64,000 nucleotides of DNA from Trichosphaerium sp. ATCC 40318 (Eukaryota > Protista > Tubulinea): the NCBI GenBank assembly GCA_038496445.1, contig JALMLS010000353.1:124001-188000 (forward strand), written 5' to 3'. The notes under the pieces are model-generated. The model had not been told where the DNA came from. It was given only the letters and a program-made list of their open reading frames with translations, and searched no databases. Of the stretch, positions 1 through 64,000 are shown piece after piece. Each line of letters begins with the position of its first letter. The first letter of the stretch is position 1. The translations under genes were made by a program, and so were the position numbers.

Positions 1-1011
1 CTATTCTCAATCGTAATATTGTATGTGTCGGAAGCAAGCATGATTGCATGACGTCCACATTCGCGGAAGACCATGTTTGACAAGTGAATGTTGTGACAAA
101 AATCGCATCCAAATCCTCTAGCTTACAAAGAACATAAGTATAAGAACAAGACACGTGTACATACAAAAAGAGTGGCCTACAGTAAGTCCAGTTATACGGA
201 CATAAAAACTGTCCCGAAACCCAAGTGCGGCGAAGAGCCACAAATTGTCCTGGCCCTCAGGCCATGATGATAAGGACGGTATGTTGTCCGAAGGAAACCG
301 TAGCTCAAATACTGGTTGAGTACCTACCAAAGTAAGATATAAAAAAAATTGATTTATGACACAAATACAATGCCTTACCATTGGCGTTTCGTATTGTTAT
401 TGGGTTATCTATAGTACCCTGCATCCGAATAAGACTATTGGTAGCTGGTAGTGCAAATGTCAGATAATAAGTTCCTCCACCAACTATAATAGTATCCCCG
501 GGTTTAACATCTACTAAACTCTGTAAAGTGCCAGCAGGGTTACTGAAAAAAAATGCTTAGTTTAGAATTTCCTTGTACTGTTACGAGTAAAACATCGCTA
601 AAAACCCATAGTACTCACGTGATCGAACCGTTTCCCATACCGCGTGGAGTGAGGAAGAAAGTATGCGCAGTAACTTTCGTACATAGTACAATAATAACAA
701 GTGTAATTATACAGATCAAGTGGGCCATTTATGCACTTTCTGCTTGTCTCAGTTTGTATGTTAAGTGTCAACATCAGTCTTGGGAACAAAATGTATTTTT
801 TCTCTCGCTTGTTGTGTAAGTAAAACAAAGGGAAGGTATTGAAAAGGTCGAGTATTTTTTTTTTTGCTTGGGTAAGAAAAGGGGACTTCAACTTTTTAAG
901 GAAAGAGAGTTTCGTGGATAATGTGCACCGGTAGCATGTACGTCGGTAACGTCAAACGTATTTAACAAGCGTACAACAATAGTTACAAGCTGTTTATAAA
1001 GAGCTTACCAT
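1..1011 (-). CDS. Right-handed parallel beta-helix (pectate-lyase-like) protein, multi-exon, 3' end outside window
   Basis: Exons translate to PAGTLQSLVDVKPGDTIIVGGGTY...GTIDNPITIRN, then GTQPVFE, then CHNIHLSNMVFRECGRHAIMLASDTYNITIEN, typical of beta-helix N-termini and repeats. The start (ATG|GTAAGC at 1011) is uncertain. Confidence 0.6.
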
Positions 1012-1364
1012 GAGGTGTTTTAATATTCGTAGCCTACCCTGTTTAATATCTTTAGGTAAAAATGAACAAATTTGCTGTAAGCGCTTGTTGTTTTGAAACA
1101 AATGCAGTGCTAGCGCAAAAAAATCACGTGCGCATCACGTGATAAAACGTTAGTAATAAATTGTTTAGTTCAAACGTGAAAACAGAAACGTCAATTCACT
1201 CAACAAAATACTTGCTAACGCCACAAAAAACAATTCATACGAAATATTGAAATTTATCAAAAAAAAATTTTACACTTTTTTATTTTCAAGAGTTGGAGAG
1301 TTGGGTTGGTATCACATACACCTTTTTTTCCATTTTTTGTAAACAACAACTAACAGCTTCCTTC

Positions 1365-3412
1365 TTAGCTAGCTTTTCCCAACTCTTGTTTTTTAGCTAA
1401 CGATTTCAATCCATGGTAAATGAATGAATCAAGAATACCAGCAACAGTAAATACACCACCTACAATAGCACAGACGCCTGTCAAGAAGTGCGCAAATGAC
1501 TTTCGAGATTCCGTAAATGTCACCATAATAGGCGAAAGGTCATACATGAAGAATACACCTATTGCGAAGATTAAAAAAAAACGATTAAAAAAAAAACTGG
1601 CAGAATTTTTTGTTCGTTCATTTCTGTTTACCTGGAAGACCTTGATTTGAGTTTTTCTCTAGTTTACGGACATGTTCAGTAACAGAGAATTGATTAGTAT
1701 AGATTGTTTCACCTACCAATAAAGTGAGTTTAAATAGCAGACATGTTTTCACGCGTAAAAAGCCTGTAAGTAATGTTTTTGAAAAAAACAAAAAAAAAAT
1801 TAACATAACTAGCCATTGCGTACTGTTCAAGTGTTCATATGTTGTTGGTACTACCTTGATGAAGTATTGGTACATAGGAGCCATCTTAGGTTCTAAAAAT
1901 CGGTCAGAACAAGAGATAAAGCCAACAAACTCAAAAAAGAAAAAAATTCATTAAAACCAAAACAAAAAAAACCGTTCATCACTCTTACCATCCCATATTT
2001 TTTTTACGCTATCAAGTGGATTTACAACACCAGGGAACTCAGTACCAAAAGAGAGCTTATTTACTGTATGTGTCATATTAAACCCAGTAAACTTAAAAAG
2101 ACCAACATCATGAATATGAGAGAAAGCATCAGCATTCTCGAACCCAGGAGAGAAATGAAAGTTACCAGCAACCTAAACAAACATACACGTGTTAGAACTA
2201 TAAATAAAGGTAGTAAAACAACGATTACACAAGGCTATTAGTAATAGTGTCTTACCAACAGATGTTCTTCAAAATGAATTAATTAAAAAAACTTACCTTG
2301 TTTACCAACAAGTAACCGTAAAGTTTACATTGTTCGCCTTTGTGTCCTCGTAAGTTTTCGCTAAATCCTTCGCGTGCACACTAATTAATATGTTACATAA
2401 ATGAGGAGGCAGTAGTAACACGTAGACAGAATGCAGACCAACATAAAAGAAAAATTGTTTTAAGTCTTGTTTAGTTACCTGTTCAATACCATCTGGGTTT
2501 GTAAAAGCCCATCCTTTAATTCTGTATGACTCACGTACTTCATCACAAGTATTACAACATTGTCCCCTGTAATTAGAATGAGCAAACAACAAAAGAAAGA
2601 AAACCAGTTCGAACAAAAGTAAATACATATCACGAACAAAAAAAAGCTAATGTTTTCAAGCCACGTGGCAACTATATCATGGATCGTACGCTTTTGCTTC
2701 AGAACCATAACAACTACCACAATATCCAGGCTTCTTTGATGCATCATTTTTTGGATCAATCTTAGCCTTGTCACGCTTTAAAGCTGAAACAAGGAGTTAA
2801 AGGCAAAAGCCATCAAAAAAAGAAGAGAAGAACAAAGAAAGACAATTTGGCATACACTCCTTTTTTGAGCCTTCTGCTAATGGAACCCCATTAGAGTCCA
2901 GGTTTGTTTTAAATATATGGTGATAAACATCTTTTTGATGCTCCCCAGATACATCCATAGCGTCGACACTCATCCCTAGTTGGTTTTAGATGAAACAAAA
3001 AACAATGAATGATGTAGTGGCGTTAAAGCAAACGAATGGTTTGTTTAGGCGATAATAGCGTAGAAAATAACGTACAAGCACATGACATGGCGTGGAAAGT
3101 GATATCAAAATTAATGCGTAGCTTTTCGCCTCTTGTTGTGTCTACCTTTAGTACTGGTTTAACCTCTAATTGGAGCCAGTACGAAAACTCTGATAGGAAC
3201 AACCACAATATGAATATGCCAGCTATGACAGAAACTACACAGTGTCAAAAACAACGCTAACAAACGCAACAAGCAAAAACGACAAAATTTGGTTCTATTT
3301 AGTGATAAAAACTAGCGCGTTCTTTCGTACCAGTGGCTCCTGATGTAGTTCTAATCCTAAAATCCTCCATTGTCTTAGGGAAGGCATCAAATACCTTCAT
3401 ACGCGACAACAT
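1365..3412 (-). CDS. ERGIC3: ER-Golgi intermediate compartment protein 3 (Erv46 family), multi-exon
   Basis: MLSRMKVFDAFPKT...RTTSGA; RGEKLRINFDITF; CCNTCDEVRESYRIKGWAF; YQYFIKVVPT; YDLSPIMV...FLTGVCAIVGGVFTVAGILDS...LGKAS. Confidence 0.95.
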
Positions 3413-3651
3413 GGTGAAAGAACTCTACTGTGTCGACGTGTGGATCAAAATATAAGTGTAGCTTACGCTGACGTGGTAAATCTGGTAGACAATTTCTCAG
3501 CGTTAAAAATGGTCAACTCTTTTAGATTGTTGGAATGGTTGAGAGTTGGTGTACCGCCTGTACAACAACCTTCCTACACTAAAATAGTGTATTGACGCCG
3601 TTTCACATCCGTACAATTATTCCACGCGCCAATTCCATCAGTATACTAGCT

Positions 3652-4573
3652 ATGAATACCAACGATGAAGCACAAAATATATCTGGATCATTTGATTCGG
3701 GAGAATCCTTACACCAACACAAAAGACAACGACTGAACTGTTCTCCGTTCAGTAGTAACTCAGACAGCTCTATGCCATTTTTACACGACGTACGAAAATT
3801 GTTTGTTGTTTACAAAAAATACAAAACGCGAACAAACGCCATACACCCTTTTGTTTTGAATGTTAACAACTCATACGTAAAATAGTCACGTCACACATCA
3901 AATACCAGTTATTGCTCAGACCAAGAATCTACTAGTGCCACTCCAGACCTTGAATATGACTGCCGCGCTAATGCAGGCTCAACTTGGCAATTTTTTAAAC
4001 ACACACCAACACACGCTGCACCTTCAACATCTGAAAAAAGGCGCAAAGGCATAAAACGCAAAAGGAACGCGACAGGTAAGACAACCGACGGTTTTACGTT
4101 TGTTTCAAGAAATAAAAAACACGAAAAAAAAAATTAACTCTTCATGTTCATTCGTTAAACCACCTTTTTCAGGCACTAATGGGCGTAAATATATACCAAA
4201 CGAATTAAAGGGATTGTACACCGAGCTGGCAAAGTATAAAAGCTCATTTACTGATCGTAACGGAAAAGTACAACCAAACTGGTTTACTGAATTTGTAAAA
4301 GCAAACAAAGGTATTACAGCAGATTATATGGATATAGTAGAAGGTAAGTACATGTTCATACATGCACTTTGATTACGAGTAAAAAATCTAATCGCAGTAT
4401 TTTTAGAGCACCTAAAATGTCCTTGGGAATGTGACGCTTGCACTGATTCTGATGATGAAGGGTTAGACTTTGGTTTACATTGGTCTCAAGCAACTGACAT
4501 GGAAGACTGTAATAGCATGGATAGCTTAGCAGTACAAGTAGGTAGTCCTAGAGACGTAGAGTGGTGCACATAA
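3652..4573 (+). CDS. Hypothetical protein, multi-exon
   Basis: Open exons joined by GT-AG introns; basic NLS-like segments (KRRKGIKRKR); no family recognised. Confidence 0.45.
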
Positions 4574-5054
4574 CTCTCACTATTTTATGACTGTTTTCTT
4601 TTTTTCCGTTACGTACGGCGTAATGATGTAATTGTATCTTTAAAAATAAAATGTAATACTAGAGCCAAATTCAGAACCATTAATAACTGCTACATGTCAA
4701 CAAGTAGAATTTCTGTTTTGCAACAAGGATTATCGCGTGCAACGTGTTGTACTGAATTAACGTATGAAGTGTACATTAATATCTCTGACGTAAACGACAT
4801 TTTTAGACTGAAGCACGTATAAAACGCCGAAAAACAAATTTGTAGTCTTATTAATAGGTGCCCCGAGAATACTATAGTGCTTTACAAACCCAAATTCAAG
4901 TGGGACGGTTGCCAATAAACTCCCAGAGCGTTCCAATACGAAACTTCGAAGAATTTTATTTTCTCAAAACTCAAGAAAAATTTTGACGATATTCTCGTTC
5001 TTTATTTCTCGTACTAGTGCCTCGCTGTCACAGTGGTTATCACCACTTGGTCGT

Positions 5055-6732
5055 ATGTCGCAAGGATCGTGCTGTAGTGAACATAGTGAAGACTTCCACA
5101 GGGAAGGTTTGTTATCGTCTCAAGGCAGCGAAGTATCTGGCGCATTGGTTTCCGAGTTGGGTGTATTGAAAAAATTGAAAAATACATCTAGGTATGTAAC
5201 AACAAATCGTATTAATGCTCTAGTGAGCTAAAGTTAATTGCGTTGCCAGAAACTCTATGCCTGTAACCCTTGGTGGACGTAGCTCCGTAGTGCTACCGCA
5301 ACAACGTGTAATATCTACTAGACGCCGAACTGTTGAGCTTGCACGACTCCCTAAACCAGAAGTACGACACTATCGCCAATATATTTTTTTACTGATCAAA
5401 ACACAGCCTATGCGCGGTAGCGAGACCACATCTAGAGGAAGGAAACCAAAGAAATCTCGTGAGCCGGTAATACAAAAAGTAAAATCAGGTGGCGTTACCA
5501 AGCAGACCAAATCAAGCACAGGTACGCAACTGCACGCTATGCGCATTTTTTAACAGTTTCTGGTATCTATTTGACAAAAACCGTTTTTTACCGTCTACTC
5601 ACATAAACGAAAAGGTGGGCGTGGTTCCAGACAATATAACAGCCTTGGTGCTCTTACAAAAAGGTTTGTTGATCTTGTATCTCGCGCAAACCAAGGCGTT
5701 GTTGATTTAAACACTGCAGCTGAGCAGCTTCAAGTACAAAAAAGGTATCTCACGAATATATTAGCGGTATTAACCGTTTAGATATTCATACTTTTGTTTT
5801 TCTGTTAGTTTTGCTAACTGGTTGCTAAGACGAATCTATGACATTACCAACGTGTTGGAAGGTATTGGCCTCATTGAAAAGAACTCAAAGAATAGTGTTC
5901 GATGGGTGTACGTGCAATCCTACTTATGCTTTGCATATTACAGAGCTTTTTTTATGAACATCACTAAGACGAGAAGAAAAGTTTGTAATCTTTAATTCGA
6001 TTTGTCTAGTTTTAACGTTTTTGCATTTTACGCAAAACGCTCACGTTATTTTTTCAAATAGGTCAGGAGATGTTGTTACAGATGGTGAACGTGATGAATT
6101 GCAGGCAACAAGAAAAGCAGTAGTTGACTTGACTGCACGAGAAACGTTACTTGACACATCGATTAAACGCAAGGAAATGAACTTGCAAGAATTACAGGCC
6201 TCGCCTGCTTACGCACAGTATGCGTTTGTTTTTCACGAGGACGTAAGACAAATACCAGAATTCATGGGTGCTTCGCTACTTGGTGTAAAGGCACCTCCAG
6301 GAACAAAGATGGAAGTACCTATACCAGAGAATGTATGTTTATAGGGTCGTGCATGAATTGTAAGCTGAGATTTTGTAGGGTGAGAAAAAGTATCAAGTTA
6401 CGCTTACAGGAAAGCTTCCTGTTGATGTTATCGTTGTATCAAAGATTGACGATGAATTGATGGAAGATGCTGAGATGTATGCTACAGGTTGTTCAGAGAC
6501 TTCAGAAACAGTTAACCCAGGGCTATTGAGTTACCCGAGGTATGACAGCAGTGAGGACTATGTGCAAGTAGAAGTAGTTAGAGACAATTAGTTTTTTGTT
6601 AACATCTCTCGTAGGGACCGCTTGTCTTCAATGTCGGACTACTATCTTGGTATGTATGGTGCGGATGAAGGTGTAGCAGATTACTATGGAGAATCTGAAG
6701 GGTTTGATATTGGCAGTATGTTAAGTTTGTAA
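5055..6732 (+). CDS. E2F: E2F family transcription factor
   Basis: Spliced DNA-binding domain [12 protein letters not shown]...[41 protein letters not shown]; marked-box region [12 protein letters not shown]; acidic C-terminus with DY...EGVADYY resembling the Rb-binding motif. Confidence 0.93.
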
Positions 6733-6883
6733 AAAAAGGAAGAAAAATTGTAAATTGTGAAAAAAAAGAAATTTTATTTTTAATTATGTTGACTTGAGTT
6801 TTTTTTTGTCGGAGTGAGAATTATTTCTCTGTTTGTTGCAACTTTCCTGGTATTATTGCTCTTGTTGTACTGAGTGGTTTGTC

Positions 6884-9800
6884 ATGTCTAGTCCAAAGCG
6901 AAAGAGGGATGTTAAGGATAATCCAGACGAATTGCTGATTCGTATTCCCAAAGATGCGTGGGATGAGGGTGTCGCGTCTCCGTACGCGTTTTATTGCAAC
7001 AAAGCTAAATGTAACGTTTTACACCTTGCAGTTCACCAAATAAGAAGCGTAAATTGCGCTACAAGGCCATAAATCACACCGTAGATACCAGTGAATTTTA
7101 CAACAGCTTACAAAGATCGTATTTTGCTAAAAACACGAAGGTATCATAAACAACATCAAATCGCCTGTAATACGATTTAGTTGCTTAAGAAGACCAAAAA
7201 AACGCTTGTTACGAGTTTATTGCCATACCAAGTTCAGGCACTAACTTGGATGACAGCTCGTGAAGAGTGCAGTGCTCTGCCAGGTGGTATACTAGCCGAT
7301 GAGGTGCGTGGCACTTTATTGAACATCACTTTTTTATGTCAAGACTTCGTTTAAAAAAATTCGACTTCTGGCCTCTAATGCAACGTAGATGGGCTTAGGA
7401 AAGACTCTTGAGGTTTTAGCACTCACATACTGTCGTATGAGACAACCTTCGAAGCAAAAAACATTGTCTGGGCTATTTCCAACACGTGCGTTTAGCTTTT
7501 TGTCCATTTTCAGTTAACATTGCTAAAAAATTCGTTAACAGAGTCTACATTGGTTGTTGTACCTCAAATTCTATTGAGTCAGTGGCAACAGGAGATTGAC
7601 AAGCACTCAAAGAATAAGAACAGCTACTTTGTTTATAACGGTATACAAAAACTGTCAAAACCTCAACAAAAAAAACTTAAAAGAGGTACTTGATGACACT
7701 GTTTATTTGGTAATAACTGATATTAGGCAACAAACCTTTATTCTGTTCTCACATTGGTACAAATCCTTTGGATTGCCTATGTAATGCTTATGAGTGTTGC
7801 TTTAGTTTTAACTTCTTATAAAACCTTGTGTAAAGAAGTACATTATGCTAGTGATATGGGATATTCACTACGTTCCAGTAACCAGAGAAAGGCACGTTTG
7901 TTTTTTCAAACAATCTGTGAGTAACTATGGTGTAGTATACTTATCAAAAAAGTCCGTTGATGCTTCATCAGTGGTGGAGAGTTTGTATAGATGAAGCACA
8001 AGAGGTATATAATTAAAATATGTACTTCTTTGCTAATTCTCTTCAAGGTTAAATCTACTGCAAAGCAGAGCGCTCAAATGGCAAAAATTATTCCAGTACA
8101 ATATTAGGTTTTTGTTTGCATACTAATGATGTTTTACTCAGGCAGTTCACCGGTGGGCAGTGTCTGGTACACCTATCAAAACTTCGTTCAATGATCTAAA
8201 AGGACTCATGGAATTTCTGGGTTGCCCTAAAAAATGGCAATTAGAAACAAAAGAATTACTAAAATGGTTAAAGGTAAACACACAAAAAAAACAGATTCTC
8301 ATTTTTTTCTTAGACAATCACGTGGAGAAATGAAAAGGCTTGGGTAGAACAACATATAAAAATACCTCCTCCTTCAGATAGCGAACAATCCGTTATACTT
8401 GATCCATATGAGAGATATTGTAGACGCATGTACGGTAGAACATCAACTGTCATCATTTTTTTGGCTGCTAACTCGTTTCATCAGAATTCGAGATAAAATG
8501 ATGCAAATTGATGGTCAAGAAAAAGTATTAGCACGATTTCATACTATGCCATACTATACAATGTTACATGATGTATATGATAAAGTCTTGAAGAAGACTC
8601 ACAACAATACACGTGAAAAGGTACAATTAAAATAAAGTTCTCACTAGTGACAGTCTAATAATTTTCAAGGCTTTGAGTGCTAGCATAGAACAATGCACAG
8701 GTGCTTTACATGGTGATAAATTATTACTATGTACTCGTTTGAATAAGCTTGGTATTGCATATTATGGAGATGATAAAGTGGATAAAGCTATTGAATGCTT
8801 AACAGAAGCAAGAAATATTCTTCGTTGTGAGGATAGGGATCCATTACTTTACAACTTACCTATTTCAACAAGTATGTCATAACATTTTATCAAGTGCATT
8901 GCCATCAACTCAATTTCTTTTGTTGTAAACAGGCGGTAAAGTACGGTATCAAACACTCATAAATCTATCACAAATACAGAAAGAAGTTGATGTAAAAGGT
9001 TGTGAAGAGGCAAACGAAGAGGTACAACAACTAGCCCTTATCCTCATTTTTTCTTGGTACTAAATGTCTTGCTGTAGGCTTATAGCGTTAAGATGAAGTG
9101 GCTTGCTCCACGTATAAAGGAGATGGGTAACAGGAGAGGTCACATGCAGGAAGAATTGTTTCAAGTTGATACATTATCAAATAATAGAATGAGGAATAGT
9201 AGACCAGCTTGGTGGCGGCGTATGTTGGATTATTTAGAAGATAAGGAAGAAAAAGCTTTCTTAGAGCAACTTAAGTACGTTTTGTTCAGTTGATATTTGA
9301 TCTGAAAATCACGTGTTTATGTTTGGCTTGAACTAATTTATTTCTTTTTTTTTAGAGTTGGTGTTGAACAGACTTATGATACGTTATTCACAGGTCCAAG
9401 AAAAGAGGTTCTAGTTATAGATGTTAGCACATTTAAACAACTTAAAGCAAGGACAGAAAATAGTCTTGAAAATATATACACTGTACGTCATGATGAGCTT
9501 GCCTCTAACTAAGCTTGTCAAACATTTTTATATTTGGTTGAACTAATGGATTATTTCAAGACTCGAGATAAATTGCTTTGTATGCTTGAAGAGCCTATCA
9601 GTAAGCGTAAAGGAGAAATAGATAGATTTAAGAATATTATATCACAAGCAGAAACTTTACTTTCAAAATACGAAGGAATGCTTGCATATGTTAAAGATGT
9701 ACGTCATGCTTACTTGTGTCTTTGTTTTGACGTTTGCATGTTTTAGGAAGGTTGGCATACTAATAGGTTTTGTTGGCTTATTAGTGAGACTGAGAGGTTA

Positions 9801-11130
9801 TTATTGCTTCTTGAGTATCGTGCTATTCTCGCATACAATGCTCTGTTTAAAGAATATCAAGAGTATGTTTCAATGTTTGTTTGTTGTTTGATTTCTTTCT
9901 TTTCGATTGTTCTGTGGCGCTTATGCTTTTCTTTGCTTAGGGCTACACTTTTATTGACACCAACAAGACCTGAGTTACAAGCGCTTATGTCTGGTCTATC
10001 GCTTATAACATTAGAGGCTTCAGCACACTTTAGGGTTAGTCAAGATAAGGCTGGATTACTTGTCACTTATTTGTCTTTAGGAGCTTGAAGTTATGAAGTT
10101 AGAGATCGTATCAGCAGCTAAGTTAATTAATGAGATGAACAAGTACGTAGAGAAACACGAAATTATTGAATTGGGTACAGATGTTGAGGTTCCTGAGGGA
10201 ACTAGTATTGTACGTTTTTCTTCTTTTTTTTTTTGTTTTGAACTAGTGTCCGAGATGGAGATTGTTGTTCTATTGGTCTTACTGTCATTGTTTAATGTAT
10301 GTTATAGGCTGTCCTTGAACAAGATGTCACTGATGCTAAGGAGCAATGCGACGTTAGGCGGAAAGAGTTGGACTTTTTGTTAAGCCAGAAGCAAGTCATA
10401 GTACCTAATGCTGAATTTGGCTCTAAGCTAAAAAATGCTTTTAATGATCTTGTTGATACTCTTGAGGTAAGAAAAAGTTTTCGTCTGATTTTTTATGGAA
10501 ACTTGTTTACTTATGTTTGCTAGCATGATACACAAACGAAAGTATTGGTTTTCTCTCAGTTCCCACAAGCTTTAATACAGTTTATGGTTTTACTTGAATC
10601 TAAAGGTATTCGGTTTGCTGCAGGGCGTTCTCTGCCACGAAAGGGATCACTTGTTGGTATGTTTCTTTGCATAAGTAGTTTGCTATTGTACTGAGCTGAT
10701 GCTTTCTTTCAGGAAGTATTGAATCGTTTAAAAGCGATGATAATGTCAGAGTTCTTCTTTTAAATACAGTGAAGCAATCTACAGGATTGACATTGACACA
10801 GGTAAGGACGAAAAGTCGCTATGAAAGTGAACCTTTTGTTAATGTTTTTTTTTGCTGTTTAGGCTAATCACGTCTTCTTGCTTGATACTGTCGATGAAGC
10901 ATCAGAAGCGCAAGCTATTGGAAGGAGTTATAGGATTGGTCAAATGATGTCTACACAGATAAGAAGGTGAGTACAAAAAACACCATAAGCCACTATGTTC
11001 TTTTTGAACTTTTTTCTAAAAACGTGCTTTTGTTTTTTGACTTGCAGTTTTTGTTATTTTTTACTCTCCCTAATCCTTTATTTAAGATATGTAGTGAATA
11101 CAAATGATCCTATGGATGTTGACACATAAC
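6884..11130 (+). CDS. SNF2-family ATPase of the SHPRH/Rad5-like group, apparently lacking the RING finger
   Basis: PYQVQALTWM, GGILADEMGLGKT, TLVVVP, WWRVCIDEAQ, RWAVSGTP, KVLVFSQF, GLTLTQANHVFLLD and QAIGRSYRIGQ motifs across many exons. Confidence 0.85.
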
Positions 11131-11361
11131 AACGAGCTGTATTGTAAGAATTAAATACGCTAGAAATATGAAATCAAGTTCACAGAATAAACACTGCTCT
11201 GAGTCGAAACTATTTTTTTGTATTTTGTCCAATTCCATATACTTTGAGCTCACCTTTAAGTACTTGGGGCACTGATATTATTTTGAAGCTAGTTGCTTGG
11301 AAAAGATACAGTGTTTGGTCATACAAGTTCTTAAAAAGTTTGCTCAGCTAACTGTCTATCC

Positions 11362-14300
11362 ATGTGCGCACAATTTGTTGCAAGGCCTACTGTAACGGTA
11401 TCACATGCCTTTTTTCTTTGTTTTTGTTTTTTAACCGTTTGTAAATAAAATTAGCGCGTCGCTGGTGGAGTTATAGGTACTCAAGATGGTTTTGGCATTA
11501 ACGCCAAGTTTGAGACTGTTGAAAGCATGGCAGTTGCCGAAAACAACGTAAAAACACCCATATATTCTCTAAATGACCTTACATTTTGTTTTTAGTCAAT
11601 AATACTATCATGTGATACTCACGTGCTAAGGAGAATGAATGTTCAAGATGAGTTTAAAGTGTCAACTATTTGTGGAAAGGTGAATACACCTGGACACGTG
11701 GTACGTCCTTTGTTCGTTTCTTTCCAGCGTTCTCTTAAACAAAAGGCCACAAACTAGAACGGGCGACTAAAAAGATCTGTCATCTCACTAGTAGCGTAGG
11801 GCGATAAGTTTGCGTTCCCAAGAGGAATCTGTATTGATAAGAAGGGAAATATTTATGTTGCTGACATGGGTAATCACGTAATTCGCCTTGTAACATGTAG
11901 CTTTATTGGTTTATACTCTGTTAAACCTTTCGCTGGAGTCACTGGTAAACATGGGTTCAAGGATAACGTAGATAAATCAGTGGCAGAATTTAATAGTCCT
12001 TGCGACGTCAGGTGATTCCAACAAGTGTTTTTTTAGTTGATGACACGTGACTTACCTTTTTTTTGGTAGTGTTTCTCATTACGCGTTGTACGTTGCTGAT
12101 AGAAACAATGATAGCATAAGGCGTATATCGTTTAAAGATGGAACAGTATCAACACTATGCTCCATATCTTGTCCACTTTCGGTCACGTGTACATCAAATA
12201 TGGAAACATTATTGATACTACATAAAGATGGTAAAAAGCTTAAAATTGCTTACCTGGCGCAAGGCGCAAAGTTACAAAATATCCGTGAGTTTGACCACCC
12301 AACTTTCACTAGAGTATTTACTACTAAAGATAATGCAAACACTCTATACTTTGGATTCCATAATGAATCTAAAATTCACGTTTTAGGCACGTGATTTTTT
12401 TTTATTTTTTATTTACTCGTTTCTTGGTATACTTGGGCGTTTCCTTAACCATGACTGATGATGTTGATTTTTTTTTAGCTACAAACGGACGTTTATCAGT
12501 GATTGACCTTGCTGGAGTAAATATTACTGCGCTGACATACCACGAGCAGTTCATCTATTTATTTGAGTCAAACAATTGTTCAATTTGTAGGTTCTGTCCT
12601 TTAGCCACTAATCCTGGTACTACAGTACAGTTCAATAATCCTCAAAATCGCCCTGGATTCTCTACCGGGTCTCTAACACAAACGTTAAATCATTTGGCAA
12701 CTGTACAGCCGACTTCTCAACGTCCTACAAATAGAAGTACAAAACAAGATGTTCAAGATTTACAACGACAATTAATGGAAGCTAATTCACGTGCGCAGTG
12801 GGAACAAACACGTGTCAATAATCAATATACTCAAATGAATGGTCTAATCCTACAACAAACTCAAAGAGTAAGGAATAACTCTGAAAAAGAGTATTGACTA
12901 ACGCGTTCTATTCTTAGTTAAATCATATGGCAACAGCACTTTCTAAACGTGCGGTTCTAACTCTATCGGTCACGTATTTTGACGTTTTTATGTTTAGTCA
13001 TGAAAGGTAACGGAAGTAACCACGGTATTCTGTCAGGCATGTTCAAACTGTACTTGTTTTAAAAAAAGTACTTAATTTTTTTTTCAGCGATTTGTTTGGG
13101 CCACAGTTCTTGTGCTTGGTATTTTTCCGAGACCTTGTATTACTCTCATTTGTGGAGATCAGTTTCTACTCATTTAGAACTAAACATAACTCCTTCCACT
13201 TTTCCTGTCGAGTATTACAATTTAGAAGCATTATTCTATGCAACAGCACCTAAGGATTGGACCATTGATCGTGTAACTGCATTGAGGAATGACAAGTTAC
13301 TCCAAGACCCCTTCCTTAGAAGAATGCAACTCCTTGGTAAACACTATATCTCTTTTCTGTACTAAACACATGCTAACACGTGGAGTTAGACGAAAGAAGT
13401 GGTAACCCTAATTTTCAGCCTTCTTGGCATAAAGAAAATAGCACTCATCTTAGAACCAAAATTATGAACAACCTAGATCAGAACACGTGCTGTAAGACTT
13501 CAAAAGGTGTAAGAACAATGATGTTATGGCACGGTACTTCCACTAAAGTTATATGCTCTATAGCAGGTAAGAAAAAACGCTCAAAGAGAGGTTTCCTCAC
13601 CGTTATTTTAGACACGGGATTTTCGGCTTTAGCAAAAACAGACGCTGGCTTTTTTGGCAATGGGATTTATGGAACTTTCTCTGCTGAGTATGCTGGTCGT
13701 GTTTATGCGAAAGATGTCATGCTTCTTTGTGCTGCTGTAGCTGGAAATGTATACCCTGTTGTACGTCAGACCGTTCACTGAATTTTTTTTGCATTACATT
13801 ACTTTCCCTACCACCTGGTTGAATGTAATGAAGCCTAAGTTTATTTTTATGATCATGTAATATTTACAGATTGCACGGAGTTATATTGATTGTTTCTATT
13901 TTTCTTAGGTTCACAGTGACATGAAGAATTTATTAGGAAAAAATAGATATAAGAATTATGATTGCCATTATGTTCCTGTGCGTCCTATATCAAATAGACC
14001 TCAAGAAAAAACGTATCACGCATTAAGAGAAAGTGATAAAGCAATGTTTGATGAGATTGTTATTTTCGAGGCACGTGAAACGTAGATATAGTGTAACAGT
14101 TTTCGTATTTCATTTCTGTTTCTTTTCTCTAGTTTCCTTTTTTTTTTCGTCTTGTAAATCAACTCGCGCTCTGGGTTTACACTAGCTATTAAGCCTACGT
14201 TTGGCTAAAACTAGAGCTGTTTTATGCACTTAAAATCTTACTTCTTCCAACGTACCAAGTGTGAGACAAACTTACGAAATAGACTTTTCTTTGATAGTTA

Positions 14301-14590
14301 TTTTTTCCAGCATCTACAAACATCTATTCAGAAATTAGGTTTTTTTGTTTACTTGAAAGTAGGAATCACATATTATACCAAGATACGCTGTGTTTTTTTC
14401 AAAAGGAACCTCAGCAAAGAATAACACACAGCCGTTTCCTCAAAAAGTCTCAACCCATTCAACGCCAAGCAACGTCTCAATACCTCAACAAAATAGACAA
14501 GCACAGTCGCTTCCTCAAAAAGCGTCTATCCATTCAACACCAAGCAACGTATCAGTACCTCAACAAACATCACAACCAGAGTCCCGATGA
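11362..14590 (+). CDS. NHL-repeat beta-propeller fused to a PARP-like ADP-ribosyltransferase catalytic domain
   Basis: NHL repeats (FPRGICIDKKGNIYVADMGNHVIR; FNSPCDV...LYVADRNNDSIRRI); ART motifs LWHGT, GFFGNGIYG, YDCHYV, FDEIVIFE/ESHIIPRY. Confidence 0.8.
14438..14587 (+). repeat. Two-copy ~75-bp tandem duplication in the ART gene tail
   Basis: PQKVSTHSTPSNVSIPQQ versus PQKASIHSTPSNVSVPQQ, with near-identical DNA. Confidence 0.85.
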
Positions 14591-14937
14591 GATAGAAAGG
14601 TTTACTGTTTTTTCGAAAAAAAAACCCTAAAAAAGTTGTTCATGGCATCTGTATCTCCCCTTCTCAATAAACTATGCTATCAAACTAGTCGATAGCCTTA
14701 AACCGCAAAATTTGTCAGATGGTGTTTGGAAACATCTCGAGATGGATTGCTGTTGATTAATTTTATTTTTAATTCTTATTGACTCAAAATGATAAAATCC
14801 TCATGCTAGGGAATTGTTTGTAGTGTAAGAAAATACTACTCCATCTACTATAAAGTAGTCTCAACCAAGACTTGTATCGCTATACTCCAGATGAAACAGC
14901 TATTTGTGATTGATATCTATTGTAATGCTAGTTTTCA

Positions 14938-15358
14938 GAGTACAAGGCATGGCATTCCAATGGACTGTTTGAAGAGCTGAGCATTTACATCAACGGCAAA
15001 ATGGAGGGAGAGTGCAATGAGTGGCACTACAATAACAAACAGCAAGTTGTACAATAGTATTGATGATAAAATAGAAGGTGAGGTCAAGGAATGGTATGCT
15101 CGTAGTCTCTTGAAGACACATTTTAAAACTACGTCAATGAGTTCAACAAGCACTGTTATTACATAAACGGTGATTGAAGGAGAATACAAAGAATGGCTTC
15201 ATAGTGGTCACTTGAAGATACATTGTCGCTATATCAATGGTAAGCTTGAAGGAGAATGTAAGGAATGGAGTCCAGAAAGTATTGATAAAGCAGTGTCTTA
15301 TGCTAAAGGTACACTGGATGGAGAGTTTCAACGGGATAATATTCCGAAATATGTATGA
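14938..15358 (+). pseudogene. Degraded MORN-variant (MORN_2/YwqK-like) repeat gene
   Basis: Repeats EYKAWHSNG...INGKMEGECNEW, DDKIEGEVKEWY, HCYYING and IEGEYKEW...INGKLEGECKEW lie in shifting frames with in-frame stops and no intron-like spacers. Confidence 0.7.
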
Positions 15359-15645
15359 AAGTGCTTTTTATCCACCAGATTTTCCTACTACGCTTTCAAT
15401 AGTAAACAATAATAATAAACAAAATTTGATATTCAGCTTAGACGTGGTCGTCTCTTTAGCCGGCTCAAAAAGTTTTTCAATAATGAAAAACGTTAGCTGT
15501 TTATTTACATCTTTGCACTTTTTTTTCAGTATTGCTTTGTTTTTTGTTAGCCGGCTATATCAAAATCTGCTAAGTTAGGCTTATGGTCAACAGTTTTAAA
15601 AGACTTTCACTAAATTTAAAAAGACTTAGGAGATGAAGATCAGTT

Positions 15646-18600
15646 TTACTTTTTTTTATGTTCATCTTGAAACACAAGTTCTACTGCTTTTATTGGATCT
15701 AGTTCATGATGTCCACGAACAATAGCATTCCAGTTACGTTTAGATGGCTTCCATATAGGCTCTTTGGTTTTATCGTGAAACAACTGAATACCTCTGAACG
15801 AAGCTTGTTAGTTGTTGAGTCCTGACAAGAAAAAAAACAAAAACAATACGAACCTAAACTTTCCGCTTTTCATCATCTCGACTTTCTCTTTTATGAGAGG
15901 ACATGTAGGATCTTTAAGAGCTTCTATAAATGCTGGAAATTTGACAGTTCCTTTGAAAGTACCATGAAGTACTCCAGCAGCCTTATGACACAATAAAGTG
16001 AGTACATATACTTTTTTGAAGAAAAACAGTACCTCGAAGACGTTATCAGTTTGCAAGAAGATGCCACTTAGGTTTCCTGCAGCCTGTTCTTGGTACTTTC
16101 TAATTACAGCAGCAACACCAGAGCTTCTCTTTTCTGTTACAAGACGAACATACTCTAATTTGAGGAACGATACAACACGTTTACTGTCAAAAGGATTTAT
16201 GTATTTACCTTTACAAAAAAAAGTCAGTAAGAAATGCTGATTTAAAAGAAAGTGTACCAGATTCAATGGCTTGTCGTCTGTTTGCATTCTTGTAGTGTTT
16301 AAGATTTTGGATTAAAAGCATACATTTCGATTCTATAGAGTCTATACCAATATCTTTCAAGCACGTGACCGGTGTGGCTTTGGGTAACATGATCGCTTTG
16401 AATTTCTAAACAAAAGTAAATCAAAAACTTCATCAAGCAGCTGTAAATGCTCGTTTTGTGTACCATCAGTGGTATCAGGCATAGCTTCCATGTTTGTTCA
16501 AGATCGTTGATGTACTCCTTAATAACCGCATTTTCTTGAAGCGTTCCGTCATACTCTTCAGGTGAAGGTACAATAATTGCCGGCTCGCCATCAGCAGCTG
16601 TTGACTCCGAAACTGCTTCCTCTTTAGTTTCCTTTTTAATATCTTCAAGCCCTTCCACAGTGCCATGCATTGCTTTCAATAAAGTGATCATATTTACGGC
16701 ATATAAGCTGCTTGACCTAGTACCCTGGATAGTAGCTGTTAGACCAAGTAAATTACAGAATAAAGAAAAGTACTTCTTTCGCTTTCTGCTTCTGTTGATT
16801 ATCTACAACTTGCACGTGCGGTGTTACATATTTATCAATATCTACATTGAGTACTTTGAAAACGATATCATCTTTATCAGCTTCTGTGAGGTTCTTACTA
16901 AGAGAAGAATATGAATAACAATTAAGTCACAAATGTTAAGTGCAGCGTACTATTTCCAAGGCTGTCTTCTTCTTAGTTCCTCTTCAGCTAGTTTTTGGAA
17001 GAAAGAGTCAATATTCTCTGGAGCTACAGTAACATCTCCTTCATTTATTGCACATAGAAGTTGACCAAGGAAAACATCATTGTTCGCGATAATATCAACA
17101 GTTCTGTTAAGTGGGCTTAATAAATATTCCTTAAACTTCGGAGCAATCTGAAGAACTCATAAGCCATACTATTAAAAAGGTATTATTCTACTTACATCTT
17201 GAGCAAGTTTAGCTTCCTTGTAAATAGCAATACATGTGTCCAAGACAAGTTTGTACTGAAGCTTGCGATAATCACTGGAAAAAATGTGGTTAGCTAAAAA
17301 CTATGCAATTGTTCTAACCTTGTTAAGTCTCCTCTGATTAATTTTGCAAGTACGAGGAATGGTACAGTTGTAAATTGAGCATAAGCATAACCAAGAACAT
17401 CCAGAGTACAAGTCCACCCCATAATCGCTTTCATACGTCTCTTTGAAATCTCCCAATGTTCAGGGCAGATGTACAAAGGCATACAACCTAATCTCGTGTA
17501 AGTTACAACACCTCAATTTTGCCTTGTACCTGAGATAGGTTCTCTAGCTTGTCCCACAATCAATGATCCCTGAGCGCCTTTGTTGAATCCACCATGTGAG
17601 TTTTCACCACCCTACAATAGCATAAATGAAGAAGCCAATAATAGCATGACAAGCGATGTTTGAAAAGAAAAAGTTTGTACTTTTGTTTCAACTGCATAGA
17701 GCACACTGTCCAAAAAAGCTTCAGCAGTAACATAACTCTGATTGATTTCTTTAATAAGAACTTGAGATGGATCAGCAATAGCAGCTTCAGAACGTGAAAT
17801 ATCAAGTGTCAAACAAAAGCAATCTTCATCTTCCATTGCTTCAATCCAATTATTCGTAGTAAGGATGCAGTGACCGAACTTCTCAGCTTCTTCACCTACT
17901 CAAGCGTCAATATTAATAGCGTAGCTACCACATTTTAGAGGTTCTTGGTACAAAGCATACCGTGCTCTTTCTTAATCTTAGCAAAGTCGATTTTCTCAAC
18001 CATACTTGTGATTTCATCGTCGAGTATATCAAACATATCAACGTTTTTAGTGATACGCTGATCCAATTTTTTCTGCAATCCACGCTTTGTTATACCTAAT
18101 AATAAGAATATGAATACCAATCGAAACCAGGTCACTGTCCGAAATAGAAAAACACTGAAACAGTACCTTTGTATGCCATCGAATTTAGACTCGCAATCTT
18201 GTCGTTTGTTAGGCTGTTTGATTTGGCATCAGCCAAGAGCTCATGGAACTTTGCAGTAAGCTCTGAAGATTTGTTAGACTTAGAAGTTTGTCACGTGCTT
18301 TTAAAAAGTTTACATACCTTTGATTTCAATACAAAGTGGAAAGAACTCTTTCTTTTGTCTTCTCTTTAGCTTCAAAATTTCCTTCATTAGCTCATCTATT
18401 TTAGCATCATGTGCGACAACTTTAAGCCGAGCTGTCTCCAGAACATCTTTACCAACGCCTCTCTCAGTGATTACTTGAGATAATTTAAGGATATCGGAAC
18501 GAATGAAAGAAGTAGTCATCTCAACTCTGCAAAAAGAAGAAAAACGTCAGAAGCGACACAACATAATAAAAACCACTTTGTTTGACGTACTTATCCCTCG

Positions 18601-20802
18601 GATTGAGATCTGTTATTTGTCTTGGAACCAAGGTGATATCAAATACTTGACCTCCAATAGATACAGAAAGCATCAAACTGCCGCTACTATAGTCGGCATT
18701 CTTGACAAAAACTGTAGCTTTATGGGTACAGTCTGATGTTTCAATAAGAAACACTTTGTACTCAGTATTGTTCGCCTTAAGTTTTGCGGCAACGCATGCT
18801 CCTCCAAGAAGCTCACCAATGGTGTCTAATTATGTGTTATCACTCTAATCACAACGCAATAAACTGTAAAGTCAAACAAAACTTACCCATTGCGCCACCA
18901 ATATCTGAAGCACTTTTGACGTATTGAAATGTACCTTGGTTAGTACCCATTTGAGACAACTAAAACCCAAACGTCAGCTATCACGTCTCACAAAGAAAAT
19001 AGTTTAAAAAACTGTCTACCTTATTAAGAAGTGTGGCATCATGTCCTCCAGTAAATCCAATTGTATGAACCTCTGTTGATGAAGTCTCGTTTTCTAGCAC
19101 AACTTTCAAAGCAGGTATTGCTTCTTTCAGGTTTCTTGAACCATTATCAAGACCATCAGTAAAGAAAACAACACAAACATCTTCAGAAACACCAGCTGAT
19201 TTACCTTAAAAGATGTCAAACTTAAAAACTAACAAAATTACACTTCTTGCAAGTTGTATTTATCTTACCGTTCATAATAGCTTTTTTAATGTTCACAAAA
19301 GATGCTTCAAAGTTTGTACAACTGTCTGCTCGTATTCCAGATACTGTTGATGTGCATTCACTAAGAGGTTTTCCTTGTAGTGGGTACAGATCGGAAGTGG
19401 TACAGAAATTTATGAAAGATATGTTGGTGTTTCCAATTTCATGAAGCATGTTGATAAGATTATTAATTGCCTAGAAACAGAACAAGTCAGTATCTGAAAG
19501 ATCAGAAAAAACCGAATACAAGTCAGATAAGGTTAGAAAGATGTTTAACAAAACAATTTGTGAAAAAAAAAAACCAGAGTGGTACATACTTGTTTAGCCG
19601 TATTTATTGCTGATCCTGCCATAGATCCACTATTATCTAGAACGATGATCATATGCTTATTACTACCTTCAATATTATCCATGCCCTGTTCAGTATGAGG
19701 ACAAAGAAATAAACGCAAATGTTGAGTTACCTTGACATTTACATCGATATTTAAAGCTGTCAATCCTTCATCGAACGCATAACTTGTAGAAGACGCTGTC
19801 ACACCCAGTTCCTCAGGCACACCTAAATGCACTCTTTCAGACGTATATTTATTAAATATTTAACTTACCTGTGAGAGGCAGATCGTGAAGAACATCAAAA
19901 GGAGTGTCATCTTTTCTCGTAATAATAGAGATTTTATCTACAAGAAATTCAATCTTTGAAAACTTTGATCCGAATTCATTCGCTGTTGCTTCAACAATAC
20001 TCTAAGATGGCTGGTCAATAAAAAGAAATATGTATATTAAATCAAGCCACTTACTGATGAGAATTGACCTACTGTCAGATGAGGATGAAACCCATCATCG
20101 CTTCTTGTTGACAAATCGTTACAAAAAGGAACAACCTTCTCCAACTTTGATTGAAGTTTGATCAGCGCATTCTTAGGCTAAAAAATATGAGCACAAAACC
20201 CACTTGATGCTCAACAAAAGAGGGCGAAATAGAATTTCAATTGTAATCCACAGCGTCAGGTATCTTGCCAACCCATCCAACCGTGGGGTCTGAAATGGTT
20301 TGTTTTAAAAAACTTTGAAGTTACCTTTGTTTCTGGTTTCAGCCACAGTGTACACTTTTTACCGTGATTGAAGAAGCTAAAACTCCTGAACGTTAAAGTA
20401 AACGGTGTTATCGTCGCAGTAACTTGTTTCAGCTTTTCTTTAACCAAATCAATTTCTACGGTGTGTAAGCGCATCAATCAGTTGATTCATAGTGAAAGAA
20501 AATCGTTTTGAGGCGATTATGGCTATAATTGTATTATTAGAGTTTGTACCGTTTTCTGGGAGGAAAGGATACAGTAAATTGATATGAGGCATCCATCTCT
20601 CGTATGCTTTGTCATGTTTTTCACGAATTTCGTTAATTTGACCCCAAAACTCTTTAGGAGGTATCTAAACGAATGTAAACGGCGATGTACACTTTTTTAT
20701 TCTTATTACCAATGCTACAGCGCTCTTGACCACTTTATCGCCAGATACTTGCGCAACAACCTCTGTTGTGGTAGTATCAGACTTTTTGACAGGCTCTGCC
20801 AT
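15646..20802 (-). CDS. 2H-phosphoesterase (LigT-like) + von Willebrand A domain + long uncharacterised C-terminal region
   Basis: 2H motifs WMPHINLLYPF and FHPHLTVGQF; vWA MIDAS residues DNSGSM, TNFEA and FFTDG; many GT-AG introns. Confidence 0.8.
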
Positions 20803-21450
20803 GCTTTTGATACACTTCTAATTATAACTGGTAAACCAAAGCGTCAGTGACGATTCCGGTAATTTTCCCTAAATAATGTAAAACGGAAAATCTACAAGTT
20901 TTTAAAATCCCACAATGTATAGACAGTGTTTTCTCACAAATACACCGTCCGGCAATCAGATTTCCCTTTTTACCTAAATAAGCTTATCCCTAGTTCTTTT
21001 AATGCTTAATCTAGTACAATCAATACTATAGCACGCCATTACATTTCGAGATTTCGGTTTTCCCGCTGTTGTCGTTTCTTTGAACTCAGCTTCCAAATAA
21101 ATTGAAAGTTCGTGCCAAATGAACAAATGTCACTTTTAGGTTACAGCTAACAAATTGCTCTTGACGTTTGTCCAACAAACCTCTTCAAGCGCACTGAACG
21201 AATTGTAAAAATGCACCATCTTTTGCTCCCTGCTAGAGTGTGCGGTGATTGCTATACTTGATGGTCTGAACTTATACTACTTGCCGTTTCATACACCAAC
21301 CAATGCGTGAGAAAACTTGCTCGTTGAATGGTTGTCACTTTTGTGTATTGTTAGGTATCCATTGAAAATAGATGAATTCGTACAAACAAAAAGAAACCGG
21401 CGAAAACTCACCCACTTTTACCAAGCTCAACAACAGTAGCTGCACTAACC

Positions 21451-22992
21451 ATGAATGTGTCAATAATTGGAGCTGGGGAGTTTGGCCTTACAACAGCGAT
21501 TGAATTGCGCTCAAGAGGTAAAACAGTGCCATGAGCATTAAATGACACTCTTAGGATACAACGTACGTGTTTACGAGCGTGATAGCGTGCCTTCTATCCA
21601 CGCGTCTTCAAACGATGTGTCAAAGGTAATTTACCCGCTCTTGTACAACGCAGTTAACGCTATTTAAGATTGTACGCATGGATTATGGAGAAAATGAGGT
21701 GTACTCCAAACTAGCGGAAGAAGCAATAAAACGATGGTAAAACAGTACAATTAGTTGGCAAGTGTTGTATCTAAGGTTGGTATAGGCGTAAATGGAATGG
21801 TTTCTGGAGTAGAAATTTATTTCACGAAACTGGCGTTTTAGCGCTTGTGAGTAACCCTATGGCTTGTGACTGTTTTGAGAAGCAGTCGTACGATGCTTTG
21901 GAACATAAAGGATGCGTTGAGCGTTTAAATGGGCACGTGATCTCACTAAAACAAAGTGATGATTTAGAAAAGTTTTTCATTTGTTATATTACGTTTACAC
22001 CACCCAGGGAAGCTATTCGTAAGAGATTTCCTATATGGACAGATGGTAATTTTAAAGACGGGTATTTTAACTCTCAAGCTGGTTGGGTTGAAAGTGGTGA
22101 AGTACGCCTGTATTTGTTCCAAAGTGAATCATTCTGAAAAACTTTTTACAAACTCTTGATAGGTTCTACGATTTTTAAGTACAATAGCAAGACGTATGGG
22201 CGTTAAAATACACGAAAATTGTGCTGCTGAGTCTCTCATTATACAAGGGAATAAGCTAGTGGGATTTGAAACTGTGAATGGGCAGAAAATAGCTTGGTAC
22301 GTAACAATCAAAAATTTTTATGAACGTTTTGATGCTTATGTCTTTTTAGCGATAACTTGATTGTTGCTGCTGGAGCTTGGTCACCAAAGCTTGTACCACA
22401 ACTGAGACCATATATGAAGGCTACAGGACAACCTGTAATCCACCTCAAGCTCCCAGACCCACATAACTTTACAAGCGATAAATTTCCTGTTTTTTTCGCT
22501 GATATCATCGATACAGGCTTTTATGGGTTTCCAGTAACAAAAGGTAACATCTTAAAGATTGGTAATCATGGTAAAGGATTCAAGTATAACTACGGAGATC
22601 CTTTAAGAGTAACACCAGAGATGAAGCGTATGTTTTCTATGTTTATCAAAAAACGTCTACCTTGGTTATCTGAGGTAGAAGCTGATTATAGACTATGTCT
22701 TTATTGTGACTCATGGGATTCAAATTTCTATATTGATAGAGTTCCAGGCATCAACGGACTTATGGTTGCTTGTGGAGGTATGACACGGATTGATTTAGGT
22801 GTTATTAAGTTTGGTTAACTTGTTTTCTGTTTAGGAAGTGGACATGGGTTCAAGTTTGCTCCTTGTATGGGTGAGATCATTGCTGATATTTATGAAAAAA
22901 AGAAGACTAAATATGCGCAACTATTCAAGTGGCGCGAAGGCTCATTCCTAAAAGAGACTGGTCTAGCACCAGCTGTAGTTTCTCGGTTGTAA
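21451..22992 (+). CDS. FAD-dependent oxidoreductase, sarcosine/pipecolate/fructosyl-amine oxidase family
   Basis: IIGAGEFG Rossmann motif, ASSNDVSKIVRMDY, IVAAGAWS, GFYGFP, LCLYCDSWDSNFYID, GGSGHGFKFAP. Confidence 0.9.
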
Positions 22993-23527
22993 AACACCAA
23001 TTGCAAGAAACAATTATAAAAATAAACGTGTTAACTCTTCCCAAAGTATTGTTTTACCTTGCCACGAAAGAAGTGTCATGCTTATAAGTAAAAAAGTAGT
23101 CCATGTGATTTGACTTGAACAACACTATTCACAATAGAACTTCATTTCCTACTAAATAAAAGCTAAAAAAAACAAGGCTATTGTTCCGAAGTATTACAGT
23201 AGGACTAGCGCCATGTCCATCAAAAAAAGAATCACCGTTGTAGAAAAAGTGAAAGCCGTTGTACACAGAATCTTGTATAATTCCATCCGTCATTGCTGAC
23301 TTCAAGAGGTACATTTTTCAGTGACCGTCATTAAAAACAAGCTCATAGTAAGGCCAGTTGTTAAAACATTGGGCGATACCTTAGTTTCTACCACTAGTAA
23401 CTTAAAATTCGTTTGTACTTGTTGGTTTGTGTCTTAGCCTTCGTGACATTTGTTGAATAACTTTGTGCATTCATATTTATAATTCATCCATTTTGCAACA
23501 TCATTAGCGTACTAATCTTTCTTTTAT

Positions 23528-24700
23528 TTAGTTCGGATGAGGTGAAAACAAATCAAAATATCCTTTATCGCTCATAAAGGAGATAGCTTGTTTCCATGTC
23601 ATTTTAATCTTTTCTGATTCTGAAGAAATATCGCTATCACTGTTTTCTGAAAAGCTGTCCTGAGTTGCAGCCTTAATCATAGCTAGTTGAAAATCTTCAA
23701 GCTCTGCAGCACGCTTTATAGTTTCTACTGAATATGCAGGTTTTCCTTTGTTGCTTGCAACAAGTTTACGCTTAGGGCTTGAAGGTCCTCGCGAATTCTG
23801 CTGTTAGAGTCAAAAAAAATTAACATGTCGACTTCCTTACTGAAACGCACCTTTATTTTGACAAATTCTGGAGCAGTACCGCATGCAGTAAGTAGATGAG
23901 ACATCCACAAATCTCTAGTAGCTATAATAGTGTTAAATGTAGCGCCAGGAGAGACTACGGAAAGGAAGAAAAAAAAGAAAAAGTTTTTTGCTGCAGTAAA
24001 TTATGAGCACGTGCGTTGATCATTTGAAGCTAGATTAAGAACTACTTTTCCCTTATTTATCACTTTGAACCCATAAACATTTGTCTTAGCGTTGGTATCA
24101 TTCTCTTCCTTTATTTCAACTTTTCCATTCAACCTAAAAGAATCCACGTGTTTATTACCCTACCAGCACAACTCAGCGAATACTCTGTTGTTTGGTGCGT
24201 ATTATACCTGTTCATCTCTATAATAACTCAAAGTTGCTCCTTTAAGTACAAAGAAGCGTCTGCTGAGCGATCCTTGCGTATACGTGTAAGCCAAGTAGCT
24301 TTAAATAATTTTGTTTATTCGTTAGATACCGAAAACTGCCCTTCGCGATTTCTTAAATAGCCAACCCTGGTACGTTATATTTTCGCTGCTACTTCTCATA
24401 AACTGTAATTTTACGTCAGTTAAGCCAATGCTTATCGACACCACACTTTTGTTGACGTCAACCCGTCGTGGTAAACACCAAAAAGCCACCAGGGAATTTA
24501 TGAGGTTTTTTATTGTATACACGTGCATAGTGTACTTTGTCAGTATGTCCTCTAAATCACTCACCTCCAATTGTGATAGCTCGCGAGTTAGTAACTAGTA
24601 GTACTTAAACATTGTACCGAGGTCAGTTATAGTGTTGTCCAATAGATCTTCTACGGAAATACATTGTACCTTGGACTAAAGCGCAATAAGTCAAAATTAC
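23528..24700 (-). CDS. PH-domain protein (5' end uncertain)
   Basis: Spliced YQGWLFKKSRRAVFGSLSRRFFVLKGATLSYYRDE...YGFKVINKGKVVLNLASND...RDLWMSHL. Confidence 0.75.
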
Positions 24701-24992
24701 AGTTTTATGTACTATGAGCAACCAGTTGCATGAAATTGGTGGGTGCCGTTGGCAGTCTCAAGCTTCAGTTGGGACTCACACTGAACTTGTAGCTCTGGAT
24801 GACTTTTACGAGAACTCAAGCAGCGAAAATAGTAGATCAGTAAAGAGTTACAATGCAAAACAAATGGATCCAAGTCGATCCTATCAAGGGAAGTGTTTTG
24901 GAAATCTGGATAGTCAAAGGTGCTTAATACAACAACCACTTTTAAGTGTAGTCAAAATACATCACGTGGACTTAGTTATCTTAAACCAACAA

Positions 24993-25934
24993 ATGGCAAG
25001 CAGCAAGAAGGAGGTCTACAAAACGCCACTTGGTAATACGATAGCACCAACAAGTATTTTAACAATATACGATGACAACATAAACGAAATAGTTACACAT
25101 TCGCTTTATTCTGACTTCAGGATCGTAGTAAACTTACAAATCACGTGTAAATCTCTTCATCAACGCATAAGAAATATGCCAGCAGCATCAACTCTTATTC
25201 TTAAAGAAGTAGCAATACTACAGATATTCTGCTTATCAGCAGACATTAAAAAAATACTGATTCAAAATGTGCTTCAAAATAAAGTCAAGACACTGACAGT
25301 AGAACCAACAATGGGCGCACTTCTTTCCTATGACACTCTATGGGCATTTTTTAAAGATAATGTGCCAGAGTATTGTGATATTCTGGGTACAGCAAGCCTC
25401 GAATGCCAGTTTTCCACAACTGAAGAAAATTGTGGACAAACAGCTACAATGGTTGATGATTATTTAAACATGTTCACGTGTCAGGTATGTGCCTCCATCT
25501 GTGGTTCAAATCTCAACTTCAAAAATCTTGAATGCTGTAACAAGACTTGTTGTTATGAGCCCGAAGAAGAAGAATATAGATTTTATCGTACAGTCCGTGG
25601 TAAGGTCTATTGCGGAGAATGCTCTTATGATGAACAAAAGCTATTGGAAGTAATCAAAAAAATACGATTAATGTCTTTAAAGTCGAAGTGCATATTATCA
25701 CGTGATAAATATGCTTTTATCAAAAGTACAAGGAAAGCACAGACAGTGGAGTTAGATTTTATTTTAGAATTACATCAAACGGAAAAAGCAAGCAAGGCAA
25801 CATTTGTTTCACCACTTCGAAAAAGATATTACAAGTATAGAGAATACATAGAAAGTATTAAAGCTGAAAACACTTTAGTTTACAATCTGGGTGATGTAAT
25901 TTCGTGGAAGATATTTCTGGTAGTTTTAGAGTGA
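24993..25934 (+). CDS. Intronless protein with a degenerate F-box-like N-terminus and a Cys-rich putative Zn-binding region
   Basis: 313-codon ORF from MASSKK; ILTIYDDNINEIV...NLQITCKSLH resembles an F-box; Cys cluster CQVC..IC...CCNKTCC...CGEC. Confidence 0.6.
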   Translation: MASSKKEVYKTPLGNTIAPTSILTIYDDNINEIVTHSLYSDFRIVVNLQITCKSLHQRIRNMPAASTLILKEVAILQIFCLSADIKKILIQNVLQNKVKTLTVEPTMGALLSYDTLWAFFKDNVPEYCDILGTASLECQFSTTEENCGQTATMVDDYLNMFTCQVCASICGSNLNFKNLECCNKTCCYEPEEEEYRFYRTVRGKVYCGECSYDEQKLLEVIKKIRLMSLKSKCILSRDKYAFIKSTRKAQTVELDFILELHQTEKASKATFVSPLRKRYYKYREYIESIKAENTLVYNLGDVISWKIFLVVLE

Positions 25935-26187
25935 TTAATTTTGAGATAAAAAGCCAATTTGTTAAGCTAGTGTTATCCATAACTGATACACAATAAAGGA
26001 ATTAATCTGTATTTATGTTATATTTTTACCACAAGATCATAATATTTGAAAAAATCACAAAGGACTTGCTCATAATATTAAATCAAAACTTGTAGAAATA
26101 AATTATTGCTATTTGAACTGACTCTTGACATTATTGTTGGAACTGCCGTCTGCCTGGTCAGAATATATGGTTGTCACGTGACTTGTA

Positions 26188-27479
26188 CTATTCTTGAAAA
26201 TTTTGTGGGAACAGCAACTGACGTGGTAATTGGCAATGGGAAATTCTGACCTTTAGTTCATGGTTAGTAAGCGTACAAGAATTCTTAAAGTGATAGTTAC
26301 CTTGTAAAATTTTGATGATCTAAGGCATCTATCGCGCCAGTAAGGGTTACCAGCTAGTTTGAAGCCACCAGATTCACTAAACATTGACATGAGTACAAAG
26401 GGAATAGTCTATTTAAGACAATCCAAACATACTGGCCTTGTAATGGATACGTTGTCAGTTTACTGTATTTTTCCATTTTAACAGATTTTTTGAGCTTGCC
26501 ATCAATGCTGAAAGTAACACTTGTGTTATCAAGTTGAATTACTAAGTTGGTAACTGCAATACAAATGTACATTAGCTTCCAGTTCACTTTTATTCCTTGT
26601 ACCTTTGTTTAACTGTATGGCATCCACAATTTTTGGTTCTACATGGCCATTACTATTGCTTACCATAAGCGCCTACAGTGAACCTCAATACTCAATTCGG
26701 CGCCTAACTGGCTTTGTAAACATACAGTTTCATATCGAGACATTCTTATCTCCCAGCCAGCGCCATATCCATGGTGAGATAAAACTGGGTTCATGTACAA
26801 ATAGCTGGTGTTGTTGTTGTTCATCTTATGTACGTTAAAAATAACCTACAAATGCGTAAGTAAGATAGAAGCCATTATCGCCAATCTCAGACGTACCTCA
26901 ATTGTCATACAACGTGATACTTTTAAGTATTCTGTTGTAGGTGTTGACCAGAAACCGAGGTCGTCTTTGAACAATGTATGACCTTTTCCTGTTTCATCTT
27001 GGCACAGCTCACTGCCTTTAAGAAAAAAACGATGGTCACGTGACTTGCATTCAGACAGACTTAATGAGGTACCTTCTTTGAATATCCACTGAGCAGAGAC
27101 TTTGCATGTGTAAACAAAATAAGCGTTTATATGCGATACAAAGGCCTTAGACTCCTCGAAATCAAAGTACTGTTCCCGACCAAAAAGGTTTATAGATAAT
27201 TGACGTGTTATTCCCTTGAATGCTATCAGTTGAACTTAGTTTCGTAGTGAATGTACGTTAGAAATATCCAGGAACGCCTTAGAGACCAAGCTTAACGATT
27301 TTAGCTCCGCAGTTTCGTTTTTACTCGCAATCATCCATAACACCTGTAAAAACGTCATTGATACATAGAATACATTGTATTGTTACCTCAGCGGGAAGAT
27401 TGACTGTGTTTTCACCAGTTTCATCGCCACTGCGTTGCTCACTGTATTTGGCCTTTGTTTTAGTTGCTCCTACGCCCAT
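26188..27479 (-). CDS. F-box + LamG-like jellyroll protein with possible N-myristoylation
   Basis: MGVGAT start; F-box VNLPAEVLWMIAS...LKSLSLVSKAF; LamG-like WIFKEGKGSELCQDETGKGH, MTIEV, VTFSIDG and VRIS. Confidence 0.7.
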
Positions 27480-27779
27480 GTTGTTATTCTTGTGTTTTTT
27501 TTGTTGCTTAAAATAGGTTGCTAAGCAACGCCATTTTAGCTTGCGTATGCCTTATTGCGGATACCATCAACACGAAATGATGCACGTGCCAATGTTGGAA
27601 AATTCAACTTTGCTGTGAGCACAAGTTTTGGGTTTTCTTTCGAAAGCGTTTCAGCAAGCTTTCAGTACTTTTCACTACTCTCTGACAACGTGAACAAAAA
27701 TTTTTGAAAACTTTTAAGCAAATTACATGAACATTAGACACCCTTTCATACTATTAGTACAGTTGAAGATATTTCATTA

Positions 27780-29322
27780 TCATGACTTTATAATCAATCC
27801 ATTGTCCATTAAATCACCAAGATAACCTGTAGCAAAGAACTGATCCCAAAAGTCATCGCTATTTAAATCCAAACGATTCGATCCTTCCTTTAAACTTTTA
27901 TGACTTACATAACACGTGATTCTATTTGTTGCTCTCTCAATGACTTGTTCACAAGTAATACCTTTTTCTTCCTTTCTACAGCTTAATACAAACGCACATA
28001 ACCTCAATAGTTTCTGTTGAATAGAACATCTATCTTTCGTACAATTTTCAAAAAACTTATCAACAAAAAATGAAGGCATAGAAGCTAATGACAACTTGAT
28101 GCTTTCAAGCGTTCCCATCGATAAAATCCTGTACACAATTTGATCTTTTCCCAGGCGAACACCAACATTCTCACCTCCATGAACAAAGCTTGAAGAGAGG
28201 TTTTGTCAACCAAACAAAAAAATCTCAAAAAAAAATAAAAAATGTGTTTCAAAGAACCTCTTACCTGGAGCTGTAGATAATAACTGTCTTGCAGCATTTC
28301 ACATAACAGTCACCATCATTATCTTTTGACAACAAATACGTAGTATTTCCTGGATCTCTAGACAACATCAGATGTAAGATGTTTAAATTCGACAAAATTA
28401 CCCTTGAACAGTTAAATCATCATTGACAGTTCGAAGAATCTGGAATTTGAATCCATGATGATTGAACAAATATACCATCAGTCTTATCTGTGCATGTGTA
28501 TCAACGTTGATCTGAATATATTCATCTAAGACAAAATATTTAGAGAAATCTCAGCTCACTACTGTATGTTCAACAACCTTTGTTTGTTCGCCGCAAGTGT
28601 ATCAATAGAGATTCTAATACCTTCATTTTACTAGACCATAGCATCTCATCTACGTTGTCACCATTTTCTATAGCAGAAAGGTTCTATAGTATCACGTTAA
28701 AGACAACAAACAATGTTGAACAAAATACTATTGTCCGTTTCAGTCAAGGTAGTCACCCGTTATTTCGCCAGTTATTTTTCGCTCTTCAAGCACTTTATTT
28801 GTATTGTAGTATACATTGGAGCACTTATGACGGAAAAAATAACTTGACTGTAACGGACAATAATAGGCAATAAAAAAGGTGTCGTACTCTTAATACTTTT
28901 CTAGTGGATGATACATCATCTGGCCTGGTTCCAGAACAAGCACTCTTAGCGAGTGTATTGTAATAAGCTTCCTTCTGATAACCCATCATTGGTACTTCCA
29001 AAATCTTTTCATTATACAAACTACATAACAGACGACGTATTAAAAAACCATTTTCGCGTTTGTACAAAAACAGTGTACGTACGTTCTCAAGGGGATAGTA
29101 TTGCTATCAGTACTCATTGTTGGAGATATAAGACGTTATGTAGTGATTAAAAACGGGTTTGGTGCTTTGCCACGTGGTATTGGGAAAAAAATGACTTAAA
29201 CAAGAAAACCACTTATCAGGCCTTCCAACTTTGATTTTAAGGATCACACCATGATCAACAGAACAGTTTTTTATTGCTAGTTTACAAAGTAGGGTTTTTT
29301 GCAATCTGTCCTTTAATTCCAT
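27780..29322 (-). CDS. Hypothetical protein, multi-exon
   Basis: Consecutive minus-strand exons with consistent GT-AG junctions; no family recognised. Confidence 0.55.
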
Positions 29323-29398
29323 TACATTACAATGGTTTATAAACCATCATACTACCTTTTTCGGGCCTTTGCTTTTTTCTTCCGTTTTTTTTTTGTCT

Positions 29399-31690
<2,292 letters not shown>

Positions 31691-31790
31691 GAATGAGAGT
31701 GTCTCTTATTAAAATTGCGGACAAAACGTGTAGTTATAACTTAACGGTAACTAAGGAAGAAAATTGAAGCAGATTTTTTATTTTCTGTTT

Positions 31791-32724
31791 TTAGTTGGTA
31801 TCCCACGTGATAGATACAGTAGCAGGATCCTTAATATGTGCTCTGTTATTACAGTTATCATCAACGTATGCTGTTTCCCATTTTGGAGTGACCTACAGTA
31901 CGCAATGAGTGGAAACTTGTGTCAAAAGAAACAAAAAAGAAAAGACTTACAGGTTTGTTATTGTACTCAATTTTGATGGAACTAAACGTGACTACGCCAT
32001 CAGGACTGTACTGAGCGCATTCATATTGAGACTAGCATTAACGTAAGCTTTACGAAGGCAAAGTATAAGACTTACTTTCTCCATTACGAAGTAAGCAATA
32101 GTGAATTCTTTGTAGTCACCGTTATCTTTTTTTTGTATTGGAATAGTTGTGTTAACACTCCAGCCGCTTGTTTTGTCAATATGTACCATAGTGTAGGACT
32201 TATCTGCGCGATTTAAAAAGTTAGTTGAACATCTAAAGCACACACGAAAACTCGAAAGCTGTTTGTACCGCTTGGATTGTAGCGCACTGAACCAAAGAGC
32301 AAGTCACCTGCTTTAACTTGGTGCGATTCGGAATTTTCGTTATGAACTGGACTCCATTGGAAATACTCGTTGTATATGGACCATGAGTAGCCAGACCATG
32401 GGTTAACAGGTTGAATGAGATTCAAGTTGTCGCTTGACTCTATTCCAAACCAAGGTGAATAAAAAGCGCCAGATTCTATGTACAATAATTAGTGACAGTT
32501 TGCGCGCGTTTTAATAGTGAAAATACCGCGTGGGTCAGTGCCAACTTTCCAGTACGCTTCAATGTAAGTAATTATGCCACCTGTTGGGCTAGTGGCTTTA
32601 GCGTAGCCCATCCACCCTTTTAGGACGTTATACTTGAACTTTTGAATATTGTACTGGTACCTTCGGCTGGATCTTGGCACAGTGCCAATGGCGCGAGTAA
32701 TAGTAAAACGAGGAGTGTTTGCAT
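31791..32724 (-). CDS. Secreted protein, glutamic peptidase G1 (eqolisin)-like
   Basis: Signal peptide MQTLLVLLLLAPLALC; WMGYA, AYWKV, WFGIE...LIQ, VKAGD and AYFVME parallel the G1 motifs. Confidence 0.6.
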
Positions 32725-32929
32725 GATGGTTTGCAGACTGTGAAAGGTGAAACTGTACGAAAATTGACCGCGAATTTGGGACTGGTGCTCAAACAATTTG
32801 TTTTCACCGTATACGTTTCGTAAGCTAGTATCTTAGGCTACCAGGCAATAATTTGGTAGAACTTTCGGCTCAGAGACGTCAACTGATTTAAGCCCTTTCA
32901 ATTTGTGATTTACCAACGCTCGAGTGACA

Positions 32930-34431
32930 ATGGCAACCATGAGGGCTAAAAGAAAGCGAACTGCGGACAATAGCTTACTAGCCACCAAACGCATTAAACT
33001 AGAACCTTTTTCTTTGCCTTTATCAACAACTTTGTGTGTTGTAAGCACAGCGAAGCGCGAGGACCGTAGAGTTCTATTGGCTTTTCGTTACCTCAAGCCT
33101 GGTACAATTGTACAGTACCAACACATTACTGTACGCACGATTTACCCTCTGAACTGGTTTCTGACAACTGTTTTTAGCCAGACCAAGCGTCAAAGTTCGT
33201 TAGTGCCAAACTGGACAAAGATTTACGAATAAATCTATGGCCATGTTTGATACCTCTCAGGTACATAACTCTTTCGAACCTTTTATGTTTTAACCTCAAG
33301 TTTACAGCCCTTCAAAGACGTCCTACGTCTTAATTATCGCAGATGGACAGGAAATGAAAGTGCCTATCGCGTTCTGTGGCGGTGGAGGCGATCGTCACGG
33401 CTTCGATAGATCGGAGACCACAAAATCCCTTCTAAAAGGGTGGATGGTACGAAAGCATCCAAACCAAAGCGTTCTTACTCAGTGAAAGGAATTCGGCAAC
33501 AATCAACAGCCGTACTTGCAAGAAGAGCAATTAAAACACCTCATAACACAAATACACGCCTCCCATGCAGGTAAACAGAAAAAAATTGTGTGGGGACAAC
33601 AAAGAGATTGCTTCGAAGGAGTCACGTGAGTGATGCCGTTTTATAGTTATTTCGACTTGTTTTTCGTGTTAAAGTCTATCTAGGGAAGACAACGCAGTCG
33701 ACTCTCTTACTGCTATTATAAGGTTTTCTTTCCTATACATGTCTCATCCTTGTCGCTCTATAAATCGGTATTGGCGTGGCATCTTCGAGAAAACTCCAGA
33801 TTGCCTTTTCGCTTGCGTTTCTGACAAGAAAAGAGAGGAACTATTGAAGGAACTTGATATTGTCATTGAGTGCGTTTTTTTTGTGTTTCTTGAAGCCATG
33901 CTTATTTATGATTAGACTATTCTGTCCTGGCCACGAGAAGACCTTCAGCGTGACAACACGAGATGGCCACTTCTATTCACCATGGAAAGCAAAACCTACG
34001 CCTGAGCACAAAAGAATAATAAAATCCGCTCCGAATGCTGTCTCTGTGACGCCTCAGTATCACCAAGTGCCTCCTCCCACTTCTCATATATGTGCTACGG
34101 ATCTTTTTCCTCAATATTATTCCCAAGAATTCTTGGAGTCGCCTGGTTCAAATTACAGCCCTAATTTTGGTAAGGGATTTTTTTACATATTTTTTTCATT
34201 GGTGCTTATTGCCTTTTTAGACCGAACTCAATATAAAAACGTTGACGTCAACACAAATGACGCAGCGTAACCTGATGCTGTAAATTATATGTGTAGGCGG
34301 GTTCAGGCCTACTCAAGTGACCAAGTCATATGAGCGGCCTAAACCCGCGTACATTATAATGTGCTGTTAAAATACGGCATTACTGTGTATAACTTAACTA
34401 CCTATTTTAGGAGTTTGAGTTTACGCAGTGA
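32930..34431 (+). CDS. Hypothetical protein, probably nuclear
   Basis: Bipartite NLS-like KRKR...KRIK; multiple GT-AG exons; no family recognised. Confidence 0.5.
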
Positions 34432-34747
34432 TATGGTATTTTAACAGTAATTGCAGTTTCGATTTTGTTCGATTTATTGAAGGGGTGTTTAATAGAAAGC
34501 TTCAAAAATAAACTATGTAGAACTTTTCTTGTTAATTGGTAGAGTTATTTTTTGTTCAATTTCTGTGAGTGCTTCTCATTTTGTTTCAACGGTTCAAGTT
34601 GTTCCATGTGTAAAGGTTTAACGAGTAAAGTACACTCTGAACTGCACTCGTTATGCAAAAATTGTACGTATTTACAAGCATTATATGCTTACAAGCCACG
34701 TGATTTTTTAACATAGTTAGTAGTTCAGAGGGTTTATTTGTAAAATC

Positions 34748-36732
34748 TTACAAAGATACAATAAGCATCACTAAGATGATAAGGTTGCCAAATAAGATCC
34801 GTGAACTGCTGCTTTGTGAAGCAGTAGCAGGTGCCACAGTAGTAGGAGTAATAGTATTGTTTGTAGCAGCTGTTGGCGTTTCTGTTGTCGGAGGAGAAGT
34901 TGTTGGAGCGGCTGTTGAAGGTGCATCTGTAGTTGGAGGGGCCGTAGTTGGTGGATTTGTAGTAGGGGGGGTTGTAGTTGGTGCATTTGTAGTTGGAGGG
35001 GTCGTAGTTGGTGGATTTGTAGTAGGAGGGGCCGTAGTTGGAGCATCTGTAGTTGGAGGGGTCGTAGTTGGCGGATTTGTAGTAGGAGGGGCTGTAGTTG
35101 GAGCATCTGTAGTTGGAGGGGCCGTAGTTGGTGGATTTGTAGTCGGCGAGGCCGTGGTTGGTGGATTTGTAGTAGGAGGGGTTGTAGTTGGTGGGTTTGT
35201 AGTAGGAGGGGTTGTAGTTGGTGGGTTTGTAGTAGGAGGGGCTGTAGTTGGAGCATCTGTAGTTGGAGGGGCCGTAGTTGGTGGATTTGTAGTCGGCGAG
35301 GTCGTAGTTGGTGGCAAAGTAGTCGGTGGTAGAGTTGTTGGAGGCAAAGTGGTTGGTTGAATAACAATACTTGGGTTCGGAAATAAAGCCATGTCAAAAG
35401 AACCAACGGTTACGTTAGTGTCAACAATGATATCTGAAAACTGAAATGATGTTGTGTTGAATAATATTACGGAGCCATTATCACATACTATGATAAGAGT
35501 TTCTACATCCAAGGTTGACATACCTAAAGAATACAATGTTAAGATGACACAAAGAACTTTAATCTTTACCTTTAGGTTGTCGACAAAAAGATGGCATGTC
35601 TACAGTCCTTGTTGTCTCACAATTTAGTGTGATGTTATCTTGAGGAATAGAAGCTTCTATCATCCTTGAAAAGTATCCAGTTTGGTATAGCTTATCACCA
35701 ATTACAGCAACTAAACCGTGATGTCAAAAAAAACCAACATGAAATTAACAAAAAACATTTTTTGCCTATGAAACAGATTGACTGCTTTAAAACGCCTCTA
35801 CTTGCCATGTTCAAAGTCAGGACGACTTGTTACAACATCAGGACATCTCTCTGTAACGGTACAGGTATCTACGTCCAATTCTGCAAGTCCAATAATTGCA
35901 TTGCTCGATTGAGCAGTAATTGCGCCCCACGCATACAACTTTCCGGATATTGGATCAACCGTCAAAGAAGAATATGAAGTCACATCACATTCTTTCAACT
36001 AAAACGATTGCATCAGCGTCAAAGGCTAACAGTATATATCATAAAATAAAGCGTATGAAAGGACCTATGGGTGGTCTAATGATACTTGAAGACTTTGTAG
36101 TTACAACGTTTCTACTAGAAGAAAATAGAAAATTCTGGTTTTTGATTGCAATCGGCTTAAGGGCCGTTAAAGGCATGGTAAACTGAATGGAGAAACTAAA
36201 GAGTGGGTGATACTGACCCTTTCTTTTAACTTGTGAACGTAATTTTACTTAGAGCTAGCGCGTTATGTAAATTATGAGGTTTTTCAGGCCGCTTTTGTGA
36301 GTTTTTTTACAAAAATAGAAAATGAGATTTTAGAAGACATACCTTAGTACAGTTTCTGTCGTAAACAAATGTTATATCTCCAGATGCAAATACACTATCT
36401 AATGGACCACGAAAAAGAACTATTCGTTCATCTTGTAGAACAGCTATACCAAATGTATCATGCCCAGGCGTGGTAGTTACGTTTACACACTCTAAAGCGA
36501 ATCTTTAGCGACGCCATTGTTTTTTTTTTGAGGTTATTTTCAGGTTTTATTGTTAAAACGTACCATCAACTATTTGAGTTGGATCTGTCCTGCTTAAGAA
36601 ACGAATACCAGACGTATCATCGGTTGCATTAACAAAATCGACAACATAGGTGCTGAAAGTAGCGGGAACAGAAGCAGCGGATAGTGATATGCATAGAGCG
36701 AATAGAAAAAGACAAACTGTAAGTGGCGCCAT
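34748..36732 (-). CDS. Secreted, probably GPI-anchored mucin-like surface protein with a PTT-rich stalk
   Basis: Signal peptide MAPLTVCLFLFALCISLSAA; about 30 PTTxP/PTTDA units; hydrophobic C-terminal tail after QSSSS. Confidence 0.85.
34900..35358 (-). repeat. 15-bp unit coding minisatellite (PTTxP), with a 30-bp higher-order period
   Basis: Tandem units such as gtagttggaggggcc and gtagttggtggattt. Confidence 0.95.
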
Positions 36733-37367
36733 TTTTGGAACTGTGTACATTCTGGTACGTAGAAAAAATTCAATGTACAGACAAAACACAAATAGCAAAA
36801 GTCAAAGATATTCTTGCACAACTTGTTTAGACTAATAAATAAAATTGTGTCCATGAAATTCCATTAACGTGGTTAAGGCTTATTGGACTTTTACAATTAA
36901 GTTCACGAGTTTGATAAGAGCAGAGATGAACGTGGGCTGGTAGTATCACTCCAAGCATTGAGGTGTGTACGATAATAGCACGTAGCACATAGGCTTCAAA
37001 CAAGCAATGAATGTAACTTCAAAGTATTGTCTTTGTTAGCCGAACGATTGTATGGCATAGCTGAGAATGGTGGTATGGCGTTAGGTTCAAAATAAGGACC
37101 ACAATATCAGTAGCAGTAGCGGTAGCTTTTTGTTTTACAGTTGTTGAAAAAGAGTCTTTTTTTTTTCTTTAATTTTTCTTTACTACTTTACAATATTAAA
37201 CCACAAAAATAACATCTTCGCGCACCATGCGTGTTGGGTGAATATATTTCAATAGACTACCTTTGAGCTAACACACGTTTTCCAGAAGCGCAAGATCGCT
37301 TTTTTTGTTTGATTCTTTTCTTTCTTTTTTCTGTTTTTCTGTTCTCTTTTAGACAACTACTGTTTTC

Positions 37368-39385
37368 TTACTTAGATGTCGTTGCTACAGCAGACGGTTG
37401 ATCTACAAGAAAGTTGAGTTGAGTAAGAAAGTCAGCCATTGACATCTGTGATCTCATCTCCGGCTTTTTTGCAATCGTTGCGGTATCTTTCTGTTTGACT
37501 GGTCTTTGAAATCTTTTTTTGGGACTTGCTGGTAATGGTTTCTTTGGTTTAGGTCTTCTTGATGATGGTGTCGGTATAGGACTCTTAGGTAGAACAGGAG
37601 GTAGTTTCTTTGGTGGTACTCTAGGCGCAGGAGACTTTGGTTTTGGTATTCTTGGTTTAAATGTACTTTTAGGTGAAGGAATAGGTTTCTTTTCTTTATG
37701 TGGACGTCTGTTCGGAGGAAAACCTTTCTTTGGTGGTACGTAAGGTAGTTGTTTTGGCTTTGGTGTATATTTCGGTATTGTCTTCTTTGGTGGTCTTCTG
37801 ACAAGAGGAGCTGGTCTAGGAACAGATCTTAAAGGACCTTTTGGTGTTGGTCTTGATACCAAACGCCTTTCGGGAGCTTCACCGGAAGAGTAACTAACTT
37901 CCTCATCTGAACTTGATATTTCGAATTGAACCATACTTGATTCTTCATCGTCTAATATTGGATCGTCTGGTAAAAAATCGTCGGGAAGTATTATATCGTT
38001 TTCAACTAGAATAGAAAAAAAATCACGTGAGAAATCTTGCTTCAAAAAAAAAAAAAAAAAAAAAACACGTGTATTACGTGACGCTTAATTAATATCTTAT
38101 CGTACCTTTAAATCCCAGTAGATGTGTTACTAGCCATTGGCCCGAACTTTCTCTTCTTGTTCTTTTTGGTGCTCTTTGATGAGGGCTTCTATTTCGCTAA
38201 TTTTTTTGCATTAGATACAACACGTGGAAAAACCGAAATATCGAAGTAAAAAGCCGAGTTCTATTATGATATTTTTTGAAGCTGATAACCAGAAGTTAAC
38301 CCCCTTTTAACACCCTAAAATACCAAGGTATCTTATTGACACGTGATAAGACAGTAATTTCGTAAAAAACTAATAAAAGGAAAATAAAAATGATCACCTT
38401 TTTTATGAAAATTTCAAAAGAAAAAGGTTTACGTACGCCTGGACGGTTAAGAGCAAGGTTTGGAGATGTTCTTTGGTTTTTAATCGGTCCATTTGGTTTT
38501 ATGGGTTTAATTTGCTTGGCTATTGATGGAGCTGAACTTGTTCGTCGTAGTGCATGTCGTGGATTAGCTGGTTTGTTTGAAGATACCGTAGCTTCGATAT
38601 AAACAAAACCAACAACTTGATTACGCTTAACACACTCAACCCATTGTCCTTTCTTTTTCGCTGAGAAACTCTTAAGACTTACTACACATTTACCAATCTA
38701 TCCTGGAGTCAATCAGCTATTAATCACCATGGTTTTTCAAAAAACCCAAAAAAACAAAAAAAAAAAAAAAAGATTCTAAAGGTATCCTCTTTAGTGCTTT
38801 GTTTTGGTTTCTTTTTTAAGTCTGTTGGGCGTTGTTGGGTTTTGTTTTTCTTTCTTAATTTGTAGAACATTCGAAGGCGTATATTTACGTACAATACGTT
38901 GTGTTGTTGTCCGTATCAGCTGTACACTTAAGACACTGTGCTCAACATCAATATTTGGTGATATATAACTCCCTGTTTCGTTCCATCTTACCTCTCCCTG
39001 CACGTGATATATGTTAGAGAATTAGGTTTTTAAAACAAAGATCATTTCTAATAGGACTGAATTCTTATTTAAACGTATTTTGGAAAAAATCGAAACAACA
39101 CGTGACAACAAAATGCTGAAAGCGATGTTTTTTGTATTAATCGTTTTTGAAAATGTTAATTTTTTTTTTTGTTTTTTTACCTTTATTTGCGCTACCCCCT
39201 TTGTTTTACATATCATAGTACGTTGTTTAAGCGTCTCATCTACTAGCTCTACTGTACAGTATATTTTCTTTTTACCTAGCGCCGGTTTGTAAATCAGGGG
39301 CAACCTTCGTTTCTTTTTTTTTATATCAAATCACATCTGTATTACCTTTATACTTGGCAGATGTAATACCCACCTGCAATTCCAT
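37368..39385 (-). CDS. C2-like domain protein with a long Pro/Lys-rich tail
   Basis: MELQVGITSAK...IYCTVEL...RTMICK...VRWNE...LSVQL...IGKCVVSL...QW; PxxP-rich final exon. Confidence 0.6.
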
Positions 39386-40075
39386 CTTGCCTTGTGGCGC
39401 AAATGGTACAGTTTTTAGCGCAACCAATTAAATCAGCCCTGGCAGAAAAAGTCAAACTGAGTTGGAGATGAAATGGGCATTGGGTCGCTAGTAGTAGCTG
39501 AAAGATACTTGATTGTACAGTTTTTACGTAAGATGGAACCTGGTTTTTAACTAAACCTATCTAACAAGCGAGATTGCACTGGTTTGCTGTCTTTTATGCT
39601 TACCTTCTTGGAGCACGTGATTCTAAAAAGAACCACAGTAATTACACCAAAACATTTCTAGCAGGGAAAAAAAACCCAGCCGGAGTACTTGTGTCGCTGT
39701 ACTTTAACTAACACCGTGCGCCTTGCTCAGGTAATTAAGGTTTTATTTAAACGCCTTTATCTAGTAGGTGTGTTCACCAAAGATCTAGAGAACCGAACCA
39801 TACTAGAACCCTTACCATACGGCACTCACAGTTGTTAGCTGACCTGCTAAGTGTTGCGGTAGGATGAACGTATATCGCTAAGCTATTGATTAAAGTGATA
39901 TCTTGACATGGTTAGTATTGTTATCTAGCGTCACCATCACCGTTACGAACCGAACTCTAACTCAAACAAATAAATGTAGGAACCGGTTTTTAAAGACAAG
40001 GTGTTTTTGGATTCTATTGAATACACTACTAGCTAGTAGATAATCCTGAGAATCATCAAAAGGTTGTGCAAGCAC

Positions 40076-42134
40076 CTAAGGATTTAGAACTGCTGTCTCC
40101 ATCATTTCAGTCCGTCTTTTGCTCTTAGTTCTTCTAATCGCAAGCAACAGCGCAAACCAGCAAGCGATTAACAATGTAATAAGAAAAATACCGAAAGTAG
40201 CAACCCAACATTCTAAAGAAAAAAAAAGTTAATCACTTCTTTTCAAATCCGTTCTTGGGGCACCGCCCATAAAAGACTCACTTTCTCCATAGCAAGTATT
40301 TATATCATCCCCTTCATCTATATTACTTTGGTAAAGATATCCTGCAAGTTCTTGTACACCAACAAAACCAAATGAGGTTCCGATGAATAAAATTCCTAGA
40401 TTAAAACCAAAGTGTTCAGCACCAAACCAAGAGCTATGCGTAATTAGAATATAGAAATCAAATTCTTAGTTAAAGTTATTGCATACCTTACTAATATGGG
40501 TACAAGTGTATACGAGCTTCCATAAGCGAGTCCCGTCAGTATGACACTAACAAATAAAGTCCAAACTTGTTTCAATCCAAAAAGTAGAATAGTTTGAACA
40601 ACAGTTATCAACACCATCTGCGCAAGTACCCACCTACAACCATTTGAGGAACTTATTCGAAATCGTCTAAATAAATGCAGTATAAAAAGGTTCTACTGAA
40701 AATATTTCAGTTTTGTTGTGGCAGTACCATGCGTGTTCACGATCCTGATAATGATGATAAGTAAGGCCTATCGCAACTCTACCAAGGCCATTAAATGCAG
40801 GAAGTAGAGCTGTGAGATAAGCAATGAGTTTAACCGATAGATCACCGCTTCCATGCATAGAAATTGTAATGTAAGCAATATTATACCTTTTGTATCTTAG
40901 CGTATGATTCTTGTCTGCATTTAGAAGTTGTCACGTACACAAGTGATACAACTGCTGACATCGAAGGTATAAACAAAATACATAGTATCCAATAATCCCA
41001 TTGCTTCAGAGCAGCCAAAAGCGGTATTCGTTTTGATTTGCCTATTCTGTGTTGACATTGTACTCAGAGTGCTAACATACCTTGCTCTGGACCAGGTTTT
41101 GCTCTTGAGTTCACAAATATCACGCATAGAGTATAAGCCACCTATAGGATATTATCTATGAGTATGCGAAAAGATAAGTTGAAATGATTGATTTACCATA
41201 TGAGTAATTAACATAAATAGAGCATAGTTTGACAAGTCTTGCTTTAAGAAATCATCGTCTCTACCAAATATTTGAGTGTATACCAGTGCAAATAAAGTCC
41301 CTGATACACCAAAAGCAGCGGTACTAATACCAATAACGAGACCTTGTAACGAGAAGTTAAACATTAAAGTTTGTAGGCGACGCTTCCTTATCTTCATGGT
41401 ACCTTTATGACGTGCGAATTGCATGACCATAGCTTTCATACTACTAATGTACGCAGAACTCTTGTAAAAGGTGAGGATAGTCAAAAATAACTTTACAAAT
41501 AAATCACGTGCAAAGTGTTAAAAATAGTTTACTTTTATTCCAACAATGCACTTTGGTAAATTTTTATTTAACGTACCTCACCAAATCCAATCAGTGCAAA
41601 CGTGAATACAAATAACGCAACACTTGTATTATCGGTCCCTGTCAATTGCCATAGAAGCATATAACCCACCGAACTACTCACAAGGCCAAGAACAAAGCCT
41701 GAACCAGTGCCGTAATGATCAACGAGAAACCCTGTAAAAAATACGCAATTTTGCCTGTTGTTTTCAGCCAGGGCGTTAGCAGGGACACAAACTTACTTTA
41801 TAGTCACGTGTACGCACATAAAATAACCGACTGAGCTTATTAAAGAGACTTCTCTTTGTGACAGGTTGCTTTGTTGTTTTAACGCTAATAACTAGTTGGT
41901 ATATGTACAAGCAATCAAAGGAAATACGTAGGGTAAGAAAGAAAAGAAACTAGTGAAGAGACGGCAAAGTGCCTGCTTTTGTGTACTTCGCTAACGCTCG
42001 TGGGTATGTGGCATAGAGATATGAAGTTCGTACTCACCCTCAGAATAAGCATTGAATGAACCGATGAAACTACCGGCAAATAGCTGTGCTATCACACAGC
42101 ATACGAACGTAATTGCTAGCCGTACTTTGAACAT
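40076..42134 (-). CDS. MFS transporter, nodulin-like/MCH1/OFA group
   Basis: Multiple TM exons; GFLVDHYG, GLVIGISTAAFGVSG, NGLGRVAIG, GLAYG, WFGAEHFGFNLG. Confidence 0.85.
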
Positions 42135-42429
42135 ACTCTCAGATCTGTGGCTAAAAAACAATCCACAACTTAACAACAAAAGACTGTTCAACAGCTAAAG
42201 CCTCAAATGTTTAATCAACTGTTGATATCACGTTGTTTGTTATTTTTTTATTTTGTCACGTGGACACTTACTTTTTCCAAAGCGTTTAAATTACTCTAAT
42301 GTATGTACTAGCATTGTAAACCTTTGAACCGTAATGTGAGTTCCCAAAAAAAAGCTAACAAGACCCACGTCGACCTTTTTATGGAAATGTCTGAATACAT
42401 AGTTTACTTATTACCACACGTCAAACATA

Positions 42430-44889
42430 ATGTCACCAAGTACCATACTTTTTGTTGGTATTTGTTTGGTTTTAGCTGTCCAATCCAGAAGCTATTCTGT
42501 TGGAGACACTCGCGTTCTATTCACAGATGACTCATACAAACTCTCCTTTGATAATGGCATGACATGGTCCTTTTCATACCCAACAAGGCACACAATGAAG
42601 CTACGTTACCAAAACTTCGACCCTCTCGCCGAAGAAGCACCAAAAGCGCCAGAACACTTGGACTTTTCTAACGCTAAAAAACTTGGGTCAACTATCAATA
42701 CCCATTTGATTCAATTCGAGACTATCGCCCTTGCTGCATACAAAGAAGAGCTAACCGAGAAGTATGGAATGCAATTTCACTATCCAATGCCAGATCAAGG
42801 TTACATCGTTTCAGTAAAAGCAGGCACGTGACGGTAGCGCGAAGCGACAAAATAAAAGAAAACCGTTAGTTTTACCTTTCCAAGCGATTTTCTCAATCCA
42901 GTTTTGGGCTTCCCAGCCATACTCATTCCCTTTTTCTAGGCACTGATCTTGGAGATATTGAGCAACTACCTTACGTTCGTTGGGTTGGAGAATACGCACC
43001 TCAATACAAACTTCAACTGGATATTATCAACGACGCCCTTGACGAGAAGTTCTCTTCACGTGTTCGTAGATACAATATCATGACCGTTACCAAGGTATGT
43101 GTATAAAAATTGTAGTTATATTACGCTGTAATAACTGTTTATTGCGTAGGAAATCCAAGTTGAGCTCATCGCAAAGATTGAGCGCCTTGGTGCTACTGTA
43201 TTTTACTCGACTTTGAAGGGTTTCAGGATTGAAGCAAGCCTTTCAAAATCTGACCTTATGACTGTCGCCCACCTCCATGAAGTATTATCAATTGATAACT
43301 GGAGCAAACCTGAAGATGATATGGATATCGCCAGAATGATCAGCGGCGCTGATTACGTAGAAAGAGCACCAGGCGTTCCAGTAGGGTACGATTTTTCTTC
43401 CTTTTCTTTGTTCTCCATGATGCATGCCGTTCTCGCTTTTATGCTTTGAATACTTGCTCAATTACTTCCTAGATACACTGGACAAGGTGTTAGCGGAGAA
43501 GTACTCGATTCTGGTTTAAGATCAACCCATCAAGACTTCAGATACCTCAACGACAACCTTAAAGTCAGAACAAACTCTGGTTCCACCTCTCATGGTACAA
43601 GTGTTTTCGGTATCATCTTTGGAAACGGACAAGGAAACGCAAAAGCAAAAGGACTTCTTCCTTCTGCTGCTACAGCTATTTTCGGAGCGTACGTTACATC
43701 TTTCACTCTTTATTTTTGTTTTATTTTTTGCACGTGACCAAAAAAATAACTTGACCTTCAACGTCGTATTTACTTATTTCCGAATAGTTACGGAAGCCTT
43801 GGAGACCGTTACACGTACACTGAAGCTCTTGTTGATCCATCAGGTGAATTCAGAGCTGTTTTCCAAACAAACAGTTGGGGTGCTGCTCAAACAACTGAAT
43901 ACACTTCCATCTCTGCCGAAATGGACGATATCATCTTCAAGACAGATCTTTTGATCTTCCAATCCCAGAGTAACACCGGAAACACCAGAAGCCGACCACA
44001 AGCATGGGCCAAGAATATCGTATCTGTTGGAGGTGTTAAACATAAAGACACCCTAACACGTACTGACGACGAATGGACAAGAGGTGGAAGTACAGGACCT
44101 GCTTCAGATGGAAGAATCAAACCAGATTTATGGCATTTCTATGATTACATCTTCACGACATCAAGCTCTTCTGATACATCATACACACCTTCTTTCGGTG
44201 GTACTAGCGGTGCTACACCTATCACCGCAGGTTACAGTGGCCTCGTATTCGAGATGTGGGCAGATGGCGTATTTGACGGCGCGCCAGGAAAAAGAAGAAA
44301 CGTATTCGATTCTCGACCACACTCTTCTACTGCCAAGGCTCTTATGATCAACACAGCCTTCCAATACGAATTCAGCGGACTCGCTGCTGATTACGGACGT
44401 TTCAAGCAAGGATGGGGTATGGTAGACCTTCAAACAATGTTCGACGTTGCCATCGACCACGACTGGAAGTTGCCTGTTCTTTGTGATGAATGCAACCCAA
44501 TCGGACAATCCCAAACACATACATACACAACAGCTGTACCTCAAGTGACAAATCCTTCTTACTTCCAAGCTACACTTGTATACAGAGACCCAGCTGGATC
44601 TCCAAGTGCAAGCAAGCAGTTGATCAATAATATTAACCTCCGTGTTACTTCACCAAGTGGAGTTCAATACTGGGGTAATAATGGTCTTGATGTTGCTACT
44701 GAATCTGTTTCCGGTGGAAACGCTGATCTTGTCAACAATGTCGAGAATGTTATTATCGCTAAGGCTGATTATGGTGTATGGACTGTAGATGTTATTGGTA
44801 CTGAGATTAACCAGGATACAAGACCTGATACTGATATCGCTGATGTTGGATATTCATTGGTTGTTACTTTTGGAGCAAGTCCAAAATAA
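42430..44889 (+). CDS. Secreted subtilisin-like serine peptidase (S8) with a C-terminal beta-sandwich domain
   Basis: Signal peptide; catalytic motifs VLDSG, HGTSVFG, GGTSGATP; AKNIVSVG, GPASDGRIKPD, KALMINTA, QGWG, NNVENV. Confidence 0.92.
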
Positions 44890-45251
44890 ATAAATCAGTT
44901 TTAGACTTTTTAACACCAAGTTAGTTTTTATTTTATTTGAAAACATGCTTCCGACTTGACCTGTATTCGCACATTTGATAGAAATGAGCTTTGACTGTTT
45001 TAACTCGGATATAAGAATAATCACGTGCAAAAACACTTAGCTGAATGCAATGTTTTGGCGTCAGCTAGATTACAGTCAACAAACTCAGAACGTGTTAACA
45101 CAACTATATCAAGCACTGTCTCTAATGTCGATTTCTACAAATATTTCTTGCAAGGTGAAAACTGCAATGGCTAAAACAGTAGTAGCGCCACTTGATGTTA
45201 TTAAAGTGTTGAATTCATAAACAATTCTGTAAAACACTTGTGGTTTTATTG

Positions 45252-46370
45252 TTACATAAGAATGCATTTGTCTGATTTATTAGAACCTTCTTTTAATTTC
45301 ATACCAGCTTGAAGTGTAAGTTGTACCAATTCGTCACAGCCTAAAAAAAAAACCAATCAACAAAATCATTCAATGTCTCCATTACCTTGCTTGTTCTTTG
45401 CTGAGCATTCAGCATGTGAGGCAGCACCAAGTTGTTTAGCCAACGTTTGACCCTATTGGATGTTATTACTACTGAACGATAACCATCACGTGATGAAGCA
45501 AAAAAGGTGTTTGGCAACGAAAGCTCATTTTTTCGAAACGAAAAATCCTGGTCATCAAAACACGTACCGCAGCTGATGCTACTTTGGCGGCATCGCCCGT
45601 CAAGTCAGTCTTTGTTGCACAAACAATTAGTGCGAATTCCTAAAGTCACGAAAGTAAATTGTAGGACAGCAAAATAAAAAGGTTTACTCACCTCTTTGTT
45701 CACGTGCTTGCATACTTCAGGATAATATTTATCCTTCACAGCGTCAAACGACTCTGTAGAGTCGACCTCGTAGCAAATTACAAAAACATCTGTTTGTGGG
45801 TAGCTGTGGTGGGAAGGTGAGTACAAACTTACACTTCCAACAAAAAGCGAAAAAGAATTTTACAAAACGGTATTTTATACCTCAATGGCCTCAATTTATC
45901 GTATTCAGGCGATCCTAACAATAATTAAAACGTACTGCGCCTATTGCCGTTGTTTTTAATAATAGTTATACCCGCCTAAAGATGTGTGAGCGTAATCTTT
46001 TAAAGCATGCTTACAGTATCCCACAGTGCTAGAAAATAACGTCAACGGCGTAGAAAGCAGGAAGAGCTAACGTACACACTTGAACTTGTCTGTCCTTGTA
46101 ATCCAAGGCAATACTGTACTCTACAACGTGTTACTAGCACATCAACATGCCTGTAGTACCATCAAATACAGTTGGCACGTATCTAGCAAAAATGAGCAAC
46201 ATAATGGAGAATTAATGATTGTAGCACCCTGCAGGGAACTCCTTTGTTGCGTAGGTGGTCAACAGACTTGTTTTACCAACCTAATTGTTTAACGTTAACA
46301 GTTTGTCAAAATGCGTAATTATAACGCGTGCCCCATCGTTTCCAACGAACACCACCTTCAGACTCTCCAT
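45252..46370 (-). CDS. Atypical Rho/Rac-family small GTPase
   Basis: Spliced [48 protein letters not shown]; CAAX box CILM. Confidence 0.92.
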
Positions 46371-46737
46371 TTGTTGTTACTGTTCAAACTGTTAGCCTAA
46401 TGGCTTTTGGTTCATTTGGAATTCGACACCCAAAATCCACTCAATTTTTGTCAAGGTTTCGAGCCTCAACTCAAACAACGAACAACAGTGCTCTGGAACC
46501 TTATTGTGTTTTACACTTGGCTTGTTTTTAACCAGCACGTGGTTTCGTTGCCACGTGATTCAGGTGATGGCTATTTACCATGACGACTTCGAAAACAAGT
46601 TTAACTTCAGCTGGGATTGATCAAAATTAAACAGGATTTACAATGTACAACAATTTATTTACAAATAATACAACGTGTAGCCCGTGATGACCACAGGTTT
46701 GAAAAATAGTACACAGAGACGTGTGGCAATTCCACGT

Positions 46738-47479
46738 TCACTATGCCATGGTAGCTCGTCGTAGGTGCTTTCTGCTTGTACATTTGGATCTTTTAGCTGG
46801 TTTTGTTATATCTGTTGAATGTGCTTTTTGTATCCATGCATGTCGTCTTTCTTCAAAGTTTGCTGATGCTTGTTTGCTTAGTTTAGGCTTTGGAGAACTA
46901 GCGTAATGGCTTATTTTCTTTCTAAAGATTTGCTTGTTCGTATCCTGAAGGGAAAAAAATATTAGCTAAAAACTATCACAAAAGCATGAAGAGCAGCTCA
47001 ACGTACGTCATTTTGAACAACATTGCGGCCAGAGGGTCTTGGTGATCGTGGTGAACGTATTCCTCGTTTTTGTTCGAGCACGTTTACGCGATATCTTAGG
47101 GATAGGACATTGTCTAAAAAGAGAATAAACATCAAAAGAAGAAATGACCTTTGTTGTTTGCTGAAATAGAAATTTCAGGAATATTCATTTTCAAAAGAGA
47201 AACCGTTTCAGGTACCTTGTACATCCTCTAGACCGGCTCTTATATATCGAAGGTGAAGTAGAACGCCTTTTAGTTTTTCTACCTACGCATGATGAGTAAG
47301 CGTCTTCATATTTTTACGAAATGGCGATAAAATAGATGAGACTTACAGTAGCTTCTTGTTCTGTCATTGGTGTTTCAGAAAGGTGAACTGAGTTTCTTCT
47401 CTTCTTAATACGCTTATGTGGTACTTTAGACGTAAGAGTAGAACTACGAGAACGCATAGACTTCTTTATTTGTTGCATT
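46738..47479 (-). CDS. Hypothetical small basic protein
   Basis: Lys/Arg-rich exons with GT-AG junctions; boundaries approximate. Confidence 0.4.
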
Positions 47480-48405
47480 GCGTCAGTTGTTGTTGTATAA
47501 AATAAGTGATTTCAGATCTTACTTAATTTACCCGGTTACCGAGGGTCATGGCGGAAAATAATTACCCGCAATTCTTAATTAGTTTATAGTTATAGATGTA
47601 TTAAACGCGCTTTTGATATCAAAGGATGGAAACTATTTGAAGAAAAAGAGTCTAGGCAACAACCGAAAATTCGCAGACTTTTCATTCACGGGGCTATTTT
47701 TTCTTCCGGTGAAAAGTCAGTTTCTTGAATTCAACCGCAATATTTCTCAAAGAAGCTATATTTAAAATAACTGCATACGTTACAGCATCTCACTTACGTT
47801 GCTCATTTGAAGATTCGGTTGTTTGATTATTCCGCGGGACGGGATTCCGGGCAAACTGGCGGCTCTTTTAAATAGCGGTTTATGGAGGCGAACACACTTT
47901 AAACCACTCATGCTGTTTAGTAAAAGATGTATGTGAATGTACACCGAAGCGATAGGTGAGTGATAGCAAGTAACTCAATAACGCAATAACCCCTTTTGAC
48001 AATCTCTAGTTAAGCGTAGAGAGGTTATTGTTTATCACACTACATTTGTTGATTTTGCTTTTTTCGTCGTGCTATCACTGTATAGTATCACGCTATCTAT
48101 TTATTGGCTCATGACGAATTCATACATACCGGGTGCGTTGTGTACATTAATGTCCGCAAGAACTGCTCGGCGATCGCAAACTAAAGGCACTTTCTAGTGC
48201 TGTCTCAGACAGCAAAACCATTGTGAACAGCAATGATAAAAACGCTTTTTTTTTTGTTTAGCACGTGTTTGAGGTTGTAGATAGACATTGGCAGTTAACA
48301 CGTGCACGCAATAATTTTTAACCAAAGCTAATTGTTTATTCAAATGTTCTTTGACGACAAAATGATGTTCTTTTTTTGTGCTATCATTGTTACTTCTGAG
48401 TTTAA

Positions 48406-51400
48406 TTAAAGCCTGTCAACTAATTTGCTAAGTTGAGGTACATTTTCAGGCATCTTCTTGCGTTTACGGACTTCAGCAACGATTTTAGTCGCTAGGTTTT
48501 CTTCTTCGGCAAGAGGATCTTTGTCGATAATAGCCCAGTGCGAGAAAATCATAGTTGGGAAGCCTTTACCGTGAGTTGCTTCTCTCAAAGCAGCAGTAAA
48601 TCCGAAGCTCTCAATGACGGGGACGTATCCACGAAGTACGTACATTGGAGTACCTTCTTTGGGGACTAGAAGAGAGGTGTCAGTGTTTGATTTATAAAGT
48701 GTTACTGCGTACTCGCTTCCTCTTCATAACCACGTCTTTTTTGTATCACAGCACGTGATTGAGATAGCTCACTGAAAGGACATTCAATTTCAACAAGGTA
48801 CCATGGTTCCATTATCCTAGGACGTGCGCACAGTTGGGCACCGTGCATTGCTCTTCTAGTAGGTGTACAGATTTGGCTAGGTCCACGATGATTGGAATCA
48901 GGGTGAAGTTTGGCGTCGATGAGGTTGAATCTTACTCCACGAAGAGGTTCTGCGCAGAGTATACCATGAGCTGCAACACCAGAACTGAATTCTGAAGTTA
49001 TGTAGCCTTCGGCTTCGTTCAAGTATGAAATACCGGAAGTTGTATTGACAACAACATTAGGGCCTGTATTTTCTGGTCCATAACCCAATATGCGTTGTGC
49101 TTCTACTTTATTCCATCCGTATTCTCTCGATAGTAGAGAAGCGCGAGCCTTATTGGTGCCTTCTTTTTCGAGAGTGCCACTGAAGAAAGAAAGTTAGAAA
49201 ACTGTCTAACATAAGTTTGTGAAAGTGTATTCTTGTACTTACTCGTCGATTGCTTTTATTGTCTTTTCGTCAAGAGGTTCGGCAGTGAATTTCAGTCGGT
49301 TGAGTTTATTCGATGACTTGGCTAGACATTCTTGGGTTGACTTTGCTGTTACAGTTTCAGAGAAACTGACCAAAGGTTTCGAAGTGACAATGTCAATTCC
49401 GTCACCAAGGAATTTTCTCAAGTCGTTCAAGCTTGTTTCGAGATGAAGTTCTCCAGCTCCGGCAATGATGTATTGACCTTTTTATAGTGTTAATTTTTAT
49501 AATAGAAGCGTGTCAAGTACATACCAGTTGAGTCATCGACAAAAGTCTTAAGGCAAGGATCTGCCTTAGTGAGTAATTTAAGGCAATCATTGAATTTCTT
49601 TCTCTGGCCTTTATCTTTTGGTTCTACTGCCACTTGTACGATAGGACTTACACTGAACTTCATAGGAGCGATAGGGTACGCTGTTGGACCATCAGTAACG
49701 GTACCTAGAGGCAAAGATAAGCATCCAATACAAATAAAGAAAGCAGTTTTTTTGGTAAGTTAATAGTTTCATACCTGACTTGAGTAGATACTTGTCTATA
49801 CCAGCAAGACCAACGATGTTACCACAAGGTATTGAGGAGCATGCTTCGTAGTCTTTACCTCTGAGAAGGAAAGAGTTGCTTATAGAAGCCTTTCTTATGC
49901 TCTTAGAGCCAGGTTCCACAACGTCTCCTCCCAGCACCAAAACTTTAGCGCCGGTTTTGACAGTACCAGAAAAGACTCTTCCATAGCAAATCTAAATTGG
50001 GAAGTTAGAATATTACGTAATAAAAGCGCTAGGTGTGTATTGCATACGAAGTTACGGTAGTTTTGAGTTGGAACTTGTTTTGAAACGAAAACATGAGAGG
50101 TCCATTTGGATCAGCTTCACGGATTGCTTTTGCATATTCGTCGTCCTGAGGACCAGTGTATAGGTTCAATACACGATATTTCTGGGCTTCAACAGGTGAA
50201 GGCAGGTGCTCAATCATCATATCTAATTATAACAATCAGCACGTGACAAGAAAGGGTTCGTATTACTAAAGAAAAAAAATTTGATTTACGTACTTCCTAT
50301 GTTTTCTCCAGCAGGAAGCCATTCCATTAGTATTGCTTTAGCAAGTTTAGATCCGCGGAATTCCTTTTCGAATTGTTTGAGTTTAATACCCCAATTATCA
50401 CAGAACTTTAACAGTTTCTCAGTTTCATTGGCTTCAGCCCACTTGTATACATTTTGTATTGGCTTTAGGACCATCTAGCAGAAAGACATGTTAACTAAAT
50501 TGTAACAATGCTATAGAGAGCTTTGCGTCGTACCTTGACAAAATAACGTTGAAGAGGTTTACCAGACTTACTGACACCAGTGCTGTTAAATTTCTTTGTT
50601 TCGGGATCATAAAATTTATTGCCCCATAGTCTACGAAGGACTTTTTGAGGGTCAGCACCCATTTTTTTTGCTAGCATCTTAGCATAAGAAGGTAGGGTGA
50701 ACGCCCAACCCATTTTACCAGAACCTTAAAGAAATAAATGAGCAACAGCACAAGTATTTTTCAAAAAGTTCTCATTTTTTTCTCTTTTTGTTTCTTGCAC
50801 GTACCAAAAGACATGGTTCCCTTTAAAGGATGAACTGATACATCACCGAGTATTTCATCTTCGTATGTACTAAACAGGTTGTTCATCTGTGCTGCGATGC
50901 TTTCGAGTTGAATGTAGATGTCTTCCAGATCCCAGTCCTTTATTATGCAGAGGTCTACTTTATTAACATGCAGGACGGGGCGGATACGCTCTCCTAGAGC
51001 TTGGCGAGTTACAGTTTCGGTTTGTACCGATGCGCCCTTAATGACATCTACGACGACGAGTGCGCCGTCACTACAACAAAAACGTGAGAACAATACTTGA
51101 GCACCAGTAATAAAACGGTTTTTCGAACAAAAATCCTGTTTAGTTTTTCGTCACTCTTAACACGTACGTTATTCTTAGAGCTGCCGTGACTTCCGATGAA
51201 AAGTCCACGTGCCCGGGAGAATCGACAAGATTAATCAAGAAGTCTTCTTTGTCTTTGTTAAAAACTAGAGAAACTCCAGTAGATTTGATCGTAATAATAC
51301 GTTCTTGTTCTTCTTTTGTGGTGTCCATACCACGTTTTTCACCCACATCTTGCTTACGTATCATACCAGAGCGGTACAAGAAGTTATCCACAAGTGTAGT

Positions 51401-51607
51401 CTTGCCATGATCGACATGGGCTATAAAAAGAGTGTAAGACTTGAGAAGAAACAAAGCAAGAAAGCTCAAAGTGTGTAATGGAAGTACCGATTACAGATAA
51501 GTTTCTGATGTTTTTCTGATTTGCGAGTTGTTTCGTTATTGTTTTCTGAATGAGAGTTAGAGAAGAGAGTCTTTGTGTGTCACGCTAGGAGATATAGTGT
51601 TTACCAT
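48406..51607 (-). CDS. Divergent eukaryotic elongation factor 2 (eEF2) paralog
   Basis: [88 protein letters not shown]. Confidence 0.92.
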
Positions 51608-52033
51608 GTTTTTAGTGGCTGTTTCCGGTTTTTTCGTCGTGCGTAGTTTAGAAGGTAAGAAGATTCTTCAGAGTTACTACAGTCGTCCATTAACTAGTCA
51701 AAAAAGACTAATTTGTTGTTGTATTATTAGATGTTGTTGATTGAGTTGCCTCTTTGTGAAAAAGAAGATATCAGTTTTATTTTTTTCAGAAATTTCTTCG
51801 ATTCAAAATCGATTGTTTCTGTGAAGTACAGTGGTTGTGAGAATATCTCTTGAATACCAACAGTTTTGTATACGATAGCTTAACTCTTACGTGCAGGCAT
51901 GGTTCAAACTTATTGTAAGCAACACCTGCGAAAATAAGTAGTAAGAATCAAAAACATTTCTTTGAAAATAGTTTTATTTGATTTACTTTGACTTTTTTCT
52001 TCCTTGCTTGATTGCGACGGTGGTTGGGTAAAT

Positions 52034-53326
52034 TTAAACAACTATTACAGCTTCCTCTACTTTGATACGCTTTACAGCTCTCTTGATTTTGCTCCTTTGA
52101 ACTGCTGATATTCTTCTCTTTGGTGGTTTTTCTACTCTTTCTGCATCCAACTCGTTGTCACCGTTTGTCACGGCACATAGGCTAAGGCTACCTTTTTCTC
52201 CTCTGTCTATGACCAAATCCATCTTCGATAAAGGCTTTAATGGCTTGTCAAACACCCAAACGCAAGAGCGCTTTGGTAGACCGTGAGCGCCTTTTTCTCG
52301 CTTGAAACCGACGATCTTGACATTGTATGTTTGCGCGAAGGTTTCTTGAAGAGCACGCATGTGCTCGGAATCTTCTGTCATAGCAAACCCAGAAACGTGT
52401 ACATGGTGTCCGTAGTTCTTAAAGTTTACTAGCAAGTAGTTTTCATGCTCACGAAGGAGGGAGAGGATACGTTTTGCTATTTCTTGGTCTTCTTTAAAAA
52501 CTACGATAAAGTCACAATCGCCATTGTCTTCGAAGTTTGTCGGTGTCCTATGTGATGAGGTGTAGAATATCTCCGATATACGTTCTCTAAGCTCATTTCC
52601 TATATTACGTATTTGAGGAATACGGTGGTTGACAGGTGTCACTTCAATTGTGTGATACTTTTCTTGGTTAGCCTGACAAGAATAAGTCCACTGTTCGATA
52701 ATTTCTTGGATTATGGGTTGCTGCTGACGTCTTGGGCGTTGATGAGAATGTCTATTGCCTGCAACAATCTACAGAAAGGTGTAAGATAACCTTACTCTAG
52801 AACAAAAGCAGACCATGTCAACGTCTGTGTCGTTCTCTTCACATTCTTCTTGTGAAGAATTGGAGGTAACACTCTATAGCGTAACTAAGTCAGTAAATTG
52901 GTTTAGCATGGATTGTTTCCGTACGTTTTCGCTTTGTTCATTATTAAAATATGAGTACACAAGGTTTTTAACGTCTTCGCCATAAGTTGCTTGTCCTCTC
53001 AGAAACAAGTCACGCAGTTTATTTCCTACTTTTATTGTAACACCAAACTGACGACAGTAAGCCCCTCTCAACCGGCAATACTTTCTTCTTGGAGGTAGAT
53101 CCACAGGGTTGAGTTTTTGAGCCAAGTAACACCAAAGATATTGTTTTGCTGTAAAATGACTAGCAACAGTTGTTATATCATCAGGCACGTGTCCATTTAA
53201 AAAGTCTGCGGCTTTGACACTTTTTATGGTTTGCGAGACGTCTTCGCGGTTGGGAAAGGCCCAATGACCTTTACGAGGAAGTTGCATGCGTGAGGTATCA
53301 TAGGGCTCGCGATCAGTGCTCATCAC
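52034..53326 (-). CDS. Hypothetical protein, two long exons plus a short one
   Basis: 150-aa and 202-aa ORFs linked by GT-AG introns; C-terminal basic NLS-like tail. Confidence 0.6.
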
Positions 53327-53591
53327 AAGTAGTATTGTTGATTTTAAGTTTTTAACGGTTAAAAAGTGTACGAAACTTGACTTGCAGTAAAATCACTAGC
53401 GGTACAACAAAGTTACGCCATTGAGGCATAGGTACAACCTTGTTGTTCCAACGGTATTTTTTTTCTCACGTGACTTTTCCATAAAAAACAATGGACCGAA
53501 CACTGAACCCAAAGATTGTAACATTTAATTGGGAGGTATTTATTTTATTCTTTGGTAAGCGTAACAATAGTTGATTTGAGGAAGGCTATAT

Positions 53592-55096
53592 TTAGTTGCC
53601 TGTTACAGGAAGTTTATGAGAAGTACCACCCCATTTAGCATAGTCGATCCTGTAAAATGGAGCGAGTTGGAAGATACCTTGAAACTTTTTATCAGGCATA
53701 TCCTTGTCGAGTTTTGGGAAGCTGAACGTCCAGTACTTGGTTTTGGATCTAAATAAATACAGTTAATAATTGAAGGCTTGATAGATGTATCGTATAGCGT
53801 ACTCTCCAGCTGGAATATGACCAAAGTCAAAAGAGACGACATCTAGATCCATACTAACACCACCAGTTGACATACTTTCACTATGGAATGGAGAGTTTTC
53901 ATCAACATCAATGATAACTTTGCAGTCGCGGATAGGGATTGGGAGCTTGTTGGTGAAGGTGACGGATTCTCGGTATACAGTATTGTCCTTGAGATTAGGA
54001 GGTACAATGTACTCAACCTTGGTAGCACAATCTTGGACGCAAACAGTTAGGCCTCTTCCACCTGGGTATACAATTTCCCAAAGTTGGTTGTCGGCGTTTG
54101 TTCTGTCTTCCTGAACAATTTGAGTCTCTGGAGCGTCTGATGATCCAGGTACAGTTAGAGCTTTACCTGATCGCACATTAACGAATACAACATCTATTGA
54201 GTAAGGTTAGATGAAGCGCAAAAGTGTTGAGAAAAAGCAATTGTGAAGCATGACTCTTACGTTCGCCTTGAGCTTCAATGTAGAACTGTTGGTTGTCTCC
54301 ATTGTGGTAATGATACTCAATTAAAGGCGCACCATTTTCAGTGCTAGCACCGCAAATATCCAAAACCTAGCGGGGAAGTAAGTCAATCAGACAAAAAACA
54401 AGAGGCCTACAAAGAAAAAAAAACTGAAAAAAAAAAAAGTGTACCTTTCCTGAGAAGTGACATACGATCTTATAGATTGGTTTCTCGAACGTACCACCGA
54501 CTTTTTCAGCAGTAAATAGCTGGTTATCATACGATGACTTTTTTCGACCATATTGGATAACTGGAGTACTGTCGGCGTTGTCAAAGTACTTACAGTCCAT
54601 AACCAAGCCGCTGTGCTTGTTTCTAATGAAAATAGGACCAATTGATTTTTCTCCAATGCTGGGCTTGTTTTTGTTTCCAGGTTCCATTGTACGCTGCGTA
54701 GAGAACATCCACTCACCGAGAACACTAACCCATACAAGATAGTATGTTGTGCCCTTCCACTTGAACGTTATTTCTTCCTCAAGGCCATCGGCGTTTCTAT
54801 TCTTAAAAGTGAGGTTTGTTGCATCTTCACCATTCACTTTGAGCCATTTCAGAGATGTCTTGGTCCAGCTTCCCTGCGCAGAAGTTAGTGAAGTGAGTTG
54901 GCTACCTCATGCAGATACTATGAAGTAAGAAGAACGCGTTTCCCTTGAAACTAAGAACAAAGAAGAACAAACTTTTAACAGTTTTAGGCACCACGTGCAT
55001 TCAAAAAACTACACGTGCCTTGGTAACGTCGAAGCATGCTGTTAATGTCAAATCGCCGAACGTGTAAGTATACTTGTAATCTCCACCTTCGCTCAT
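53592..55096 (-). CDS. Ricin-B (beta-trefoil) lectin domain protein
   Basis: IRNKHSGLVMD...VIQY...NQLF; SGKVLDICGASTENGAPLIEYHYHNGDNQQF; SGKALTV...NADNQLW (QxW/F repeats). Confidence 0.88.
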
Positions 55097-56329
55097 GTTT
55101 TTATGCTTGTAAGAGTTGTTGTTGTTGCGTTTGTGGTTAAATTATGAAGCAAAACATGTTATCCAAATGAATGTGTTGCCGTTGACCGACAAATTTATTC
55201 AGATAAGAGTCAAACGTTGAATCTGTCAACGCGTGTTGTTATGTTGAGCAAACTGACTTCTGTAAAGGACCACCTGTAGTGACATGCTGCAGAGAAAATA
55301 TTGTGTGATTTCGCTCATCTAGCTTGCTACAATTGCGAGCGTTTTGTGATTGACTTTTCAAAAAACCCATGTCACTACTCTCACATTGCCAAGACGTTTG
55401 TATTTCCTTTTCTTTGCTAACAATTGTAGTCTTGGTTGTATTTGAGTGGTTTTTATTTGAAGCTTTGAATTATTGGCCAGGTTTGAAACTAACGAGCTGC
55501 AGCTCCCAAGTTAACTTTTCAACTGTAGGCCTACTGTTTTTTTTTCAAACAAGATTGTGGTCATAATTATAATACAGATGTATAAAGAGCCATTCCTTTG
55601 AACCCAGTATCGTAGCCTAAGACAACCTTAGAACATCTAGTCTAGTAATAACTGGTACAGTAATGACATTGTCAATCCAAAGGATTCACAATAAAGAATT
55701 AAAGTAGATGGAGAAAATCCAGTTGTTTTGCTTTTATAATTAAAGCAGGTACGTTAAATTCGTCTATCAGATAATATGTTCCTAACACTTGCAACAACTT
55801 CCCAGCCATTGCTCTCATCATCACTCCAGGTAATGATAGCAGCCGAGACTAAAGTCTATAGCAAGTTCTGAGGCACGACATCAACGTTGCCATTTAATTG
55901 TAAGTTATACTAATTGCATGTTCGTCAGGTGCGCTATTATTTGGTATTTGCTCTGAATATTAATTTAGCCTGCACAAGTGAAGACTTCCTCACAAAGACG
56001 ATTGAGAACTTAGACAACTTGTTGTCAGAAACTTCCAGTAATTCGGCTAAATCAATTCGCTGAACTATTAACACAATATCTTTTGAAAAAAAATCACATG
56101 TTCTCATAGTACTATAAGAACATAGAGGTACCTCTATACGAGTTGATTCAGAAGCGCACTTGTAGTTGGTTTTTTTTTTTTTGTGTTTTTTAAGCAACAA
56201 GTCGACTAATTGTGTTTTCGTATTCCTGTAATAGTTTACAATCGTGCCGTTATTAAAACCATATAATACAATACAGCCCAACAACTGCTGCTTTTGATTC
56301 TTCTTAAAAATCAACCACAGCTATAGAAA

Positions 56330-58279
56330 ATGAACGCATTACTTATCTTAATAGCGACTTCAATTTTATGTACTTGTACGGCTCTCTATCTCCCTCATTG
56401 GAATATACTAGTTCTACCTTGTTAACATTCTAATTAATAGCGTACGCTCTAAGTGCAAACGAGTGGGGTGACCTACGAGAACTTGGTGTTGAAGAAACTC
56501 TAGTAGACGGTGAGGATATCTACACCCCTTTCGTTGCTGCTGGAGATATCACCGGTCAAGGCCCTACGATTTGTGTAGTATCTTCGATTCAAATTACCGA
56601 CAAACGCGTTGTCAATGATCCGAGTGGTATATCTGTGGTAGTACAGAGTATGACTCGAAAATCTACTTTAAGAAATTGGCTAATTGTGTTTTAGGTTTAG
56701 GTTCTAACAAAACGGCCGTATTCCGCTTCTCGGGCATAGACAAACCACATGGCGTTGTGTATGGGCGTAATGAATTCGCATTTGTTTATTGCAAAGGGAA
56801 AATTAATAAGCGTGGTTTGGGTGCATTAGGATGTTGGATGAGATTTGTAAATGCAAACGAATCAGGAGTGCGTTGGTTTTTTTTTTGGTGACTACCTAAA
56901 TTTAAAGTCCTTTCTTTGATCACGTGATAGACGCAACAAATGAGACTTTTAGGCTTACTTATTTGTTAGATATTTGAGTTATCAGAACCAATTCAGTTTA
57001 TGTTCTCACAGGTGGTGGCTCCGCTCATATATGGGTTTTTTTACGATCAAAGTGAGGCAGAGTACTTTTTTTTTGCGTAAGTACTAATGAAAGTAGCTTC
57101 CAACATGTATGTCATTGTGAATGACTTTAAAAACTCTGGGACAGTTTCTCCTATATACGTTGATGCAGTATCAAGGGATATCAGATTTCCAATAAATGAA
57201 CCAAACGCTGTTGTCTGTACGTGATAAAAAAAACCGATGGCAGATGAATAGTTACTAACTTTTTCTCCGAAGTCTCAAGATCTCGAATTTCTGGCAGCGA
57301 TGCAACAGTGGGAAAAGATGGATGTATTGTATCTAGTTTCAGAAAAGACTCCTCTGAATATGGTATTGTACGGATAACATCAATAAAAGGCAACGAAACA
57401 GTAAGTAAAACAATAAAACTCAATACAGTTCACATTATATCTTTACATTCCCTAAACACTGTCTAGTTCGCTTTTGAACATATTATCATAAATACTACCA
57501 ACTTCATATCAACAAACATGGAACTAGCTTACGATCCAATATCAGAACGTTTCGCTTTGATTTATGGAGAAATACAGTTTAGAATGCAAAGTGCTCAAGC
57601 AAAATTGTTGCTCTTTACTACCACATGTGAAGTTAATGCAACAGTTACAATCATTGACACTATGAACATAACCTCGGATTTTGCGCGTGGATACTTGGGC
57701 TTCTCGCTTGATGTATCATATTCAGCGGAAAGTTCGTTCGTTGCAACATACGCCAATGGCTCTGATACAACACACATGGTCGCAATATCGGGATCATCAA
57801 TTGTTGATAGCCCCCTGCCAGTCAACATGTTTACTGAATCTTTCCTTCCTCGTATAACATGGCTTCAAGGACCTTCTTCGTGTGGACTAGGAGTTGTAAG
57901 TCATCAACGTCTGTTTGATAAGAACCTCTTTTGTATTAAGTTATTTTTCTAGATTGTAGCTCAGACAGTTCCCAGTGACTGTAACTCAACAACATCTTAT
58001 ATTATTGTTGACGAATCACTTAACATATTCACATGTCCACCAACAACTGAGCCTCCAACAACTGGACCTCCTTCTGACGAACCAAGCACTGAGCCTCCTG
58101 TTAGTCAACAGCCAGCAGAAGAACCAACCACAGACTCGCCAGCTACCGAAACACCTATGAGTACCACACCTCCAACAACTGTATCGCCTTCAACAATAGC
58201 TCCTAGTAGTGGAAGCGATACCTACCATTTCATGAACTGTACCTTTTTCTTGATTACTCTATTAGCTGTACTTCTGTAA
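56330..58279 (+). CDS. Secreted, probably GPI-anchored surface protein with a Pro/Thr-rich stalk
   Basis: Signal peptide MNALLILIATSILCTCTALS; PPTTEPPTT stalk; hydrophobic C-terminus FFLITLLAVLL. Confidence 0.7.
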
Positions 58280-58350
58280 TAAAACGAATAAAGTCTTTAC
58301 AGAAAAGTCCTCGACTGAAAACCTTTGAATCCTTGTTTTGGTTCTTGAAA

Positions 58351-58878
58351 ATGTCAGAAGCAACAAAAGCTACAGTACATCGTTATATCCGGCCAGTTAG
58401 TATCCGCGACGCAGAGGCTATCGCTAAACTCTATAACTACTATGTCAAGACCGCTATAGCTACTTTTGAGGTCTCAACAGTTTCTGCGTCTGAAATGGCG
58501 AATAGGATAGCTGAAACAACTAAAACATATCCGTGGCTTGTCTATGATGATGGAGAGATACGAGGATATGCTTATATAACTAAATGGAAGAAGAGAAAGG
58601 CGTACTACAAGTCAGGAGAGATAACTCTATACGTTGATAAGAATAACAAGAAAAAAGGAATAGGTTCAGCTCTTTATGCTTCTCTTTTAATAAAAGCACG
58701 TGATATAGGATTACACGTGTTACTAGCGGGTATATCTTTACCTAATAGAGGTAGTATCGCAATACATGAGAAGTTCGGTTTCAAAAAAGTAGGCGTGATA
58801 AAAGAGGTTGGATACAAGTTTGGAAAGTGGGTAGATGTTGGATATTGGCAACTTATTCTTCACCACTCTAGTCTGTAA
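58351..58878 (+). CDS. GNAT acetyltransferase, phosphinothricin/methionine-sulfoximine (Pat/YncA) family, intronless
   Basis: IAKLYNYYV...ATFE, PWLV, RKAY, GIGSALY, NRGSIAIHEKFGF, VGYKFGKWVDVGYWQ. Confidence 0.92.
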   Translation: MSEATKATVHRYIRPVSIRDAEAIAKLYNYYVKTAIATFEVSTVSASEMANRIAETTKTYPWLVYDDGEIRGYAYITKWKKRKAYYKSGEITLYVDKNNKKKGIGSALYASLLIKARDIGLHVLLAGISLPNRGSIAIHEKFGFKKVGVIKEVGYKFGKWVDVGYWQLILHHSSL

Positions 58879-59100
58879 CGTTCATCATAAAAAACAACTT
58901 TGGGGTTCAAGTCAAGGCACTCATGTGAAGTAACACTTATGCTAGTGTCAGAAAAGTACTTCGCATAAGCAAATAACACAAACACGTGGACATTTCCAAC
59001 GGCAATGATTAGTGTTATGACTAAATGCAAGTAAACAATGAACAAAACAAATTCTTTTCACTTTATTTTTGATAATGGAAACAAATAACAAATGACTGTT

Positions 59101-60934
59101 TTAGACAGTTCTAGGTGATGCTCTAGATACAAGGTCAATGATAGGTATTTTATCATAGTCAACCACTTCACTGCCTTTTTCATAAAAGCATACTCTCTTC
59201 GAACTGCCATCATGATTCCACTCTTTGTACAAACCATGTTTGATTTCTTCTTCATCACTAGTTTTGATAACAAAGTAATGACACTTTAATTTACCATTAG
59301 CAAACCACTCTATTATCTCTACTGTCTTGCCATCAGAATCATCTCTCTTCATCTTCTCTTGTCCATTACGATATTGGTAGTATGTAAAACCTTTTTTTTC
59401 CTCTTTCTTAACATAAACATATCCGTTCTCGTCATAGTTGATATTCTCAACAACACCATTATAACACATCCGCGAATCAGGGATAATACGACCATCTTCG
59501 TCTGTTATCACACTGTAATCAACTTCCATGGTACAATCAATAAGCCCATTTCTATAACACGTGCTTGAATCAGAAATAATAATTCCGTTCTCGTCAGTCA
59601 CCGTGCTGTACTCGAATTCCAGGGTACCATCATTGGACCACCTCTTCGTTTCAATAGCTGTCCCTCTGTTGTATACAGATGATTCTTCCTTACGTTTATT
59701 CTCGTACCAAGTACAATAAGCACCATTCAGTAATCCGTGTTTGTGATATCCTGATGTTTTATGATGAACACAGCCTTTATACCACTCACAAAACTTGCCT
59801 TCAGGCATTCCGTCCTTATAAGTAACAAGGCTTTTTAGATCTCCATTAGAGAAGAACTGTTTTTGGTGTCCTTCACGGATACCATCAACATATCTTTCTT
59901 CTTGGTATACACCACCAGAATCTTTGTAAAACAATTTGCGAGAACCGCAAATAAAGTCATACTTGAATTCGACTTCTTCTTTCTTCTCGCCAGTAGGGAA
60001 GTAAGTCTTCATAGTTCCATCAAGACATCCATTCACAAAAGGCATTTCAGACTTGACACAGCCGTTTTCATGGTATGTGAAGACCCAACCGTTCTCAATA
60101 AAGCCATCGTTGACATCAAATTTTTCGACAAGTTTGCCTGTACTATTGTATTGTAAAACTTCTCCATGTGGGACACCATCTTTGTTTGTATACTGTTCCA
60201 TTAGGGCACCGTTTTCGAAATACTTCTGAGAAATACCAACAGGTACACCTTCGTCCAGGTACTCTATAGACTTAAGATTACCGTTACCATACCATCTCTT
60301 AGCAATGCCATGAGGTTTGCCAAGATAGCAAGCGAACTCTGTAATTTTTATCTCGTCTTCATTCCAGGTTTGTTGAAGACCATGTCTTTTCCCATTTTCG
60401 TGTTCATAGGAGCCCATCATAGTGCCATTAGCGTAATAGAATCGTGTGGCTCCGTGAACTTTGCCATTCCATGTTTGTTGAATAACACACTTTCCATCTT
60501 CTCCCCACGTTTGCTCAATGGCTGTATCACGCTCGTTGCCTGATGTGTAGCACTCGTACTTCCTTTTACCGCACTCATAGAACTCTTTCTGAAAGCCAAA
60601 AGGAAACGTATGAATTGCTGCTATAGCACCACTTGAATACCAACGGTACCAGAGACCACGTTTGTTCAAATCTTCATCGAAATGTGTGCTTACAGCTAAA
60701 TCCTAAATTTAGGTATTAGTACGAAACGACACGCATTCTTGGATTGAATCTCAAGTTTTTTCTAAATTTGGTTTTTTGTTGAGAATACGTTACCTTTGAT
60801 AGTAGATGCCATTTCAAGAACACCTCTTTGTCTAGAGAGCATATGTAGTGTTGAATGCTTGCGGGTAGTTTCAGTAGATGATTTATAGGTTTAGGGCCTA
60901 TGTATAGCTTTATTGAGTGTATGTGAGAATACAT
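59101..60934 (-). CDS. F-box-like + MORN-variant repeat protein (probably one intron near 60700)
   Basis: N-terminal LLKLPASIQHYICSLD; many Y.NG...G...W repeats in the 522-aa ORF. Confidence 0.75.
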
Positions 60935-61192
60935 CGTTGTTTATAGATGCTACTTGTCACTACTTGTGCTAGTTTCCCGATAACTTTGTAATTAGCAGAA
61001 AACTCAGGTATTTTTGACTTCAAAGGACCTCGGCCGAACATAACTCAAAACAAACAAAACCAGTATTGTTATAACAAGCGTTTGTACAGATTAGCTAAGG
61101 GCATTGAAATTAAAGAACAGGGAGCGTGAAGCTGGTTGAGATGCTATGTCGAGGGTTCATTAACTCAAGGTTTAAATTAGTCTTTTTCGTGC

Positions 61193-61993
61193 TCAGTCGT
61201 ACATCTTTTGCTCCATTAAACGACCAAATCTATATCTTAGATACTCTCCATGACGCTTGTTATCTTTATAGTGTACAGAAACTGTAACACGACCTTGTGT
61301 ATCCCAATATTTGTACAACCCTTCTTTCTTTCCATTTTCATAAACAATATAACACTGTTTAGCACCACCATTGTAATAAAACTGAGTATAAACCCCATTA
61401 CGTAGGCCACATTTATAATGTGCCTTTAGTAATAAAACACCAGAATCACTCCACTTACAATCTTCACCATGCTTTAAATCATTTTTATATTGAGTAACAC
61501 CAGCCTTAACTCCATTATCGTACCACTGATAAAAAGTACCCTCTCGTAATCCTTCAACAAAGGTTTCTTGTGTTGCTAAACTGCCATTTAAGTGCCATAC
61601 CTTTGAAGTACCATGTCTTAAACCTCTCTTGTAAAAAGTTTGTTCAAGAAGCGCTCCATTGTCACGTGATTTTCTAGTAAACTCTCCAACGAGTAAATCT
61701 TCTTTGTATGTACCAGAATCGATATTTTGACCGCAAAAATATGTCACATAAGCGCCGTTCTTCTTACCATGAAGATAAGAGCAATCAATAGTCAGAGTTT
61801 TATGTATGAACTTGAAACGCCCGTGTTTGTTTAAATCTTTATCAAATCGTGAAGTAACGGCACATTGATAGCATAATAGAGGCCATAGATGAAAAACGCA
61901 TTGATCAAGATTAAAAATAATGTACTGAAGCTCTAAAGGTATCGAGAGTATATTTATATTGTTTTGGTCTATTTCTACTGCGTCTATTGACAT
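61193..61993 (-). CDS. F-box-like + MORN-variant repeat protein, intronless
   Basis: ILSIPLELQYIIFNLD followed by about 8 repeats such as YKRGLRHGTSKVWHLNG. Confidence 0.8.
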   Translation of the reverse strand: MSIDAVEIDQNNINILSIPLELQYIIFNLDQCVFHLWPLLCYQCAVTSRFDKDLNKHGRFKFIHKTLTIDCSYLHGKKNGAYVTYFCGQNIDSGTYKEDLLVGEFTRKSRDNGALLEQTFYKRGLRHGTSKVWHLNGSLATQETFVEGLREGTFYQWYDNGVKAGVTQYKNDLKHGEDCKWSDSGVLLLKAHYKCGLRNGVYTQFYYNGGAKQCYIVYENGKKEGLYKYWDTQGRVTVSVHYKDNKRHGEYLRYRFGRLMEQKMYD

Positions 61994-62178
61994 TATGAAG
62001 ATGTACTAAGAAAATAAACAGCAAAACATGAAACCTCGCTTAGCAAGCCATAACTTAACGTTTCTTTAACAGCCGAGGCACTCTACAACCTTTTTGCTGT
62101 CTTCAACAGGTAGCTTTCATCTATGGCATCTCACAATATAAGAGTAAAACAATAGGTTACGCCTCAAGACATGAATTT

Positions 62179-64000
62179 TTATTTTTTTTTAGTTGGCGCT
62201 GCAGCTACAGGTTTCTTTCCTTTACGTCGTGATTTTGATTTTTCTCCATGAGTACTACAAGAATTAGGATGTTCTTGAGGATGTGTCATGTATTGTTTCA
62301 TCATAATCGAGTTAAAGCTATTCTTCCCTTCGCATGCTATCCTTTTCTTAAGAGCTTTAACACCAATAGCTCTTGTGAACCTTCCTGCGTTTATTCGGAC
62401 AGATGCTACAAATGCTTTATATAAAAGATCAGCTGAAACATCTGGTGTGATATCTTCTTCTTTTTCTACTTCTTGCCACCTGTTTACAAGCGTAGAAATT
62501 TCATCTGTTCGGGCACTTGAGGTGAAGAGGGTCAATACTCAAAAACAAAGAAAAAGTGAGTGGTAAAAAAAAAATTGTTTTTCTCGATAATATAAACCGG
62601 CATTCATGTCCACATAGCATACATCAACACCCATAGTAATACTGAATAATATGAAAGCAATTTTTTTTTGTAAAAAATCAACTCACAGGGCGAGGAGAAA
62701 GGTTGAAAAAAAAGACAAAAAAAACAATGTGTTTGTAAAACTCGAGCTAACAAACACGTACTTGACCTTGCCGTATATGCTTAACAGCTCTATTCTTCTC
62801 TTATCAGATTCTGCATTAGTTTCTTTACATATACCAGCGGTACAATTGCATTCATGCTTGAACCTTTCTTTGGCTTGCACAAGTCTTCCTGCACGTGGCT
62901 TAAGTGGCATGAAATAAGCGATTGTAAGCTCTTCTCCTTCCTCAATTGGTCTAAGCGCACGAAGGAACATATGATTTTTTTTTCTATCCCAAGCTTGATA
63001 ACAATTTGGTACACAAGAGTGATTAATACGAGAAGCATCTAAACAATAATTAAACACGTGACAACCAAAAAAAAGGGAGTTAGCTAAAAATAATTTCAAA
63101 AAAAACTGTTCAAGTGACAGCGTCTACGCTGAACGTCTTTGTTAAAAATAGTATTTTTTTATGCGTACACAAGAAGAGGCCATTGGCCTTTGTATCCAAT
63201 GTTCTGACTGTAATCTGGTTCGACATAAATACACCTTGAATGGATTTTTTTCCCAGATCTTTTTCATGTACATCCATTAAATCCTTTGCTTGTTTACTAC
63301 CCGGCTTCCCTTTTAGATTCAGTCTAAACTCTTCTCTAATAATTTTCCCTAATTCTGCAGGTCTTGTTGATGCCATAGCAAGCATAATAGACTAGAAAAG
63401 AAGACCATCAGGATGATAAAAACAAAACCAAAAAAAATTTCAGGCTTTTTGCAAAATTACAAAAAATTGAGGTTTTAAACGTACAGGTGACTCTCTCATA
63501 ATAACATCGCTCTGTGAGATAGCTTCCTTTGCGAACATGCCAAGGCCGTGTATTTCAGACTTTTTAATCACCCAAGGCTTTAAAAGTTATTTAGACGCGT
63601 TTTTTATGCATAGACCGTTGTACGAGCGTATTGCAAGCTTAGGTACGTGATGAGCGTACCCCAAATTCTTGAGCAGTTGGGCTGGCTGTTATTTCAATTG
63701 GCTTTTCCTCTTTAACCTCAGCTACTTCCCCAGCCTTTTCACCGACTATTGCTGTTGGATCAGCCTCGTCAGTAACATTTTTTGCTGTATCTTGTTCTAC
63801 TACTACGTTATCTGCCTCGGTAGTTTCTTCCTTAGCTTCTGCGGCTTCTGTGGCTAAAAATCTGCGATTTGAGAAAACTATAGCGTTTAATTAGCCTCCT
63901 GACTGCCGTGGTTGATTATTATGGCGTTTTGCTTATTAGTAAGGAAATATAACCAGAACGTGCCTGTTGTGCGCTTTGCGACCGGTATGCGCGATTTTTG
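62179..64000 (-). CDS. SET-domain lysine methyltransferase, 5' end outside window
   Basis: IHGLGMFA, ASRINHSCVPNC, LRALRPIEEGEELTIAY, post-SET CNC...C. Confidence 0.85.

Follow-up and report, generated by a model that had tools for sequence, protein, structure and literature searches.

A highly iterated palindrome, CACGTG, in the nuclear genome of the amoeba Trichosphaerium sp. ATCC 40318

The nuclear DNA of this amoeba raises the question of why one short palindrome, CACGTG, is so frequent in it, and what keeps it there. The excess resembles a long-standing cyanobacterial puzzle, and a search of the literature found no report of a comparable palindrome excess in a eukaryote.

Abundance and exactness of the word

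The window, i.e. the whole stretch of 64,000 nucleotides that was analysed, contained exactly 74 copies of CACGTG, starting at positions 152 to 63055 (span 152 to 63060, no strand) at a mean spacing of 862 bp. The initial annotation had counted about 73 copies by eye and had estimated a roughly 10-fold excess at about 35% GC; count and excess held, and the GC content was corrected to 37.7%. All 14 coordinates that it had named were accurate, as were the numbers of the extended forms TCACGTGA (11) and GTCACGTGAC (2) and the rarity of the control word GTCGAC (8 copies). Other words of the same composition were also rare (GACGTC 9, GTGCAC 5, CAGCTG 13).

Unmasked Markov models of orders 0, 1, 2 and 3 predicted 7.8, 10.1, 11.2 and 18.9 copies. 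At order 4 the expectation was 37.7, in a model that already includes the pentamers CACGT and ACGTG. When the CACGTG sites themselves were removed from the background, orders 0, 1, 2 and 3 predicted 7.7, 9.4, 8.3 and 6.4 copies, giving an observed/expected ratio (O/E) of 8 to 12. By z-score CACGTG ranked first among the 4096 hexamers of the window at orders 1 and 3, and it was also first among the 64 palindromic hexamers. The enrichment thus persisted after modelling of the ACGT and CACG frequencies, and in CACGTG a eukaryotic nuclear genome has a highly iterated palindrome. Extrapolated to the whole genome, the density in the window corresponds to about 80,000 copies.

The excess was confined to the exact word. 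Its 18 one-mismatch variants together were at background (192 versus 186 to 194 expected); CATGTG and CACATG occurred 23 times versus 28 to 31 expected (0.74 to 0.82 of expectation, not significant), and the remaining 16 variants were at 1.04 to 1.07 of expectation. Transcription factors usually accept near-cognate sites. The absence of enrichment from all one-letter variants differs from this tolerance and is a point against a protein reader.

The flanks showed a modest, symmetric preference for a purine at -2 and T at -1, with C avoided (p about 0.002 each). The two flanks varied independently (21 complementary versus 21.0 expected), and a test for asymmetry relative to transcription was negative. 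The palindromic core with symmetric, independent flanks fits the signature of a dimer acting at the DNA level.

Position and origin of the copies

By compartment, 21 copies lay in called exons, 20 in introns and 33 in the remainder, which comprises spacers, untranslated regions and exons missed by the caller; these classes rest partly on our own coding caller, which recovers 84% of the confirmed exon bases and leaves three RNA-confirmed exonic copies in the remainder. Densities were 0.84 per kb in exons (O/E 6.4), 1.96 per kb in introns (O/E 13.9, the highest of the three) and 1.15 per kb in the remainder (O/E 7.0). Enrichment in introns exceeded that in the remainder about two-fold (ln O/E 2.63 versus 1.94, about 2.5 SD); any force behind the excess may therefore be non-uniform and may be tied to transcription. 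In the stretch supported by transcript contigs, eight of the 13 copies were exonic and five intronic, confirming that the word is not confined to promoters. Exonic copies occurred in all three reading frames; spacers, introns and splice donors had copies as well. Individual copies were placed as follows.

11620 to 11625, plus strand: exonic, CAC GTG encoding His-Val, in the NHL-repeat exon of an NHL+PARP-like gene (sequence and transcript contigs)
11695 to 11700, plus strand: exonic, His-Val, last six bases of the exon, followed by the donor GTACGT of the RNA-supported intron 11701 to 11799
12044 to 12049, plus strand: intronic, 20 nt 5' of the 3' splice site and adjoining a branch-point-like CTTAC (RNA-supported intron 12012 to 12069)
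12184 to 12189, plus strand: exonic, frame xxC ACG TGx (Val-Thr-Cys)
12388 to 12393, plus strand: bases 2 to 7 of the GC-AG donor AG/GCACGTG (transcript joint, intron 12387 to 12478)
12788 to 12814, plus strand: two exonic copies at 12788 and 12809, 21 bp apart, both xCA CGT Gxx, encoding Ser-Arg-Ala and Thr-Arg-Val
13377 to 13382, plus strand: intronic, 7 nt 5' of the 3' splice site and overlapping a branch-point-like CTAAC (RNA-supported intron 13337 to 13389)
13484 to 13489, plus strand: exonic, Asn-Thr-Cys (transcript contigs)
14072 to 14077, plus strand: bases 2 to 7 of a second GC-AG donor, GAG/GCACGTG, of intron 14071 to 14362 (transcript; the loose end past 14071 re-maps at 14364, and a one-base shift of the boundary is compatible with the sequence)
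24963 to 25704, plus strand: four copies (24963, 25142, 25475 and 25699) in one 406-codon open reading frame, for which a search detected no homologues
38024 to 38071, no strand: two copies at 38024 and 38066, 42 bp apart, each directly after a run of 8 to 12 A
42825 to 42830, plus strand: in the GC-AG donor CAG/GCACGTG (prediction only)
48752 to 48757, minus strand: exonic, in the domain IV exon of a conserved EF-G/EF2-family gene
55012 to 55017, minus strand: in the GC-AG donor AAG/GCACGTG (prediction only); a further copy, at 54992, lies 20 bp from it
58697 to 58719, plus strand: two copies inside a GNAT acetyltransferase gene of bacterial type (phosphinothricin/ArsN1)
59558 to 59563, minus strand: in an acquired-looking 522-codon MORN_2-repeat gene
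61663: in the gene 61193 to 61993, neighbour of the MORN_2-repeat gene

Both RNA-confirmed GC-AG introns (from 12387 and 14071) and both predicted ones (copies at 42825 and 55012) begin with GCACGTG, which indicates a force on the word that suffices to convert splice donors. Conservation of position was assessed at one site, 13484, where the copy was intact in the transcript contigs of a relative of about 96% identity (run X3); six of the 149 surrounding bases differed, one of them immediately beside CACGTG. The scatter of the copies was Poisson-like (CV 1.08; KS test versus exponential, p = 0.34), with five pairs less than 25 bp apart versus 2.1 expected. A/T runs accompanied 22 of the 74 copies versus 11.6 expected, a roughly two-fold association in a post-hoc test, exemplified by the pair at 38024 and 38066. 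It would suit a function of some copies in chromatin.

Synonymous codon choice was found to build the word. Coding DNA contained 24 copies versus 4.3 ± 1.9 after synonymous and codon-order shuffling, with a maximum of 12 in 2000 permutations. The high-confidence coding sequences contained 10 copies versus 1.35, a number reached in none of 3000 permutations. Amino acid contexts able to give CACGTG were not enriched (57 versus 51.9 ± 6.8), and in 24 of these 57 contexts the codons used did encode it, with GTG making up only 7% of the Val codons and ACG only 7% of the Thr codons.

The presence of the word inside acquired-looking genes, noted in the initial annotation, was borne out by the GNAT gene, where one copy lies in GCA CGT GAT at variable residues and the other, CAC GTG, encodes the invariant His128 and a variable Val. 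This gene had no indels relative to its bacterial homologues, so that both copies arose in place by substitution. No dispersed repeats carrying CACGTG were found in the window, and the flanks of the copies were mutually unrelated. The copies thus arise in place by point substitution and are not spread by a repeat or by insertion.

Forces that could hold the excess

The counts were compared with a simple stationary HKY substitution chain on isolated hexamers. In this model a path-independent force of S = 2.0 to 2.5, with S = ln(O/E) taken to represent 4Ne*s or the corresponding quantity for gene conversion, yielded an O/E of 7.4 to 12 with neighbouring words at 1.00. Such a force, at a scaled strength of about 2 to 2.6, fits the observed excess. 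Selection and allele-level biased gene conversion predict the same equilibrium pattern; one genome was examined.

The explanation that we favour, with middling confidence, is weak selection on a word that a symmetric DNA-binding protein recognises exactly. Point substitution would give rise to copies at any place where the surrounding sequence permits, and these would be held at 6 to 14 times their neutral frequency by a weak, position- and path-independent force favouring the complete six-base word alone. In exons this force would act through synonymous sites, in introns and spacers through any base; it would be too weak to alter protein sequences. CACGTG would be the exact site of a putative abundant homodimeric protein, and each occupied site would bring a small additive advantage by marking gene bodies and spacers for chromatin, for chromosome structure or as 'self-DNA'; the copies would thus be kept by weak genome-wide selection, as has been argued for HIP1. 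The most plausible agent is a genome-wide symmetric DNA reader, putatively a methyltransferase or a factor of the bHLH or bZIP type.

A possible but rather doubtful alternative is a drive by allele-level biased gene conversion, in which the allele with the intact word is preferred as donor in heteroduplex or double-strand-break repair, the bound protein either making it cold for breaks or steering the strand choice of mismatch repair. Such a process would spread the word without benefit to the organism. To our knowledge, a motif with a conversion-based transmission advantage of this kind has not been described. The modelled equilibrium (neighbours at 1.00, O/E = e^S) would be as path-independent as under selection. 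The similar force at synonymous coding sites, in introns and elsewhere (ln O/E 1.9 to 2.6) and the Poisson-like scatter without positional logic agree with a drive, and the published genome paper of this amoeba discusses how sexual-development genes are expressed (PMC10521059). However, the two-fold difference between introns and remainder is not predicted by recombination alone, and conversion would also need a putative sequence-specific protein.

The initial annotation had suggested site creation by a repair bias. The classical Dcm/Vsr version of this idea, C5 methylation of the central CpG combined with Vsr-like very-short-patch repair of T:G to C:G, is unlikely. The core of the word does contain a CpG, CATGTG and CACATG were mildly low, and HIP1 has been linked to orphan methyltransferases (PMC4390886). 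In the model, however, single-path repair saturated at about 4.7-fold even at 1000-fold enhancement, versus the 8- to 12-fold observed, and would push CATGTG and CACATG to 0.1 or less while raising the remaining 16 to about 1.15, values not seen in the window; protection of the CpG, with its loss blocked, gave only 1.25-fold.

It is very improbable that the word acts in RNA, as a splicing enhancer or donor element CACGUG or through pairing of self-complementary copies in pre-mRNA. The intronic peak in density, the copies at donors or beside branch-point-like motifs and the surplus of close pairs would suit such a signal; a palindrome would be unexpected for a single-stranded one, the flanks are symmetric relative to transcription, the remainder including intergenic DNA is still 7-fold enriched, 16 of the 21 RNA-supported introns contain no copy, and exonic copies use every frame.

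An ordinary bHLH/bZIP regulon, with the copies as E-box/G-box promoter or enhancer elements of co-regulated genes, is not supported and is at least as improbable. CACGTG is the class B E-box and G-box core, the flank preference R-T-CACGTG-A-Y resembles Cbf1/USF/TFE-type sites, and yeast promoters come to mind in view of the A/T-tract association. Against this stand the 20 intronic copies and the 21 or more that lie in coding exons and use every frame, the Poisson-like spacing of one copy per 0.86 kb, near-cognate variants without enrichment, and the roughly 80,000 copies implied for some 27,000 predicted transcripts.

That the excess is an artefact, be it of composition, codon usage, amino acid content or a dispersed repeat, was rejected as next to impossible: the order-4 expectation of 37.7 includes the word's own two overlapping pentamers, whereas the site-masked models expect only 6.4 to 9.4, the shuffles and the high-confidence coding test fall far below the observed numbers (about 4 versus 24 in the shuffles), repeats are absent, and the copies have unrelated flanks.

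Comparison with known systems

As a class B E-box or G-box core, the same palindrome is read by bHLH-Zip and bZIP factors such as Cbf1/CDEI, USF, TFE/MITF, Pho4 and the plant GBFs, as homodimers in known systems, which the symmetric, independent T at -1 and purine at -2 would match. The yeast general regulatory factor Cbf1 organises nucleosomes beside poly(dA:dT) tracts, and a roughly two-fold association with A/T tracts was found here. Known E-box/G-box sites lie in promoters or centromeres, and a genome has hundreds to a few thousand of them; in contrast, the copies described here are at equal or higher density in exons and introns, number some 80,000 by extrapolation, bend synonymous codons and are not accompanied by enriched near-cognate variants.

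Dcm/Vsr of enterobacteria (CCWGG/CTWGG) likewise produces a sequence-specific, genome-wide oligonucleotide skew at the DNA level regardless of coding status. In E. coli the repair of T:G mismatches steadily creates CCWGG; very-short-patch repair acts on one mismatch type and leaves modest skews and a depleted deamination product. The excess of CACGTG, unlike this, lies above the single-path ceiling, and the product words are not depleted.

The PATCs of Caenorhabditis elegans, which are periodic An/Tn clusters, and bacterial uptake sequences are marks of 'self' DNA, thought to be read by machinery that separates marked from foreign DNA. Both are genome-wide, largely position-independent and enriched in the organism's own genes, as is CACGTG. 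PATCs, however, are periodic A/T clusters in introns and not an exact palindrome, and uptake sequences are oriented 9- to 12-mers of competent bacteria. A self mark would be attractive in view of the heavy giant-virus gene traffic described for this amoeba (PMC10521059), but acquired genes in the window already carry CACGTG.

The likeness to HIP1 (GCGATCGC) raised by the initial annotation was upheld, as a position-independent palindrome excess at the DNA level. Both are short exact palindromes, hyper-abundant relative to k-mer expectation, located within genes in all frames and between genes, and made by substitution and codon choice, not by a mobile element. CACGTG differs in being a hexamer of another sequence in a eukaryotic nucleus with spliceosomal introns and not in a bacterium, and its excess is 8- to 14-fold compared to 15- to 300-fold for HIP1. 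Its spacing is Poisson-like within 64 kb, whereas the periodicity reported for HIP1 is at 10 to 90 kb, beyond the reach of one window, and the proposed links of HIP1 to natural transformation and type IV secretion have no obvious eukaryotic counterpart. For HIP1, selection has been argued over biased repair (PMC5861425), and the equilibrium pattern of CACGTG points in the same direction.

Abundance of CACGTG and origin of the copies

The exact count of CACGTG in the window was 74 in 64,000 bp at 37.7% GC, and both the positions and the excess reported in the initial annotation were borne out. The extended form TCACGTGA occurred 11 times and GTCACGTGAC twice. Palindromes of equal composition were scarce (GTCGAC 8, GACGTC 9, GTGCAC 5 and CAGCTG 13), and CACGTG ranked first in over-representation both among all 4096 hexamers and among the 64 palindromic hexamers, none of the others being enriched in the window.

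Unmasked Markov models of orders 0 to 3 predicted 7.8, 10.1, 11.2 and 18.9 copies. The order-4 model, which already includes both overlapping pentamers of the hexamer, predicted 37.7. Of the 180 CACG tetramers, 74 belong to the sites, so the background was re-estimated with the sites masked. The expectations were then 7.7, 9.4, 8.3 and 6.4 copies for orders 0 to 3, giving an observed-to-expected ratio (O/E) of 8-12. The excess thus survived the modelling of ACGT and CACG frequencies, and a composition artefact was ruled out by orders 0 to 4, masked and unmasked.

The properties of the window agreed with the published statistics of the Trichosphaerium sp. draft genome (37.69% GC, mean intron 75 bp, mean exon 154 bp, about 8 introns per gene; PMC10521059). 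Extrapolated from the window, the density implies about 82,000 copies in the 70.9-Mb genome (BioProject PRJNA826761). The words CACGTG, motif, palindrome and methyl are absent from the genome paper (PMC10521059), and a full-text literature search found no report of a comparable excess in a protist, amoebozoan or other eukaryote.

The flanking sequences of the 74 copies were unrelated to one another, and a repeat search and self-BLAST of the window revealed no dispersed repeat or DNA-level paralogue with a site, which rules out a dispersed repeat, MITE or paralogue as carrier. The only repeats found were a tandem array and one small repeat, neither of which holds CACGTG:

34782-35411 (34.8-35.4 kb): 15/30-nt tandem array of 26 registers with 60-84% identity, within an ORF that is extensin-like and proline-rich; both strands have long ORFs here and the local GC content reaches 41%
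14408-14583 (14.4-14.6 kb): direct repeat of about 100 nt whose units are 80% identical at an offset of 74 nt, immediately 3' of the last confirmed intron of the NHL+PARP gene; it codes for a repeated peptide ending STPSNVS.PQQ

Intronless genes were found at three loci. The amoeba exchanges many genes with giant viruses (PMC10521059).

58333-58878 (+): bacterial-type GNAT gene of the phosphinothricin / arsinothricin ArsN1-like acetyltransferase type, with a 17-residue N-terminal extension
59101-60669 (-) and 61193-61993 (-): neighbouring MORN_2-repeat genes of bacterial or viral type (522 and 266 codons); no close relative in viral contigs
24714-25934 (+): 406-codon ORF with four CACGTG copies and no Pfam domain; no homologue in metagenome or viral contigs or in a collection of 5.8 billion proteins

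The best matches of the GNAT protein (55-57% identity) were all bacterial or metagenomic. The gene was probably acquired by lateral transfer and later adapted to host composition. It contains two copies of CACGTG, one at the invariant His128 plus a Val that varies, the second at an Ala-Arg-Asp stretch that is also variable, with zero indels relative to nine bacterial homologues; an origin by insertion was ruled out for these copies. Taken together, the unrelated flanks, the lack of a repeat carrier and the indel-free GNAT copies indicate that copies were made in place by substitution, acquired genes included.

Transcript contigs of run X3 (2022 sample) matched positions 10165-14071 with about 96-99% identity and the same splice junctions, indicating that a closely related lineage is present in public data. 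Transcripts in run X4 are likewise about 96% identical. In this relative (about 96% identical) the site at 13484, the single site compared, was retained amid 6 differences in 149 nt. Searches of metagenome and viral contigs yielded no relatives for a comparison of site conservation. Searches for tRNA genes and Rfam families gave no match in the window.

Compartments, codon choice and splice donors

The public runs covering the locus consist of spliced transcript contigs, and these were used to define introns. They supported 21 introns (8430-14362, within the stretch from 8.3 to 14.4 kb), which belong to two genes on the plus strand:

SNF2-like gene (+): the spliced model gives 609 clean codons
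11460-14400 (+): NHL-repeat/PARP-like gene, an unusual combination of NHL repeats with a catalytic domain of PARP-like type (the Pfam PARP match, E=9e-5, falls short of the gathering score)

The RNA-supported stretch held 13 copies, eight exonic (in all three reading frames) and five intronic. For the whole window, a codon-usage caller was trained on the RNA-supported exons and long ORFs; it labelled as coding 84% of the bases in confirmed exons and 15% of those in confirmed introns. Coding segments were joined by a splice-site model, which recovered 12 of the 21 confirmed introns exactly.

Copies of CACGTG by compartment, whole window. The classes are approximate because predicted introns longer than 200 nt probably hide small exons. 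The remainder comprises spacers, UTRs and exons missed by the caller, and includes three RNA-confirmed exonic copies.
Compartment; copies; copies per kb; O/E
Exons; 21; 0.84; 6.4
Introns; 20; 1.96; 13.9
Remainder; 33; 1.15; 7.0

As the initial annotation had stated, the copies were not limited to promoters. They were present in exons, introns and remainder alike (0.84, 1.96 and 1.15 per kb). Exonic copies were distributed over the reading frames as 4, 11 and 6. The genes with copies inside or nearby were unrelated (E2F, EF-G/EF2-like, kinase, SET, subtilase, DAO, ricin lectin, MORN and GNAT). Spacing was Poisson-like (CV 1.08, KS p=0.34), with a largest gap of 4.8 kb that is within expectation; phasing or clustering was ruled out by this exponential spacing. 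The excess in introns was about twice that in the remainder (about 2.5 SD). Neither selection nor gene conversion accounts for this surplus, which may be linked to transcription or to constraints in spacers.

In coding DNA the excess was created through codon choice. Permutation of synonymous codons, with amino acids and exact codon counts kept, yielded 4.3 +/- 1.9 copies with a maximum of 12 in 2000 trials, and shuffling of codon order 4.1, against 24 observed. In a high-confidence set of 7.1 kb (RNA-confirmed exons and Pfam-supported long ORFs) 10 copies were observed where 1.35 were expected, and none of 3000 trials reached that number. GTG and ACG are each just 7% of the codons for their amino acids (Val and Thr), yet 24 of the 57 codon contexts able to encode CACGTG do so (His-Val, 4 of 9; [SPTA]-Arg-[VADEG], 14 of 29; xxC-Thr-[CW], 6 of 19). 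These contexts were themselves not in excess, numbering 57 against 51.9 +/- 6.8 in amino-acid-shuffled proteins; the force therefore acts via synonymous positions and lacks the strength to alter proteins. In coding DNA the odds ratio was about 9, equivalent to a scaled coefficient close to 2.2, and the site-masked ln(O/E) was 1.9-2.2 there and 2.1-2.5 in other DNA. A codon-usage or amino-acid artefact was ruled out by synonymous resampling, by exact synonymous permutation and by the codon-order and amino-acid shuffles.

The hexamer was also found at splice donors. Two of the 21 RNA-supported introns are of the GC-AG type, an unusually high share, and both begin AG/GCACGTG (slash, exon-intron boundary). 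The two predicted GC-AG introns carry the same GCACGTG donor:

12387-12478: GC-AG intron, RNA-confirmed
14071-14362: GC-AG intron, RNA-confirmed
42824-42939 (+): GC-AG intron, predicted
54802-55018 (-): GC-AG intron, predicted

The main 5' splice-site hexamer was GTACGT rather than the usual GTAAGT (9 of 21 confirmed and 12 of 59 predicted introns), and GTACGT was itself over-represented (30 against 11.4). This suggests that the 5' end of U1 snRNA is adapted to GUACGU in this lineage. It looks as if GTACGTG donors have been pulled toward CACGTG, the canonical T being sacrificed.

Nature of the force on the hexamer

The nine reverse-complement classes of the 18 one-letter variants were present at 0.5-1.3 of the site-masked expectation, with a total of 192 against 186-194. 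The variants are near background: no cloud of decayed copies surrounds the site, and no pool of precursors has been drained. CATGTG/CACATG, the products of deamination at the CpG, numbered 23 against 27.9-30.9, which was not a significant difference. These values were compared with the stationary distribution of a simple HKY substitution chain over all 4096 hexamers under three scenarios.

Predicted and observed O/E of CACGTG and its one-letter variants. S, scaled strength.
Scenario; CACGTG; CATGTG/CACATG; other 16 variants
Vsr/Dcm-like single path (CATGTG/CACATG to CACGTG enhanced, reverse blocked), 10-fold; 2.5; 0.58; up to 1.17 over the three enhancements
Same, 60-fold; 4.0; 0.19; as above
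Same, 1000-fold; 4.7 (ceiling); 0.01; as above
Protected CpG (loss blocked only); 1.25; 0.93; 1.01
Path-independent force, S = 2.0-2.5; 7.4-12.2; 1.00; 1.00
Observed; 8-12; 0.74-0.82; 1.04-1.07

Of the three modelled scenarios only the path-independent force fits. It was concluded that a weak force, essentially independent of position, acts on the exact hexamer and maintains CACGTG. Most likely, an abundant symmetric DNA-binding protein recognises the site and weak selection preserves the copies, each contributing a small additive benefit; the putative reader would be a transcription-factor-like protein or a methyltransferase. Allele-level biased gene conversion toward intact CACGTG may act instead; its predicted equilibrium is the same as that of selection.

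A repair bias that creates sites, proposed in the initial annotation, was not supported in its classical form. Very-short-patch repair of the Dcm/Vsr type would turn the T:G product words back into CACGTG; under the model, the observed 8-12-fold excess lies above the ceiling of about 4.7-fold for this single path, and even a 4.3-fold excess would need CATGTG/CACATG at 0.1 or below, a depletion that these words (0.74-0.82) lack. A signal read in single-stranded RNA is argued against by the palindromic core and by the flanks: in 44 oriented copies the two sides did not differ with respect to transcription. Protection of the CpG was ruled out, yielding only a 1.25-fold excess.

The flanking bases were modestly biased: purines were favoured at -2 and T at -1, while C was avoided. 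Measured against an NCAC control, each of these biases had a p of about 0.002. The two flanks were independent of each other, as complementary pairs numbered 21 (21.0 expected) and 10-mer palindromes seven (about 6.6 expected). A palindrome-generating process such as hairpin formation or template switching was ruled out, as flank complementarity equalled the independent expectation and other palindromes were not enriched. Because the core is palindromic, the flanks are independent, transcriptional asymmetry is lacking and other palindromes are not enriched, the signature is that of a putative symmetric dimer which reads double-stranded DNA through two independent half-sites.

Runs of six or more A/T within 15 bp were about twice as frequent at the copies as at compartment-matched positions (remainder, 11 of 33 against 5.6; pooled, 22 of 74 against 11.6, p about 0.004). 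As the test was chosen after the data had been seen, this association gives no more than a hint that some copies have a role in chromatin.

A stronger reading, which we regard as possible but rather doubtful, is a true HIP-type system in a eukaryotic nucleus. About 80,000 exact words would be continuously favoured. They would serve as a self or chromatin mark for a dedicated symmetric protein, perhaps together with methylation, or would be a motif that propagates itself by winning in gene conversion, and this would bend codon usage and turn GT donors into GC. If true, the puzzle posed by HIP1, the highly iterated palindrome of cyanobacteria, would for the first time have a tractable counterpart in a eukaryote. 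A weak sequence-specific force, if real, would shape every compartment of the nuclear genome, including synonymous codons, introns and the type of splice donor, and would be relevant to codon-bias models, motif-based promoter analysis and gene prediction in this lineage. CACGTG is cut by enzymes of the PmlI/Eco72I type, which CpG methylation blocks; this provides an experimental handle, and follow-on work could reveal a new system, of chromatin, methylation or gene conversion, in this amoeba.

Comparison with known systems

In contrast to a Dcm/Vsr skew, CACGTG was not accompanied by depletion of its product words CATGTG/CACATG, and its excess was above the single-path ceiling. An E-box/G-box regulon of bHLH or bZIP proteins also differs. 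CACGTG was not concentrated in promoters or enhancers (exons 0.84, introns 1.96, remainder 1.15 per kb), and near-cognates such as CACGTT, CATGTG and CACGCG were not used in a graded manner (all variants, 192 against 186-194). No bHLH or G-box-binding bZIP protein is encoded within the 64-kb window.

Position-independent enrichment of one exact palindrome is a bacterial curiosity, known as HIP1, a 30-year-old puzzle whose function is still debated. Like HIP1, CACGTG is short, exactly palindromic and much more frequent than k-mer models predict; in the window it is the top hexamer. HIP1 is further linked to cognate orphan DNA methyltransferases, and a quasi-periodic spacing on a scale of 10-90 kb is reported for it; CACGTG was Poisson-like over the short range that a 64-kb window covers. 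The excess of 8-12-fold is below the 15-300-fold given for HIP1 in a published study that also tested its sites for conservation (PMC5861425). As with HIP1, copies lie in all frames of coding sequence (4, 11 and 6 here), where they are made through codon choice, and also in non-coding DNA, including 20 intronic copies. Selection as the maintaining force is argued for HIP1 in the same study (PMC5861425), and the selection reading for CACGTG parallels this argument.
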